From the NCBI GenBank assembly GCA_002437945.1, contig DJSB01000048.1:5114-69113 (forward strand): a stretch of DNA of 64,000 nt, written 5' to 3'. The DNA comes from Christensenella sp. UBA6345 (GTDB lineage Bacteria > Bacillota > Clostridia > Christensenellales > UBA1242). Shown one piece after another: positions 1 to 64,000 of this stretch; positions within the stretch are counted from its first letter, which is position 1, and every line of letters starts with the position of its first letter. Below the pieces are notes generated by a model. That model saw only the letters and a list, made by a program, of their open reading frames with translations. It was not told the origin of the DNA and did not search any database. The translations under genes were made by a program, and so were the position numbers.

Positions 1-168
1 AGATATTAATTTACTATTCATAGCAACTAGTTCTTTAGCATGCTTTGGAGCATTGTTTTGAACAATTTTGCCATTCTCTACTCTAAACAAGTTACGGTCT
101 TCAACTTTTACTTCATTTTCTTTATTGATTTTGTATTCTTCCATTTTGTTAAATAGATTCTTTGCCAT
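1..168 (-). CDS. hypothetical protein, N-terminal 56 codons only (gene runs off the window start)
   Basis: ATG at 168-166 is preceded by AGGA (about 8 nt spacing). The frame stays open to position 1 (MAKNLFNKMEEYKINKENEVKVEDRNLFRVENGKIVQNNAPKHAKELVAMNSKLIS...). A consensus promoter lies upstream at 242-270. It is not RpsL, the usual gene downstream of rpoC. No family recognised. Confidence 0.4.
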   Translation of the reverse strand, partial: MAKNLFNKMEEYKINKENEVKVEDRNLFRVENGKIVQNNAPKHAKELVAMNSKLIS

Positions 169-241
169 AGTTAATTCCTGCCTTCAAAAATATTATTATA
201 GAGTCTAACTCTTACTGACATTTCCATTTCATTACATCTAG

Positions 242-270
242 ATTATAGCAAGAAACCTATCAATTGTCAA
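242..270 (-). promoter_or_regulatory. sigma-A-type promoter: TTGACA - 17 nt - TATAAT with TGn extended -10
   Basis: Minus strand reads TTGACA (270-265), ATTGATAGGTTTCTTGC (17 nt), TATAAT (247-242). It lies just downstream of the rpoC terminator and about 70 nt upstream of the ATG at 168. Confidence 0.5.
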
Positions 271-307
271 TACCCAAATTTTCAAAATTTTAAATATTTT
301 TAAACAC

Positions 308-337
308 AAAAAAATCCCCAATATAAAGGGGATTTTT
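308..337 (-). terminator. rho-independent terminator of rpoC
   Basis: Minus strand reads AAAAATCCCC-TTTATATT-GGGGATTTTTTTG, a GC-cored hairpin followed by a 7-T run. It starts 6 nt after the rpoC stop codon (343-345). Confidence 0.8.
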
Positions 338-342
338 CAATA

Positions 343-3300
343 TTAAATAGCGTCATTTTCGTCAAAGAATTTTGCTACACTTTCATCAACTTCTGTATTG
401 GATTCTTCTAAAGAATTAGGATCTACTGGTTCAACATTTTTAAATGCTTTGAATCCAGTACCTGCAGGTATAGGTTTACCAATCATCAAGTTTTCTTTCA
501 AACCACGAAGATGGTCAACTTTACCCTTAATAGAAGCATCAGTTAATACTCTTGATGTCTCTTGGAAGGAAGCAGCACTTAAGAAACTTTCGCAACTTAA
601 AGCAGCCTTTGTAATACCTTGAACCAAACGTTTTGCAGTAGCAGGAACACCGCCTTCGCTTAATACTCTATCGTTTTCTTCTTCATACTTGAATACGTCA
701 ACAATATCGCCAGCAAGTAAGTTGGTATCACCTACTTCTTCAATCTTAACGTTACGTAACATCTGTCTAATAATAATTTCAACGTGTTTTGTATTAATCT
801 TAACACCTTGTGAAGAGTAAGTAGCCAAAATTTCTGATAAGATATATTCTTCTACATCTCTTACACCACGTGTACGTAAGAAATCTTTAGGATAAATTGA
901 ACCTTCAGTTAATACTGTTCCGGCTTCAACTGTATCGCCATTTTTAACTTTTAATACAACACCGAAAGGTATGATGTAGTGTCCATCACCTTCTGGATTC
1001 TTAACAAAGACTTCGTAATATTTACCACCATCTTTACCAGCGGATTGAACTTCTTTAACAACTACCTTACCAGCAACTTCAGCAACAGTAGCAACACCCT
1101 TTGGTTTACGTGCTTCAAACAATTCGGCAACACGTGGAAGACCTTGTGTAATATCGGCTGCGTTGGCAACACCACCGGTGTGGAAGGTTCTCATGGTTAA
1201 TTGGGTACCTGGTTCACCGATTGATTGGGCAGCAATAATACCTACGGCTTCACCAATAGGAATAATATTATTGTTACTCATATTCTTACCATAACATTTA
1301 GCACAAACACCATGTTTTGAACGGCAAGTTAATACTGTACGAATAGTTACGCTTGTAATACCACATGCTTCTACTTCGTCTGCTTGTTCTGGTGTAATCA
1401 TTGTATTAGCAGGAATAATGATTTTCTTTGTTTTTGGATTAACAACATTGTCTACAGCAAAACGTCCTACAATACGTTGTTTTAAACTACATACTGGAGT
1501 ACCATCTTTTGAAATAGCAGATACTGTTAAACCTTTAATTTTTTCGCCGTTGCTTTCAAAACAGTCATCTTCAATAACAACCACGTCTTGTGCAACGTCA
1601 ACTAATCTACGTGTTAAGTAACCAGAGTCTGCTGTCTTTAAAACCTTATCGGCTAGACCTTTACGTCCACCACGGCTACTTAAGAAATACTCTATAGGAG
1701 TAAGCCCCATACGGAAGTTAGATTTAACTGGAATATCAACTTTACGACCAGATGTGTTAGCCATAATACCACGCATACCGCAAAGTTGTAGAATTTGACC
1801 TGCGTTACCACGCGCACCTGAATTAGCCATCATTCTAACTGGGTTAAGAATATCCATCTTGTTAAGAACGATACCTTCAAGTTGTTTGGTTGCATCTTTC
1901 CATAATTTGATATTTTTTTCTAATTTTTCATCTTCTGTAATGAAACCACGTTTAAAGAATTTGTTGTTTTCGGCAACTTTTTGTTCGATATCAGCAACTA
2001 TTTCGTCTTTCTCTTTTGGAATTTCCATATCGAATACGTTAATTGTAATAGCACCAATTGTTGAATATTTATAGCCAATACCTTTAATATTATCTAGCAT
2101 TTTAACAGTTTCGGTAGTACCTAGAGTGTCAAAACATTGTTTAATAATTTGGTCTAGACCTTTCTTACCAACAACAAAGTCAATTTCGTAATTATTAACA
2201 TTTTCTTTCTTTGTACGATCAACAAAGCCTAAATTTTGTGGAATACCACGGTTAAATATAATTTTACCAACAGTAGTTTTTACTCTTGATGTATATAGTT
2301 GTCCTTCAAATTCTGAAGTTCTTCTTACGAAGATTGGGGCTTGGATATCAACATTTTTGGTTTGATATGCCATAATTGCTTCTTCTTCAGAAATAAAGCA
2401 CTTATTTTCACCCTTTGCACCTGGTTTTTCAATGGTTAAGTAATAAGAACCTAATACCATATCTTGTGTAGGTGTACAAATTGGGTCACCAGTTGCAGGT
2501 TTTAACACATTATTAGAACTTAACATTAAAATACGTGCTTCTGCTACTGCTTCTGGGCTTAATGGAACGTGAACTGACATCTGGTCACCATCGAAGTCTG
2601 CATTAAATCCACCACAAACAAGTGGGTGAAGTTTAATTGCTCTACCTTCAACTAATACTGGTTCGAAGGCTTGAATAGACAATCTGTGAAGAGATGGTGC
2701 ACGGTTAAGCATAACTGGGTGATCTTTAATAACTTCTTCCAAAATATCCCATACACATGGTTTTTGGGTATCAATCAAACGTTTTGCTGATTTGAAGTTA
2801 AGAGAAAGATTACGTTCAACAAGTTTATGCATAATAAATGGCTTAAATAATTCTAGAGCCATTTCTTTAGGCAAACCACATTGATACATCTTAAGTTCTG
2901 GTCCTACAACGATAACTGAACGTCCTGAATAGTCAACACGTTTACCAAGTAGGTTTTGTCTAAATCTACCTTGTTTACCCTTTAAGTTTTGGGTTAAAGA
3001 TTTAAGTTCACGTTGTTTAGGTCCAGCAACTGCTTTACCACTCTTACCGTTTTCAATCAAAGCATCAACGGCTTCTTGAAGCATACGTTTTTCATTACGA
3101 ATAATAACTTCTGGAGCACCGATACTCATAAATTTCTTTAAACGATTGTTACGGTTAATAATTCTACGATACAAATCATTAATATCACTGGTAGCGAATC
3201 TACCGCCATCAAGTTGGATCATAGGTCTAACATCTGGTGGAATAACTGGTAATACTTCAAGAATTAACCATTCTGGACGGTTACCACTCTTTAGAAGTGA

Positions 3301-3945
3301 ATCAATAATCTCTAAACGTTTATTTATTTTTAATTTCTTTTGACCTTTAGCAGTTAAACTTGCTTTTGTAAGTTCTTCATGCTCTTTTTCAAGGTCTATT
3401 TCGGCTAACAATTCTCTAATTGCTTCGCCACCCATACCAACTTTACAGCAACCATTGCCGTATTGTTCGATAGCATCACGATATTCAATATCGTTGATTA
3501 ATTGGAATTTAACAAAGTTGGTTTTACCTGGATCTATAACTATATATGATACATAGTAAACAACCTTTTCCAATTGTTTGGTATTAAGATTAAGAAGAGT
3601 ACCAATACGACTTGGAATACTTCTCATATACCAAATGTGAGCAACTGGAGTAGCCAATTGGATATGACCCATACGTTCACGTCTAACGCTACTTTTAGTT
3701 ACTTCAACGCCACACTTGTCACAAATAACACCTTTATGACGAATACGTTTGTATTTTCCGCAATGACATTCCCAATTCTTTTTAGGTCCGAAAATACGTT
3801 CGCATAAAAGGCCGCCCATTTCTGGCTTATGTGTACGATAATTAATAGTCTCAGATTTAGTAACTTCACCATGACTCCATTCAAGGATTTTTTCTGGAGA
3901 AGCCACACCAATCTTCATAGACGCTAAATTGTTTAATTCAAACAT
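343..3945 (-). CDS. rpoC: DNA-directed RNA polymerase subunit beta' (1200 aa)
   Basis: Full-length ORF with the N-terminal Zn-binding [23 protein letters not shown], the catalytic NADFDGDQM motif, and trigger-loop/bridge-helix-like segments. Start lies 9 nt after the rpoB stop; the TAG stop is embedded in TAGGAGTGAAAT-ATG (SD GGAG). Confidence 0.98.
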
Positions 3946-3954
3946 ATTTCACTC

Positions 3955-6900
3955 CTATTCTTCGTCATCATCATCGCCAAAATCGTCAAATAAAGCAGAT
4001 TCATCAAATAAACTATCAAAATCTTCTTCTAAATCTAAGTCAGCGTTGTTTTCGTTATTATTATTGTTGTTATCTTCAAATTCTAATTCAATATCTTTTT
4101 GTTCTTCACGTGGCTTTGTAACTTCACTAAAGGACTCGGTATTATCAGCATTCAAATCAGACAACTTAAATTCTTTATTTTGATCAGTAAGCAATCTTAC
4201 ATCTAGGCATAGACCTTGTAATTCCTTAATCAATACCTTAAATGCTTCTGGAACTGATGGCTCTGGTAAAGGCAATCCTTCAACAATAGCCTTGTAAGTA
4301 TTATATCTACCTTCAACATCATCTGATTTAACAGTTAACATTTCTTGTAGCAACTTACTTGCACCATATGCTTCAAGTGCCCAAACTTCCATTTCACCGA
4401 ATCTTTGTCCACCAAACATAGCCTTACCACCTAAAGGTTGTTGAGTAACATAAGCATATGGACCAGTAGAACGAGCATGCATTTTATCGTTAACCATGTG
4501 TTCTAGTTTAATATAGTACATATAACCAACAGTTACTGGGTTTTCAAATGGTTCGCCAGTACGTCCATCGTACAATTGAATTTTACCATTCTCTGGGAAG
4601 TTGTTTTCTTTTAATAGTTCTCTAATATCGCTTTCTTTAACACCATCAAATGCTGGAGTAGCAATATTGATACCCAATGCTTTTGCAACTAATCCCAAGT
4701 GAACTTCCAATACTTGTCCTACGTTCATACGTGAAGGAATACCTAGTGGGTTAAGGACAATATCAATAGGTTGTCCATTAGCCATAAATGGCATATCTTC
4801 TACTGGTAATATTCTTGATACGATACCTTTGTTACCATGACGTCCTGCCATTTTATCGCCCACGCTAATTTTACGTTTTTGTGCGATAGTAACTCTAACC
4901 ATCATATTAACACCAGTTTCTAGATCGTCTTTGTTCTTTCTACTAAAGATTTGAACATCAACAACTACACCACTAATTCCATGTGATACACGTAGAGAAG
5001 TATCTTTAACATCTCTTGCTTTCTCGCCAAAGATTGCTCTTAACAATCTTTCTTCTGGAGTTGGTTCAGTCTCGCCCTTTGGTGTAACCTTACCTACAAG
5101 AATATCTCCTGGTTTAACTTCAGCACCGATTCTAATAATACCATTTTCGTCTAGGTCTTTTAGAGCATCTTCGCCCAAGTTAGGAATATCACGAGTGATT
5201 TCTTCATCGCCAAGTTTTGTGCTTCTGCACTTAACTTCTGCTTCTTTTAAGTTAATAGAAGTATATACATCTTCTTTAACCAATCTTTCACTTAACAATA
5301 TAGCATCTTCGTAGTTATAACCTTCCCAGTTCATAAATGCGATAAGCATATTCTTACCTAGTGCAAGTTCACCATTTTTAGTGCTATATCCATCAGCCAA
5401 GGTTTCGCCTTTCTTAACCTTTTGACCTGTTTTTACAATAGGTTTTTGGTTAACGCAACTTTCTTGGTTGGTTTTTGAGAATTTAATTAAATCGTATTTA
5501 TCTACAAAACCATCGTCTGTAGTAACTTCAATATGAGATGCATCAGAACTTGTTACTGTTCCGGCATTCTTTGCTACGATAATTGCACCATTATCTAGAG
5601 CAATTTTATGTTCTAGACCAGTACCAATCATAGCGGTTTCGGTAGTGATAAGTGGAACTGCTTGACGTTGCATGTTCGAACCCATCAATGCACGTGGAGT
5701 ATCATCATTCTCTAGGAATGGAATACATGCTGTAGGTACAGAAATAAGTTGTTTTGGGCTAACATCTACATAATCAACCATATCTTTACTTACTTCCAAA
5801 ATAGTATCTAGGTGACGGCATGCTACATGGTTATTAACGAATGATCCATCTGGATTAAGTGGCTCGATAGCCTGTGCTATGTAGCAGTTTTCATCTTCGT
5901 CAGCCATTAAATATACTACTTCATTAGTAACTACACCTTTCTCTTTATCTACTACTCTATAAGGAGTTTCAATAAATCCATATTCATTAACTCTAGCATA
6001 AGTAGCCAATGAGTTAATAAGACCAATGTTACCACCTTCTGGTGTTTCTACTACGCAGATACGACCATAGTGGCTATGGTGAATATCACGAACTTCGTCA
6101 GTTGCTCTATCCTTCTTAATACCGCCAGGTCCTACTGCTGATAATCTACGTTTTTGTGCCAATGAACTTAATGGATTCATTTCGTCCATAAGTTGGCTTA
6201 ATTGGTGACTTGCCAAGAAATCTTTAAATGCTCTATTAATAGGTCTAGCATTAACAACTTGGCTAGGTGTAATGTCAGTTAAATCATGACTTTGTAAAGT
6301 TTCTTTAACAGCATTAACAAGTTTGTTCATACCGCTTCTGAAACTATCTTGTAATAATTCACCAGCACCTTTAATACGACGGTTGCATAGATGGTCAACG
6401 ACATCTATTTCACCAATGCCAGCATTAAGATCCAAGAAATAACTTACACAACCTAGTATATCGTCCATAAATAATGTTGTACCAACAAGTTCTTTAGCAT
6501 GTTCTTTAATGGCTTCTACTTTTTCTTCTTTAGTCTTAAGGTCTTTAATAAGTTCCATAAGAGTAGGATAATGAACCATCTCTGTAATGCCAAGTTCGGC
6601 TTCGTTGCATTTAACAATTTCGGACACTCTAACACGATTGTTACCAACCATTTTGTGTGGCTTACCATCTGCCATAACAACGATTTCGTTGATACCATTA
6701 CGAGCAAATGTACTTGCAACTTCTTTAGTAATTGTTTCGCCTGCTTTAACCAAAACTTCTTTTTTAGTCTTGATATCTTCAGCAGCAACTAATCCAATAG
6801 AACGTGTTCCAAGGTTTAATTTTTTATCAACTTTAAAACGTCCAACTTTACCTAAATTGTAATATTGTGTACTAAAGAATTGGCTAAATATAAATTGTTT

Positions 6901-7668
6901 TGTGGCTTCGGCACTAGGAATTTCACTAGGACGTGTCTTTTTACTTAACTCAATTAATGCATCATGTTGGGTTTCAACCGAGTCTTTGTCCAAAGTAGCA
7001 CGCATAATGTCATTGTTACCATAAATATCTAGGATTTGTTCACGAGTAAATCCAAAACATTTTAGGAATACGCCAAGTCCAATTTTGCCACCTTTATCTA
7101 GGCAAACTCTAATATAATTAGGGTCTTTTTCCTTTTGTTCCATCTCTAGCCAACTACCACGAGTAGGAATAAGGGTACAATTGTAAAGTTCCTTACCAGT
7201 TTTGTCTATAGTCCTAGCATAATAAGCACTTGGACTACGAACTAATTGGCTAACAACTACCCTTTCTATACCATTAAATATAAATGTGGCTTCGTTAGTC
7301 ATATAAGGTACATCACCTAAAAATACTTCTTGCTCGATTACTTCGCCAGTTTCTTTAATAACAAGTCTAACTTTAACCTTTAAAGCAACAGAATAACTTG
7401 TACTTTTTCTCTTTGCTTCTGCAATAGAAATTTTAGGTTCTGGCTCTAGAGTGTAATCAAGAAGATATACTTCAGCCTTACCGCTATAATCGGTAATAGG
7501 AGAAAATTCTTCCAATGCTTCACCAATGCCTTCTTTAATAAAGCGGTTGTAAGAATCTTTTTGAATTTCAAGTAAGTAAGGTAAATCAATTATCTCTCTT
7601 GCGTGACCAAAAGTATAACGTGTAGTATTACCATACTTAATCTTTTTTATGTTCTCTGTATTAAGCAT
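3955..7668 (-). CDS. rpoB: DNA-directed RNA polymerase subunit beta (1237 aa) with an acidic, Asn-rich C-terminal tail
   Basis: Hallmark segments: SQLSQLMDEMNPLSSLAQKRRLSA (rifampicin cluster I region), RHGNKGIVSRILP, GGQRFGEMEVWALEAYGA. SD AAGGAG lies 5-7 nt upstream of the ATG. Confidence 0.98.
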   Translation of the reverse strand: MLNTENIKKIKYGNTTRYTFGHAREIIDLPYLLEIQKDSYNRFIKEGIGEALEEFSPITDYSGKAEVYLLDYTLEPEPKISIAEAKRKSTSYSVALKVKVRLVIKETGEVIEQEVFLGDVPYMTNEATFIFNGIERVVVSQLVRSPSAYYARTIDKTGKELYNCTLIPTRGSWLEMEQKEKDPNYIRVCLDKGGKIGLGVFLKCFGFTREQILDIYGNNDIMRATLDKDSVETQHDALIELSKKTRPSEIPSAEATKQFIFSQFFSTQYYNLGKVGRFKVDKKLNLGTRSIGLVAAEDIKTKKEVLVKAGETITKEVASTFARNGINEIVVMADGKPHKMVGNNRVRVSEIVKCNEAELGITEMVHYPTLMELIKDLKTKEEKVEAIKEHAKELVGTTLFMDDILGCVSYFLDLNAGIGEIDVVDHLCNRRIKGAGELLQDSFRSGMNKLVNAVKETLQSHDLTDITPSQVVNARPINRAFKDFLASHQLSQLMDEMNPLSSLAQKRRLSAVGPGGIKKDRATDEVRDIHHSHYGRICVVETPEGGNIGLINSLATYARVNEYGFIETPYRVVDKEKGVVTNEVVYLMADEDENCYIAQAIEPLNPDGSFVNNHVACRHLDTILEVSKDMVDYVDVSPKQLISVPTACIPFLENDDTPRALMGSNMQRQAVPLITTETAMIGTGLEHKIALDNGAIIVAKNAGTVTSSDASHIEVTTDDGFVDKYDLIKFSKTNQESCVNQKPIVKTGQKVKKGETLADGYSTKNGELALGKNMLIAFMNWEGYNYEDAILLSERLVKEDVYTSINLKEAEVKCRSTKLGDEEITRDIPNLGEDALKDLDENGIIRIGAEVKPGDILVGKVTPKGETEPTPEERLLRAIFGEKARDVKDTSLRVSHGISGVVVDVQIFSRKNKDDLETGVNMMVRVTIAQKRKISVGDKMAGRHGNKGIVSRILPVEDMPFMANGQPIDIVLNPLGIPSRMNVGQVLEVHLGLVAKALGINIATPAFDGVKESDIRELLKENNFPENGKIQLYDGRTGEPFENPVTVGYMYYIKLEHMVNDKMHARSTGPYAYVTQQPLGGKAMFGGQRFGEMEVWALEAYGASKLLQEMLTVKSDDVEGRYNTYKAIVEGLPLPEPSVPEAFKVLIKELQGLCLDVRLLTDQNKEFKLSDLNADNTESFSEVTKPREEQKDIELEFEDNNNNNNENNADLDLEEDFDSLFDESALFDDFGDDDDEE

Positions 7669-7975
7669 AATTACTCCTTAAAATTTTTGCAAGTACCATT
7701 AACTTTAATAAAATTTCTTTAGTTTTGTTGGGGTTTATGTAACAAAACAAGCAATATTTATCTTAGTAAATTTGGAAAAAACTTAATGATTAGACCTAAA
7801 CGTAAAAAAAGGCCTATGCTATACTCTTTTAAAAACGACAAAAATCGCCTTTAATTCTAGCATATTTAACTACAATTATATTAATTTAGTTATTACTTTT
7901 GTTAAGTAAAACCATCAAATTAAACCCCTAGTGTCTGAATTTTGCGCATGTTTCAAACACTACTATGCAAGCACA

Positions 7976-8004
7976 ATTTTAGCATGATCAATTAATTATG
8001 TCAA
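7976..8004 (-). promoter_or_regulatory. candidate sigma-A promoter of rpoBC: TTGACA - 17 nt - TAAAAT with TGn
   Basis: Minus strand reads TTGACA (8004-7999), TAATTAATTGATCATGC (17 nt), TAAAAT (7981-7976). This implies a 5' leader of about 300 nt before the rpoB ATG (7668). AT-rich context, so chance matches are possible. Confidence 0.45.
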
Positions 8005-8132
8005 CTATGTAATTGGCTATTTTCAAAAATAATTAATATTTTTTATTAATTTTAATCACTAATTCCCTATCATAAACAGACTATTAATCATTATTTTTAT
8101 TATAAAATATCGCACAGAGATATATTAATATA

Positions 8133-8170
8133 GAAAAAAAGACGCTCTCGAATAATCTCGAGAGTGTCTT
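8133..8170 (-). terminator. rho-independent terminator of giant gene 1 (hairpin flanked by A- and T-runs, potentially bidirectional)
   Basis: AGACGCTCTCGA / TCGAGAGTGTCT form a 12-bp stem with one mismatch (C.A on the minus transcript) and a 6-nt loop. A TTTTTTT run follows on the minus strand. The hairpin begins about 40 nt after the stop codon at 8211. Confidence 0.75.
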
Positions 8171-8210
8171 TTTAAGAAATACCATATTAAAGTATTACTA
8201 TTTAATAATG

Positions 8211-11200
8211 TTAAGCACCAGTTGATTCAATCTTAAATACAAATGTTGTATCTTTACTGATTTTCATAGATTTAATTTTATCTTCAATTGAAGATCCATC
8301 GTCTACAGTAATTTCAGTATATGAACCATCTTCTTCAAGAATGTACCATGTAACTTTAATACCGTCATTAGCATAGAATTGAATGAATTTACCTTCATAG
8401 TCATCTATAGTTGTATCAATATCAATTGTCATACTTAACTTTTTGTGTTCAGAATCTGAAGTATCAGTATAATCTCCAGTATAGTAACTAGAAGATCCAG
8501 CGTCATATGACATATAAGTTATAGTTACAAGTTTAATATATTTCATATATATTTTCTTGTCACATGTGCTTATTTTCTCATCAAAGTCATATAGTGTTGT
8601 AAATGACTCATCAGCATAATAGTTATCAAATCTATAACCCGATATAATTTCAACATCTTTTGTTGGTTTTGTAGCAGAACCACCCACTTCAACATATTGA
8701 GTATCGAAGATACCTGTAGATTCGTCTATTGTATACACAATATTAACTTTATAAGTAGCATAATAGTACACAGTAATATCACTAGTTATATTTATAGTAT
8801 CAATAGAAATATCTGTATTAGGATCATTATTATCAGTCAACCAATAAGATTTATCTGTTGGAATAAAGTTATTAGGAATATCTGAATCCTTTATTTTTCC
8901 ACCCTTATCTACTTTAATAGTCTTATTTACTGCTACACCATCTGACGCATATTTGCTATCAGCAATAAATGTTACATTATAAGTTCTAATATACTTCAAA
9001 TAAACATCTAGTTTAGTACTATTAATTTCTTGTTCAAAGTCATATGGAGTATTACTGTCACTATAGAAACCTGTAAATCTATATCCGTCAATATCTTTAA
9101 TAAATTCATTAGCATGAGTTTCTTTAAAAATACTACCGAATAATAATGAATTATCAGTTACATTTTCTATAATTGCCTGATTATTCATGTCAACATAGTG
9201 GTATGTTATTACAACATTATCAGGAATTAATTTTGCATTCAATGTAATATTTCCAGTAATAGGTATATTCTCATAATCAAATGCAGTTTCTTCGTCATCC
9301 AAATACCAATATTCTACATTTGTTGTGTAACCAACAGGTGCTGATTTAACAGTTGTTGGAACACTATCTACAGAAATGTACTGGTTGTATTTAACCTTAA
9401 TTGATGCAGTAGTACCATTGTTAAATGTTACTGTATATTCAATTGGTTCATAATATGCTTTTAAGGTCAAATCTTTTTCTACTGGTTCATTTGTATTATA
9501 TTGGTCGCCATATTCAGTCCAATACTTAAAGGTATATCCAGGTATATTAACCTTACTTAAAAGTTCAGTATATCCATTAGCACTAGCAACATTGCTACCA
9601 TGAACAACCTTTAATGTTTTGTTCAATGATAAATTCTCACCATAAATAAACTTAACATTGTATTCTCTTAACTTCCATTTAGCAGTAAGTGTCATATTTG
9701 AAGTTACTTTAGTATTATCAAAATCAAATTTAACATTTTCATCATCATAATACCAGTAGCCAAATTCATTCTCGGTCAATCTATGAGTTGGAATTGCTTT
9801 TGGTTTTACAACATATGAATATTCATCAATTATTTGATCATCAAAATCACTCGGTTTCTCATCTTTTTCATTATTTAAATCAAATTTAACCGTATATGCT
9901 CTTTGCCAATATGGATAAATAGTATATGTATCAGTAGTTTGCTCTACTTCTGTTTTTCTATCAATTTTTATAGTCTCTTTTGTTATAGAGAATATAGTTT
10001 TTGTAGTTACTCTAGTTGAATCATACCTTGAATGATTGTTATCAAAAGATTCTTTGTTATCTCTGTCTGCATAACCTGCTCTATCATAATTATCTTCACC
10101 TAGATATTTATCCAACATCTTTCGAGATTCCTTTACTTTTGCCTCATCATCATCAGACATTCCTTTTGTTGACTTATTTGCCCATTCTACCCAATAGTTC
10201 CAAGTAGATATTGAAACATGATACCAACCATCTGGATTAACTCTATAAATACAATTTTTATCATATGTAGTATCCATCAATTGTTGTTTTATATCTTCAC
10301 GATCATTAAATGTAAAATCGTCAATTGATCCATTGTTCTTTATAAATAGAGTACCAATGCTTGGATTAGTATTAGGATCATCAGGTTCATCATTTTTTAT
10401 ATAGTCCTTATTTTTATCTAAAACAATCATAACTTCTTTATCAACCCATTTAGCATATATCCTACATACTAAATCATTACCTGATTGTGTAAATGTAAAA
10501 TTGGATTCAGATATAACTTCACCAGATGAAATTTCTCTTTTCCCAGATTCATCTTTTGTCCATACTTTTAATGTTGAATTTTCAGTCTGCATTATAGGAA
10601 GTGTAATTTGATCCCCATCATAATATACTTTTCTGGTAGTTGGATATTTACCAGTCTTATCGTAAAATTCTATAATATAAGACTTAATATCACTATTAGC
10701 AGGGAATGAAGATGAAGGTTCTGCATTAAATGACATAACAACTGAAATATTAGTATTAATTGTACCCCAGAAATTACATGCTCCATATGCGATTTTTTGA
10801 GTTCCATCTTCAAGATTTTTCTTGCGATCACCATTCACATCTCCAGGAGTTTTTTGTTCACTATATGCATCATTTAATTTAAATGGTGTAACCCCATCAT
10901 CTGATAAAGTACCAGTATAATCGTATACATCAGCCCATATACGAGCACCACCCCACCATAGTCTCCAACCAGTGCAATATCTTCCAGAAGTAACAAAATA
11001 ATCATGAACGGCAAACTTATTATTATCTTCAACATTACAGTTATTATTTTCCATTGATGTATTTGAATCAGAATATGCAATATATGTCAAATTGTATGCA
11101 TTATCTTTAATTCCACTATCTCCTACTGTATGTGGTTCTTCTTCATACTTATATGTTGTATAATTTCCACCATTATTATTATCCACATTCAAAACATTGT

Positions 11201-14200
11201 AGAAATATAAAATGTTATATCCATCAGCTTTCGCTTGCTTGTTAGGAGCAGTTTTAGCCAAAATTCCAACATAACCATTGTGAGTGCAATTCTTTAATGA
11301 TCCTCTTTCAGACTCACCTGCAATACCACCAACTTTTACAGATGTTGTAAAGGATTCTGAAGCAATATATCCTTGATTGATACATCCATCAATTTGAGAA
11401 TCCGTTGCGTATCCAACTATACCGCCAGAATATCCAGTTGAAGCACTATCAGTTAAAATTTCACCATTTTTATGATTGGTATTGATATTGAAACTTGCTT
11501 CTTTAGCCTTGCCTGCTATACCACCAGCATAGATACCTATAACTCTAGCATAGTTTGTGCAATTATATACTGATGATAATATATTATCCTTATATCCAGT
11601 TCCATTAACTTCTCCTACTATTCCTCCACTAACATTCGCAGAATTATTACCATAATTACCATATGTTGTACAATTTACAATTAAATCGCTATCAGATTTA
11701 GCAACAATACCACCTACCGTACCCGCAGTTAAATCACCATTTCTTCTGCAGAATTTTCCGCCATCTTCTAGATTTTTACCAAAAATATTCTTTTGATAAT
11801 AGTAATTATTTGACAAACCAACTATACCACCAACAGTTGATGCATTACCACTATCAACATATGATTTAATAGCATAATTCTTTTCAGAATTAGAGCATTT
11901 AGAATTGGTAATAGCAAACTTCAATTGTCCATTTTCTAAACTACCTTCAGCTTGACCGATCAATCCACCAATTACTTCTGTTGTTCCAAATGAAATATTA
12001 GATTCATTAATACAATTATCAAATAATGTATTACGCATATAACCTAACAATCCACCAACTTTTTGAACATTATTAATGGTAATATCTTGATAATTTTCCA
12101 ACTCGCTCACTTTAGAATTGTATAAATTTTGAGCAATTGTTCCAAATGTGTCAAATCCATATGACGGATTAATATTTAGTTGACCACCATTAGATAAAAT
12201 TTTTATTCCACTAATTATAATTGATGTGCCACTATCCAAAAGTAGTCCAGATGACTTATTAATTGTAATTGAAGAATTATACTTTAATCTTATATCCTTG
12301 ATAATTAATTCTGAAGCACCAGAATTAATTACACCACCTAATAATGACATACTTAATGAACTGCTATCAACCGAATTGATTGTTACCGTATATTTTGCGC
12401 CATCAATACTTGTACGCCATGGATAAGCATTTCTTCCCAATGGAAGATGATCATCAACAGATATATTATTTCCGAATACAATATTTTTATCTGTACATTC
12501 TATACCAAAACGTTTTCTATTAAGTTCTGATAAGTATTTTAAGTTACCAGCATTATAAATAACATACTTACCATCTTTTGTTTCAGGTTCAGTACCTTTT
12601 GGGTTAATTGTATAATTAATATTGATATTCTTTCTATTACTAGTAACATTCTCCCAAATTAAATTCTGATCAAATACTTGATCATATGAAACATATGTCT
12701 TACCATCATAAGTAACTGAAGTATGAAGATTTGATAAATTAGATAAATAAGTTGTATTAATTAAAATTTGGCCATATCTATCTACATTTAAGTCTTCAGC
12801 AGTTACTTTCTTTGTGCCTTCCCTATAAATAACTGTATTTTTACCTTCTGTACTAGATGCAATATCAACACCTGTATAGATCTTATATTGTGAGCCTACT
12901 TCTAAATAGCCTACAAATCTACTTGTATCATTATTATTCTTATTTACGATATACTTATCATCAAATACACCCAACTTATTTTTATTAAGTAAATTGGTTA
13001 TATTACCAGAACCTTTTGCATAACCAATAATTCCACCTTGTTTTCTATTTTCATTAATAGCACCTACGGCACCTTCATTAATTACTTCACAAACATCACT
13101 ATCTTCAATATATCCAGCTATACCACCAACCGCTTCGCCTACTTCTTCTATACCACTAATATCTTTAGCAATAATAGTTCCACCATTAGTACTATTAACT
13201 ACAATAGCATCTCTTATATAGCCTGCAATTCCTCCAATATATTTATGACCTATTATAAGTGCTGTATTATCTACTATAGTAGGTGAATCGGCTTTATTAA
13301 GTTGTCCATCTATAGTTACTTGAGAATTTTCTTCGCCAATTGCACGACCAGCGATTCCACCAATACTATCCGATGTCGTTTCAATTATTCCATTGTTACT
13401 ACATTTTTGAATCTTTGTATTAGCCATATTGCTACTTAAGATTACTCCAACAACACCACCAACATTGTTTCTAGATGTAGTAATTTTGCCATTATTAATC
13501 AAATTACTAAATACATAATCACCTTTAGTATCATTATCTATAGTTCCAATAACGCCACCGCAACCCATTTTGTTATTTTCAAAATCTTTAGTTGCTATAG
13601 AACTTGTTATAGTAGCATTATTAGTTACATTTTCAATACTAGCATCTTTAGCATAACCTACTAGTCCACCAACATAGTAATTACCTAAAATACGAGAATT
13701 ATCACCAATTTGACCAATGTTACCTTGAGTCTTTTTATTAGAATCATTTATATCTCTTGATGTTATATGAGCAGTTTGATCCAAATACCCAAATAGTCCC
13801 ATATATGGTGTGTTAACTTCTTGGACTACATCACCTGTTTCATTATTTGAAACTTTGGTATATGCACCAGTAACTGTAATATTGGAGATTGTTTTACCAT
13901 TAAAGTTAAATGTGCCACTAAAATTATTAGTGCTTGAATAACCTATTGGAGTCCATAATTTTCCACCAAGATCAATATCATTCATTAACACAACAGTTTT
14001 ATTTTGAATTGAACTATCATTATTATTAACTAAAGTTGCTATGTAAGCCAATTCTTGTGGAGTTGTAACTTTAAACACATTACCTTCAGCAGCCAATTCT
14101 TTAGTGTCGTTTACCCAATATTGTAAAGCATTCTTTAATGTTGGGTAATCATTATTAGTTCCTTTTATACGAGTCCAAATAGTACCCCATGTAAAGTAAT

Positions 14201-17200
14201 CCAAGTCATGATTTTGTAAATATTCAGATGTAATTTTATTATTAAAATATCTACCCATAGAGTTGATATCTCTATAATTAACAGCATATAACGTTCTAGA
14301 TACTTCAGGTATTTCAGTAACAAACCCACCTATCAAATTAGTTTTTGAACTATCACTAGATTCTGCTCTAGTATAAACATACCCATTATTATAAGAATAT
14401 GTACCAATGTTACCAGCAATATACATTTGTGTAATATCAGTAGTATTTTGTGATGTAATATTACTACTAATATTACCAATATGAATAAATGCATTAGCAG
14501 AAGAATTATCTTTATCTAAAGAATATACATTTGAATTTACATATGCATATCTAATAACGATTTTTTCATTGTTTTTATCATTAATAGTCTTTATACCTAT
14601 TAAATCACCAACCAAGCCACTTGCTCTGTTACTTGCATAAACATCAGCATTCTCTGTACCAATATATTCAACAACAGAATAAGTTAGTTGTGATTGTGCT
14701 TGATTAGTAGAACCTACAATTGCTCTACCAGCAATACTACCTGCTACTGCGAATCCATTTTCGGAAACACTAATAAAGTTACTATCTTTGATAAATAAGT
14801 TTTTAGCGAATGATGTAGATTTAACTGTACCAAATATTCCGACATTTCTATTGCTTTCAACAACTGTAGCACCACTTATAGTTTTACCAGTACCTTGTAT
14901 TGAACCTCTAAATGGATATTCAATACCATGTACACTAGAAGAAGTATATGAGATTTCATCATTTTTATTAGATTCTGGCAATTCAATACCAAAACTTTCA
15001 TAACCAACTCCTACTGGTGTCCATAATTTACCGTTAAGTTTAATATCTTCTGCCAACCAGAACTCTTTACCTTCAGAGTTTACAACCATACGATTATAAT
15101 GAGTTCTTACACCGAAATTATATTTATAAGTACTTACTTTAGAAATTCTACTATCAGTATCTGTAGTCTCCGAATAATTAAAGTTAAAGTATTTAGAAGA
15201 ATTATTGTATTTTTCACTACCTGTAGCCAACTGATAATCAATCGCATTATTTTCTATATAACCTATGTTGGTCATCTTTATCAAGTCAGACATTGAAATT
15301 GTACTATTCTTATTGTCTTCAGCATTGTTTTTATCATTAACAATATAAATTTTATTATTATTTTTTACAATACCGGCTAATTCTGTAATCTCATTCTGGC
15401 TGGTTTTATTTGCCCAAATATAATCACTAGATATGTCACCATAATAATTGGTTCTGTATGAATCATTATTATCAGCCAATTCATATCTTAACATTGGGAT
15501 ACTATAATTCAACTTTTCTTCAGTAGAATTAATAACTACCCAGTCATTAATCATATCAAAGCCATCATGAGATAATGGATTAGCAGTGTACGAATTGTTT
15601 TTACTTGTTAGCGAGCCCAAATCAAATTTACCATTTTTCACAACAACTTTATCGTTACACTTAATACTTCCATTAGCATCTCTAATAACTTCATATGAAA
15701 TTGCCGAGCCATCATAATAAGTATAGGTTGTGTTATTACCATCTGAAACCACTTTATAAGATGAAATGTAATTATTACCACCATTATCACTATCAGAAGA
15801 TAATGAAACATTACTATCTTTAGATAGACTCCTAAACATGTATCCTTTATTATCAGAAACTAATTTTGATTTAGCAGTTATGTTTTGTTGATTTATTGAC
15901 ATTGAGTCAATAATACCTGTTTGTATGTTTTCATTAACAATATAAAATTCTGTAGAAGCGCCCGGATTCTTAATAGTAGTTTGATATACAATACCCTTGT
16001 TAATATTAATTAATTTAGAATTAATACTAGTATTAATAACCATACCACTATTATTATTTATTAGATAATTACCAGTATTATTATATGTTAAACCATATAA
16101 CAAACTATGAGAATCAATACTATCTATAGATAATGCACTAATTAAATCACTCTTATTAGGATTAATATAAATTTGTGCGTTAGTTAATTTAATACCACTT
16201 ATAGACTTTGTAGAGTCAACAATGTATGTCTCATTGGTAATATTTGTATTGATATTAGTGATATTAGAGTCTAAGATTTGTGGGTTTACTTTTGTACCTA
16301 ATTTTTGTAAATTTATGGCTATGCCATCAGCATGAGCAATATTGATACCTGCAATACTTTCTTCTGTCTTATTTAACCAAGTTAATTGTGGATAAGAGTA
16401 TTGATTAATAATTGTCCATACTTCTTTATTAATAAATTCATTGTTGAATTTTAAAGATTTGAATGGAATATTTTCCCCACTGAATAATAATTCTTCTGTG
16501 CTATATCCATCTCCATAATTATTACCATATGGTACAAAATCTTTATTATATATATTATTATAGAATAATAAGTTTTTAACATTAGATATATAAGCAAGTG
16601 GTAAATCTGTGGTAAATCCACCGATAAATCCGCCCTTATTCTCTCTATCAGCATAAGCAAGTTTATTTTCGACAGAATATAGGAATTTACCAATACTATA
16701 GTTATTAGATAATTCAACTTTCGAATTAATATTATCTTTATTGAAAGTAATATTACCTACTATTAAACCAGCAAAGTTACTACTTCCAGTAGAGAATATT
16801 TTACCTAAATCAATATCGGTAGTAGAGTATGATTTAATAACTTTAACTATATTGTTTTTTACACCATTCAATGTTTGATTAAGATCAATATTACCTACTA
16901 ATCCACCAACATAATTTATTTTACTACCAGTGCAAGTTCCTGCTATATTACCAGTTGCAACACTTTCAGAAACAATACCATTATATAGTTTACCAATCAA
17001 ACCACCAACGACATATTCAGTAGGTTTAGGGTTTCCTGTAATATCAATATTAGTTGTAATATTAACACTTGATACTACTTGATTAATCTCGTATGCATCA
17101 TTAACATTTTGTGCCATAAAGACTTTACCAAATGCTCCACCAATATTGTCATAAACAGAATTAATTGTTTCGCTATTATGGTTTATAGTATAATTACCAT

Positions 17201-20200
17201 CTACATAAACTCTATTAATAGTTTGACAGTTATTTACATTACCTATCGCTCCGCCAATATTGTTAGTACCATTAATAATCTTTGCATTATATGTTATTTT
17301 TGAAGATCCAACATAGATATTAGATAATGTACAATTTTCTACATAACCTATCGCTCCACCAATGTTGTTAATCAAATTATCACTATCTCCATTAATAGTA
17401 ATATCAACTATCTTCCCAAATGCATACAAAGCAGAAACTTGTTTGTTTATAGCATCATCGGATAGGGTTTCACCAACCAATTTACCAATAGCACCACCAT
17501 AGTTAAATGTTCCTTTATAATTATTAATTACAACAACATCTTTTTCTTCTTTTTCATCACTATTAATAAGTTTATTTATATTCCCGCCATCATTGGTTAA
17601 CCTTATTTTATTAGCATATCCAGCCAAACTACCAATATTTATGTTATTAATAATTGAATTTATATCATTAGCAAAATCCAATTCAACATTTAATTTAATA
17701 GTAACTTCGTTAGAACTAATGTTATTAGCCATACTTGTAGAATCGTTAATTCTACCAGCCAGACCACCAACATCAAACGATTTATTAGAAATATTATTTA
17801 AATATTGTTGAAGAATACCACCTTTATCAATATCAATATTTATAATTGGAATAGTATTTATAATTTCACTATTACCGACCTTGCCCCTACTTAATTTTGA
17901 GTTAGCAATAATGTACTTACTAGAAGCAGAAGCAGTAATCATACCAGCCAAACCACCATATGCTAAAGTCTTATCTATATTATCTCCCGCTTTACTAATA
18001 TCACCGATACCTTGAACATTAATTTGAAGTCCATTAATAGTACATGTATTAATGCTACCATTACCACTATAACCAATTAATCCACCTATAGCACCTGCGG
18101 TTTTTGAAGTAATTGTTACATTAGAAACATTAACATTTTCTATTTTTGTACCAGCATCACTATATCCTACTAGAGAACCTATAAACAATGGATTGTTATA
18201 TATATCATTCTCTTTATTTAAATTAGATGAAGAGACATTAATATCTACTTTTTCCAAACCAAAATGATGGAATGAAGCATCTGACGTATATCCTAACAAT
18301 CCATAATATACTTCATTACCTACTTGGCTTATTTTCAAATTTTTAATTTTAAAGTTATTATATACGCCGTTAGCATCTTTAGAAGAATATAATGATCCTC
18401 TAAATGGAGAAGCAACACTACCAATAGGAGTCCATTCTTCATCATTCAAGTCAATATCATTCATCAATACAAATTCGGCATTACGGAAATCAGACATTAA
18501 TTTTAATTTTTCAACCGTGTCTACTTCAATAACTGTCTTTTCAGGTTTTGCTTCAAGATATGGGAATACTGTTGCATTATCTGCTGCAGTTTCTCTTCTT
18601 ATACCTGTCCAACGATTAGTTGTCCAAGATTCATAGTTTAATGGCACTGTTATATTGTCATTTTTTCTATCTATTACACCACTCTTATAAATACCATATG
18701 TATTAGATTTTATAATAGCATTCTCTTCTTCATCTATTATTGTTAAAGAAGTAATTAACTCTTTATAAGTTCTTGCCGAACTTATATTTTGTCTTCTACT
18801 ATATCTGTTATATTTATATGTGAATTTTTTACTTCCAGCACTTGCAGTTTCAAATTTTTGCTCGTCATAACCAAAATCACCCGCATTTTTGAAAGAATTA
18901 TTATTTAATCTTCTATCGTCAGCGAATTGTGCTTTACTTGAATCATCATTACCAGAATATCCATCTTTTGGATCGCCTGTTAATCCTGCAACAACTAATC
19001 CAACTTCTGACATTACGTTAGTGATTTCTTCTCCAGACTGATATTTATTAGTTGTATATTGATATTGTGGATAGTAGTTTTCAGCAGCACTTATAATACC
19101 GCCCACTGTTAAAGCACTAGAATCCTTAACATAGTACAATAATGTACCAATAAAACCACCAATATATGAATTATCTCCAATTGAAGATTGCGAACTATTT
19201 TTACGTACAATATTGGTATCTTCTTTTCTCCAAATATTGATAGCAACAACCTTTCTTAAACTTATTATGCTATTGGTTAATACTCCCCTGCTAGTAGCAC
19301 CTATGTTGTATAGGTTACTTGAAGGAATTGATGATTTAGACTCACTATATTTAAGATCTACTTGACTACCATTAGAATCAGTCAATTCTGTAGATGTATT
19401 AAAGAATAAGTAATCATTCATCTTACCCATAGCAAATCTTGTGGAAGACATGCCACTATCAGTAGGGTCATTAACACTTTCCGATGCAGTCTTTGTTGCC
19501 AAACCAATTAACCCACCAGCACTATAATATCCTTTAACACTTGATGTGACATATATGCTTTCATAAGAACCAGATATATCTAGTCCTGTAAATCCACCAG
19601 CATACATGCTATTTAAGTTAATAACATTAATGCGACTATATGAATCACTAACTGTACCAGCATTATTAAATCCAATAACACCACCAATATAGTTAGCATT
19701 TCTAGCGAACAAATCATTATAGTTAAGTTCACTACTATATATAATAGGATTAGCAGTAGATACTGATACTCCTTTTTTGTATTCAGCATCTATCTTATCT
19801 TGTATTGTTTTTGTATGAGCAATATAACTTCTTTGTAATGTACCACGGTTTTCACCAACGATACCACCAGATATTCTAGTACCACGTAATTTAGGAGTTA
19901 CATCTTCATCTATGATAAATGTTGCATCACTAATTGTTGAAGTATATCCATTAAGTCCTACAACGCCACCAACTATTTCACCATCAATTCTAATATTGCC
20001 ATGTACTTTCAATTTGCGTGCATTGGCATTGAATAGTGATTGTTTACTTTGAGAGTTTGAGCCACTATCTACATCAAGAATACCTATTACACCACCTGCA
20101 TAAGAAACTACTCGAACGTTGGTATTTGCAATACCATCATCTTTGACTGGCTCTTGGTCTTTTTTAGTTTGACCAAGTTCAAGTACAGGTATTGCTCTAT

Positions 20201-23200
20201 CATAAATGTTAAATGTTCCCTTATTAGCAACAGGATTCTTTGAACTAAATATATTAGAACTACTAAAGTATGCAGATTGTACATTAACTGTATTGGTAAT
20301 ATTAACTATTTGACTATCACCAATTACTAGTCCTGCTAGTCCACCTACAACATTTTGTCCTTGTATAAATGCAGAATCGCTCTTACCTGTAATATTGATA
20401 TTAAATACATCTGCATTTTCAATACTACCTGCTAAAGCACCTACATATTTAACTTTACTACCACGCACATCGTCAACTACAAGATTTAAGTTTCTTACTA
20501 CACCACGCCTTGAAGTCATAGTATCTATAGGTTCAGTAACGATTTGACCAAACAAACCTAGATAATTAATTTCTTCTTGTGCATCATCAGATTCAAAATC
20601 TGTATCACATACAACTCTTAACTCATTAATGGTCATACCATTACCATCTAGGTCACCAGAATATTGAGTTGTATAAGTAGTTGCAGTTAAGTCGGTAGAA
20701 TTAAATGCAATATCAGAGATAAGTCTAACTGCATATGATTTATTTTTAACATCAACAGTCATTTCTTGATTAAAGTACTTATTAAATTCTTCAGCACTCT
20801 TAATCAATTTTGGATTGCTAATATCACTACCAATAGGAGAACTCTTATACTCGTATTGATTCTTTTCAGATTGACTAGTACCAGTCCATACTCTTACAGA
20901 AATTGTCTTCATATTAGCAGCAACTAGTTCTGGACGTTTAGCAATGTATGAAGAATGCTTCAATTTTTTAGCCAAATCCGTACTTAAATTTAAACTTGGC
21001 ATAAACCATACTGCTCTAGTTACTTTATCTACACTATTCTTTTCAAAATCTGTATTAAATGCGTAACTTTGGAAAGTATTGTATTCAAATAATTGTGTAC
21101 TACCTATAGCAGTAGCAGGTTCATCAGTATCCAAGAAATTATCTGGATATTGTCTTTCTAGGTCAGAGTCTTCAACTGCAGAACCTATCTTTAAGTAGTG
21201 AGTATCACTATAACCGGTAGGGTTATCATTATTATAAGTAGATTGTTCACTTACACCAGTAAATGGACTAGAACTATAATCATTAGTCTTTACACTACTT
21301 AATGAATAACATGAAGAAATTGTACCTTTAGACTTGTTTCTAAATACGAAACCACTTGAGTCAACGCCATTAACCATAATGTTTGCATAACTATTAGATA
21401 CTACTGCATCGTTTTCAAATACAAACGCACTGGCTTTAGTCTTTGTACTAATTACAGCATTCATTGCTCTTAATGAAACAACATTATCATTAGGTTTATT
21501 CTTTGGATCATTACTATGAATATAGTTGTAACCAGCAAAACTACTTTTAATATCTTTTTCTAAACCTGTCTTATCAGGGAAATTAGAAGAATTAATTTGT
21601 CCTTCAGGATTATTACCTTCTCCTACTCTACCTTGAACATAAGAGTATTGAATAGCAGAATTAGTAGAATTATTGTAAATTACAAAACCACTTGTTGCTG
21701 ATTCATTATAGTTTTCAGCAACACGGTTAATAATGTTACCGCCTTTAAAGTAAGAAGAACTTATCTTACCAGCATTCTCTACAACAAAGCCACTTACATA
21801 TCCAACACCACTTATTGAAATATCATCAATACTTGAGTTAGTTATAGTACCTATACTATCGCCTTCATCCAAGTTTTTAGCAACTAATCCAGCCATATAA
21901 TGTGTCTGGGTTTCAATTGTTGTAGTTGTTTCAATTCTTACTACTGACAAGTCTCTTGAACTATAATAATTAGTTTTTGTACTTGTTGGTAGAGTTTCTC
22001 CAGTAAGTTGAACTCTTTGATTAATTAATTCAGTAGCATTATAAGTTACTTGAACATTGGTAATTAAACCAGCATTTTCAGCGGCTAGAATACCAAATGT
22101 AACATTCTTATATGCTCTTGCATCTACATACAAGTCCACATATTTTGAATCATAACTTGCGGATTCGCTAGCAATATGATCAGATGTAGGAGCAATTTCT
22201 ATAATTAAGTTTTTAATAGTTGTACCAGCATTGATACGACTGAATATACCAATATTGGCTTCTTCAATCAAATCAGCACTTTCATCATATGAATCAAGAT
22301 TGAAACTCTCCAATTTTAATACATATCCGTTACCGTCTAAACTATTAATTTTTAAATCTGATCTTAATGGTGTCCAATCTTTTAATGTTAAATCATTAAC
22401 CAAAATATAGTCTACACCATCTTCCATATTTATTAATTCTTCTACAGTACTAATAGGATCTGGAGCATCTTCATCTCTTTCCCTATGGAAGTTAAATGTA
22501 AATTCACATATTTCTTCTTTTATAATATAATAAGAAGAATCAGTAGTGTCTATTGTACTATCAGAAGTAATAGGGATTAGTTGAACTTCACCTTTTTTAT
22601 CTTTAGGGTCTTGACTACCATATGCAAACTTAACAACTGCAGCAAGTCTATCATTACTACCAAATTTAGTATTTTGAACAGTGTACACTGTTTCACCAAA
22701 ATCACCATCATTTCTTGCACCAATTGTAAATGAATTAGCAATAATCTTATCAGAATTAGACTCATTAGCATCAGGTATTTTAGCATACCTACTATCCCCA
22801 TCAATTACTGATGTATCTACTGTACGCCAGATATATGGAGATGCCAAAACTTGTCCATTGTTAGTATCTTTATATGTTGCTTTTGAGAATTGGGCTTCAA
22901 TTTGAGCAATTTTTAATTTAACAGACTCTGCAATTTCGCTATTATATTTAGCCTTGTTTACACGCACAATTAATTTATATGGTTGGTTAAATATACCCAT
23001 CATATAACCATCAAAGACATTATCAACAGTTATTTCTTCTATTAAGAAATCAGTAATTCGAACATCCACATTAGATGTAAAGATTATTGTTTCACCATTG
23101 ATTTTCTTTGAAACTTTACCTATCAAGGCAATCTTATATTTTGTTGATGTATTCAAGTTAGTATACAAGTAATATTTATTGTTACGATAAATCACTTCAA

Positions 23201-26200
23201 AATCAGTCTTGTATGCACCAACTCTGATTTCTTGGTCATTTGAACCATAATAGTACATATAACTTTCATCAAAGTTAACTACACCATCAAAGTTATTGGT
23301 TTGTACAGTAATCTCATGTTCGGTACCTCTGGCAACTACGCCACGGGTTTCGCCATCAATGGTAATTGATAATGAAGGTGGTGACTGAACATCAAGTTTA
23401 ATAGATTTAACTTTAACTGGGTCTACAACGCCATCTTTATATGCTCTAACTGTTAAAGTAAAACTATTGGCTTCAGTAACAAAACTATTAATTAATGTAC
23501 GAATATAAATATAACCATTATATTTAGTTTCTTTATTTTGATTTATGTATGATTTCTTTTGTAATACTATTCCATTATCAATTCTGATAATATCAGTTAA
23601 TAATGTCTGGTATGTACCATTATAAATAATACCATAATCAGTTTCTCTAGCATTAGCCAACATTTGTTCTAATTGAACAACAGTATTAGCATCAACACTA
23701 GAAGATATTTCTAATCTGTCATATGCAGCATATTCAGGAGAAATATAGGCTTTTAATATACCAACATGTCCTGGAATAATATTGTCATATGCAATTTCGT
23801 TTAAGTTAACATTAGTTATCTTATTGTTATTGTCATCGTAAGATACACTAACTTCACTATTTGGATAATGTTTTAATACAATGTCATTAACTGGTTGTGG
23901 GTTAACCGCAACTGGTATAACAGCCTTTAAATTATTATCCATATAATCTGTTAAGTCATTAGTTACATAACCATTTTCACTAACTATAATACTATCACTA
24001 GTATTAAATTTTGCGACAAAGAATGTAAGATTCTTAACGTAAGATTGAGAGATATTTGATTTACTATCATAATCGATATATATATCAAAATAGTAACTTA
24101 AATATCCATTAACTGTTTGTTTAGGAATATTAGTGCAACGAAGTGCAATATCTCCTATAAGTATCTTTTTATCTTTATTATTATCACCGAATGCTTTGCT
24201 TACAGGAATTGTACGTTCGATATTATCGCTATCATAATAAGTTAAATACAATTCTTCAAAAGATTTTTCAGTTCTGATATCAATCTTAAATGACATTTCT
24301 GTACTTGGATTAATAGTTAATGAACTTACCGAACTATTAAGTGCCCAGTTTACATCACTAAATGTTACATTAAATACCGATACCATATTTCTGTAATTTC
24401 TTAAAACAAAATCATTAGAAGTTACATCAACAATGGTAGAAGTACCAATTAACCTATTACCGTCATAAACATTTACATATGGAACTGCTACAAAACTTAC
24501 ATTTTTGAAAGTTTCAGTAGAAGCAAACTTGGCTTCCATAGTAGAAGGCACATCAAAATAATATACCACATTGTCGCCTATAGTTTCTTCTTTTCTTATT
24601 TTATCATTAACTGTAATTGCTGTAGATTTACTAATAAAGTCATAATTAGATACACTGTCTTTAGCAAATTTAACTATTGGATTGTTAGATGAGTCAAGTC
24701 GTGCAAAGTAATATCTTACACCACCATCCATATTTGACTCTAAACTGAATGTTTTTGTTACATTATTTCCTTTGTATTCATAATTACCATATACATTGGA
24801 TTTAATAGCAACATTGGAAGGATACTCTAAAGTACTCTTTGGTATTATAATCTCTTTGTTATTAGTAATTGTTGTATTAACACCTGAAGAAGCATATGTT
24901 AGTCCAATCTTGTTAATAGTGTTAATTACATTGATAGGAACTACATGAGTTAAATCACTATCATATGCCGAACTAATTGTAAGTGTACTATTACCTGCTC
25001 CCCTTGCAACAAATGAATAAGTATTATCATAATTCATTTCTATACTTAAAACATTGGTATTAGAAGAAGTAATCTTTACACTATTACTATTAATAAACGA
25101 AGGAACTGTAGAAACTTTTAGAATATCGCTTAAGTTATAACGATTTTTAGACTTAATATCATTAATTAACTTAACTTCATCATCTGGCAATAATCTTACT
25201 TTTGTATCAGAACCAAAGTTGATTGATTGTCCATTTTCAGTAGCGACATAGTTTTCGTCTGCTAATTCATAGTAAGAAATAATTGAATATAATTTGTTTT
25301 GTTCATTATCATTAAGGCTAGCGATAAATGTTCTTACACCATCTTTAATATGCTCTATATTAATTTGTTTTGGTGGGAAATTAACTAATAAATTAACTCT
25401 ATAAGAGTAATCATCATTGTTAAGTCTAACTACTCTTGGAATACCAAACAATACTGGAAGACCATTGTTAACTTCAGAATTAATATACCAATGTCTATTG
25501 TCAGTTTCTAATTGGTTTTCACGTTGAATATAAGTTAATTTGTTACCATCAGTCTCATCTATTAAACCATCTCCATTTTTATCATTCCCACTTGTTACTA
25601 TATATGCTGACAAAATAGAGTCAATATTATTTTCTGTAGAATTAAATGAATAAGATATTTGAGATTTTAAGTCGATAGCCTGATTTTGTTTGTCCGATTC
25701 ATTGGTAATCGCAGTTGCAACTTGATTAACTTTAATCATATCAACCGATACAGTCTCGGTTACTTTTGACTCGCCCAATCTATCATAATACTTAATTTCT
25801 ACTTGTTTTTCGCCTTCGCCAACATATCCGCTTGCTAATGCATAATTATCTTTTGAAGTAGTATCGTATGATGATTTGGTTGTGTCACTACTATCAGGTT
25901 TTGTAGGTATCTGTTTTGTAGTAATATAACCATATTTAGACATTGCCATAAAGTAGGAATTGGTAATGTTGTTATAATAACGATTAATGAATTTGAATTG
26001 AGATACATTCTCTTTTTGTGCATCTAATGAAATATCTATGTCTCCATAATATGCAGTTGGATACATAGCCGATAATTGAGATGCTGCATATGAATATATA
26101 GTTTTTGCTGATGCGCCACTGATATAATCACCTATTAAGGCGAATGTATTGCTTGCAGATAATGCATCACCCACAATACCACCAGTAGCAGGTGTTGCTT

Positions 26201-29200
26201 TATTTTCTACCTTATCAATATCATTATTGTATAATGTACCTATGAAACTTGTATTGTTGATTTGAACAATACCTTTTGTTTGACCAACAACTCCACCAAG
26301 TCCTGCCAAATGTCCTTGAATATCAACAAATGCTTGAGCATCAGTTACTACACCACTATTAAGTATACCAACAATACCACCAGCGAAATTACGATTATCA
26401 TTGGTTAAACTCTTTGTATGTGCATCTGAAACTATTATGTCTCCATAATATCCAGTACCATATCCACTAACATTGTATGGAGTAATAGGATCATTATTGT
26501 AACTATAAACAGAGTTGTAAGAAATAGGGCTATAAGAAATATAGTTATATACACTAGTGAATACATTAGTAGAACTAGAAGGATTATCACTATTGTAATA
26601 TATATTTTTTATTCTTAAATCACTATCTACTACTACCAAACCATTATAAGTACCAATTACGCCACCTACACCATTGAATCCAATAATTGCTGTTTTGTAT
26701 TCATCATCAATAGTATTAAGTTTTAACATTTGTACTTGGTTATTAAGTATTAAGTTAGTACCAACTAGTGATAATGATTTTGCTAGTCCACTAGTTATAG
26801 ATTGTGAATAATATGATTGAGTAAATCCATTACCCTTATCATTTCCTAAACGGAAATCATATTCGGTAGATACAAGACTGCTCTTACCTAGAATTAAATC
26901 ATGGTAAGTAATACGTATAATTGCAAATGTAGCATTATCATCATGTTCACCGATCGCATTAACATAATCATCAACATTGTTAGTATCAATTGAAAGACTA
27001 TTAAGTAATTGTCTAATTTCTGACTTGGTTAAACTTAATGTTTCAAAATTCTCTAAATAGATTTTAAAGTTCTTATTAAAATCAACAAAATTTTCTTGGA
27101 ATTTAGCATTTTCTTCTGAAGTAGAATTACCAATACCATTAACAAAATGATATTTAGTTGTATCATCTGGATTGCTTACGATATGTACAATACCAGTTTC
27201 TGATTTACCAACTATACCACCAATATTAGTGAAACCACGTAATAATGGGAATGATACATTGTCTTTAACAACACCAGTATTATAACCTACTATACCACCG
27301 ACATTGGACATATAGTATTCTTCTTGTCTATCCTTGTAGTCACCAATAATATCTGCTTTTGCAGTAACACCTGCAACAATACCAGCATTAAATCCAACTA
27401 CACCACCAAAGGAAGCATACATACTATTAATCTTTTGTTCTTCTGGTAAACTTGAGTTAATAGATGTAATAACATGAGTAGAATTAGTCAAAGTTTCATT
27501 GTCATTAGCATTATGAATATATGCTCTATTATTAAATCCTACCATACCACCAATATAAGCGATATTATTAGATTTAACAGAAACGTTAATCAATGCTGTA
27601 GATGTTACATCAAACATTTGTGATGCAGCATCGCTATTGTTCTCACCACAGTAACGATAAGATCTAACTGCTCTTTCTTGAAGTTTTTGAATTTCGTTAC
27701 TGGTTATTCTATAATTAGAAGTTGTATCAATTGCTTTGTAGTCTAGGCCATTAGTTGTGTTACGGCCTTCGCCATTAATTTTCATTGAAGTATTAAGTGA
27801 ATATCTTGATGTGTTATTTAAGAAACCAACAACACCACCAACAAAATAGAATGAATTTTCGCTAGTGTCAGTACTACCTGTAATGAAGATACCATTATTA
27901 GGTTCTTCTTTACTTGAATTTACATAGTAATCACCAGTAATATTGGCTATACCACTACCATCGTTAACTACAACATTTTCAATTGTACCTTCACTATAAC
28001 CTGCTAATGCACCTGCGAAAATATTAACCTGACGAGTAATATTAGCCTTAATCTTAAAGTTGTTAATTGTTAGTCTTTCAATTACAGCATTTTCACCTAA
28101 ATATGCAAATAATCCAAAGTAATCAATGTTATCGTTATGAATTCTTAAATTGTTAATTGAGTAATCTGCTGCAAAGATTAAAGTATCATTTTCAACTTCT
28201 TCATAATGTCCACTTAAATAGCCTGTAAACTTGTTAACAATACCATTAACATAACCTATAGGCATCCAGTCATCAGTTAACATTATGTTATTTCTTAAAA
28301 CATAATAAGAGTTAAGTGAACTATTAATACGTTTTAAATCTTCAACAGTGTAAATATTGTAAGCGGTTGCTTTAGTTTTACCATCATTTACTTTAATTTT
28401 TATCTCTTTGTAAGAAGTATAACTACCCATATTGTCTACATTGTCTAAAGCATAGACTTTAATGATAGCCATATTGTCAGTCATTAATTGTGAATTAATT
28501 GTGATATTAATCTTTCGATTAGTGTTATCAACATTAACAGTTAAAGCAGGATCAGAACACTCTGCTGCCAAATTCTTATTAAGAGCATTTTTAGGTAAGA
28601 TATCAAAATCCACTACTTTTACTTGTGCTTCTGGATTATTGTATTGACCATTAGCATAATTTAAGTCACGTTCATCATATTCGATTAATGAATAACCCGA
28701 ACGAATAACTTTATGAGTTGTCTTCTTTCCACATACTGGACAAGTTAATTCAACTTGTGGTTGTGAGAAATCTGCATCTTCAGTAATTGAACTTCTTTCA
28801 ACTTTATGTCCGCAAGTAATACATTGTAGGACATCTTCATTGGATATAGAAGCAATATTAGTGAAGATATAGTCACTTACCTTAACAACTTTATTAACGA
28901 CAAATCTTACCGAAGTCTCTTTTGGAGCACTTATTTGAACACCATCTTCATTAACAAAAGATTGTTCAACTTTTGCAATAAGTCTAAATGTTAAATAGTC
29001 TTTATTTGTAGCACTATTAAAGTAACATTCAACTTCAGCAGATGCTAAATCAATAATTCTTACAATAATTGTATATTCCGAATTGCTATACTGGATAACT
29101 GTAGCACCTTGAGATTTATCATATTCGTAGAATTCTCCGTCCCAGTTAGATATAGATGTTTGTGGTTCTAGTGTTTCGCCATAGTTGTCCACACATTTCC

Positions 29201-31427
29201 ATTTCATCTTTGTATATGAAGCATTAATTGGAGAAGAATACAATTTAATTGTGTATTTACCATAAGCATTCTCTTCTTGAGTACTAATTAATCCCGAACG
29301 GTCATATAATGTGGTTACTTCTGGATTGTTTGAACTAAAATCAGACAATGGAATAGTTACATTAATTTCAACCAAGAAATATAAAGTCTTGTTTTTCTCG
29401 CCGAATTCATTATAACCAGTAATCATAACTTCAATTGTAGATTTACCAGCAATATTTTGAGTTTCAATAGAACGATAATTAGGAACTTTAACTACTCTAG
29501 AATCTGTTGTACTAATAATATGTTCAAGTCCGGTTTTGTCTAAATCATTATAAACTTTATTGTTGATTATAAATGTTACTGGAATATTTAATCCATTTCT
29601 TACAGTTATTGATGGGATTTGTCCATTTTTCTCTTCACTACCCTGAAGTTCAACACCTGCGATTTTTACACGGCTATTTTCTGTATTTAAACTTTCAAAT
29701 AATGTAACTGTAAATACTAATTCACTACCATTCTCGGCAGTAACTTTTACTGTACATACACCAATGTCGCCAAGTGGAGATAAGTTAATTGCTGTACTTG
29801 ATTGAGTATAAGTTAATAATTTACTTGCATCAACATCTCCATCTTTAACAAGTTCAACTTTTAATGTGCCAAAAGCACTTTGTTGTATACCATCAATTTT
29901 TAAAGGTCTTGATGTGTCTTTTTTAGTAACATCTAGAGCAAGTGATGGCTCGGTAGTACTTAATTCAAGTGTTTTGGTGTCAATATTAATAGGTATTTCT
30001 TTATACACTTTTGAATAAGAAACACTAGTTACAGTAAGTTTAATTGTGGTAGTAGGTGGTGTAGCAAATGTATGTGCTAGATAGTAGTCCATATTACTAT
30101 CAATTGGAGTATTAAATGGAATAGCATTATGGAATCTGTCATACAATTGAATATTATTAGCACCACTACTTAATGAAAGAACAACATCTTGGTTATTCAT
30201 GATACCAGTTTCGTTAACAACATTGATTCTAAAACGAGTACCAAATACACCAGAGTTTTCATTATAGTTAGCATATAGTCTTATTTCTTCTAATGCTTTA
30301 TTATCTGTACCATTGGTAATATTAATTTCTGTAGGGAATGATTCGCATCTAATATTTAAAGTAATTGTCTGTCTAAATGGTTCATAACCTGGGAAATCAG
30401 CACGTTCGATTATAAATGTAATTTGGGTTTTACCTTTGCCAATTGCTTTAATATCAAAAGAATTTAGTTTATTAAGTGTTTTGTCTATCTGAACAATATT
30501 ATTAATTACATTATCGTCATCTACAATAGTACCATCATCTTTCAATCCTTTAACTGTTACTTTGTAGTTGTTATTTTCGCTAGCGTTATTGTTAAAGTTG
30601 AAATATATAGTTTTTGAATATGAATCAGCAGCATTGGTTGCCATGATTAAATCAAATTCGCCATCGCTGTTTTTGTCCAATGCTATATCATCATCTGACA
30701 TATCAGGAGTACGATTATCGTACATTAATGTAATATTATTTTTAGGAACTATGGTTACAACTTTTGCATTAACAAATGAAGTAGTCAATTCTGGGTTAAC
30801 GGTAGATTTGGCTCTGATTTGAAAACTTGATAAAGTAACATCGTTAGGAACAGTTAAGTATTGCCCTTCAGTAACTACTTTAATTAATTCGTTAGGTTGG
30901 TCACCATTACTTAATTCAAGTTGAATACCATTTTGGTTAGTGCCACTAGGATTGAAAGTGATAAATTTAGAAATATCAGTTTTTTCACCTTTTAGCACTG
31001 GGATTGTTTCTTGATTAAAAGATAAAGATGTGATAGGTCTGGTTACTCTAACGTTAACTTCTTTACTTAAATTACCTTCTTTAGTCATAACGGTAATAGT
31101 AATAGGTCCACCTTGACGTGTTGCTTTAAAGTAAGCAGTACTTACACCATTTTTAACCTGTGGCTTATCGTCCACTACTTCAATAAAGTTGTTAACAGGC
31201 ATGGAAAAAGACACTGCACCATCATACCCTTTTGGCATCTTTGAAACGGAAGCAGTGATAGAGAAGACATTTTCTTCTACATTGTCTGATAAGACAACTT
31301 CAATGTCTGTATTATCAACATCTAATTTAAGTCCTTTGTACTTATCCTTACTACAGCCAGTAAATATTGCAACTGTACTTATAAGAATTAAAGTAAACAC
31401 AATCAATTTTTTTCGTATGTAACCCAT
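8211..31427 (-). CDS. giant surface lipoprotein 1 (about 7,738 aa): Ig-like arrays, 7 GLUG-repeat modules, zinc-ribbon insert, C-terminal Flg_new-type repeats
   Basis: A single 23.2-kb uninterrupted frame in AT-rich DNA, where all unexplained ORFs are 118 aa or shorter. The ORF track starts at 31436 (MKTM...), but AAGGA sits directly on that ATG. The 4th codon ATG (31427) has 8-nt SD spacing and the context ACCATGG, also seen at giant gene 2. Signal peptide MGYIRKKLIVFTLILISTVAIFTG|C ends in a lipobox. Own promoter candidate and terminator. Confidence 0.9.
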   Translation of the reverse strand: MGYIRKKLIVFTLILISTVAIFTGCSKDKYKGLKLDVDNTDIEVVLSDNVEENVFSITASVSKMPKGYDGAVSFSMPVNNFIEVVDDKPQVKNGVSTAYFKATRQGGPITITVMTKEGNLSKEVNVRVTRPITSLSFNQETIPVLKGEKTDISKFITFNPSGTNQNGIQLELSNGDQPNELIKVVTEGQYLTVPNDVTLSSFQIRAKSTVNPELTTSFVNAKVVTIVPKNNITLMYDNRTPDMSDDDIALDKNSDGEFDLIMATNAADSYSKTIYFNFNNNASENNNYKVTVKGLKDDGTIVDDDNVINNIVQIDKTLNKLNSFDIKAIGKGKTQITFIIERADFPGYEPFRQTITLNIRCESFPTEINITNGTDNKALEEIRLYANYNENSGVFGTRFRINVVNETGIMNNQDVVLSLSSGANNIQLYDRFHNAIPFNTPIDSNMDYYLAHTFATPPTTTIKLTVTSVSYSKVYKEIPINIDTKTLELSTTEPSLALDVTKKDTSRPLKIDGIQQSAFGTLKVELVKDGDVDASKLLTYTQSSTAINLSPLGDIGVCTVKVTAENGSELVFTVTLFESLNTENSRVKIAGVELQGSEEKNGQIPSITVRNGLNIPVTFIINNKVYNDLDKTGLEHIISTTDSRVVKVPNYRSIETQNIAGKSTIEVMITGYNEFGEKNKTLYFLVEINVTIPLSDFSSNNPEVTTLYDRSGLISTQEENAYGKYTIKLYSSPINASYTKMKWKCVDNYGETLEPQTSISNWDGEFYEYDKSQGATVIQYSNSEYTIIVRIIDLASAEVECYFNSATNKDYLTFRLIAKVEQSFVNEDGVQISAPKETSVRFVVNKVVKVSDYIFTNIASISNEDVLQCITCGHKVERSSITEDADFSQPQVELTCPVCGKKTTHKVIRSGYSLIEYDERDLNYANGQYNNPEAQVKVVDFDILPKNALNKNLAAECSDPALTVNVDNTNRKINITINSQLMTDNMAIIKVYALDNVDNMGSYTSYKEIKIKVNDGKTKATAYNIYTVEDLKRINSSLNSYYVLRNNIMLTDDWMPIGYVNGIVNKFTGYLSGHYEEVENDTLIFAADYSINNLRIHNDNIDYFGLFAYLGENAVIERLTINNFKIKANITRQVNIFAGALAGYSEGTIENVVVNDGSGIANITGDYYVNSSKEEPNNGIFITGSTDTSENSFYFVGGVVGFLNNTSRYSLNTSMKINGEGRNTTNGLDYKAIDTTSNYRITSNEIQKLQERAVRSYRYCGENNSDAASQMFDVTSTALINVSVKSNNIAYIGGMVGFNNRAYIHNANDNETLTNSTHVITSINSSLPEEQKINSMYASFGGVVGFNAGIVAGVTAKADIIGDYKDRQEEYYMSNVGGIVGYNTGVVKDNVSFPLLRGFTNIGGIVGKSETGIVHIVSNPDDTTKYHFVNGIGNSTSEENAKFQENFVDFNKNFKIYLENFETLSLTKSEIRQLLNSLSIDTNNVDDYVNAIGEHDDNATFAIIRITYHDLILGKSSLVSTEYDFRLGNDKGNGFTQSYYSQSITSGLAKSLSLVGTNLILNNQVQMLKLNTIDDEYKTAIIGFNGVGGVIGTYNGLVVVDSDLRIKNIYYNSDNPSSSTNVFTSVYNYISYSPISYNSVYSYNNDPITPYNVSGYGTGYYGDIIVSDAHTKSLTNDNRNFAGGIVGILNSGVVTDAQAFVDIQGHLAGLGGVVGQTKGIVQINNTSFIGTLYNNDIDKVENKATPATGGIVGDALSASNTFALIGDYISGASAKTIYSYAASQLSAMYPTAYYGDIDISLDAQKENVSQFKFINRYYNNITNSYFMAMSKYGYITTKQIPTKPDSSDTTKSSYDTTSKDNYALASGYVGEGEKQVEIKYYDRLGESKVTETVSVDMIKVNQVATAITNESDKQNQAIDLKSQISYSFNSTENNIDSILSAYIVTSGNDKNGDGLIDETDGNKLTYIQRENQLETDNRHWYINSEVNNGLPVLFGIPRVVRLNNDDYSYRVNLLVNFPPKQINIEHIKDGVRTFIASLNDNEQNKLYSIISYYELADENYVATENGQSINFGSDTKVRLLPDDEVKLINDIKSKNRYNLSDILKVSTVPSFINSNSVKITSSNTNVLSIEMNYDNTYSFVARGAGNSTLTISSAYDSDLTHVVPINVINTINKIGLTYASSGVNTTITNNKEIIIPKSTLEYPSNVAIKSNVYGNYEYKGNNVTKTFSLESNMDGGVRYYFARLDSSNNPIVKFAKDSVSNYDFISKSTAITVNDKIRKEETIGDNVVYYFDVPSTMEAKFASTETFKNVSFVAVPYVNVYDGNRLIGTSTIVDVTSNDFVLRNYRNMVSVFNVTFSDVNWALNSSVSSLTINPSTEMSFKIDIRTEKSFEELYLTYYDSDNIERTIPVSKAFGDNNKDKKILIGDIALRCTNIPKQTVNGYLSYYFDIYIDYDSKSNISQSYVKNLTFFVAKFNTSDSIIVSENGYVTNDLTDYMDNNLKAVIPVAVNPQPVNDIVLKHYPNSEVSVSYDDNNNKITNVNLNEIAYDNIIPGHVGILKAYISPEYAAYDRLEISSSVDANTVVQLEQMLANARETDYGIIYNGTYQTLLTDIIRIDNGIVLQKKSYINQNKETKYNGYIYIRTLINSFVTEANSFTLTVRAYKDGVVDPVKVKSIKLDVQSPPSLSITIDGETRGVVARGTEHEITVQTNNFDGVVNFDESYMYYYGSNDQEIRVGAYKTDFEVIYRNNKYYLYTNLNTSTKYKIALIGKVSKKINGETIIFTSNVDVRITDFLIEEITVDNVFDGYMMGIFNQPYKLIVRVNKAKYNSEIAESVKLKIAQIEAQFSKATYKDTNNGQVLASPYIWRTVDTSVIDGDSRYAKIPDANESNSDKIIANSFTIGARNDGDFGETVYTVQNTKFGSNDRLAAVVKFAYGSQDPKDKKGEVQLIPITSDSTIDTTDSSYYIIKEEICEFTFNFHRERDEDAPDPISTVEELINMEDGVDYILVNDLTLKDWTPLRSDLKINSLDGNGYVLKLESFNLDSYDESADLIEEANIGIFSRINAGTTIKNLIIEIAPTSDHIASESASYDSKYVDLYVDARAYKNVTFGILAAENAGLITNVQVTYNATELINQRVQLTGETLPTSTKTNYYSSRDLSVVRIETTTTIETQTHYMAGLVAKNLDEGDSIGTITNSSIDDISISGVGYVSGFVVENAGKISSSYFKGGNIINRVAENYNESATSGFVIYNNSTNSAIQYSYVQGRVGEGNNPEGQINSSNFPDKTGLEKDIKSSFAGYNYIHSNDPKNKPNDNVVSLRAMNAVISTKTKASAFVFENDAVVSNSYANIMVNGVDSSGFVFRNKSKGTISSCYSLSSVKTNDYSSSPFTGVSEQSTYNNDNPTGYSDTHYLKIGSAVEDSDLERQYPDNFLDTDEPATAIGSTQLFEYNTFQSYAFNTDFEKNSVDKVTRAVWFMPSLNLSTDLAKKLKHSSYIAKRPELVAANMKTISVRVWTGTSQSEKNQYEYKSSPIGSDISNPKLIKSAEEFNKYFNQEMTVDVKNKSYAVRLISDIAFNSTDLTATTYTTQYSGDLDGNGMTINELRVVCDTDFESDDAQEEINYLGLFGQIVTEPIDTMTSRRGVVRNLNLVVDDVRGSKVKYVGALAGSIENADVFNINITGKSDSAFIQGQNVVGGLAGLVIGDSQIVNITNTVNVQSAYFSSSNIFSSKNPVANKGTFNIYDRAIPVLELGQTKKDQEPVKDDGIANTNVRVVSYAGGVIGILDVDSGSNSQSKQSLFNANARKLKVHGNIRIDGEIVGGVVGLNGYTSTISDATFIIDEDVTPKLRGTRISGGIVGENRGTLQRSYIAHTKTIQDKIDAEYKKGVSVSTANPIIYSSELNYNDLFARNANYIGGVIGFNNAGTVSDSYSRINVINLNSMYAGGFTGLDISGSYESIYVTSSVKGYYSAGGLIGLATKTASESVNDPTDSGMSSTRFAMGKMNDYLFFNTSTELTDSNGSQVDLKYSESKSSIPSSNLYNIGATSRGVLTNSIISLRKVVAINIWRKEDTNIVRKNSSQSSIGDNSYIGGFIGTLLYYVKDSSALTVGGIISAAENYYPQYQYTTNKYQSGEEITNVMSEVGLVVAGLTGDPKDGYSGNDDSSKAQFADDRRLNNNSFKNAGDFGYDEQKFETASAGSKKFTYKYNRYSRRQNISSARTYKELITSLTIIDEEENAIIKSNTYGIYKSGVIDRKNDNITVPLNYESWTTNRWTGIRRETAADNATVFPYLEAKPEKTVIEVDTVEKLKLMSDFRNAEFVLMNDIDLNDEEWTPIGSVASPFRGSLYSSKDANGVYNNFKIKNLKISQVGNEVYYGLLGYTSDASFHHFGLEKVDINVSSSNLNKENDIYNNPLFIGSLVGYSDAGTKIENVNVSNVTITSKTAGAIGGLIGYSGNGSINTCTINGLQINVQGIGDISKAGDNIDKTLAYGGLAGMITASASSKYIIANSKLSRGKVGNSEIINTIPIINIDIDKGGILQQYLNNISNKSFDVGGLAGRINDSTSMANNISSNEVTIKLNVELDFANDINSIINNINIGSLAGYANKIRLTNDGGNINKLINSDEKEEKDVVVINNYKGTFNYGGAIGKLVGETLSDDAINKQVSALYAFGKIVDITINGDSDNLINNIGGAIGYVENCTLSNIYVGSSKITYNAKIINGTNNIGGAIGNVNNCQTINRVYVDGNYTINHNSETINSVYDNIGGAFGKVFMAQNVNDAYEINQVVSSVNITTNIDITGNPKPTEYVVGGLIGKLYNGIVSESVATGNIAGTCTGSKINYVGGLVGNIDLNQTLNGVKNNIVKVIKSYSTTDIDLGKIFSTGSSNFAGLIVGNITFNKDNINSKVELSNNYSIGKFLYSVENKLAYADRENKGGFIGGFTTDLPLAYISNVKNLLFYNNIYNKDFVPYGNNYGDGYSTEELLFSGENIPFKSLKFNNEFINKEVWTIINQYSYPQLTWLNKTEESIAGINIAHADGIAINLQKLGTKVNPQILDSNITNINTNITNETYIVDSTKSISGIKLTNAQIYINPNKSDLISALSIDSIDSHSLLYGLTYNNTGNYLINNNSGMVINTSINSKLININKGIVYQTTIKNPGASTEFYIVNENIQTGIIDSMSINQQNITAKSKLVSDNKGYMFRSLSKDSNVSLSSDSDNGGNNYISSYKVVSDGNNTTYTYYDGSAISYEVIRDANGSIKCNDKVVVKNGKFDLGSLTSKNNSYTANPLSHDGFDMINDWVVINSTEEKLNYSIPMLRYELADNNDSYRTNYYGDISSDYIWANKTSQNEITELAGIVKNNNKIYIVNDKNNAEDNKNSTISMSDLIKMTNIGYIENNAIDYQLATGSEKYNNSSKYFNFNYSETTDTDSRISKVSTYKYNFGVRTHYNRMVVNSEGKEFWLAEDIKLNGKLWTPVGVGYESFGIELPESNKNDEISYTSSSVHGIEYPFRGSIQGTGKTISGATVVESNRNVGIFGTVKSTSFAKNLFIKDSNFISVSENGFAVAGSIAGRAIVGSTNQAQSQLTYSVVEYIGTENADVYASNRASGLVGDLIGIKTINDKNNEKIVIRYAYVNSNVYSLDKDNSSANAFIHIGNISSNITSQNTTDITQMYIAGNIGTYSYNNGYVYTRAESSDSSKTNLIGGFVTEIPEVSRTLYAVNYRDINSMGRYFNNKITSEYLQNHDLDYFTWGTIWTRIKGTNNDYPTLKNALQYWVNDTKELAAEGNVFKVTTPQELAYIATLVNNNDSSIQNKTVVLMNDIDLGGKLWTPIGYSSTNNFSGTFNFNGKTISNITVTGAYTKVSNNETGDVVQEVNTPYMGLFGYLDQTAHITSRDINDSNKKTQGNIGQIGDNSRILGNYYVGGLVGYAKDASIENVTNNATITSSIATKDFENNKMGCGGVIGTIDNDTKGDYVFSNLINNGKITTSRNNVGGVVGVILSSNMANTKIQKCSNNGIIETTSDSIGGIAGRAIGEENSQVTIDGQLNKADSPTIVDNTALIIGHKYIGGIAGYIRDAIVVNSTNGGTIIAKDISGIEEVGEAVGGIAGYIEDSDVCEVINEGAVGAINENRKQGGIIGYAKGSGNITNLLNKNKLGVFDDKYIVNKNNNDTSRFVGYLEVGSQYKIYTGVDIASSTEGKNTVIYREGTKKVTAEDLNVDRYGQILINTTYLSNLSNLHTSVTYDGKTYVSYDQVFDQNLIWENVTSNRKNININYTINPKGTEPETKDGKYVIYNAGNLKYLSELNRKRFGIECTDKNIVFGNNISVDDHLPLGRNAYPWRTSIDGAKYTVTINSVDSSSLSMSLLGGVINSGASELIIKDIRLKYNSSITINKSSGLLLDSGTSIIISGIKILSNGGQLNINPSYGFDTFGTIAQNLYNSKVSELENYQDITINNVQKVGGLLGYMRNTLFDNCINESNISFGTTEVIGGLIGQAEGSLENGQLKFAITNSKCSNSEKNYAIKSYVDSGNASTVGGIVGLSNNYYYQKNIFGKNLEDGGKFCRRNGDLTAGTVGGIVAKSDSDLIVNCTTYGNYGNNSANVSGGIVGEVNGTGYKDNILSSVYNCTNYARVIGIYAGGIAGKAKEASFNINTNHKNGEILTDSASTGYSGGIVGYATDSQIDGCINQGYIASESFTTSVKVGGIAGESERGSLKNCTHNGYVGILAKTAPNKQAKADGYNILYFYNVLNVDNNNGGNYTTYKYEEEPHTVGDSGIKDNAYNLTYIAYSDSNTSMENNNCNVEDNNKFAVHDYFVTSGRYCTGWRLWWGGARIWADVYDYTGTLSDDGVTPFKLNDAYSEQKTPGDVNGDRKKNLEDGTQKIAYGACNFWGTINTNISVVMSFNAEPSSSFPANSDIKSYIIEFYDKTGKYPTTRKVYYDGDQITLPIMQTENSTLKVWTKDESGKREISSGEVISESNFTFTQSGNDLVCRIYAKWVDKEVMIVLDKNKDYIKNDEPDDPNTNPSIGTLFIKNNGSIDDFTFNDREDIKQQLMDTTYDKNCIYRVNPDGWYHVSISTWNYWVEWANKSTKGMSDDDEAKVKESRKMLDKYLGEDNYDRAGYADRDNKESFDNNHSRYDSTRVTTKTIFSITKETIKIDRKTEVEQTTDTYTIYPYWQRAYTVKFDLNNEKDEKPSDFDDQIIDEYSYVVKPKAIPTHRLTENEFGYWYYDDENVKFDFDNTKVTSNMTLTAKWKLREYNVKFIYGENLSLNKTLKVVHGSNVASANGYTELLSKVNIPGYTFKYWTEYGDQYNTNEPVEKDLTLKAYYEPIEYTVTFNNGTTASIKVKYNQYISVDSVPTTVKSAPVGYTTNVEYWYLDDEETAFDYENIPITGNITLNAKLIPDNVVITYHYVDMNNQAIIENVTDNSLLFGSIFKETHANEFIKDIDGYRFTGFYSDSNTPYDFEQEINSTKLDVYLKYIRTYNVTFIADSKYASDGVAVNKTIKVDKGGKIKDSDIPNNFIPTDKSYWLTDNNDPNTDISIDTINITSDITVYYYATYKVNIVYTIDESTGIFDTQYVEVGGSATKPTKDVEIISGYRFDNYYADESFTTLYDFDEKISTCDKKIYMKYIKLVTITYMSYDAGSSSYYTGDYTDTSDSEHKKLSMTIDIDTTIDDYEGKFIQFYANDGIKVTWYILEEDGSYTEITVDDGSSIEDKIKSMKISKDTTFVFKIESTGA
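8214..9897 (-). repeat. C-terminal array of 7 tandem repeats of about 75-80 aa, Listeria-Bacteroides (Flg_new / InlB-B-like) type
   Basis: Each unit starts Y(T/N/K)V.F and carries the signature G(Y/F).F.(G/Y)W(Y), then a few residues, F(D), and ...(I/V).....TL.A.(W/Y). Examples: AYTVKFDLNN...NEFGYWYYDDENVKFDFDNTKVTSNMTLTAKWK; YNVKFIYGE...IPGYTFKYWTEYGDQYNTNEPVEKDLTLKAYYE; DGYRFTGFYSDSNTPYDFEQEINSTKLDVYLKY; SGYRFDNYYADESFTTLYDFDEKISTCDKKIYMKY. An eighth, isolated unit lies at about 10450-10700 (YIIEFYDKTG...LKVWTKDESGKREI...CRIYAKWV). Confidence 0.7.
11230..12572 (-). repeat. giant protein 1, GLUG-repeat module G (approximate boundaries)
   Basis: Head: YVIYNAGNLKYLSELN...NIVFGNNISVDDHLPLGRNAYPWRTSIDGAKYTVTINSV. 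Repeats: KVGGLLGYMRNT, VIGGLIGQAEGS, TVGGIVGLSNN, VSGGIVGEVNG, YAGGIAGKAKEA, YSGGIVGYATDSQIDGC, KVGGIAGESERGSLKNC. Confidence 0.5.
12640..14085 (-). repeat. giant protein 1, GLUG-repeat module F (approximate boundaries)
   Basis: Head: FKVTTPQELAYIATLVNNNDSSIQNKTVVLMNDIDLGGKLWTPIGYSSTNNFSGTFNFNGKTISNITV. Repeats: YVGGLVGYAKDASIENV, NVGGVVGVILS, SIGGIAGRAIGE, YIGGIAGYIRDA, AVGGIAGYIEDS, KQGGIIGYAKGS. Confidence 0.55.
14130..15065 (-). repeat. giant protein 1, short GLUG-repeat module E (approximate boundaries)
   Basis: Head: FWLAEDIKLNGKLWTPVGVGYESF...YPFRGSIQGTGKTISGATVVE. Repeats: VAGSIAGRAIVG, RASGLVGDLIG, LIGGFVTEI. Tail: WGTIWTRIKGTNNDYPTLKN. Confidence 0.45.
16381..18540 (-). repeat. giant protein 1, GLUG-repeat module D (approximate boundaries)
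   Basis: Head: IEVDTVEKLKLMSDFRNAEFVLMNDIDLNDEEWTPIGSVASPFRGSLYSS...NFKIKNLKIS. At least 12 repeats, e.g. AIGGLIGYSGNGSINTC, DVGGLAGRINDS, NIGGAIGYVENCTLSNIYV, NIGGAIGNVNNCQTINRVYV, VVGGLIGKLYNGIVSESVA, YVGGLVGNID. Tail: VWTIINQYSYPQLTW. Confidence 0.55.
18545..20815 (-). repeat. giant protein 1, GLUG-repeat module C (approximate boundaries)
   Basis: Head: PKLIKSAEEFNKYF...YSGDLDGNGMTINELRVV. Repeats: VVGGLAGLVIGDSQI, YAGGVIGILD, IVGGVVGLNGYTSTISDA, ISGGIVGENRGTLQRSYI, YIGGVIGFNNAGTVSDSYS, SAGGLIGLATK, YIGGFIGTLLY. Tail: NRWTGIRRETAADNATVFPYLEAKP. Confidence 0.55.
20985..22460 (-). repeat. giant protein 1, module B, variant (S/A)GFV-type repeats (approximate boundaries)
   Basis: Head: PISTVEELINMEDGVDYILVNDLTLKDWTPLRSDLKINSLDGNGYVLKLESFNL. 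Repeats: MAGLVAKNLDEGDSIGTITNSSI, YVSGFVVENAGKISSSYF, ATSGFVIYNNSTNSAIQYSYV, ASAFVFENDAVVSNSYA, DSSGFVFRNKSKGTISSCYS. Tail: RAVWFMPSLNL. Confidence 0.5.
22470..25440 (-). other. giant protein 1, central array of Ig-like / beta-sandwich domains (approximate)
   Basis: No GLUG motifs in this stretch. Big_2-like stretches are present, e.g. VKITSSNTNVLSIEMNYDNTYSFVARGAGNSTLTISSAYDSDLTHVVPINVI and ITIDGETRGVVARGTEHEITVQTNNF. Colinear with 41260-43985 of giant gene 2. Confidence 0.45.
25443..28380 (-). repeat. giant protein 1, GLUG-repeat module A (approximate boundaries)
   Basis: Head: YNIYTVEDLKRINSSLNSYYVLRNNIMLTDDWMPIGYVNGIVNKFTGYLSGHY. Repeats: FVGGVVGFLNNTS, YIGGMVGFNNRAYIHNA, FGGVVGFNAGIVAGV, NVGGIVGYNTGVVKDNVS, NIGGIVGKSETGIV, FAGGIVGILNSGVVTDA, LGGVVGQTKGIV. 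Tail: RHWYINSEVNNGLPVLFGIP (25443-25470). Confidence 0.55.
28400..31350 (-). other. giant protein 1, N-terminal array of Ig-like (Big_2-type) domains (approximate)
   Basis: Examples: GGPITITVMTKEGNLSKEVNVRVTRPITSLSFNQETIPVLKGEKTDISKFITFNPSGTNQNGIQLE; FDIKAIGKGKTQITFII; GVCTVKVTAENGSELVFTVTL. These show the typical alternating beta-strand pattern and the G.G.a.it motifs of bacterial Ig-like domains. Confidence 0.5.
28731..28823 (-). other. CxxC-x23-CxxC zinc-ribbon-like insert in giant protein 1 (ORF residues 872-902)
   Basis: Translation: LQ-C-IT-C-GHKVERSSITEDADFSQPQVELT-C-PV-C-GKKTTHKV. Codon positions checked in frame: Cys codons at 28823-28821, 28814-28812, 28742-28740 and 28733-28731. 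Cys is otherwise very rare in this protein, and no counterpart was noticed in giant protein 2. Confidence 0.6.
31353..31427 (-). other. lipoprotein signal peptide of giant protein 1 (lipobox F-T-G-C, Cys codon 31355-31353)
   Basis: MGYIRKK (positive n-region), LIVFTLILISTVAIF (h-region), TG|C. Matches the [LVI/F][ASTVI][GAS]C signal peptidase II pattern. Confidence 0.75.
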
Positions 31428-31529
31428 GGTTTTCATCCTTAAAATTTAATATAGTTTTTGTTAATTTTTATCTTTTAATGCAATTATATTAAATATATAA
31501 TTATATATAATATAATTACTCCTAGCAAT

Positions 31530-31559
31530 ATTATATATTTTATATCTACTATTAGTCAA
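31530..31559 (-). promoter_or_regulatory. candidate sigma-A promoter of giant gene 1: TTGACT - 18 nt - TATAAT
   Basis: Minus strand reads TTGACT (31559-31554), 18-nt spacer, TATAAT (31535-31530), about 100 nt upstream of the ATG at 31427. The surrounding DNA is extremely AT-rich, so specificity is low. Confidence 0.3.
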
Positions 31560-32010
31560 ATATAATACTATAATAATCCTAAATATTGCGGATTTTTTAA
31601 ATAAAATTTTTTATCAATTTTAATATAAAAATACAACAAAATTGTTAACATTTTTATTTATATCAACATAAAAAATAGTCAAAAAACACTTAAATTTTTT
31701 AACAACAACAATACAAATTTTTTAAAAAAATAAGTAAAATTTAACATTAAAAATAGCATAAAAATACAACAAAAAATCAATAAAATTTTAATAAAAATAA
31801 TATGTGTATTCGTATTATTTTTAGTTAATAAAACACACTCTTTCAATGCGGGGAAAAAGAATAAAAACACAAATAAAAATCAGTAAAATAATGCTTAAAC
31901 AGCATATAATTTTACTTAAAAATAGTGTGATTTTTAACAGTATAATTTTTATTAAATATTTTTGATTTTAATTAAATATTTTAGTATTTAACAATATTAA
32001 TAGAAGCAAT

Positions 32011-32039
32011 AAAAAAGTGCGTAAAATACGCACTTTTTT
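32011..32039 (-). terminator. rho-independent terminator of giant gene 2 (bidirectional shape)
   Basis: AAAAA-AGTGCGT-AAAAT-ACGCACT-TTTTT: a perfect 7-8 bp GC-containing stem that begins 4 nt after the stop codon (32044-32046). T-runs follow on both strands. Confidence 0.8.
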
Positions 32040-32043
32040 ATTG

Positions 32044-35000
32044 CTAAATTTTAAAAATCGTACCGCTCCAGTAAGTTGCAGGGAACTTTCCAAAAGTACC
32101 ACCAGCATCATAATTTTGAGTGTCTGATTTATATTCTTTTGCATCAAAATAACTATTACCAAAATCAATACTCATACCTGGATATGCAGTCATCTTTAAT
32201 GCATTATAATAATCACCATATTTATCATGTTTGTAGTATTTATACAAACCATAATAATAGTAATCATCTTTTGCCATTTCTACTTTTTTAGCATACGATG
32301 AATCCCATTTTGATAACTCGCCTAAATATTGCAAAGCGTCAATATTTTTTGATGCGGCATCATTAGTATATTCATTTAAGTCGGAATCAAAACCATTAAT
32401 CTCATTATAAATGCTAGAATCATATTTATAATAATTAACATCACCATACAAAAGTGCTTGAGAAGTTGTATTACCATACAATTTTAGTTTTCTAACACCT
32501 TTTTTAATTTCTCTTGCAACAGTATTAGTATCTCTTTTAAATGCCACATATACTGTTGAACTAGTGATTCGAAGCCTATAAATTCGATATTCATCTATTA
32601 AATTATTAAATTGAGAACTGCTACTTGAGTATGTAGAAGTTACATTTGTACCATATTTAGCACCAGTAATAAATCCAAATAATGGTTTAAATGCATTTTT
32701 ACCTGCAATTTTTGTATTAGACCCCAATTTAGTTTCTATGCCACCATATTCAATTGCAACCGCATTATCAATTTCACTACATTCTAGAATATTACTTGCA
32801 CCTCTACCACCAAGACCAAAGTATGAATTAAAGTCATTATTAGTCCAACCGTGATTTGCATTGGAAATACCCATTCTTAAAGAGTCACCCATATAACCAG
32901 TATCTTGGTCTATATCATCATTACTTAAATAATTAAATGTAGTCGATGCTACGTAACAATTATAAATTGTACCTTGCGTACTTAATCCAGCAATACCACC
33001 AAATAGTCTATCTCCATTAATAGTTGAGCCATTAACTTCTACATTCCTAATAGCACCGGTATTAATACCCGCAACACCGCCAACAGCAGTATTGAAATTA
33101 TTAGTATTTTCCCCTATATTTGCACTAATATAAGATCTTATAGAGCCATACCCTTGAATTGTACCTTTATTAAGTCCAACGACACCACCTAGAACAAAAC
33201 GTCCATTAATCTTAACACTTTTAGCCGAACTACTCCAATTATAATTTCTATCTGTAATAGAAATAATTGTATTTGCTTCGGCTATACCAGCAATACCACC
33301 TACACCATTATCACCTGTAAGTTCAACACCATTTATTGTGCAGTTTTGCATAGTTCCGCCACTTAATAATCCAACAATACCACCAATAGCCGTATCAGCA
33401 TTTAGTAATTTGTCTTTTACGCTATCTAATGTGTTGGAGTTTACTTTTGTTTCACCATTAGCAATAGAATCATATAATAATCTATTAGTATCTGAAATAT
33501 ATTTTGCAGTGATTTTTGTTTGATTACCAACTCTAATTTTTTCTATTTTGCTATTATCTAAACTGTTACCTACCAAACCACCGACATGTCTTTGACCATT
33601 GATAGTAACATCATTGATGTTATAGAAAATACCATCACCAATAATATTTCCATTTTTCATCTTACCAACCATACCGCCGACATCTTCACTACCTGTAATA
33701 GTAGAATCTCTAACAATAGAGTAATTGATGTCTTTATTGTTTACACCTACTATTCCACCTACATTATTAGTATTTTTAGTTTCAATAGTAACGTTATCAA
33801 CTATAACATTATTGATTATTCCATTATTTTGACCTGCTAAAGCACCTGTTTGTACATTGTTGGTATCAAATTTTAATACAAAATCGTAAAGTTTTAAGTT
33901 AGATACTGTAGAAGCAGATTCAATAATTGCAAACAAACCTACACTAGCATTTTGGTTAGCACTAGTAATAGATAAATTTCTAATAATATGGTTCAAACCA
34001 TTAAAGTTTTTCTTTAATGCAAAGTATGAATTGTAGTTTTTAGTTGTATTGTTTATTTCTCCATTGAAATTGATTTTACTCATATCAATGTTAGTTAACA
34101 ATATAAATCCTTTAAATGATGAATTATCTTGATACGACGATAAAGCATTTAATTGTCCAGCATGAATAATTGGGAAATATCTCTTTTCAACTTCTACACC
34201 ACTTAATTGTGACAAAATAGGAGAATAATCAGATCCATCAAAGTTAAGTAAAGTAATTACTTTATCTGCAGAATTAATAGTTGCATAACCAAAGTTATAG
34301 AACTCATCTTCATTAGAATTAACATCATATTTCCAACTACTTGGTACAAATGTGGTAGCCAAAGCATATTTAAAGAATGTTCTAACAGAATCCGATGATT
34401 CTAACATAGTTTGTGTTTTAACAAATCTAATACCTGCACCATCATTAGAAGTTTTTACATCTTTTGAATCTAAATAGTCAACCTTATCGTTCTTAATACT
34501 CATGGCTTCGCCATCATAATAACATTTACGTATAGTGCCATCATTATTAGAAGCGAATACCGAACCCACATTAGCATTAATCTTACCAGCATAATAAGAT
34601 GTCTCGATAACACCTTGGTTATCAACTACAAAACCTGAAATAATATTAGCATTTCTTAAGAAAACTAAATCGCTTGAACTATTGATAATACTCATAGTTG
34701 AATAACAATCTTTTATAAATCCATCTGCAAAGTTGTTATTAACAAATCCACTTAATTGATTATTACCGCCAGAAGCAAAATTAACACTATTTGCTACTAT
34801 AAGTATAGTACTACCGCTTTGTACGATATTACCATGGTTGTTATATACGAATGCTGAAACTGAATCACTAAATGTTACAGAAGTTGTATTAATAATGTTG
34901 TATGTAATACAGTTAACTATATTGCCATAGTTATTCTCTATTATCGCATATTTATTATTTGAATTAGTGTAATCAAACAATACTTTGATATTAGAGATAA

Positions 35001-38000
35001 ATCCATAGTTAGTAGATAGATTATCTAATTTAACAGTAGGAAGATTATTTCTATTATTAGTAGTAATTAATCCATTAAATGAACCATCAGAATCAATCTT
35101 AATAGTCTTTTCGTTAATTACATCGTTATTAAAGATATAGAAGTAATTAGGATTTAATATATAAGTATTAATATTAGATTTAGCAGTATTGAAATATATA
35201 GGATTTAGTTTAGAACCAACGCCTACACTACCATATTCATTATTATTACTTTCATTATTGTCATTACCGTTAGTTTCAATCAAATCATAAATCACTTTAT
35301 TTATATCGATCTCTTCAACTTCACTATTGTTATCATTTTTAAATACAGTAGGCAAATTAGTACTATATTTTGAACCATCTGATTTTGATTTAGTAGCAAA
35401 TTGCACATCTAATGTTCCACTATCACAAACAAAGTATTTAGATAGTTTCTTATTAAGAACAGGTACTAATTGTGCATAAGGTATTCCACCAGATTGGGTC
35501 GTAGTATCGTTGTTTGCGATTACTACAGCACCATTAGATTGCGCACTATTGTTAGTAAAGTTAGAGTAAGGCATAAATTCTAGGACAAAATATACATTAC
35601 GTGCTTGTGTATTAGCATAAGCAATACCATTAATACCCTTATTATCTTGGTTTTTAACACCCAACTGTACTGTTTTGTCTGTAGTATACAATAGTCTTGC
35701 TAAAGTATAACCACCTTCATAATTACTACCATCTCCTTCCATTTTACCAGCGACACCACCTACCAATCTATTCTGATCAGCACTAGGTTTAGCATCTACA
35801 TACTCTTTTGCACCAGTTTTCATAGCAATAATATTTATATCAGCAAAGTTGATGAATTTAGTTAATATTAATGAATTTTGACTTGAATTTGTTTCGGAAG
35901 TACCCATAATTCCACCAATATTATATGATGATGGGTCACTTTCTTTTAATTGTATTTCTCCAACATTATAAATGGCTTCATACTTACCACCCATAGCACG
36001 GCCTACAATACCACCTATATATTTATTGGATTTTTTATTGTTATCAATATTAATTGCACCGATATTATATACTTTAAACAAACCACTTGAATCAGAATTG
36101 TTAGTTAGTTGTCCTACAACGCCGCCCACAATGATATTAGATAAACTACTTTCATTGACTGTATCACTATTGTAAGTAACCTTAATAGGTAATGCGTTAG
36201 AAGAAACTAATTTACTATTTCTATTGCCACCTATAATTGTATTAATACCACTACCAACAATACCACCTATGGTATAAGTATTGGCTTTATCTCCGATGTT
36301 TTTAATATTTACTTTCATTGAAGTTGTGGTACTTATTATAGAACGATTGGTTTCTACTACTTTATTATTATCTTTAGTAGTTTCTTCGTTATATACATAT
36401 TCATTAACATTAATATCTTGTAGGTTACTGTTAATTGCACGTCCAACTGCGCCACCTATATTAGCACTATAATTTTCACTAACAGTTGTAGAACCAAATT
36501 CAATATTACCACCAACATATACAGTAGATAATTGGCTATTATTCATATTACCAATCATACCGCCATAATTAATACTTGCAGAAGTATTGGCAGATGCATT
36601 GCTATAAACAACAATAATATTGTTAATATCTTGTTTATTTAATTGTTCAACATTAATATTTTCAATTGTAGAACCAGAAGTACTACCAAACAATGAACCA
36701 ATATTAATTTCTGTATTTATTGTATCACTAACAACAATCTTTTTATTATTGCCAGTATTAGCCACAATGTTTATTCCATTACCAGTAGTACGTATAGACT
36801 CACCTACAAATCCACCAATATTAAGTTTGGCAATATTAGAAGATATTGAACCTGTAGTCTTATTATTAAGAATAATATTACCAGCAAGATCAGTGGTATC
36901 CAAAACAACATTGTTAATAGATGTATCAACACTTCTTCCGAATGCTAATCCCATACTCATCAAATTAATTTTATGAGATATTGTATTATCACCTTTATTA
37001 ATAATCTTTATTGTAGAATTGTTAAACGAACATGTATCTACAATATTAGCAATAAATCCATAATAATCTACAGTATCTATTTCAAGATCTTCTTCTATAG
37101 TTATCTCAAAATCAATATTACTAAATGAAGCATTCTTTAATGATTTAAATATACTACTATCAAAAGTATTTACTTTGAATTTAAGAGTACTATTCTTATT
37201 ATCTTTTTGAATACCAATCATAGTACCTTCAAATGGTTTAACTAATTGGCTAGATATATTGATAGTATTATTATTTGCACCATCTATTAAGAAGAATTGG
37301 TTACGAGTTGAAGTTTGTTTAATTATTTTTTCATCATACTCACCATCTGTAGTTATAGTTACAAAGTTAGAGAATATACCAATAATGTATTCTGGGAAAT
37401 CTTCATTTATACGCCAAATCTTACTACCAGAAGCAGGATCTACTTTGTCTAAAGTTAAAGTATCCCAAATATACATATTAAATAATGATTTATTAGAATT
37501 TTTACCTAGTATTGTAGATAATTTTAATTGATCACCTACATATGTACTAGCATTCCTTAACTTTGCATCATAATATGGCGTGTAATTATCAACAGTTGTT
37601 TCTAGAGTCTGTCCATCAAAACTTGGAGTATAGTAGTGATTAGAATCATTAGTATCATCATAATTTACAATTGCTTTCTTATCATGTGAATCATAACCGA
37701 CATAATAAATATTGTTCTTTAATATATTAGCATCATTGAATGTAGTAGAAATAACTGTACTAAAGTTAAATTTAACATTAGAAGGTTTATTGTAGTCTTT
37801 AAAAGCAGACTCTGATAATCCAATTAATTGTGTCCTACGTCCAAGAGTTACTGCACCCTTTCCTTCAAATTTAACACCATTATCATCATATTCACCTGAT
37901 ACATAGTTAGTGCCATCTTGTTGTTTGTTTACATAGCCAATCAATGAACCTGCGTAAGCCTTAATGGTATCAGAAGATGAATATGTAATATCCATATCAG

Positions 38001-41000
38001 TAGCACCAGTTTTTAAAGTATTACCTATTTCTGGGAAAGTTACTTTAAATGACTGATCTGATAGTTTACCACTTAATGATTGCCACAAGTTATTGCTTAC
38101 TATGCTCTTAACATCACTTGTCCATTGGTTAAGTGCAAAAGCATAGTCTAATTGTAAAAGTCCATCTTGAGTGTATAGGTTATCATTAGTGATTCCTTTA
38201 TTATATAAACCTATTAAACCACCAATATAACTAGAAGCATAAACACTTGCTGTAGTATACACATGACCGAAGAAGTTAGCCCCTGCAGATACACCTACTA
38301 TGCCACCTGCAGATTTTGCTCTAGCATTAATTACATTAACTCTAGAATAACTATCAACGATTATACTACCTACAAAAGTACCTGAATTGATTTCATAGTA
38401 AGTTAATTTATCGCCAGTCAATATTGGCATTACACCACTATATCCAGCAATACCACCAATACCAGTAGCAATTGTATCGCCGAATAAATTATCTTTTTCG
38501 CCCGTAGCCTTTTTACCAGTATTAAAGTTGCTATCAACTTCTTTTTGAATCTCGGAAATATATTCAACATACACTTGTTCAAGCATACCATAGTTTTCAC
38601 CAACTATACCACCTGCATAGTTGTATCCCCTAATTTCTTGAACAAATGCTGGGTCAGATACTTCGCCATCGCCCAATATTTCGCCAATTAAATATTTACT
38701 ACTCTTTATATGGGTATTTTCATCTACCAAGCCAAATAATCCACCCGCATGATCAGCAGCGATATATCCACCATTTTGAACTGTTAAACGATATATCTTA
38801 CTTTCACTTGGTTTTGTTTGGCTCTTCCTAATATTTTCAGTCGCTGAATTATTATCATCTATGACTCTATAAGTAGTATCAGTATTTGATAATAAAGTAC
38901 TAGGCATATTAGAACGGTTGTTACCATTAATAATACCTGCGATAGAACCAGCATAAGACATTTTTCTTAAATTAGCCACTGTATTAGTTTTATCTAGAGC
39001 ATAAGAATTATAGTAAATATAGTTATTATCACCATTTTTAAGAATAGCATCTGTATCCAATGTGGTTACATCAGTTACATTACCTGTAGAACTACTAAAT
39101 GTAGCAACAACACTTACATTATCAGTAGTAATATCAACTATATTGTTGGAGTTATCTGTATTTATAATTAAACCAGCAAGTCCACCAACAATATTTTGTC
39201 CTCTGACATAAACACCACTTTCTCCACTTAATTTAATGTTAATTAAAGCAGTGTCATATATAGAACCAGCCAAAGTACCAACTTTTACTGCTTGTGCAGA
39301 GTCAACACCAGTTATTTCTATATTAATATTCATAATTGATGTTTTTACAGTTGTATTAGTTGCACTATTTTTAGTTAATTCATTCTTTTGGTCTGAAGTT
39401 AAACCAATTTGGTTAAACAATCCATAGTTTTCATGAATTGTAGATTGATTTTGGTCAACCAATCTTAATCCAGATATAGTCATACCATTACCATCTAATC
39501 TTCCTGCAAATACTATATCATTAATATGTTTACCATCAACAACAAGGTTGTTAAGAATAATTTGACTGAAATCCAAATTGTTAATAATTCTTACATAGTG
39601 TGGCATATTAGCAGACACTGAAGAACTTTGACTATTGGATTCACTTGTAATACCGAATACATAAGCACTAGTATTATTACCCAAGTTAACTCTTCTAGAA
39701 TTGTTAATTATAAATGTAACAAACTCTGTAGCATTATTAACAAGCAATGGGTTAATATCAGAACCATAGTACTCGTTGTTATCATATTCATAATCATATC
39801 TAGCCTGATTAGTATCAGCATCAACTACTGTGTCAACCAATACTCTATGTGAGAAAGTATCTACAGATGAAGCAGAAACTAGTCTTGGTCCATAGTTAAA
39901 GTTGTCATTATCTATTAACCATACATTATTAACATCTTGTCCTGCAGCAAAATTAAATCCGTTAAATGAGCCAGTGTCTCTAAATGGATTGTTATTATTA
40001 GCAGATTCGGCAGTAGATGCCTTACCAGATAGTCCTATTGCAGGTTCAAGTTCATTAGCAACTTCACCTTCATATACCAAGTAGAAACATGATAGATATG
40101 TGCCATTGTTGTTGTATTCACTGTCATCATCAATACCTGTAAATGCACCGTGAGCCCAACTATTATTAGAATTTTTAGCAGTAGAATATGCATTAGTGAT
40201 ACTACCATCATTATTATATACGAATCCACCACTACCACCGCTATTGGTTGTAATATAGATGTTAGAGTATGCATTACTGATTTTTCCGCTATTTTGATAT
40301 ACAAATCCACCAATAAAGCCTTTACCTTCTAACGATACTTCTTGTGAAGCCCTATAATTTTCAACTCTAATACCTTCTACCATACTATTAAATATGTTAC
40401 CAGATTCGGAGTTGTCTACTACAAAGCCCGCAGTATTAGTACCTTCAAATATTACGCCAGTGTTAATTACACCAACACCTAATGCATAGCAGTTAGCCAC
40501 GATACCATTATTGGTATTAACGAATGCACTAATATTCTTACCACCTATTAATGTAAATGGATAAGTGGTTAAAGTAGTATATTTTTCTTTTACATTACTA
40601 TGACGTTCTTCACTAGTACCAATATCGTCATAATTAACAGCGTTTAGTCCTACATATGAGTTAGAGATAGTACCATTATTAATACCTACCAATCCACCAA
40701 CTCTAGCATCTACTAAACTACCATCTATATAACCTGTTGTGCTTGCAATTAATAAGTTATTACCATCAATACGACTAGAACCATTAGTCGAAACACTCTT
40801 GGTACTAATTATTTTAGCATTAGTAATTGAACCATTATTTTCACCAGCAAGTATACCAAAGGTAAATGATGTTACACCCATTAAATCAATATCTGGTGTA
40901 GATGCTTCTGGATCTTGACGCAACATTGCTCTTGCTTGTGAAGATTTAATCAACATATCAGATATGTCAATTGTAATATTTTTTATAACTGTATTTTCCG

Positions 41001-44000
41001 ATACTGTTTCAAACAAACCAATATTAGTTACATTGCCTGCTTTATACTTATCGGTATTAAAGCCCTTAATAGTAATGTAATGTCCATTACCATCTAACGA
41101 ACTAAAGTTAGCACTGAATGGGTAGTAATTATCAAGAACAATATCATTAACCAAGATATAGTGTCCTTCGGTTACCGCACCTATTTCATTGTTAGTTCCA
41201 TCAGTATTTAATCCACCCAAAGCCATAAATTCTTCTACAGTTTCTATTGGATTAGGGTGATCATAAGTAGAGTTATCTTTAATAACTAATACAAAATCAA
41301 ATGTTAACTCATAAATGTCATATCCATAATTTATATTTGTATATAAACTAGGAACACCTTTGTTATCGTAATAATACTTTAATCTATAACTGATTACATC
41401 AGTATTACTTACTTTTTTAGTTTTTATTGCAAAATAATGGGTATTATTAAAGTCTGACATTGTCAAACTAGCAAACTGGAAGTTGGTATAAGTTGTGTTT
41501 CTAAACATAGACTCATACTCGTTATTGCTATTTAATCTCCACCAGTTGTTAATATAATCCCCACTACCATATGGTATAGTAATACCACTTGCTTCGTTTT
41601 CAAATGCACCTATCAAAGTATTAGCATAGGTGTTTTTACTGTCTTTTACAGTATCCAATATAACTTTTAATGGGTGAGTTGTACCGCTTAATGCTTCGTA
41701 CTCATATCTACCATCAATATAAGTTGTACCTTCAACTCTTATGCCAGTAATTAAATATTCAACAATATATAATTTTATCGAACTTGTAACATTCTCTAAT
41801 ATATTATTTATTGTTTTTGATGCTGTTGCATTTACAATTACTGTATCACCTGCAGTAGCACCTACATTAATATTTAAGTACCATTTGCCAGTAGTTACAT
41901 CTTTATAAACTTCAACATTTTTAGCATCATTATTTGCTGTGCTAGCAGATAATACAATGTCACCTTCAAAGTTAACTGCATTTACTTCAAGTTCGACTGT
42001 ACTACCCTTTGCAACAATACCTTCACTCTTACCATCAACTGTTATCGATACACTTGGTAGTGGTTGAGCCTTTAGAGTAATAATATCGCTTCTTATCTCT
42101 GTTTCTTCCTTACGGCCAGTAACAGGGTTTGTATATGTCTTATATGAAGTAGCCCTAAATGTAATTGGTTGATTTTCTTGAACATTGCTATTCAAAGTAA
42201 CCAATACATAATACCAGTTATTATAGTAAATTTGTGAACCATCAATAATCATACTTTGGTTCTTTAATTTAAGTCCTTTAAATCCTGGTAAATATTCTGG
42301 TTGTTCAATTATTGTTTGATAACCAGTAATATAGTTAGTTTCATTACCTGAAACCACTGCCAACTGTTGAGCAAATGCAACCATTGGCCCCATATCATCA
42401 TCTACTGTTAGAGTAATATAGTCTGCATTACTAAAGTTAGGAGTAAGTTCAAGTTTAAGTAATCCAGATCTAGCAGGAACAATATATTCAGATTTTTCTT
42501 CTTGTGGATAAAAACCACCTTCCATTGTTTCTGCACTAGCATAGTATGACATTTTAACTTCATTTACATTACGTGGGATAATCTTTATATCAAATGTAGA
42601 TAGAAGATCTGTATTACTATATGGATAAAATTCAATACGATAATTAACATCGTTAAGGTTGTAAGTAACCCCACCTGTACGATTACGATATTTTTCAGCG
42701 TTAAATGAAATTCTAATCTTTTGAATTAATTTAACTTTCAATACATTATCAGTTTCTTCTATTTTCTCTTCAAGTAATTCTATATTAAGTAAACTATTAT
42801 TAGTACCAGTACCGGTCATATCAAGAGTAAATGAACCATTAGATCTGTTAGTAATAGTATCAATAACTCTAGCATATACCACTTCGTCTACTTCGTAAGA
42901 CTCTCCTATTTTTGTAAAACTACTTGTTATTGTAGTAATAGTTAAATCCAAAGTAGATACTGGGTCTAGATTAGCAAATGCTTTATCTATAGTAATACTT
43001 TCAGCACGTGGAATAATGTTAAATTTATAGAATTTCTTTAATTTTTCTAGAACTATACAATTATTAATTTTCTTACCACTAGAAGCAGTTTCGGTAAGTG
43101 TTGTACCGAATCCAGCATCTTCACTCTTTATAAATGGTGTGATAGAGAATTCGAATATACCATTATAGTTGCCTCTAAAGTTAAATTCGCCAAAACTGTT
43201 ATATAGGTAAGTTACACCTTTTTCAAGTTGAACATTATTAACTAAAGCCTGACCTTCGCCTTCGTCTGATACTTCTAATATAAAACCAACAGAAGTATTC
43301 TTAACATAAGTATTGTTAAAATCAATTAAATCTGCACTATCTTCATTAATTGTGTCAGTCCAATACTGATATGTAGTGTCAATAATATGAGATATTGCAC
43401 TTTCATCAGATGGCTTTTCGTTATAACTAATTACTTTATTCTCATTAACTGATAAGTTTTTGGATTGATATAAGTTAAAGTCACTTATACCCGACACAAC
43501 CAAGATATTAATACTCTTGGTAATAGATGAATCAAGTTTGCTAGAAACTTTTAATACTGTAGTACCAGTACCCACTGTTCTAATAGTATTAGAGTTAACA
43601 ATCTCCAACACACTACGATTAGAACTTGTTATATTGATACCTTTATCATATATTGCAGATAAACCATATTTAGAAATATCAGCAATATCCAAATCAAAAC
43701 TAATAGGAACTAATGGATAGATATAAGAGTCAATAGTAGTTAAACCAGCATCGTCAACTGACATATTATACAAATCACTATCGGTATATGAAGTAACTAA
43801 TCTGTATTTATTTAAGTTGCCATATACTCTATTAGTATTGGTTGTTAATTCATTGTAGAATAGTACTAAATTTTCGCCATCTTTAACGAATGACAAGTTA
43901 TTAAATGCTAATGCCTTATATTTTTCATCAAGAATATTAATTGTAATATTGGTTGGCAAAATCTTAAATAACAATTTAGTATGACTATCAACATCAAATA

Positions 44001-47000
44001 GTACAGGTAAATTATTATTAATACCTTCACAAATAATCCAAGGTTGAGTGTAGTCTTGTTTAGTAGAACCATCTTCATTTTTAGTTGTATCATCAGTAGC
44101 AATATCTACTTTAAATGTTCTATTTTCACGATTATAGATACTTTGGTCTTTTAATGAAGCATAATTATATTGTAAATCACTAGATGTATAAACTGTTTTG
44201 TCTTCTACTTCTTGTTGTGTACCATCAACTATAGTTGTAATTATTTTTATAGTAACTTTTCCTTCGCTTACAATATCAAATAATTTATAACTATTACCAT
44301 TATTAACATTTTGGTCTATTATTGTGCCATAATTGTTAATTTGAGTATAAACATTTTCTAATTCAACGTTTTTACCATAAGTAGTATTAATTGAATTAGT
44401 AGTTTTTACTGTATATATTTTTGTTTTGTCAGTATTTCCGCCACCTTCACTAGGTGTATTACCTTCACCTGTGTTTCCGTCATCATTGTATACTTCTTTT
44501 TCTGTTAAAGTAGTTAAAGTCATAGTATCGTTGCCGATTATATGGCTAAAGTTGTCTACTACAGAGAAAGTAACTATAGTTTTTAAATATTTCTCATCTG
44601 GATTTTCTTCATCAACATATTCTTCAAATACATATTCAATTTCTACTTTAATAACTTCACAACCATTTTCTTTAATAAAGTTGTTAAGGTTAATTTGAGT
44701 ATCTGTTCCTGTATTTTCAATCCTTCTAGTAAAGTCACCATTCATAACGGTGTCACCTACTGTATTGGTTAAAAGTGTACCAATTACGTAGTAAGTTACT
44801 TTACCTTCATGATATCTTGAATAATCAGGGTTATTATCACTAGAGATATTCTTAAATCCAATAGAGTCTTGTGGAACATAATTAATCAAGGAGTAAGTAG
44901 GAACTGAATATCTAGCAATATTACCATACACATAAGAGTCTTTAATATTAAGTGCTTTAATACTTGTGCTTGGTGTGTTGTTAGAATTGTATGAAGTAAT
45001 GTCTCCTGATTTATTTTTAAGTACATTACCTACTAATCCACCTACATATACATCATTAGAAAGTTGAGTATATCCTGCATTAATATCTGCATTAAAGTAT
45101 GAATTACGAATATTAGATGATGATGTAAAAGTAGATATTTGGTTAATGAAAGAGTAAACAGCATTATTTACGCCAAGTTGTTTTTCAAATCCGTTAGAAT
45201 CAACTCCATTAACTTTTGAATTAATTTCTTCATTAATACCACGAGAATCTAAAGTACCAATTAAACCACCTATAGATTTAACGGCTTCGTTGCTTTCAAA
45301 CAATAGCATATTACCATAATAAGTAGAGTTATCAATACTTTGTCCATTGAAATATGCTCTTACGTAACTATATGCAATATTAACATCAATACCATAACCG
45401 ACCATACCACCTACATTAGTAGCACCTACTATAGTAGCAGTATCTATACCAGTCTGTCCTTGATTAGCAAATTCAACCAAAGTTGACATAATGTGAGATG
45501 CATTAGCAAAACCAAACACACCACCAATATTTTTATAGCCATACAATTTAACTGGTAACACTTCTATATTATCAGCAAGAGTACTATCAGAATAACCAAC
45601 TACACCACCGATATTAGCAGGTAATGCATTATTGTCATTTGTAATACTTGTAATATTGGCTACAACATTAAGATTGTACAAAGATTTAAACATTTCTGAA
45701 GCATACTGCATTGCAGTTATTCCAGTACCTAATTCCCTAGTGTCAGGAACTGGATCACTATTAGACAATGTTAAGTTGTAATTATCTTTTGAACCAAGAA
45801 TACCTTTTATATATACTACATTACCATTTCCATCAAATGAACGTGTAGGATATTTATACTCTGTATATGTACGGAATGTACCGCTTACACCACCTAAATT
45901 AATATTAGGAAGTTCTTGTGTATTTTCTAATAGAGAATCGAGTTTAGATGTCCCTTTAAATACAATAGCGACATTAGAATTATAACTGTTATTGGTAAAA
46001 TCTGAATTACTATCTTTTCCAGTGATAATACCAGTTATTTTTGATTTACTATCATATGAATTACTTTCGCCATCAGCAACTTGAATAATATCTTCATCAA
46101 TTGATAATACAGAAACTGTTTTACCAGTTAAGCCACCAACGTTAACATTGCTAATATCAGAAACAACATTAATTGAACCAGTAACAAAATTATTGTTAAT
46201 TTTACCCTTATTAATACCGGCTATTGAACCTATACTAATCATGTCATTAAAGTTGTTACTTGAAGTTAAAACAAAATCATACTGAATATCATTTAATATT
46301 AAGTTTTCAATTTCTGCAGTTTCGGTTAATTGGCTAAATAATCCATAACCATATTCTGGATTTTTGTATTGGCTAGTTAAATTATCACAGTTAACATTCT
46401 CTTCAATAGTTAAATTTTGAATAGAATGTTGTTGACTATAATATATACCACCAATATTGTAAGTAAATTCACCATTAATACCACCAGCAAATGTGCCAAA
46501 TGGTCTTATCTTTTCTCCCGCCATAGTAAATGATTGAGTTAACATATAATAATATTTATTGTTACCACTTGCTATGTCTTCTGCTATACCCAAGAATCCT
46601 TGTGGGTCGCTTATTTCAAATGGATACTCTTTAGAACCATCTGCTACACGTATAGAAATTTCTAGGTATTTAGATGGAGAATCTTTATTTGTGCTTCTAT
46701 CGTAATAGTAACTATCTTCTGCACTAATACGTATATATGTACGTCCAGCACGTAAACTTGGTGCAATAACAATTTGATTACCGATAATACGATTATCACT
46801 GTCTACACCTTTAATTATTCTTGCTACACCATCATCTTCGATTTCTGCAATCAAAGTTTTGTTGTATGCATCTTGTGGTAAAACATTAAATGTGATAGTT
46901 TTACCAACATTATTTTCATTAATCAATCTAGTATCAAAATACAATCCGCTTTCGCCTACACTAGGTATAATCTTTTCTACGGCTTGTGCTTTTTTAATAG

Positions 47001-50000
47001 TCAATTGTGTTTTTGTAGTAACAATTGGCTTTGAATATTGTTTTAATTGAGCATAAATATCTATCACAATGTTTCTAGAGAAAATAGCATCAATTATTGT
47101 CTTTGAATCTATTGCTGTATCTGTCAAACTAGAATATCTATTGGCTTTTTCTTCAATAGTAGTTAATCTACCACCAGTAGCATATTTATAGATTGCTTGT
47201 ACAGTAAAGTTATTTCTGATATTTGGGTCGGCAATTAATGTAAGTATATCACCTACAGTAATGTCACAATCGTCAATTTCCTGTCCATTAGCATCAACGC
47301 CTCTTAAGGAGTACAATACTTTCTTGTCATCAAAACTATATGTGATATCTACATTTTCGTTAAGAGTTGCTGTAACTGGATAAGTAATAACACTATAATT
47401 AACTTTACTTGCTTCTTCTTTTAAAGAACCTAAAGAGTTAGAAACATATACTGTTCTATTTTCAGGAGTTAAAGAAATACTTGTTATAGGTTCGATAATT
47501 ACTAAATAGAACACTTTAGTAAATTCAACAGCATCGCCATTATTGTTATAGCCAGAAATTTTAATTTCTACTGGTATACCATTATCACTAGGAGTTTTTA
47601 CCTTTTTAGTTACGATATATGGCATATCACTACCTTGGTCATATTCAACATTGAAATATTCCCTATTCTGGTTAATTATAATATTGGAATTATAGTTAAC
47701 TTTAGAGATATGTGGATTACCTTCAGCATCGTTAAGTACAACATAGTTGTATACATTAATACCTACACGACTATCAATAGCCAAAGTTAATTTCTCGAAT
47801 GTGGTATATCTAATAATGTCTTTTATACCATCTTCTTCAGTAGGTTGATAATTTTCATCATAGAATTCAAATTGTTCGGTATATCCGATATAGTAATTAT
47901 GTTTTTCTACGAAGTAAATATCCGAACTTACTTCTTTTTCATTATTAATTTCGATATGTACCTTATCAGCAGTTTCTGGTCCATATGTGATAGGTACAAA
48001 TATATCAATAGTAACCCTTTTTACAATATCGTTAGTTGTAGAAATTTCAAGAACTACACGTGCTTGTTCGGCTTGCAAATTAGGTTCAAGGACTAATCTG
48101 TTATTACGTCCTATTATTTTACCTTCTTTATATACGATACTGAAATATTTATTATTCATAGCGTCCATAGTAGAAGGTTGTTCGTTAACACTTAATACTT
48201 TTATGCTACTAATCAATTCTTTTAAATCAGCAGGTTGATTATCAATAGTAGCAAGGACTATTTCTGTATCATCGGTAGTTTGACCTGCATCGTCATATAG
48301 TGCTTGACGATTAGATGATTCAACATTGTTGGTTAATGCAGTATCGTTATTTTTATTAATTGCTTTACCTGTAACTGCATTAATCTTAATCTCTGAATTA
48401 GTAGAAGGAATACGAATGTCGGTAACACCCAATTTCATTTCCATTGCTATAGATTTAGAAATACTATATGTTACATAATTTTCAGAAGAAACACCTGATG
48501 GTGCTAAATTATAATAATATGTAAGATTGATTGTTGGTGGATATTCTTGTGCAAGAATATCTGTAATAAGTTCATCAGTATAAGAATGTTTAATAAATAT
48601 CTTTGTACCAGAATCTAATACTGATCCATCATATACTGGAGTACCATTAGCCAAAGTTAAAGTTAATCCACTATTACCATCTACAGAAGGCGCATTAGAT
48701 ATAGACAAACTAACTTTATAGTTATTGTCTGGGTTTGGGGCTAAACTAATAGATAATGGAGTACCCAAAGAATTATTGCCATATGCGTTATAAACAACAA
48801 GTTTATATCCTTCGGTAAATACGTTGTTACCATTGCTATCATAAGCGTTAAGTTCGGTAGCAAAATCTTTAACTATGATTCTTACTTTGATAGTCATAGT
48901 AAACATACCTTCGTAGCCTACTCTATCAACATAAAGTTCAAAAATTTCAGTACCTGTCTTTATTTGAGTAATATCATATTTTTTGTATGGATATTCTTGC
49001 TTGATACCGCTATAACTATAACGGTCTTGGTCTTCAACCTTACTGGTTGCTTCAAAGATAGATTTACTATCTGTTTCTTTATTGTCTTTGTTGCTTGTAA
49101 TAGAATATTTTTGGTCTATGGTATAATCACTAGACAACTTTACTGTAAGTTCACGTGAATATACATATGGATTGGTAGGAATATTATGTCCAAGAATAAT
49201 ATCATAATATCCTAGATTATTTTTTGTAAGTGCAAAAGTACCATCTTCTGCAGTAGTCTCTAATACAAATTCGGATTCATCTACTATTTCTAATACCGGT
49301 ACAGTTATTGTTTGAGTCCTAATACTAGAGTCATATTTAGATACGCCATAAACATTGATATATTTTTCTCCATTGTTCATAGGATAACTATCAACTTTTC
49401 TTGATGTCAAAATGTTATCATTGATTCTAGCATATACAGTTTCGGTAATCCCTGTACCATCACTTACACTAGACGAATCTGAACTATCGGCAATATAATA
49501 TGTCATTTCTTTTTGGTTGGTATCTTCAGGCAAATATGTCATATATTTGCTTAAATCTACAAACCCACCATATTTAACTGCAATTGGAGATGAAGTAAAT
49601 GAAGCACCTTTAACTGGTACATAAACCACGATGTTAATATCTTCGGTCTTATTACCTTCATTGGTAGTTATGGTTAACTTACCTCTACCAGCCTTGATGG
49701 CGGATACCTTATATGTAGCACCATCTTTTGATGATGTAGTACCCGAAACAAGTTTGACATTAACTATATCGTCTACACCATTAAATGCATACTGGGTAAT
49801 TGTAATACCTCCACTTATGGATTTACTTGTTCCAGCGACTTTAACATTAATAGTTGTAGAAGAAGGATAATCAGTATTCTCTTCATCGTTATTAAGATAA
49901 AGGACTATATCTTGTGTAGATACAGACAAAGCAAAATTCTTGTATGGGTCACCACAACCATACAACATTAATACTGAACTTAAGATAATTAATAAAAATG

Positions 50001-50019
50001 TGCCTAACTTTTTAACCAT
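32044..50019 (-). CDS. giant surface lipoprotein 2 (about 5,991 aa): Ig-like arrays, 6 GLUG-repeat modules, Tyr-rich C-terminal tail
   Basis: An 18.0-kb uninterrupted frame. The ORF track starts at 50037 (MSWRYTM...), but GGAG (50030-50027) lies inside those codons, 7 nt upstream of the 7th-codon ATG (50019, context ACCATGG). Signal peptide MVKKLGTFLLIILSSVLMLYG|C. Consensus promoter at 50251-50279 and terminator at 32011-32039. Colinear homology with giant protein 1. Confidence 0.9.
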   Translation of the reverse strand: MVKKLGTFLLIILSSVLMLYGCGDPYKNFALSVSTQDIVLYLNNDEENTDYPSSTTINVKVAGTSKSISGGITITQYAFNGVDDIVNVKLVSGTTSSKDGATYKVSAIKAGRGKLTITTNEGNKTEDINIVVYVPVKGASFTSSPIAVKYGGFVDLSKYMTYLPEDTNQKEMTYYIADSSDSSSVSDGTGITETVYARINDNILTSRKVDSYPMNNGEKYINVYGVSKYDSSIRTQTITVPVLEIVDESEFVLETTAEDGTFALTKNNLGYYDIILGHNIPTNPYVYSRELTVKLSSDYTIDQKYSITSNKDNKETDSKSIFEATSKVEDQDRYSYSGIKQEYPYKKYDITQIKTGTEIFELYVDRVGYEGMFTMTIKVRIIVKDFATELNAYDSNGNNVFTEGYKLVVYNAYGNNSLGTPLSISLAPNPDNNYKVSLSISNAPSVDGNSGLTLTLANGTPVYDGSVLDSGTKIFIKHSYTDELITDILAQEYPPTINLTYYYNLAPSGVSSENYVTYSISKSIAMEMKLGVTDIRIPSTNSEIKINAVTGKAINKNNDTALTNNVESSNRQALYDDAGQTTDDTEIVLATIDNQPADLKELISSIKVLSVNEQPSTMDAMNNKYFSIVYKEGKIIGRNNRLVLEPNLQAEQARVVLEISTTNDIVKRVTIDIFVPITYGPETADKVHIEINNEKEVSSDIYFVEKHNYYIGYTEQFEFYDENYQPTEEDGIKDIIRYTTFEKLTLAIDSRVGINVYNYVVLNDAEGNPHISKVNYNSNIIINQNREYFNVEYDQGSDMPYIVTKKVKTPSDNGIPVEIKISGYNNNGDAVEFTKVFYLVIIEPITSISLTPENRTVYVSNSLGSLKEEASKVNYSVITYPVTATLNENVDITYSFDDKKVLYSLRGVDANGQEIDDCDITVGDILTLIADPNIRNNFTVQAIYKYATGGRLTTIEEKANRYSSLTDTAIDSKTIIDAIFSRNIVIDIYAQLKQYSKPIVTTKTQLTIKKAQAVEKIIPSVGESGLYFDTRLINENNVGKTITFNVLPQDAYNKTLIAEIEDDGVARIIKGVDSDNRIIGNQIVIAPSLRAGRTYIRISAEDSYYYDRSTNKDSPSKYLEISIRVADGSKEYPFEISDPQGFLGIAEDIASGNNKYYYMLTQSFTMAGEKIRPFGTFAGGINGEFTYNIGGIYYSQQHSIQNLTIEENVNCDNLTSQYKNPEYGYGLFSQLTETAEIENLILNDIQYDFVLTSSNNFNDMISIGSIAGINKGKINNNFVTGSINVVSDISNVNVGGLTGKTVSVLSIDEDIIQVADGESNSYDSKSKITGIITGKDSNSDFTNNSYNSNVAIVFKGTSKLDSLLENTQELPNINLGGVSGTFRTYTEYKYPTRSFDGNGNVVYIKGILGSKDNYNLTLSNSDPVPDTRELGTGITAMQYASEMFKSLYNLNVVANITSITNDNNALPANIGGVVGYSDSTLADNIEVLPVKLYGYKNIGGVFGFANASHIMSTLVEFANQGQTGIDTATIVGATNVGGMVGYGIDVNIAYSYVRAYFNGQSIDNSTYYGNMLLFESNEAVKSIGGLIGTLDSRGINEEINSKVNGVDSNGFEKQLGVNNAVYSFINQISTFTSSSNIRNSYFNADINAGYTQLSNDVYVGGLVGNVLKNKSGDITSYNSNNTPSTSIKALNIKDSYVYGNIARYSVPTYSLINYVPQDSIGFKNISSDNNPDYSRYHEGKVTYYVIGTLLTNTVGDTVMNGDFTRRIENTGTDTQINLNNFIKENGCEVIKVEIEYVFEEYVDEENPDEKYLKTIVTFSVVDNFSHIIGNDTMTLTTLTEKEVYNDDGNTGEGNTPSEGGGNTDKTKIYTVKTTNSINTTYGKNVELENVYTQINNYGTIIDQNVNNGNSYKLFDIVSEGKVTIKIITTIVDGTQQEVEDKTVYTSSDLQYNYASLKDQSIYNRENRTFKVDIATDDTTKNEDGSTKQDYTQPWIICEGINNNLPVLFDVDSHTKLLFKILPTNITINILDEKYKALAFNNLSFVKDGENLVLFYNELTTNTNRVYGNLNKYRLVTSYTDSDLYNMSVDDAGLTTIDSYIYPLVPISFDLDIADISKYGLSAIYDKGINITSSNRSVLEIVNSNTIRTVGTGTTVLKVSSKLDSSITKSINILVVSGISDFNLYQSKNLSVNENKVISYNEKPSDESAISHIIDTTYQYWTDTINEDSADLIDFNNTYVKNTSVGFILEVSDEGEGQALVNNVQLEKGVTYLYNSFGEFNFRGNYNGIFEFSITPFIKSEDAGFGTTLTETASSGKKINNCIVLEKLKKFYKFNIIPRAESITIDKAFANLDPVSTLDLTITTITSSFTKIGESYEVDEVVYARVIDTITNRSNGSFTLDMTGTGTNNSLLNIELLEEKIEETDNVLKVKLIQKIRISFNAEKYRNRTGGVTYNLNDVNYRIEFYPYSNTDLLSTFDIKIIPRNVNEVKMSYYASAETMEGGFYPQEEKSEYIVPARSGLLKLELTPNFSNADYITLTVDDDMGPMVAFAQQLAVVSGNETNYITGYQTIIEQPEYLPGFKGLKLKNQSMIIDGSQIYYNNWYYVLVTLNSNVQENQPITFRATSYKTYTNPVTGRKEETEIRSDIITLKAQPLPSVSITVDGKSEGIVAKGSTVELEVNAVNFEGDIVLSASTANNDAKNVEVYKDVTTGKWYLNINVGATAGDTVIVNATASKTINNILENVTSSIKLYIVEYLITGIRVEGTTYIDGRYEYEALSGTTHPLKVILDTVKDSKNTYANTLIGAFENEASGITIPYGSGDYINNWWRLNSNNEYESMFRNTTYTNFQFASLTMSDFNNTHYFAIKTKKVSNTDVISYRLKYYYDNKGVPSLYTNINYGYDIYELTFDFVLVIKDNSTYDHPNPIETVEEFMALGGLNTDGTNNEIGAVTEGHYILVNDIVLDNYYPFSANFSSLDGNGHYITIKGFNTDKYKAGNVTNIGLFETVSENTVIKNITIDISDMLIKSSQARAMLRQDPEASTPDIDLMGVTSFTFGILAGENNGSITNAKIISTKSVSTNGSSRIDGNNLLIASTTGYIDGSLVDARVGGLVGINNGTISNSYVGLNAVNYDDIGTSEERHSNVKEKYTTLTTYPFTLIGGKNISAFVNTNNGIVANCYALGVGVINTGVIFEGTNTAGFVVDNSESGNIFNSMVEGIRVENYRASQEVSLEGKGFIGGFVYQNSGKISNAYSNIYITTNSGGSGGFVYNNDGSITNAYSTAKNSNNSWAHGAFTGIDDDSEYNNNGTYLSCFYLVYEGEVANELEPAIGLSGKASTAESANNNNPFRDTGSFNGFNFAAGQDVNNVWLIDNDNFNYGPRLVSASSVDTFSHRVLVDTVVDADTNQARYDYEYDNNEYYGSDINPLLVNNATEFVTFIINNSRRVNLGNNTSAYVFGITSESNSQSSSVSANMPHYVRIINNLDFSQIILNNLVVDGKHINDIVFAGRLDGNGMTISGLRLVDQNQSTIHENYGLFNQIGLTSDQKNELTKNSATNTTVKTSIMNINIEITGVDSAQAVKVGTLAGSIYDTALINIKLSGESGVYVRGQNIVGGLAGLIINTDNSNNIVDITTDNVSVVATFSSSTGNVTDVTTLDTDAILKNGDNNYIYYNSYALDKTNTVANLRKMSYAGSIAGIINGNNRSNMPSTLLSNTDTTYRVIDDNNSATENIRKSQTKPSESKIYRLTVQNGGYIAADHAGGLFGLVDENTHIKSSKYLIGEILGDGEVSDPAFVQEIRGYNYAGGIVGENYGMLEQVYVEYISEIQKEVDSNFNTGKKATGEKDNLFGDTIATGIGGIAGYSGVMPILTGDKLTYYEINSGTFVGSIIVDSYSRVNVINARAKSAGGIVGVSAGANFFGHVYTTASVYASSYIGGLIGLYNKGITNDNLYTQDGLLQLDYAFALNQWTSDVKSIVSNNLWQSLSGKLSDQSFKVTFPEIGNTLKTGATDMDITYSSSDTIKAYAGSLIGYVNKQQDGTNYVSGEYDDNGVKFEGKGAVTLGRRTQLIGLSESAFKDYNKPSNVKFNFSTVISTTFNDANILKNNIYYVGYDSHDKKAIVNYDDTNDSNHYYTPSFDGQTLETTVDNYTPYYDAKLRNASTYVGDQLKLSTILGKNSNKSLFNMYIWDTLTLDKVDPASGSKIWRINEDFPEYIIGIFSNFVTITTDGEYDEKIIKQTSTRNQFFLIDGANNNTINISSQLVKPFEGTMIGIQKDNKNSTLKFKVNTFDSSIFKSLKNASFSNIDFEITIEEDLEIDTVDYYGFIANIVDTCSFNNSTIKIINKGDNTISHKINLMSMGLAFGRSVDTSINNVVLDTTDLAGNIILNNKTTGSISSNIAKLNIGGFVGESIRTTGNGINIVANTGNNKKIVVSDTINTEINIGSLFGSTSGSTIENINVEQLNKQDINNIIVVYSNASANTSASINYGGMIGNMNNSQLSTVYVGGNIEFGSTTVSENYSANIGGAVGRAINSNLQDINVNEYVYNEETTKDNNKVVETNRSIISTTTSMKVNIKNIGDKANTYTIGGIVGSGINTIIGGNRNSKLVSSNALPIKVTYNSDTVNESSLSNIIVGGVVGQLTNNSDSSGLFKVYNIGAINIDNNKKSNKYIGGIVGRAMGGKYEAIYNVGEIQLKESDPSSYNIGGIMGTSETNSSQNSLILTKFINFADINIIAMKTGAKEYVDAKPSADQNRLVGGVAGKMEGDGSNYEGGYTLARLLYTTDKTVQLGVKNQDNKGINGIAYANTQARNVYFVLEFMPYSNFTNNSAQSNGAVVIANNDTTTQSGGIPYAQLVPVLNKKLSKYFVCDSGTLDVQFATKSKSDGSKYSTNLPTVFKNDNNSEVEEIDINKVIYDLIETNGNDNNESNNNEYGSVGVGSKLNPIYFNTAKSNINTYILNPNYFYIFNNDVINEKTIKIDSDGSFNGLITTNNRNNLPTVKLDNLSTNYGFISNIKVLFDYTNSNNKYAIIENNYGNIVNCITYNIINTTSVTFSDSVSAFVYNNHGNIVQSGSTILIVANSVNFASGGNNQLSGFVNNNFADGFIKDCYSTMSIINSSSDLVFLRNANIISGFVVDNQGVIETSYYAGKINANVGSVFASNNDGTIRKCYYDGEAMSIKNDKVDYLDSKDVKTSNDGAGIRFVKTQTMLESSDSVRTFFKYALATTFVPSSWKYDVNSNEDEFYNFGYATINSADKVITLLNFDGSDYSPILSQLSGVEVEKRYFPIIHAGQLNALSSYQDNSSFKGFILLTNIDMSKINFNGEINNTTKNYNSYFALKKNFNGLNHIIRNLSITSANQNASVGLFAIIESASTVSNLKLYDFVLKFDTNNVQTGALAGQNNGIINNVIVDNVTIETKNTNNVGGIVGVNNKDINYSIVRDSTITGSEDVGGMVGKMKNGNIIGDGIFYNINDVTINGQRHVGGLVGNSLDNSKIEKIRVGNQTKITAKYISDTNRLLYDSIANGETKVNSNTLDSVKDKLLNADTAIGGIVGLLSGGTMQNCTINGVELTGDNGVGGIAGIAEANTIISITDRNYNWSSSAKSVKINGRFVLGGVVGLNKGTIQGYGSIRSYISANIGENTNNFNTAVGGVAGINTGAIRNVEVNGSTINGDRLFGGIAGLSTQGTIYNCYVASTTFNYLSNDDIDQDTGYMGDSLRMGISNANHGWTNNDFNSYFGLGGRGASNILECSEIDNAVAIEYGGIETKLGSNTKIAGKNAFKPLFGFITGAKYGTNVTSTYSSSSSQFNNLIDEYRIYRLRITSSTVYVAFKRDTNTVAREIKKGVRKLKLYGNTTSQALLYGDVNYYKYDSSIYNEINGFDSDLNEYTNDAASKNIDALQYLGELSKWDSSYAKKVEMAKDDYYYYGLYKYYKHDKYGDYYNALKMTAYPGMSIDFGNSYFDAKEYKSDTQNYDAGGTFGKFPATYWSGTIFKI
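32800..34190 (-). repeat. giant protein 2, GLUG-repeat module 6 (approximate boundaries)
   Basis: Head: YFPIIHAGQLNALSSYQDNSSFKGFILLTNIDMSKINF...NFNGLNHIIRNLSITS. Repeats: NVGGIVGVNNKDINYSIV, DVGGMVGKMKNGNI, HVGGLVGNSLDN, AIGGIVGLLSGGTMQNC, GVGGIAGIAEAN, VLGGVVGLNKGTIQG, AVGGVAGINTGAIRNV, LFGGIAGLSTQGTIYNCYV. Confidence 0.55.
34200..35215 (-). repeat. giant protein 2, module 5, variant (S/A)(G/A)FV-type repeats (approximate boundaries)
   Basis: Head: LNPIYFNTAKSNINTYILNPNYFYIFNNDVINEKTIKIDSDGSFNGLITTNN. Repeats: VSAFVYNNHGNIVQS, LSGFVNNNFADGFIKDCYS, ISGFVVDNQGVIETSYY. Confidence 0.4.
35220..37380 (-). repeat. giant protein 2, GLUG-repeat module 4 (approximate boundaries)
   Basis: Head (degenerate): QLVKPFEGTMIGIQKDNKNSTLKFKV. 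Repeats: NIGGFVGESIRT, NYGGMIGNMNNSQLSTVYV, NIGGAVGRAINSNLQD, TIGGIVGSGINT, IVGGVVGQLTNN, YIGGIVGRAMGGKYEAIYN, NIGGIMGTSE, LVGGVAGKMEG. Confidence 0.5.
37385..39760 (-). repeat. giant protein 2, GLUG-repeat module 3 (approximate boundaries)
   Basis: Head: NPLLVNNATEFVTFII...FAGRLDGNGMTISGLRLV (compare GDLDGNGMTINELRVV in giant 1 module C). Repeats: IVGGLAGLIINTD, HAGGLFGLVDEN, YAGGIVGENYGMLEQVYV, GIGGIAGYSG, SAGGIVGVSAG, YIGGLIGLYNKG. Tail: KIWRINEDFPEYIIG. Confidence 0.55.
39875..41255 (-). repeat. giant protein 2, module 2, mixed GG.VG / GFV-type repeats (approximate boundaries)
   Basis: Head: NPIETVEEFMALGG...HYILVNDIVLDNYYPFSANFSSLDGNGHYITIKGFN. Repeats: RVGGLVGINNGTISNSYV, ISAFVNTNNGIVANCYA, TAGFVVDNSESGNIFNSMV, FIGGFVYQNSGKISNAYS, GSGGFVYNNDGSITNAYS. 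Tail: NVWLIDNDNFNYGPRLVS. Confidence 0.55.
41260..43985 (-). other. giant protein 2, central array of Ig-like / beta-sandwich domains (approximate)
   Basis: Examples: INITSSNRSVLEIVNSNTIRTVGTGTTVLKVSSKLDSSITKSINILVV (Big_2-like) and ITVDGKSEGIVAKGSTVELEVNAVNFEG. Colinear with 22470-25440 of giant gene 1. Confidence 0.45.
43990..46630 (-). repeat. giant protein 2, GLUG-repeat module 1 (approximate boundaries)
   Basis: Head: YPFEISDPQGFLGIAEDIASGNNKYYYMLTQSFTMAGEKIRPFGTFAGGINGEF. Repeats: SIGSIAGINKGKINNNFV, NIGGVVGYSDSTLADN, NIGGVFGFANASHI, NVGGMVGYGIDVNIAYSYV, SIGGLIGTLDS, YVGGLVGNVLKN. Tail: PWIICEGINNNLPVLFDVD (about 43990-44020). Confidence 0.55.
46650..49950 (-). other. giant protein 2, N-terminal array of Ig-like (Big_2-type) domains (approximate)
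   Basis: Example: GRGKLTITTNEGNKTEDINIVVYVPVKGASFTSSPIAVKYGGFVDLSKYMTYLPEDTNQKEMTYY. This parallels ITITVMTKEGNLSKEVNVRVTRPITSLSFNQETIPVLKG... of giant 1. No GLUG motifs in this stretch. Confidence 0.5.
49954..50019 (-). other. lipoprotein signal peptide of giant protein 2 (lipobox L-Y-G-C, Cys codon 49956-49954)
   Basis: MVKK (n-region), LGTFLLIILSSVLML (h-region), YG|C. Tyr at position -2 is slightly atypical. Confidence 0.65.
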
Positions 50020-50250
50020 GGTATATCTCCAACTCATTAGTAGTTATGCTGTCTTAATCATACTTGTAAGTTGTAATCAAATAACAACTTATTAATCCAA
50101 TCTAAACTAAAGCAATAAAGTGTCTATAGTAGTATGATTTGTAGGTGTATAAAGCAAACCAAAACTAATAGATTGTATTATTTAGTATAATCAAAATGCG
50201 CGGGAATATTTAATATATTATATATATAAATATTATCTTCCCTAAACACA

Positions 50251-50279
50251 ATTATATTGACTTTTAAAAAATATGTCAA
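50251..50279 (-). promoter_or_regulatory. perfect-consensus sigma-A promoter of giant gene 2: TTGACA - 17 nt - TATAAT
   Basis: Minus strand reads TTGACA (50279-50274), TATTTTTTAAAAGTCAA (17 nt), TATAAT (50256-50251). This predicts a TSS near 50244 and a leader of about 225 nt, containing a 7-bp hairpin AAGTTGT/ACAACTT at about 50068-50090. Confidence 0.6.
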
Positions 50280-50308
50280 ACAACTTATTGTGCTATATTA
50301 AAAATAAC

Positions 50309-50337
50309 AAAAAAAGTGGGGCAATTATTTACCCTAC
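50309..50337 (-). terminator. weak candidate terminator overlapping the spoIIID stop codon
   Basis: Minus strand reads GTAGGG-TAAATAATTG-CCCCAC-TTTTTTTG. The stem is only 2+3 bp interrupted by an A.C mismatch, followed by a 7-T run. It is probably leaky. Confidence 0.3.
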
Positions 50338-50586
50338 TTTATTTCTTAATTTGAGATATTTTTGTTTGGTTGCTTCTCCACCGCGTATATTTCTTTGGTC
50401 AAAATTAAAATCCAATATTTCTTTCACTTGGCGATACAATCCCATATTAATCGCTTTGAGTTTTTTCGAAACATCTATATGAACTGTACTTTTACTTAAT
50501 TCAAAATGAATAGCAGTCTTTCGTATAGTAGATCTCGTGTTAATGATATAATTAGCAAGATTCTCGGGTCTAGATAATATTGACAT
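50329..50586 (-). CDS. spoIIID: stage III sporulation protein D-like HTH transcriptional regulator (85 aa)
   Basis: Size and motifs match B. subtilis SpoIIID from memory: TIRKTAIHFELSKSTVHIDVSKKL versus TVRVIAKEFGVSKSTVHKDLTERL, and VKEILDFNFDQRNIRGGEATKQKY versus VKEILDYHKSIRHLRGGEATKLKY. SD AGGAGAAG lies upstream. Confidence 0.85.
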   Translation of the reverse strand: MSILSRPENLANYIINTRSTIRKTAIHFELSKSTVHIDVSKKLKAINMGLYRQVKEILDFNFDQRNIRGGEATKQKYLKLRNKVG

Positions 50587-50607
50587 ACACTTCTCCTATT
50601 TTTTATA

Positions 50608-50634
50608 TGTGTATGACAACATTTGACAAAATAT
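50608..50634 (-). promoter_or_regulatory. sigma-E-like (mother-cell) promoter upstream of spoIIID: ATATT - 14 nt - CATACACA
   Basis: Minus strand reads GTAATATT-TTGTCAAATGTTGT-CATACACA-TATAAAAAATAGGAGAAGTGT-ATG. The B. subtilis sigma-E consensus is roughly (km)ATATT - 14 nt - CATACA.T; there is one mismatch, at the last position of the -10. spoIIID is sigma-E dependent in B. subtilis. Confidence 0.4.
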
Positions 50635-50707
50635 TACAAAGTTAAACAATAAAAAACACAAATATATTTTTATTAAAAACAATTAATCATAAAAAATGTT
50701 GTTTAAC

Positions 50708-50733
50708 AAAAAAAAGCCAACCAACTAATGGCT
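50708..50733 (-). terminator. candidate rho-independent terminator of acpP
   Basis: Minus strand reads AGCCA-TTAGTTGGT-TGGCT-TTTTTTTT: a short 5-bp stem with an 8-T run, 20 nt after the acpP stop. Confidence 0.45.
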
Positions 50734-50753
50734 GACTATTTTTATTAATTAAA

Positions 50754-50990
50754 TTATTTATTATCCTGATTGGCTTCGATAACTTTAACGATATCTTCAA
50801 CAGTCTTAAGTTTAATCGCTTCTTCATCTGGAATAGTAACATGAAATTCAGTTTCCAAAGTCATAAGCAATTCTACCAAATCTAAAGAGTCTGCACCTAA
50901 ATCTTCAAGAATTCTTGATTTAAGTTGAATTCTCTCTTCTTTAATACCCAATTGACTGGATAGTAAACTCTTAATCTTATCTAGTATCAT
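50754..50990 (-). CDS. acpP: acyl carrier protein (78 aa)
   Basis: Canonical phosphopantetheine attachment motif LGADSLDLVELLMTLE (DSL), typical length and acidic composition. SD GGAGG lies 6 nt upstream of the ATG. Confidence 0.9.
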   Translation of the reverse strand: MILDKIKSLLSSQLGIKEERIQLKSRILEDLGADSLDLVELLMTLETEFHVTIPDEEAIKLKTVEDIVKVIEANQDNK

Positions 50991-51019
50991 GGCATTCCTC
51001 CAAATATATTGCTAACCTA

Positions 51020-51048
51020 ATTATAGAAAATAAATTTATTAATGTAAA
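51020..51048 (-). promoter_or_regulatory. candidate sigma-A promoter of acpP: TTTACA - 17 nt - TATAAT
   Basis: Minus strand reads TTTACA (51048-51043), 17-nt spacer, TATAAT (51025-51020). This gives a leader of about 20 nt containing GGAGG. Confidence 0.4.
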
Positions 51049-51116
51049 GCAATTAAAAAACATTTTTTATAATCAGCATTTATTGTTAGAATTAACCATA
51101 CTTTTACAATTATTCA

Positions 51117-51695
51117 TTATTTTGTTTCTAGATTAAGATAAGTTGCCGGGTTAACTTTTACATTATTTTCAGTCACTTCAAAATGTAAATGATTACCTAA
51201 ATTAAGTTCGTTAGTACCAGAGTTACTTACTTTACCAATAACACTACCACGACTAATTTTGTCACCCTTTTTCACATTAACATTTTCATCAAGACTAGAG
51301 TAATATGTTTTTAAGTTGTTATTATGTTCCAATACTACAACAGTACCATTAAGATGATTAGAATATACATCAGCAACCACACCGTCCAAGCAAGCGAATA
51401 CTTCACTATTTTCAGCAGCAGTTAAACATACACCTTTATGTGCTTCCCATTGTTTTAAAGTACTATTCCATACAAGTCCTTTGTCGTTATAATTCTTGGC
51501 AACAGTAAAACTTAATAGTGGACTATAAAAACTTACCGGTTCAGCATTAACTGGATTATTGTCATCAACCTTTGACTTATTGGCAGAAACAACCACTATT
51601 GTGCTAATAACAACCATCATTAAAGCCAAGCCTATTATATAGCCATACTTCCTTAAAAATGTTAAAAATGCTTCCTTCCCACTTTTTTCTTTCAT
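51117..51695 (-). CDS. membrane-anchored M23/LytM-domain protein with degenerate active site (SpoIIQ-like), about 192 aa
   Basis: The ORF track starts at 51752, but GGAGG plus 7 nt precedes the 20th-codon ATG (51695; MKEKSGKEAF...). N-terminal TM helix IIGLALMMVVISTIVVV. LytM core: GVVADVYSNHLNGTVVVLEHNNNLKTYYSSL...KGDKISRGSVIGKVSNSG...GNHLHFEV. HxH is retained; HxxxD reads HKGVC, and the His of Y.HL is Ser (YYSSL). Confidence 0.75.
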   Translation of the reverse strand: MKEKSGKEAFLTFLRKYGYIIGLALMMVVISTIVVVSANKSKVDDNNPVNAEPVSFYSPLLSFTVAKNYNDKGLVWNSTLKQWEAHKGVCLTAAENSEVFACLDGVVADVYSNHLNGTVVVLEHNNNLKTYYSSLDENVNVKKGDKISRGSVIGKVSNSGTNELNLGNHLHFEVTENNVKVNPATYLNLETK

Positions 51696-51759
51696 TTTAA
51701 ATCCTCCATTTATTATTGTTAAATAATATCCATATTGTAGCATTGTATACATAATTTAA

Positions 51760-52209
51760 TTAAAAACTTTGCAAAATTAATGGGTATCCTACTAATATGT
51801 AATTGTCATACTCGGCTATTTGAATATTGTATCTATCATATGTTGTGCCTGTATTAAGTCTACTTGAATATCCTGTATACACCACACAAGTGTCCAATTT
51901 TTCCACGCTATATCTACTTACGTGCAGACTATTAATAATATCTTTTGCCTTACCATTATCTATCTTTAATGTGATGCCATATATAGTATCAATTAACGGA
52001 TAATAGTTATTAAAATCATTTTTACTAAAAGTTAATATTGCACTAGAACCATTATACACAACATCTTTATATATAGTACCTGCGGACTTTGGACACGACA
52101 CATAACACTCATCAAACGTTTTTATATAATCACATAGTCCATGTTTTTGTGTAATACCCAAAACAACAATCAATGAAATAAAAAAAATAAAACCAAGTAA
52201 TCTTTTCAT
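51760..52209 (-). CDS. small secreted protein of unknown function (149 aa), possibly YwmB/DUF1779-like
   Basis: SD AGGAG is present and there is an N-terminal signal/anchor, MKRLLGFIFFISLIVVLGI. The C-terminal YNIQIAEYDNYILVGYPLILQSF resembles the end of YwmB-family proteins (N.Q.A...i.iG.PiI) as I recall them. The family call is tentative. Confidence 0.5.
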   Translation of the reverse strand: MKRLLGFIFFISLIVVLGITQKHGLCDYIKTFDECYVSCPKSAGTIYKDVVYNGSSAILTFSKNDFNNYYPLIDTIYGITLKIDNGKAKDIINSLHVSRYSVEKLDTCVVYTGYSSRLNTGTTYDRYNIQIAEYDNYILVGYPLILQSF

Positions 52210-52286
52210 ATAGTCTCCTACATAATGATTAACTTGGTTTTTATTAATTATACATTTTACTTGTTGGTTTATATAAATATTGTCGA

Positions 52287-53414
52287 TTAAAATCTGTTAA
52301 GCAACCCTACATCTCTAATAAAGGTGGCAAAACAATTAATTGAATATGTTTCTGGTATACTATTAATTGCTTGAAGTAGATTCTTTTCATTAAGGAATTT
52401 ATTAAGAATAACGCACCTATCATAATACAATTCTTTAAAAGTTTTGATATGTTTACTAGTCATATCAAAATATGTTAAAAATGCACTATTAAACACTGAC
52501 TTTACTTTATTAAAATTATCAATATGAGATTCAATATCTTCATCGCAAATAAAAGATTGAGATATTTTGGTTAATGAAAAGTCATTATTATTCATATATA
52601 TTTTAATGCGTTTTTCACAATCAAAACCTATATTAGGTTTAAGCACATTGGCAGATAATAACACGCTCATCATCTTATACCCCACTACACTAGCAATAAT
52701 TAATGCTTCGCCCATATTAATATTTTTATATTTAGATTGATCTACAATATTGTTGGCCAATTTAAAAACAAAACTCGATGTTATATCGTCCAATGTAATA
52801 AGTTCTTTTAATTGCAAACACATATTCACTATAATGTGTTTACCTAAATTATTTTTAATAATTAAACTAGGTAACATAGTTAGATTCTGCAAACATTTTT
52901 CAATTTCTATCATTTTCTCACTATCTATTTGAGAATAAAAGATTGCTTTATTAAACACTTGTTCAAGCAAATAGAATCCTAATGATGCAATAATCCCATA
53001 ACATTTTGCCATAGTTCGATATGAACAACCAGACATAATACCATCATCAATTACTAAATAATCTTGATGATACATAAATAATGGTAAATACGGCTGTGTA
53101 ATTATATTAATAATAGTTGTATTATAATCAGTTACAACTTCCATAATACTTGTATTACTTCCTAGTACTATTATTGCACCCACATCGTCACTATATTGTT
53201 CGTTAATAAGCCCTGATATAATATCTTTACATTTTACATTAATGGGCATACTGACAATCTCACATTTTCTACTTTTACTTTTTAATTTTTGCACTATATC
53301 ATAATATTTTTCTTCATTCTCGTCATCAATAACAATCAATGTCTTAAATAAAGAATATTGTTTTTCTATCTGTTTTAGTATTTTATTTACAGCATTACCT
53401 AATAATATTTCCAT
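52287..53414 (-). CDS. hypothetical cytoplasmic protein (about 375 aa), possibly a degenerate iron-ADH / glycerol-1-phosphate dehydrogenase-like fold
   Basis: The ORF track start (53426) is a GTG inside the SD. GGAG plus 6 nt precedes the ATG at 53414 (MEILLGN...). Length, the early beta-alpha pattern (TLIVIDDENEEKYYDIVQKL...GAIIVLGSNTSIMEVV) and the helical C-terminal half resemble the DHQS-like superfamily, but the GGGS and metal ligands are not evident. Weak call. Confidence 0.5.
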   Translation of the reverse strand: MEILLGNAVNKILKQIEKQYSLFKTLIVIDDENEEKYYDIVQKLKSKSRKCEIVSMPINVKCKDIISGLINEQYSDDVGAIIVLGSNTSIMEVVTDYNTTIINIITQPYLPLFMYHQDYLVIDDGIMSGCSYRTMAKCYGIIASLGFYLLEQVFNKAIFYSQIDSEKMIEIEKCLQNLTMLPSLIIKNNLGKHIIVNMCLQLKELITLDDITSSFVFKLANNIVDQSKYKNINMGEALIIASVVGYKMMSVLLSANVLKPNIGFDCEKRIKIYMNNNDFSLTKISQSFICDEDIESHIDNFNKVKSVFNSAFLTYFDMTSKHIKTFKELYYDRCVILNKFLNEKNLLQAINSIPETYSINCFATFIRDVGLLNRF

Positions 53415-53591
53415 ACTCATCTCCACGTGTATAATTGTAGAACAAATAATAATTTTTGTCTAAAACACTTTGATTAGAAAAAAAGATAATAAACAAAAAT
53501 AATGTAGTATTATGCAGAATAACATCAAAAAAATTGATTAATAAAATACCATAATTGAAACATAATAATAAAAAATAATTAGGTTATTATT

Positions 53592-55049
53592 ATGACAAAA
53601 GAAAACGCATTAGGAATACAAAAAATCAATATAAAAGTTTTAATAGTAAAAATTATATGTTTTACTATCATAATTGAGTCTATATTTATGGTTTTAGCCC
53701 TAAAACATAAACAATGTACACCCTACAACACACTAGACTATCAACAAAATTTAAGTCAACAACTTCAACAAGTCGAACATTATATAGATACACAACAATA
53801 TAAACTCGCAATGGATTTATATCTAAAACTTAATTTAGATAATAACAGTAATTATAGTTTTAACATCAATAAATACCATAGGCTAATTGCCGAATTTAAA
53901 AAAGTATTAATTAGTGATGTGGAGTATTACACTTCAATTAACGACAACGAAAAAGCATTAAATATATTAAATAATTATCAAAAATACTATATATGTGATA
54001 ACGAAATTACAGAATTAAAAGAAACAATAGAAAATCATATCAATACTAAAAATCTTGTAGAATATACTGGCGAAATCGAGCATTTATTTACACATTGCTT
54101 ATTGGCCTTCCCCGAACTAGCACTTAATCCAAAAAACAACATGAGTAAAGACTTTGATAGAGATTGTTTAACCCCTAGTGAATTTAAAAAAATACTGTTG
54201 TCACTATACAACAATGACTACATACTAATTGATATTAATAGTGCTTTTGAAAATAAAAATGGGGTGACTTACAAGAAAAAATTGTATTTACCTAAAGGTA
54301 AAAAGCCATTAATTTTTTCATTTGATGACTGCAATTATGATAGCAAAAAACGTAATAAAGGAATGGTAGACAAAATTATACTTGATAGAAATAATCAACT
54401 AGCAACTTATACATCAAAACAAACAATTGCAGATAGAGTAAGTTACGATAATGAATTTATACCAATACTTGAACAGTTTGTAAAAACACACCCAGATTTT
54501 AGCCATAAAGGTGCTAAAGGCTTAATTTGTTTAACTGGATATGATGGTATACTCGGCTATCGTACACAAAAAACAAATGCAACTAGTAGATATGAAATAA
54601 AGAAAGCAAAAGAAGTTGTAAACGCTCTAAAAAAATCCGGCTGGACGTTTGCGTGTCACTCATACGGCCATTATCATATGAAAAAACTTAATGATATGGA
54701 ATTTGCGAAAGAAATAAATTACTGGGTTAATGAAGTAGAACCAATTATAGGCAAAACCAACATTTATGTGTATCCTTATGGCGAATGGGAAGTTGTAGAC
54801 GATAACGGAGAAATAACTTACAAACATCAACTATTATTAGATTCAGGATTCCAATTGTTTTGTGGTGTAGGTGCTGATGGATATTATGGATATATACCTA
54901 TAGGAACTAAAACAAAACACACTTTACTTATGGACAGAAAACCTATTGATGGACGTACTTTACGAAACTTTAAAGAGCGATATCAACATTTATTTGACTG
55001 TGAGCAAGTATATGATAATGTTAATCGCACTATCCCCTATCATCAATAA
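53592..55049 (+). CDS. membrane-anchored polysaccharide deacetylase (CE4/NodB-type) family protein (485 aa)
   Basis: N-terminal TM helix VLIVKIICFTIIIESIFMVLAL. NodB-like motifs FSFDDCNYD (TFDDG-type) and HSYGHYH (H-S/T-x-x-H). This is the only plus-strand gene. The SD is weak (TAGG). Confidence 0.7.
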   Translation: MTKENALGIQKINIKVLIVKIICFTIIIESIFMVLALKHKQCTPYNTLDYQQNLSQQLQQVEHYIDTQQYKLAMDLYLKLNLDNNSNYSFNINKYHRLIAEFKKVLISDVEYYTSINDNEKALNILNNYQKYYICDNEITELKETIENHINTKNLVEYTGEIEHLFTHCLLAFPELALNPKNNMSKDFDRDCLTPSEFKKILLSLYNNDYILIDINSAFENKNGVTYKKKLYLPKGKKPLIFSFDDCNYDSKKRNKGMVDKIILDRNNQLATYTSKQTIADRVSYDNEFIPILEQFVKTHPDFSHKGAKGLICLTGYDGILGYRTQKTNATSRYEIKKAKEVVNALKKSGWTFACHSYGHYHMKKLNDMEFAKEINYWVNEVEPIIGKTNIYVYPYGEWEVVDDNGEITYKHQLLLDSGFQLFCGVGADGYYGYIPIGTKTKHTLLMDRKPIDGRTLRNFKERYQHLFDCEQVYDNVNRTIPYHQ

Positions 55050-55054
55050 AAATG

Positions 55055-55082
55055 AAAAAACACACTATAAAGTGTGTTTTTT
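55055..55082. terminator. bidirectional rho-independent terminator between convergent genes
   Basis: AAAAAACACACT-ATAA-AGTGTGTTTTTT: a perfect 12-bp palindromic stem (8 bp mixed core). It lies 6 nt after the deacetylase stop and 11 nt after the stop of the minus-strand gene (55093). Confidence 0.8.
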
Positions 55083-55092
55083 CAAATAATTT

Positions 55093-56538
55093 TTATTCGG
55101 CTTTTTTAACAGTTTTTCTAGGTTTTCTGTTTATTTGACTAGAAGTTGCTTCCATTATCTCTTTTTCACGTTTTGCCAATTTAATTAAATTAGCCCTATT
55201 CTTTTTATTACCATATGCAAAATCATAAATCAATACTATTATACCTTGTAATAAGTATATAAAGTAATTCATAATACGCCAGAACAACATAGCCCAGAAC
55301 AATGTTCCATCACTAAACAAACTAGCAAATAATGCAGAGAAAGATATTTCTGCCATACCAGAAGCACCCGGTAATGGTATATATTTTGTAGCCAATTCTA
55401 CTAAAATGAATTTACTAAATATTTCTAGCAACGCATCTAGTGGAACTTTTGTACTAAATGCCCAATACAACATAAATGGTATAAAGGCTCTAATTACAAC
55501 TATAGCACCCGAACATAACAAAGATGATACAGTAACCCAAACATTAGTCATATAGAATTTTGTACTCTTTTGATATTCAAGAATTGTACGCATACATTTG
55601 TTAAAGGTTAAGTGATAATTTTTTACCAAATGCATCTTTTGACCTAGTTTTAAAAAGAACATTAAACATTTTGGCATAAACTTTTTACTTATAGCAAAAA
55701 GTATCAAAACTAACAAAATCAAACAAGAAATAACTAAACTTATAATACTCCATACAATAATAACTGTTTGATTATCTTGACCAAACAAGTCAGAATTAAA
55801 TATCAAAACAATTATTGAGATAATCGTAAAAGCCACATTATTAAACATTGCTTTAGTCAATGGAATACTTGTAGCAATACCACCATGGACACCACGACTA
55901 TTCATATAGAAAATTTCAAATGGTTGACCACCTGTAGCAAAAGGTGTAATACAATCATAATATCTAGAAATCGCAGATGCCTTATAACACAAGAATAGTC
56001 TAGTTTGTTTGGTTGCCTTGTATAGTAAAATATGTGTACGTAAAGTTTCGATTATCATTATTAATGCAAACAATAATAATGTATAAAATAATATACCAAA
56101 TCGAGCATTCTGTAGCAAAGCATCAAGTGAAGCGACACCAAAAGTATTCTTTTGATATATAAGAACACAAGCCAATATTATGATATTAACTACCATAAAG
56201 ATTAAGTTAAACCATTTTGTACCATATTTCTTTTGCTCGGTTACTTTTTCTTTTGCTTCTTCTAAAGTAGATAAAGTATAATCAGTAGGTTTTTCTGCTT
56301 CTATAATCTCGGCATCAGTTACCTTTAAATCAACTTTATCTAGCATAAAGACAGTCGAATATTTAATAGGTTGATTACTTTTTAAATGTTTAGATAATAA
56401 ACCACTTGACTTATCTACTACTTTTTTAGTGCAATTATCACGATTAGCAAAGAAATACACACTCTTGTGCATATTAGATTTAACTTCATTAAGTTGTTCA
56501 TCAGTATTTTTAAGTGGCATAATATCTCTTTTAATCAT
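55093..56538 (-). CDS. polytopic membrane protein, flippase-like / lysylphosphatidylglycerol-synthase TM-region family (UPF0104-like), 481 aa
   Basis: A soluble N-terminus of about 110 aa is followed by about 8 predicted TM helices. The conserved stretch YYDCITPFATGGQPFEIFYMNSRGVHGGIATSIPLTKAMFN resembles the P..GG.p.q signature of this family. There is no obvious SD; a 7-bp hairpin (TTGTGTA/TACACAA, 56546-56563) sits just upstream of the ATG, and an alternative start is at M7. Confidence 0.6.
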   Translation of the reverse strand: MIKRDIMPLKNTDEQLNEVKSNMHKSVYFFANRDNCTKKVVDKSSGLLSKHLKSNQPIKYSTVFMLDKVDLKVTDAEIIEAEKPTDYTLSTLEEAKEKVTEQKKYGTKWFNLIFMVVNIIILACVLIYQKNTFGVASLDALLQNARFGILFYTLLLFALIMIIETLRTHILLYKATKQTRLFLCYKASAISRYYDCITPFATGGQPFEIFYMNSRGVHGGIATSIPLTKAMFNNVAFTIISIIVLIFNSDLFGQDNQTVIIVWSIISLVISCLILLVLILFAISKKFMPKCLMFFLKLGQKMHLVKNYHLTFNKCMRTILEYQKSTKFYMTNVWVTVSSLLCSGAIVVIRAFIPFMLYWAFSTKVPLDALLEIFSKFILVELATKYIPLPGASGMAEISFSALFASLFSDGTLFWAMLFWRIMNYFIYLLQGIIVLIYDFAYGNKKNRANLIKLAKREKEIMEATSSQINRKPRKTVKKAE

Positions 56539-56823
56539 AAAAATTGTGTATTGCTACACAAAAAAATAATTTAATATATATAAAATATATATTAATCATA
56601 AAGTATATAACTAAATATATCACTCTTACAATCAATAGTCAAACGTTTATTATTTTATTGCATAATTATTCAATAGTTTTTATGTATAAAAATAAATTAA
56701 GCATATACAAAATATGAATAATCGCCATAAAGTGACTAAATACGGTGCTTTTTATGAATAAAAATATTTTGTAATTACGATTAAAATACAACATTTTAAT
56801 ATGTGTGTGAGTGAAAAAACAAA

Positions 56824-56858
56824 TAAAAAAGACAGGCTTACTTTAATTGCGCCTATCT
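56824..56858 (-). terminator. rho-independent terminator of the PrsA-like gene
   Basis: Minus strand reads AGATAGGC-(13-nt loop)-GCCTGTCT-TTTTTATTT: an 8-bp stem with one U.G pair, starting 13 nt after the stop at 56871. Confidence 0.6.
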
Positions 56859-56870
56859 TTTAAAATACTA

Positions 56871-58547
56871 TTAATTAGTTTGTTTAAGTAAAGATTGAAT
56901 ACGTTTGTCCCAATATCTAATTTTTTGTACACCACCAACCAAATCATTGGTTAAATTAGATAATACCAAAGATAAACGTGTTGAATCATTATTGATTGAA
57001 TCATATTCTACATGGAACAAAGTTTTTTCAGAAGATGGTTGAGTCTTAACATTGTATAAGGTTTCCCAAGTAATGCTGTCAATATTTTCATATTCAACAA
57101 CATTTTTTACAGGGCCCAAGTTAAGAATAACGTGATAACCATAATCTGTAAGTATAGGTTTACTCATAGCACCTACACCTTCTTCATTCTGTAAACGTCT
57201 TGATTCGTCTGCGAAAGACTTAACCATTTTATCAGTAACAGAAGTGTCTAGATTAACAACATAAGCAAAATCTTTATTCATGATACCTTCATCATCATTG
57301 TATTTATAGATATAGGTATTAAATTCTTTTGCTCTTGCTTCAAATTGTAAATCTTTATCATATTTATTAACATTATTGCAAATATCTTGATAAGCAAGTG
57401 CAGCAGAAACAGTCTTTCTTACACCATTTTCTTCATAAGTAACCATGGTATTGTCTAGGCTTTGGATTTCTGCCAATTTTTTATCATAAACAGATTTTTC
57501 TATAGAATTGGCTTGATATAATTTTTTAAGTTCTGCAATCTTTGCTGTTTGTTCATCAGAGAACTTAAATAATATATGAGTTACATAAACATATTCATTT
57601 CCACTATTTGGGTGATAGTAAACAGATGATGCATCACTACCCATAGCGGTATGATATGCTGCTTCGTCATTAGCATAAAGTTCATAGTCTCTTTTATATT
57701 TTTCTTTATAACTATTAACTGCAGCGTCAGCACATATCTCTAAACCATTAGTAATAACTTCTTGATATTTAGAAATATATTTATTTTCTAATAAAACATT
57801 ATATATACGGTCAATTTCTTTTTCAAATGCTTTTTCGTCAGAATATTTTTTACCCAACTTTTTATTACTGTCTTGTAAATCTTTAATAAAGCGCTTCCAT
57901 GCTTCAGCACTTATATCAGCATCAGTAATTGTTTGTTTGAATTCGCCCGGATCGGTAGTTTCTAATTCTTCGTTATCATCTTTAACTCTTTCAAGTTTAG
58001 TAACAAGTTTAGTAGTACCATCAACGGTTACTTCTTCAATTACTTTTTTAACAGTAGGTTCATATTCATTATAACTTGCACGTAGAGCATCTTCTTTGGT
58101 CTCTTCTTCAGTGTCTTCATTAATCTTTCTGTCCCACTCTACTCTAATCTTGTCTTCATATGAAGATAATTGAGAGTTAATGTTATCATAAGTCTGACGT
58201 TTAAGAGTGTACTTTTCTTCATTACTTAAATCGCCCAAAGCATCTTTAATCTTTTCTACCAACAAATGTCTTTGTACCATAAGTTCGGCTGTTTTAGTAA
58301 GAAGTTCTTCACCAGATAAAGATTGTGAACTATCACTGCTATTGTTTTGAGCCAATTGATAACCATAGTTATTATAGGCTTGCAACAAGTCTTCCATGCT
58401 AAAGTCATACTTTTTATCTTTACTATATACGATTTCGGCTATAGTCTGTTGATAATATTTACTAGCGTTAAGTTGTACCAAACTACAACCAGCAAAAACC
58501 ATTACACATAAAAATAGCGAAAAAATGTAAGTTAAAATCTTTTTCAT
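56871..58547 (-). CDS. PrsA/SurA-like peptidyl-prolyl isomerase (parvulin-type) foldase lipoprotein (558 aa)
   Basis: Lipoprotein signal MKKILTYIFSLFLCVMVFAG|C. Long helical chaperone-like N-domain. The C-terminal part has the parvulin-like HILFKF...GYHVILNLG. Its position directly after mfd matches many Clostridia-type genomes. Confidence 0.7.
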   Translation of the reverse strand: MKKILTYIFSLFLCVMVFAGCSLVQLNASKYYQQTIAEIVYSKDKKYDFSMEDLLQAYNNYGYQLAQNNSSDSSQSLSGEELLTKTAELMVQRHLLVEKIKDALGDLSNEEKYTLKRQTYDNINSQLSSYEDKIRVEWDRKINEDTEEETKEDALRASYNEYEPTVKKVIEEVTVDGTTKLVTKLERVKDDNEELETTDPGEFKQTITDADISAEAWKRFIKDLQDSNKKLGKKYSDEKAFEKEIDRIYNVLLENKYISKYQEVITNGLEICADAAVNSYKEKYKRDYELYANDEAAYHTAMGSDASSVYYHPNSGNEYVYVTHILFKFSDEQTAKIAELKKLYQANSIEKSVYDKKLAEIQSLDNTMVTYEENGVRKTVSAALAYQDICNNVNKYDKDLQFEARAKEFNTYIYKYNDDEGIMNKDFAYVVNLDTSVTDKMVKSFADESRRLQNEEGVGAMSKPILTDYGYHVILNLGPVKNVVEYENIDSITWETLYNVKTQPSSEKTLFHVEYDSINNDSTRLSLVLSNLTNDLVGGVQKIRYWDKRIQSLLKQTN

Positions 58548-58649
58548 TTTTGCTCCAATTAATAATTTATTATTAAATAATAGACATTATTAGTCATTAT
58601 AAAGTCTTAATATTGTAACAAATATAAAAATTTATTGCAACTAACTAAA

Positions 58650-61600
58650 TTATTTATTTATTATTTCGTACAATACTTTTAATAAATTTTTTATATTTTT
58701 CATATTTATCAACAAATTAGCATCATTATTTATTGTAATTATTGGTAAATTTTCTAAATTTAATACCATATCATAGTTGCTATTGCTCATAACTTGTGTA
58801 ATAGCATTAAGCAATGATGGGCTAGAGTTGTTAAATGTAATTGATGTAGATTTAGTACCAATACTTATCTTTCTTATATCTAAACCCGCACACGCATTCT
58901 TTATAACAGCGACATACATTAAGTTAACCACTTCACTAGGAACACTTCCAAAATTAAATTCAAGTTTTTCAATATATTTAGATACATCTTCTTCACTAGT
59001 AAGTTTGGCTATTTCAGTATATATCTCTATGCGATTGGAAGAATTCTCGACATAATAATTAGGTAAATTAGCATCAAAATAGCAATCAATCTTCACATCA
59101 TTCAACTGATTAATAGACTGTCCTTTTGATTCTTTTAATGTCTCGTTAAGTAGACTTAAATACATACTATAACCTACACTTTCAATATGCCCGCTTTGTT
59201 CGGCACCAAACAAACTACCTGCGCCCCTAATTTCTAAATCGCGCATAGCAATTTTGTAACCATTACCTAGTCCACTATACTCTACTATAGCACCTAAACG
59301 TTTATAGGCTTCTTCAGTTAATACTCTATTTTTATCATACATAAATACTGCATAACCCTGCCTATCACTTCTACCTATACGTCCTTTTAACTGATACAAT
59401 TGTCCTAGTCCCAACATATCGGCATTATTAACAATTAAAGTGTTGGCACGTGGTAAATCAACACCATTTTCTATAAGTGTAGTACTTATTAAGATTTTAG
59501 TGTCGCCATTATATAATTTCAATATTGCTTTTTCTAAACTTCTTTCATCCATCTGACCATGTGCAATATCTGTAGCAATATCATCGCCAATTAATGACTT
59601 AATATATTTTGCATACTCGTAGATAGTCTCTACACGATTATAAATAATGAGTACTTGTCCATCACGTTCAAGTTCACGATTAATAGCACTAACAACCACG
59701 CTATCATTGGCTTCTGTTACGGTAGTTATTACAGGGACTCTACCACATGGCGGTGTACCAATAATACTTACATCTTTTATACCTATCAATGCACTATGTA
59801 AGGTACGTGGGATTGGAGTAGCGGACAAAGTAAGTACATCAATATTAGTCTTAAACCTTTTAATTTTTTCTTTATGTTCTACACCAAAACGTTGTTCTTC
59901 ATCAAGAATTAACAATCCTAAATTTTTAGGTTTAACTTTTTCACTTAAAAGTTTATGTGTACCAATTAAGACATCTACATTACCATCAAGAAATTCTTGA
60001 AGTATTGATTCACACTCTTTATTGGTCTTAAATCTATTAAGGACTTCGCACCTTACACCGAAAGATTTAAGTCTAGATTCGAAAGTATTGAAATGTTGCT
60101 CTGACAGTATTGTCGTTGGACAAAGAACCATTACTTGATAACCTGCCATAACTGCTTTAAATGTGCCCCTAATAGCGACTTCCGTTTTGCCATACCCGAC
60201 ATCACCGCAAATCAATCTATCCATTACACGAGTGCTTTGCATATCATTTTTCATATCATTAACTGCCTTTTCTTGATCAGCAGTTAGTGAATACGGACAA
60301 GCCTTTTCAAACTCCAATTGAATCTCATCATCTTTTGGAAAACATATACCTTGAATTTGACTGCGCTCGGCATATAATCGTTTAAGGTCAAAGGTAAGTT
60401 GACGTATACCTTCTCTAACTTTTTGTTTGGTCTTTAAAAATTCGGTACTGCCTAATTTATTAAGACGCGGTTTTTCTCCACCGACATATTTAGAAATAGA
60501 ATCAATATTTTCTACTGGCAAAAATAATTTATCATTATTACGATATTCAATTTCTATATAATCTTTTTTAGCATTCTTAACATTAAGTTGGGTTATACCA
60601 ACACACTTACCTATACCATATGTCGAATGTACTACATAGTCTCCAACTTCAGGCATAAATATATCATAATTAGTACTTACTGTTTTATTAGTTTTTACTT
60701 TTTGTTTTTGTGTTTTTAATCCAATAAAAATCAATTTATCTTCATCAAAACAACAAGATAGACTACTACTTTTTAAAATAAGATTAATACTATTTTTTTG
60801 TACTTGACTAAACGAATTAATTATTTGCGTAGACACATTTTTAGGTAAAAACATATCGCTTAATTTATTAGCCAATTCTTTATTCTCGGCATAAATAATC
60901 ACAGTATATCCCAACCATATTTGTCTAGCCATATCATTATACAATGTCGACTTATTATAACCATAGTTTAATTGTGGCGTAGTAGGAATAGAAAATACTG
61001 CATGTGGCTTAAAAATGTTATTAGCATTATTAATATTCTGGAAGGCTACAAGTCCACACTTAAGTGTACTAAAATCAAATAATTGATTATCATGAAAATA
61101 AAAATCTCTATGTTTTTCAGTAACCAATCCTTGTTCAAAATTGTCTTTAAATGTCGACTTATTGTCAGAAAGTGCTTCAGTTATAGCATTAAGTATTAAT
61201 TTAGGATTATCAAACACAACTAGTTGATTATTTAAATAATCAAGTATGGAATGTGTATAATCATCACAATATACTTTTGCCCAAACTGGCATAACACCCA
61301 TATCTAACTGTGAATTAATATCTAGCATAATACTATCAAAGTTGTATTCGGCTTCACGATTATCATACTTGGGTCTAGGAATATCAACTGCTTGTTGGGT
61401 TAAAAAATTAACACTATAAATATCAACTATATCTAATTCATCTACTAGTTGTTGGGTATCAGGATTATATGATTTAATAAATTCAATTTGGTCATCAAAA
61501 AACGATATTTTTATAGGATACTCGCTATTGATGGGATATATCATCAACATATCGCCTTTTATACTAAATTCCAACGACTCATTAACAATATCATCTCTTT

Positions 61601-62054
61601 TATACCCCATACGTATAAGTTGTCTAGATAAGTGTTGTATATCATACGACTTACCTACTTCTAGACTCATAATTGAATCTTTAATACTATTAACGCAAGG
61701 TAACTTGTCCAATAGAACTTTAGGTGAAATTACCACATAATCAACATTACCAGTAATAACATCTTGAAGTGTTTTTAATGTATTAACCTGTGACACAGAA
61801 GAAAATTTAGAAACATCAGTTTCTAAATTATTTATAAGTAAATCAACTGACTTGCCTTCGTCACAAAGTGTTTCGTAATAACTTACAGCATCGTCATCGC
61901 TTACCGCAACAATAAGTTTGGTTTCGCTAAATTGATCCAATATTAAAATTTTTTCGTGTCGTCCTACACCGAATACACTTACAGGAATATGATTGTCTAT
62001 ATTAGTCAAAAGCCTATATAAATTACTCGATGGGGAAATAAGATTTTTTAACAT
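58650..62054 (-). CDS. mfd: transcription-repair coupling factor (1134 aa)
   Basis: CarD/RNAP-interaction domain GDYVVHSTYGIGKCVG, Walker A GDVGYGKTEVA, DEEQRFGV box, SATPIPRTL and QLYQLKGRIGRS helicase motifs. The ATG shares one nt with the pth stop (TAATG at 62052-62056). Confidence 0.97.
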   Translation of the reverse strand: MLKNLISPSSNLYRLLTNIDNHIPVSVFGVGRHEKILILDQFSETKLIVAVSDDDAVSYYETLCDEGKSVDLLINNLETDVSKFSSVSQVNTLKTLQDVITGNVDYVVISPKVLLDKLPCVNSIKDSIMSLEVGKSYDIQHLSRQLIRMGYKRDDIVNESLEFSIKGDMLMIYPINSEYPIKISFFDDQIEFIKSYNPDTQQLVDELDIVDIYSVNFLTQQAVDIPRPKYDNREAEYNFDSIMLDINSQLDMGVMPVWAKVYCDDYTHSILDYLNNQLVVFDNPKLILNAITEALSDNKSTFKDNFEQGLVTEKHRDFYFHDNQLFDFSTLKCGLVAFQNINNANNIFKPHAVFSIPTTPQLNYGYNKSTLYNDMARQIWLGYTVIIYAENKELANKLSDMFLPKNVSTQIINSFSQVQKNSINLILKSSSLSCCFDEDKLIFIGLKTQKQKVKTNKTVSTNYDIFMPEVGDYVVHSTYGIGKCVGITQLNVKNAKKDYIEIEYRNNDKLFLPVENIDSISKYVGGEKPRLNKLGSTEFLKTKQKVREGIRQLTFDLKRLYAERSQIQGICFPKDDEIQLEFEKACPYSLTADQEKAVNDMKNDMQSTRVMDRLICGDVGYGKTEVAIRGTFKAVMAGYQVMVLCPTTILSEQHFNTFESRLKSFGVRCEVLNRFKTNKECESILQEFLDGNVDVLIGTHKLLSEKVKPKNLGLLILDEEQRFGVEHKEKIKRFKTNIDVLTLSATPIPRTLHSALIGIKDVSIIGTPPCGRVPVITTVTEANDSVVVSAINRELERDGQVLIIYNRVETIYEYAKYIKSLIGDDIATDIAHGQMDERSLEKAILKLYNGDTKILISTTLIENGVDLPRANTLIVNNADMLGLGQLYQLKGRIGRSDRQGYAVFMYDKNRVLTEEAYKRLGAIVEYSGLGNGYKIAMRDLEIRGAGSLFGAEQSGHIESVGYSMYLSLLNETLKESKGQSINQLNDVKIDCYFDANLPNYYVENSSNRIEIYTEIAKLTSEEDVSKYIEKLEFNFGSVPSEVVNLMYVAVIKNACAGLDIRKISIGTKSTSITFNNSSPSLLNAITQVMSNSNYDMVLNLENLPIITINNDANLLINMKNIKNLLKVLYEIINK

Positions 62055-62608
62055 TAATTAATCCTAATTTTTTCTACATTACCCTTGTTAACTATAAACT
62101 GTCCTATTACATCTACTGCCTTATCAAATGCAGGTTCAAGCAGAGTCATATTCTCATCACTAACTCGACTTAATACATAATCGGCTAGTCCCATACGCAC
62201 GTCTCTACCTATGCCTATTCTTAAACGTGGAAATTCGGTACTACCTAATTCGGTCACTATACTACGCATACCATTATGAGTGCCAGCACTACCATCTTTT
62301 CTTAATCTTAATTTACCACAAGGCAAGTCTATATCATCATAAACTACTAGTATCTGACTTAAGTCAAGTTTAAGCATACGAACAAGTTTTGATACACTAA
62401 CACCACTTGCATTCATAAATGTAGAAGGCTTAAGAATAATTACTTTTTCACCTTCATACATTCCTTCTGCTATTACTCCATCAAACTTGTTTTTATTGAA
62501 ATTAAATCCATACTTATCTGCAAAACGAGTCACTGCCATAAATCCCATATTATGGTAAGTGCGATCGTATGCTGTTCCTTTATTACCCAAGCCTATAATT
62601 GCTATCAT
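62054..62608 (-). CDS. pth: peptidyl-tRNA hydrolase (184 aa)
   Basis: MIAIIGLGNKGTAYDRTYHNMGF (GLGNPG...Y..TRHN.GF signature) and GSAGTHNGMRSI (G.gGHNG.kSi). Confidence 0.95.
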   Translation of the reverse strand: MIAIIGLGNKGTAYDRTYHNMGFMAVTRFADKYGFNFNKNKFDGVIAEGMYEGEKVIILKPSTFMNASGVSVSKLVRMLKLDLSQILVVYDDIDLPCGKLRLRKDGSAGTHNGMRSIVTELGSTEFPRLRIGIGRDVRMGLADYVLSRVSDENMTLLEPAFDKAVDVIGQFIVNKGNVEKIRIN

Positions 62609-62661
62609 TGGTATACCCCTTAAAATTATTTATTTTAGTTTAGTATTTTTCAACATAATTG

Positions 62662-63258
62662 TTAAGTTATTTTGGGTTTATAATACCCCAATTTATTGGT
62701 TTGACGACTACGTGCAATTGCCAAACAATGTTTTGGCACATCATTTGTTATTGTACTACCCGCTGCTATAAAACTATGATTTTCAACATGAAGTGGCGCA
62801 ACAAGGTTAGAGTTAGAACCAATAAAAACGTCATCTCCAACCACTGTTTTTTGTTTAATTACACCATTATAATTGCAAAATACTGTACCACACCCCACAT
62901 TAACTCTCTTACCTATTTCTGCATCTCCAACATAAGTTAAATGTGCCACTTTGCTATCATTATCTATAATGCTTTGTTTTGTTTCGACAAAATTGCCGAT
63001 ACGTACATTATCTCTTATATCACTACCACGACGTAAGTGACTATATACACCAATACTTACATTATTGAATACTTTACTTTCTTCAATTGTACTATATTTA
63101 ATATCACAACCATCATGTATTGTCGAATTACTTATATCACTACCCAGTATTTTAGAAGCACCAATAGTACAATTGGTTAAACGATTAAAGTCAAGTATAT
63201 GTGCATTTTCACCTATTGTAACACTATATTCTTTAGTAGAAATATTGTTTGTAGACAT
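62662..63258 (-). CDS. glmU: stand-alone GlmU C-terminal domain: left-handed beta-helix glucosamine-1-phosphate N-acetyltransferase (198 aa)
   Basis: Strong match to the acetyltransferase half of GlmU as I recall it for B. subtilis: HLRRGSDIRDNVRIGNFVETKQSIIDNDSKVAHLTYVGDAEIGKRVNVGCGTVFCNYNGVIKQKTVVGDDVFIGSNSNLVAPLHV...AAGSTITNDVPKHCLAIARSRQ. Own SD: TAA-AGGAGAAAT-ATG. Confidence 0.85.
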   Translation of the reverse strand: MSTNNISTKEYSVTIGENAHILDFNRLTNCTIGASKILGSDISNSTIHDGCDIKYSTIEESKVFNNVSIGVYSHLRRGSDIRDNVRIGNFVETKQSIIDNDSKVAHLTYVGDAEIGKRVNVGCGTVFCNYNGVIKQKTVVGDDVFIGSNSNLVAPLHVENHSFIAAGSTITNDVPKHCLAIARSRQTNKLGYYKPKIT

Positions 63259-63267
63259 ATTTCTCCT

Positions 63268-64000
63268 TTAAAATATTGAATTAAAACTTTCTATAGTTGT
63301 ATTCTTGCCAATTTTTGCTTTATTAATTGTATTATGACTTTTTATAGTGCAATTATCTTCAATAAGTGTATTTTCTATAACATTATACGGAAATACAATA
63401 CAATTACTTCCGATATTGGTATTAGTAATGGTTGAATTAGCAATTACACTATCTACTCCTATTACACTAGAAGTGATGTTATTACCATCTTTAAGTATAA
63501 CATTTTTATGTATATAAGTATCTTTGCTTAATGTATTAAATGGATAAATTGTTACACCATCTTCAATATTAACATAAGCATTAATTACTATAGTATCTGG
63601 ATTAATAAACTTAACCCCTTTACGTGCAAAATCAACTATTATACGTTTACATATAACTTCTGTAGCATAATCCAATTCTTCTGGGCTTTCAACTTTTAAA
63701 AACTGACTACCATCTCCATTAAAAGTAATTGGGTCTTTAATACTATTATTAATATAATATTGTGTTAAAAACGCACAGCCATATGGAAGTTGAATATACT
63801 TTTCTTCTCTTAAAATCAAATAATCCAATATTAAATCTACATTTTCTTTAGTTAATAACGGATTAAATGAATACAAAACTAAAGTATATTTACTCTTGTT
63901 ATTGATATTATTGAGAATATTTTCTCTTTCACTTACAGATTTATCATATCTCACAACAGTAACATTTTTATCAGATACACTATCTTTTACCCAATCAACT
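63268..64000 (-). CDS. GlmU N-terminal-like protein (degenerate nucleotidyltransferase region, linker and first LbH turns); 5' end outside the window
   Basis: The ORF-track start (63954) is a GTG. The frame stays open to 64000 (...VDWVKDSVSDKNVTVV-V-RYDKS), so the gene continues upstream. LKVESPEELDYATEVICKRIIVDFARKGVKFINPDTIVINAYVNIEDGVTIYP matches the GlmU linker/LbH start. The GDxPLL uridyltransferase motif reads YSFNPLL, and the region after it is about 60 aa shorter than in B. subtilis GlmU. Confidence 0.6.
   Translation of the reverse strand, partial: VDWVKDSVSDKNVTVVRYDKSVSERENILNNINNKSKYTLVLYSFNPLLTKENVDLILDYLILREEKYIQLPYGCAFLTQYYINNSIKDPITFNGDGSQFLKVESPEELDYATEVICKRIIVDFARKGVKFINPDTIVINAYVNIEDGVTIYPFNTLSKDTYIHKNVILKDGNNITSSVIGVDSVIANSTITNTNIGSNCIVFPYNVIENTLIEDNCTIKSHNTINKAKIGKNTTIESFNSIF

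Follow-up and report, generated by a model that had tools for sequence, protein, structure and literature searches.

The window analyzed here is a 64-kb stretch of DNA of an uncultured, Christensenellales-like member of the gut Clostridia and contains two long stop-free reading frames on the minus strand, one of 7741 codons at 8211..31436 (gene A) and one of 5997 codons at 32044..50037 (gene B), together occupying 64.4% of it. Given the local base composition (stop-codon frequency 0.088), runs this long without a stop would arise by chance with a probability of about 1e-308 for A and 1e-239 for B, and the longest ORF in the other frames of this region has 133 aa. Tandem Repeats Finder and a repeat search detected no long or near-identical DNA repeats in the A/B region. 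Three other assemblies with identical RpoB have gene calls of 7731, 7772, and 7735 aa at the position of A, a further assembly contains a 20-kb stretch with 100% identity to the window, and the public gene call for B is 5991 aa. An earlier note on this DNA had described both frames exactly, as filling 64% of the window. Its view that they are genes and not assembly noise is borne out by their full-length occurrence in independent metagenome assemblies and by the absence of long DNA repeats.

The lengths given in that note, 7,738 and 5,991 codons, correspond to starts at internal ATGs, each within ACCATGG and preceded by an SD sequence (AAGGA and GGAGA); the orthologues start at the same residues (MGYIRKK... 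and MVKK...). From these ATGs, gene A (8211..31427, minus strand, as are all features below) encodes a giant lipoprotein of 7738 aa, 854.5 kDa and pI 4.9, and gene B (32044..50019) one of 5991 aa, 657 kDa and pI 4.7. A promoter-like site matching 11 of 12 consensus positions (TTGACT-18-TATAAT, 31530..31559) precedes A, and its -35 box, TTGACTAAT, is conserved together with the SD region in another species (L097). Gene B is preceded, about 225 nt ahead of its start codon, by a perfect site (TTGACA-17-TATAAT, 50251..50279, 12/12). An intrinsic terminator after A (8145..8164; -19.6 kcal/mol over 8135-8175) stands between A and the rpoB promoter at 8004-7976. The AT-rich spacer between B and A (31437..32043) holds a 44-nt direct repeat and two exact copies of TTGTTGTATTTT in addition to the terminator hairpin of B (about 32007-32043, -20.1 kcal/mol). 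A and B are each equipped with a conserved promoter, a ribosome-binding site, and a strong terminator, in agreement with the proposal of two separate transcription units, and they would be transcribed separately from sigma-70-type promoters.

Both products begin with a signal peptide ending in a lipobox, as had been supposed. In A (31353..31427) this is MGYIRKKLIVFTLILISTVAIFTG followed by Cys, and its G and C are invariant in an alignment; in B (49954..50019) the sequence reads MVKKLGTFLLIILSSVLMLYG before the Cys. A, B, and every full-length relative have an n-region of positive charge, then a hydrophobic h-region and the lipobox (lipobox in 13 of 13 full-length family members, Cys invariant), and a neighbouring PrsA-like protein carries a classical lipobox of the same kind (...VFAG, then Cys). 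The N-terminal hydrophobic segment is the only one in A and B, and neither has a C-terminal LPxTG; lgt and lspA are absent from the 64-kb window. The two proteins would be exported in a Sec-dependent manner; after lipidation of the conserved Cys, signal peptidase II would cleave them, and the mature proteins would be anchored through their N-termini at the outer face of the cytoplasmic membrane of a presumably monoderm (single-membrane) organism.

Structure prediction and fold searches place Ig-like domains in an array at the N-terminus, with several right-handed beta-helix (GLUG) modules after it. In A, the array of Ig-like beta-sandwiches covers aa about 29-1030 (28347..31352; AF2, Foldseek, and profile evidence) and carries a species-specific CxxC-x23-CxxC insertion at aa 866-910. 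The AF2 model of A 4-1150 is all-beta, with pLDDT of 60-80 over the first ~460 aa, and its 208 PDB matches at E<=1e-3 in Foldseek are all multi-Ig arrays, including S-layer SbsC/SbsB, SGBP-B, titin, and cadherins. Positions 105-176 of the family profile also match Big_2 arrays of other proteins. The AF2 model of A 2900-4100 consists of short-strand solenoids, and its best Foldseek match is the beta-helix domain of IgA1 protease (prob 1.0, E 7e-4), followed by Ag43, tailspikes, the binding region of the L. reuteri SRRP, and PfbA. Both models are of modest confidence (mean pLDDT 58 and 49) and have shallow alignments beneath them.

Within the modelled segment of A, two stretches, aa about 2990-3400 and 3510-3990 (19467..22469), are beta-helix modules; they belong to the best-conserved region of the family (aa ~2500-4000, 47-61% identity), which is collinear with B. 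By analogy with these, a first module at aa about 1030-1760 (26157..28349), with an N-cap motif at aa 1045, a cluster of GLUG motifs, and a Pfam GLUG match below the cut-off, probably has the same fold. Further GLUG modules of A, all with Pfam matches above the cut-off, lie at aa about 4300-4940 (16617..18539; N-cap at 4322, motif clusters), 5440-6140 (13017..15119; N-cap at 5459), and 6460-6710 (11307..12059; motif cluster). The third copy of a DNA repeat encoding the N-cap (D4) is at 13941-13993 in gene A (aa ~5814). Near the C-terminus of A, as in its L066 orthologue, are four Listeria-Bacteroides (Flg_new) repeats, the best-scoring of which in Pfam is at aa 7181-7253 (9678..9896). In B, a first GLUG module (aa about 1140-1670, 45028..46620; motif cluster and N-cap) is followed by central beta-helix modules (aa about 2930-3950, 38188..41250), which are collinear with A 2498-3982 and lie inside the best-conserved portion of B-type proteins. 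Two more GLUG modules are at aa about 4400-4760 (35758..36840; motif cluster) and 5300-5700 (32938..34140; Pfam GLUG 34 bits, four stretches). B ends in a conserved domain specific to the B type (32047..32970), about 300 aa long and Tyr-rich with an invariant W...F near its end, for which a profile search found no PDB relatives.

Most of the length of A and B has no Pfam match, and the two modelled segments and the Pfam matches together cover less than 20% of the residues. The GLUG and Ig-like assignments of the earlier note hold for the modelled beta-helical segment and for the N-terminal roughly 1,100 aa, respectively, but its statement that the proteins consist only of such elements, shown for only about 2,350 of 13,729 residues, is overstated. 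Likewise, of the Pfam families that it expected, GLUG was found in scattered matches and Flg_new four times in A, but Big_2 gave no direct match and B has no Flg_new. To call the modules reiterated is misleading, since internal repetition at the sequence level is limited to the short GLUG motif. Both proteins are acidic and N/S/T-rich, and neither has a PDB relative at the sequence level. The 64-kb window shows no catalytic, sortase, or secretion features, as had been noted by eye.

An exhaustive profile search showed that the giant-protein family is small, rare, and confined to one clade. B is about 25% identical to A, and the two are best explained as paralogues of ancient divergence. Full-length members cluster in size (A-type, 7417-7804 aa; two of 6590 and 6664 aa; B-type, 5893-6038 aa), and the positions of their GLUG modules are superimposable. 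Related genomes show the B-A pairing and the rpoB synteny again: immediately upstream of rpoB, 22 of 30 related species, and 25 of 45 species loci, have a giant ORF, and in L097 the B-then-A tandem is conserved with its terminator and the A promoter and SD. The sequences themselves evolve rapidly. The L066 orthologue of A is 34% identical at an RpoB identity of 98%, and identity within the family falls from 50-60% in the N-terminus and centre to 14-30% at the C-terminus. Even among strains whose RpoB is identical, gene A varies in dS from 0.03 to more than 1 in blocks, with dN/dS of 0.2-0.7; the block of greatest variability lies inside the protein (aa about 6100-7300), and the final ~450 aa are conserved. 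A hypervariable block among strains of the same species (9684..12121) has no blastn match, and its synonymous divergence is saturated. The within-species alleles of A are recombination mosaics. The dN/dS values stay below 1 throughout, which does not establish positive selection, and relaxed constraint together with recombination could also explain the pattern.

We consider A and B to be, rather probably, lipid-anchored fibrillar adhesins under diversifying selection. The ~1,000-aa array of unique Ig-like domains would form a membrane-proximal stalk, beyond which right-handed parallel beta-helix modules would alternate with further all-beta spacers. The C-terminal third to half would be the distal, exposed part, comprising further beta-helix modules and the Listeria-Bacteroides repeats in A and ending in the conserved 300-aa domain in B. 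If extended, such fibres would be very long, on the order of 10^2 nm. Their ligands may be glycans or surfaces of the host, of diet particles, or of other microbes, although A and B contain no recognizable adhesive domain whose ligand is known. The exposed part would be diversified by phage, immunity, or ligand variation, with alleles reshuffled through homologous recombination. However, adhesin stalks typically differ in repeat number, and length and module order kept as strictly as here are unusual for them; this may point to a more structural role.

A less likely alternative, not exclusive of adhesion, is that A and B form a dense protective coat, the main outer layer substituting for an S-layer or capsule, which would protect the membrane and the thin wall against phage, bile, complement, or antibodies. 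Variability would then reflect antigenic and phage escape instead of ligand adaptation. Length, module order, and genomic position strictly conserved in many species, two promoters of strong consensus, the acidic, N/S/T-rich composition, mosaic alleles like those of surface antigens, and the SbsB/SbsC matches among those to other Ig arrays are all consistent with a coat. However, A and B contain no SLH, CWB2, or other lattice- or wall-binding domain, beta-helix and Flg_new modules are typical of binding proteins, and 8 of the 30 close species have no giant ORF upstream of rpoB. It is improbable that the beta-helix modules are polysaccharide lyases, hydrolases, or proteases of surface-tethered machines degrading glycan or mucin. 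Fold matches do include tailspike endoglycosidases, PL6 alginate lyase, pectin methylesterase, fucoidan lyase, and IgA1 protease, but the enzymes match only weakly, with E from 0.04 to above 1, the significant matches involve the beta-helix portion of IgA1 protease, which is non-catalytic, and neither HExxH nor any Pfam/NCBIfam enzyme family is present across the 13.7k residues of A and B. In their giant size, their beta-helical modules, and their marked variability toward the C-terminus, A and B also recall filaments that deliver a variable C-terminal toxin on contact (CdiA, Rhs, WapA); such a function is very unlikely here, as the most variable block is internal, no immunity gene follows (A is followed directly by its terminator and rpoB, B by gene A), A and B have no toxin, pretoxin, Rhs, or LXG domain, and the N-terminal lipid anchor differs from the known topology. 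Although MAG contigs frequently end at or beside these giant genes, and one NCBI MAG (L006) matches the C-terminal region of A merely as fragments of 88-95% identity that are called as small genes, an assembly artefact or decaying pseudogene is refuted for practical purposes by the stop-free-run probabilities, the identical or near-identical full-length genes in independent assemblies, the lack of DNA repeats, the many species with full-length orthologues of conserved length, and dN/dS below 1.

The earlier suggestion that this is not a described system was too strong, since giants of Apilactobacillus kunkeei and of gut Clostridia and adhesin-like proteins of methanogens have been described. 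West-Roberts et al. reported giant predicted surface proteins with Flg_new repeats, also from Clostridia of the mammalian gut, and proposed that they bind surface glycoproteins of host or prey (bioRxiv 10.1101/2023.11.21.568195). Unlike A and B, those proteins have 10,000-30,000 aa and are repeat-dominated, and that work does not describe the family of A and B, its lipobox, its paired genes, or its synteny with rpoB. In gut methanogens, adhesin-like proteins likewise join multiple right-handed beta-helix domains, as many as seven in one protein, to Big/Ig-like domains, but they are archaeal, smaller, and differently anchored, and no search revealed homology to A or B (PMC11532034). The beta-helix domain of streptococcal and Gemella IgA1 proteases (PDB 6XJB, 6XJA, 7UVK) provides the best structural match of the modelled A module and shares the Pfam GLUG motif PF07581; A and B have no M26 metalloprotease domain, HExxH, G5 domain, or sequence-level PDB match, and the resemblance is one of scaffold only.

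In A. kunkeei, a member of the Bacillota with a small genome, the consecutive genes of Giant1-5 encode extracellular proteins of 3,000-8,000 aa and occupy several percent of that genome (PMC12863079). As with A and B, these are tandem giants, elongated and all-beta, with predicted beta-solenoids similar to SRRP binding regions, and they diversify via short intragenic recombination. However, they have a Sec/SPI signal, an N-terminal solenoid, long imperfect internal repeats, and C-terminal wall attachment through DUF5776/SH3b-like domains (PMC12863079), whereas A and B have an N-terminal SPII lipobox, several solenoids along the chain, no detectable internal repeats, and no DUF5776 or other wall-binding domain; sequence homology between the two groups is not detectable. 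Gram-positive fibrillar adhesins, among them Ebh/Embp and a Mobiluncus adhesin of 7651 aa (PMC10619420), are likewise monomeric and very long, with Ig-like stalk domains and binding modules (Monzon et al. 2021, PMC8286594). Their evolution is fast, and the largest gene of the genome often encodes one of them (PMC8286594). Their usual polarity is an N-terminal adhesive domain and a C-terminal LPxTG, SLH, or TM anchor, and their stalks are near-identical tandem repeats (PMC8286594); lipoprotein or lipobox anchoring does not appear in the main text of that study or among the anchor models in its methods. In A and B, by contrast, each domain is unique in sequence and conserved in position, the predicted anchor is lipidic and N-terminal, and the distal end would be the C-terminal one.

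Genes A (8211-31436) and B (32044-50037), which lie head-to-tail on the minus strand with B upstream of A, are open reading frames of 7741 and 5997 codons and together make up 64.4% of the 64-kb window, in agreement with the earlier note, which had described two giant uninterrupted frames filling 64% of it. At the local composition of 30% G+C and an expected stop frequency of 0.088 per codon, the probability of such stop-free runs is about 1e-308 for A and about 1e-239 for B, and the longest opening in any other frame of the region is at most 133 codons. Table 11 already leaves both frames open, so that the Mollicutes-type code 4 is unneeded. In each gene, translation most likely begins at the second ATG (M4 of A and M7 of B): these codons are embedded in ACCATGG with AAGGA or GGAGA 6-8 nt upstream, the orthologues start with MGYIRKK... 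and MVKK..., and, for B, the public gene call on the identical sequence is 5991 aa. The products from these starts are 7738 aa (854.5 kDa, pI 4.9) and 5991 aa (657 kDa, pI 4.7); the ACCATGG starts with their own SD and the counts of 7,738 and 5,991 codons had been proposed before, and the orthologues and the public call for B now support them.

That the genes are an artefact of assembly is refuted by several observations, and the previous statement that they are not assembly noise holds. Repeat searches of the window found neither tandem repeats nor long repeats in direct or inverted orientation; the sole recurring DNA is a diverged stretch of 30-35 nt coding for the GLUG motif (a Pfam motif of beta-helix modules). 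Independent metagenome assemblies with identical RpoB contain a gene of 7731, 7772, or 7735 aa at the place of A, and a same-species allele of 7723 aa (P0021) aligns with A from end to end at 88% identity. A 20-kb stretch of ERZ808247 NODE_78, which is probably the source of the window, is 100% identical to it.

One related locus, L006 (NCBI MAG GCA_002296745.1, DBJJ01000045.1; 1-2880), has an rpoBC part that is 100% identical to the window, and its 2.5 kb upstream, corresponding to the C-terminal end of A, align only in fragments at 88-95% identity and are called as small genes; either the allele has decayed at this end, or the short reads of co-existing strains were merged into a chimeric consensus. 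Contigs of other loci (L008, L011, L017, L026, L040, and others) stop 80-550 bp upstream of rpoB or directly after spoIIID. As contig ends cluster in this way, assemblies appear to break systematically at the giant genes, which are probably under-represented in MAG-derived protein catalogues.

B is preceded by a perfect promoter, TTGACA-17-TATAAT (50279-50251, minus strand), which comes after the spoIIID terminator and about 225 nt before the start codon. Its terminator, a 17-bp hairpin with a U-tract at most 3 nt past the stop (-20.1 kcal/mol, z = -8.1), was missed by the terminator scan and confirmed by folding. A has a promoter, TTGACT-18-TATAAT (31559-31530, minus strand), and a terminator (8164-8145, minus strand; -19.6 kcal/mol), after which comes a separate TG-extended promoter of rpoB. 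In another species (locus L097), with proteins just 36-48% identical, the B-A spacer keeps the terminator with a different stem sequence, and also the -35 TTGACTAAT, the -10 box, and the SD region. With promoters and terminators of their own, A and B are well supported at the sequence level as two separate transcription units, as had been claimed. No Rfam match was obtained in the leaders of A and B or anywhere in the window, and a tRNA scan of the window found none. In the 64 kb of this 30% G+C DNA, no homopolymer reaches 9 A/T or 6 G/C, and it is therefore unlikely that the giant genes undergo phase variation through simple repeats.

The sequence TTGTTGTATTTT occurs exactly twice in the B-A spacer (31628-31639 and 31761-31772, minus strand), within a 44-nt direct repeat 133 nt apart, and once in the equivalent spacer of L097 (5236-5247), and neither sequence has it anywhere else in exact form; ahead of the A promoter, it is a candidate binding site for a regulator, with weak statistics. 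In four other same-species assemblies (L089 10263-10381, L091 6207-6826, L092, and L093), identity ends at window position 50324, which is 5 nt past the spoIIID stop. Beyond this point they carry an IS3-family element with the terminal sequence TGAAGTGAACCCCGTAGGGGTCACTCA and an rve-type transposase on the opposite strand, and this insertion just upstream of the B promoter could alter the expression of B in those strains.

The N-terminus of A reads MGYIRKK-LIVFTLILISTVAIFTG-C, with predicted cleavage between FTG and C, and that of B reads MVKK-LGTFLLIILSSVLMLYG-C, with predicted cleavage between LYG and C. RKK or KK is followed by a hydrophobic core of 15-17 residues and then by the lipobox Cys within the first ~35 residues. 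The pattern is found in 13 of 13 full-length family members (relatives of A or of B, termed A-type and B-type), and the family alignment shows no variation at the Cys or at the Gly before it. The PrsA-like protein of the window, whose orthologues are classical Firmicutes lipoproteins, has VFAG before the Cys. The signals of A and B fit the PROSITE PS51257-type rule, and both proteins are predicted Sec/SPII lipoproteins; the lipobox signal peptide that had been read on both products is therefore a family-wide feature. Over the whole of A and B there is no second hydrophobic segment. There is neither a C-terminal LPxTG nor a C-terminal hydrophobic segment, the one LPxTG-like match being internal (A aa 5486), so that the reported absence of a sortase signal is confirmed and a sortase-anchored surface protein was rejected. 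An S-layer protein was rejected as well, because Pfam and NCBIfam found no wall-anchoring SLH or CWB2 domain in A or B. Pfam also gave no match to DUF5776, nor to any catalogued adhesive or anchor domain, in either protein.

When A and B were scanned in separate stretches (tiles), GLUG (PF07581; gathering cut-off, 20.5 bits) matched eight tiles, six in A and two in B, and exceeded the cut-off in four, namely A tiles 6, 8, and 9 (26-27 bits) and B tile 10 (34.4 bits). Flg_new (PF09479) matched four stretches near the C-terminus of A (56.7 bits) and four in the orthologue from L066 (132.6 bits), and Pfam found none in B. Big_2 (PF02368) had no Pfam match at E<=1 in any tile of A or B. Of the matches that the earlier note expected, multiple GLUG modules and, in A, Flg_new were recovered, but Flg_new in B and Big_2 were not. 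NCBIfam gave no match for A or B, and PDB sequence searches with both halves of A gave none.

A structure model of A 2900-4100 (m72ef912f8c27; 7-sequence alignment, pLDDT 58, pTM 0.65) has confident short-strand solenoid blocks. The best Foldseek matches were to the beta-helix region of the IgA1 proteases of S. pneumoniae and Gemella (E 7e-4, prob 1.0), followed by Ag43, phage tailspikes (HK620/P22), the binding region of L. reuteri SRRP, and PfbA; global TM-scores were low because the query is multi-domain. As modelled, A 2900-4100 is a right-handed parallel beta-helix (pectate-lyase-like) fold. The model of A 4-1150 (3 sequences, pLDDT 49, reaching 60-80 in the first 460 residues) has an all-beta structure with strands of 5-10 residues, and its fold search returned 208 PDB chains at E<=1e-3, all of them Ig-like arrays, including S-layer SbsB/SbsC, SGBP-B, titin, cadherins, and the GhpA base. 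Positions 105-176 of the N-terminal family profile match proteins with 12-30 Pfam Big_2 domains. Because fold and profile support came without a direct Pfam match, the modelled N-terminal domains are Ig-like in fold, not demonstrably members of Big_2. The beta-solenoid and the Ig arrays are what had been expected of structure prediction, and the proposal that the proteins consist of Ig arrays and GLUG beta-helices is sustained for the tested parts, about 17% of the residues, and extrapolated beyond them.

N-cap motifs (Y-x-L-x-x-D-I...W-x-P-I-G) mark further beta-helix modules of A and B. B ends in a Tyr-rich domain of ~300 aa that is conserved across all B-type proteins, and a profile search found no PDB relative of it. 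Self-BLAST of A and of B gave no off-diagonal match at E<1e-4, jackhmmer from Ig domain 2 against the 13 family giants found just the positional orthologue in each protein, and an iterated GLUG HMM for internal repeats recovered the motif alone. Within the predicted extracellular Ig-like stalk, A has a 44-aa insertion, CITCG-x23-CPVCG (aa 866-910, window 28707-28838), which is zinc-ribbon-like, with a weak Pfam match to Zn_ribbon_8. Only the alleles of this species (A, P0021, and P0001) have it; six aligned A-type orthologues (P0022-P0026 and P0028) lack it.

When 1.84 billion representative proteins were searched exhaustively with a profile of 890 N-terminal positions, built from a trimmed alignment, 264 matched at E<=1e-3, only about 50 of them collinear from residue 1 and the remainder Big_2 arrays. 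Every public name met for family proteins was 'hypothetical protein'. The A-type proteins form a size class of 7417-7804 aa (8 representatives), with two shorter members of 6590 and 6664 aa, and the B-type proteins one of 5893-6038 aa (3 representatives and B); the positions of GLUG modules are superimposable among members that are just 35-53% identical. Homologue searches with pieces of 1200-1500 aa gave at least two and at least six matches, with none for the B C-terminus among the matches listed, and a metagenome contig scan gave a single near-identical contig with a single-protein query and nothing with an alignment query. A and B are themselves ~25% identical and collinear over roughly the first 4,000 residues, with A residues 9-465, 890-1154, and 2498-3982 aligning in order with their B counterparts. 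Three distant orthologues (L050, L055, and L063) match this collinear core, and A and B appear to differ in their C-terminal extensions.

Downstream of A are rpoB and rpoC. In an RpoB-based scan of one genome per species, 45 loci had a full 10-kb upstream flank, and in 25 of them a single frame, open for more than 2,700 codons, takes up the entire flank and stops a few hundred bases short of rpoB. These 25 comprise 22 of the 30 loci with at least 73% RpoB identity and 3 of the 15 at ~60%. BLAST similarity to A or B, often patchy, was found in 24 of the 25. Two relatives without the giant frame that were checked (L020 and L023) have pgk-tpi upstream of rpoB, plus Sel1 or ABC/FtsX genes. The B-then-A tandem was confirmed in one further species (L097), and elsewhere the flank ends inside the A-type gene. 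In the window, rplJ-rplL are not in front of rpoB (7669-8210). In another lineage, a 2900-aa protein (P0036) combines two Ribosomal_L12 C-terminal domains with a BspA-type LRR and 12 Big_2 domains; the gene call probably joins a large surface-protein gene to rplL, which hints that the rplL-rpoB neighbourhood houses such genes in other lineages too.

Upstream of B are the genes for SpoIIID, acyl carrier protein, M23 peptidase, polysaccharide deacetylase, an MprF-like protein, the PrsA-like lipoprotein, Mfd, and Pth. PrsA, SpoIIID, the M23 peptidase, and the deacetylase were rejected as dedicated partners and, judged from known gene orders, are probably unconnected to the giant genes; this is an ordinary Firmicutes pth-mfd-prsA and spoIIQ-like/spoIIID neighbourhood. 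Two ORFs on the minus strand are kept in all strain contigs, one of 379 aa without a Pfam match (52287-53426) and one of 149 aa with an N-terminal hydrophobic segment (51760-52209), which lies between the former and the M23 peptidase gene. Neither Lgt nor LspA is encoded within the 64-kb window. In the GTDB species set, the nearest genomes are MAGs from the gut of humans (Hadza, Nepal), goats, deer, yak, and chickens, with the labels Clostridia bacterium, uncultured Christensenella sp., or Christensenellales; Candidatus Onthoplasma (Christensenellaceae in the NCBI taxonomy) has 57% RpoB identity. From the taxonomy and the Firmicutes-type neighbours, we infer a single-membrane organism.

The giant genes diverge much faster than rpoB. 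In the species of L066, RpoB is 98% identical and the A orthologue, collinear over 3,111 residues, 34%; in species at 93% RpoB identity, it is 29-31% identical. By the Nei-Gojobori method, the window and L066 differ in rpoB by dN 0.017 and dS 0.63, and in gene A by dN 0.61 with saturated dS. Strains of the species that have identical RpoB (dS 0-0.027) show a mosaic gene A, with dS of 0.03-0.15 in some blocks. A central-distal block (A aa ~6100-7300, window ~9.7-12.1 kb) has dS from 0.6 to more than 1, part of it without any blastn match between strains; the last ~450 codons are again nearly identical. Throughout the gene, dN/dS is 0.2-0.7. Since the synonymous divergence of gene A far exceeds the genomic background, the comparison indicates the import of old divergent alleles via homologous recombination, beyond fast point substitution. 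Identity between species falls from 50-60% (N-terminus, aa 2500-4000) to 14-30% (C-terminus), a gradient consistent with an N-terminal anchor and a distal, exposed C-terminal part.

We propose, as the model best supported by these results, that A and B would be exported by Sec, lipidated, and cleaved by SPII, and that each would form a fibre tethered at its N-terminus, with a proximal Ig-like stalk, alternating beta-helix modules and all-beta spacers, and a variable distal region. They would act as adhesins and possibly as a coat as well; lipidation, orientation, extension, binding, and ligand are all inferred here. With the standard dimensions of ~4 nm per Ig domain and 0.48 nm per beta-helix turn, we estimate fully extended fibres of ~200-300 nm, to an order of magnitude.

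A protective coat formed by A and B is compatible with these data and partly overlaps with adhesion. A more ambitious reading, which we consider improbable, is that A and B are not independent adhesins but two obligate parts of one fixed-length, non-repetitive surface organelle, a lipid-anchored heteromeric fibre of a few hundred nanometres. Such a fibre would be the hallmark of the cell envelope in an uncultured clade of gut Christensenellales and would hold the cells to one particular partner, for example host mucus or a syntrophic microbe such as a methanogen. If this were true, the conserved pairing and lengths (~7.6k and ~5.9k aa), the collinearity of the N-terminal 4,000 residues, and the unique, position-specific domains would reflect a defined molecular ruler or assembly, not a generic stalk. 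A surface enzyme is weakly hinted at by the fold; however, neither protein contains HExxH, as the first inspection by eye had found, and no Pfam, NCBIfam, or PDB sequence match supports identity with IgA1 protease, so that an M26 zinc metalloprotease, whose domain is also missing, was rejected. A polymorphic toxin is rejected, as topology and downstream context are wrong: strains agree in the extreme C-terminus of A, with the variable block lying further inside, and what follows is a terminator and then rpoB (A), or gene A (B), not an immunity gene.

A (~855 kDa) and B (~657 kDa) are among the largest predicted bacterial lipoproteins. The family is confined to one clade. Many uncultured Christensenellales-like species, living in the guts of humans, ruminants, deer, and chickens, keep it with its size and genomic position conserved, and within this conservation the giant locus is the fastest-evolving and most recombining one in this analysis. 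From this combination, the giant proteins are likely the main interface of these bacteria with their surroundings (host, phage, or partner microbes). The variable block of A is a candidate strain marker and possibly a phage receptor or antigen. The locus alone neither overturns nor opens a major question; it shows that a giant surface protein can do without recent tandem repeats and with an N-terminal lipid as its sole recognisable anchor.

Ebh and Embp are repeat-built proteins. So is the 51-domain Mobiluncus adhesin (PMC10619420), and A and B differ from all three in having no sequence-level internal repeats. The gut methanogen adhesin-like proteins share with A and B the design of multiple beta-helices and Ig domains (PMC11532034), and giant gut Clostridia proteins with Listeria-Bacteroides repeats were already noted by West-Roberts et al. 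(bioRxiv 10.1101/2023.11.21.568195). Among described systems, A and B most resemble the giant gene cluster of A. kunkeei, which likewise has tandem giant genes, beta-solenoids (like the SRRP binding regions), and intragenic recombination; its Giant proteins, however, have an SPI signal, internal imperfect repeats, and C-terminal DUF5776/SH3b-like domains (PMC12863079). As A and B differ in anchor (SPII lipobox), polarity, repetitiveness, and sequence, they are an analogue and not a member of that family. Thus, the view that such proteins are not a described system was overstated, although the anatomy given with it largely stands.

The main text of a survey of fibrillar adhesins does not mention lipoprotein or lipobox anchoring (Monzon et al. 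2021, PMC8286594), and current adhesin-discovery pipelines may therefore not look for lipobox-anchored giants. A and B fall outside fibrillar adhesins in the formal sense of that survey as regards adhesive and anchor domains, and both proteins may work like fibrillar adhesins. As to a stalk of repeated Ig-like domains, the model of A supports an Ig-like array, but its domains are not sequence repeats. With this possible likeness in function and the described analogues, A and B belong with the giant fibrillar surface proteins, a known class, in which their sole N-terminal lipid anchor, non-repetitive architecture with conserved domain positions, conserved length, conserved paralogous pair, and fixed rpoB synteny are unusual.
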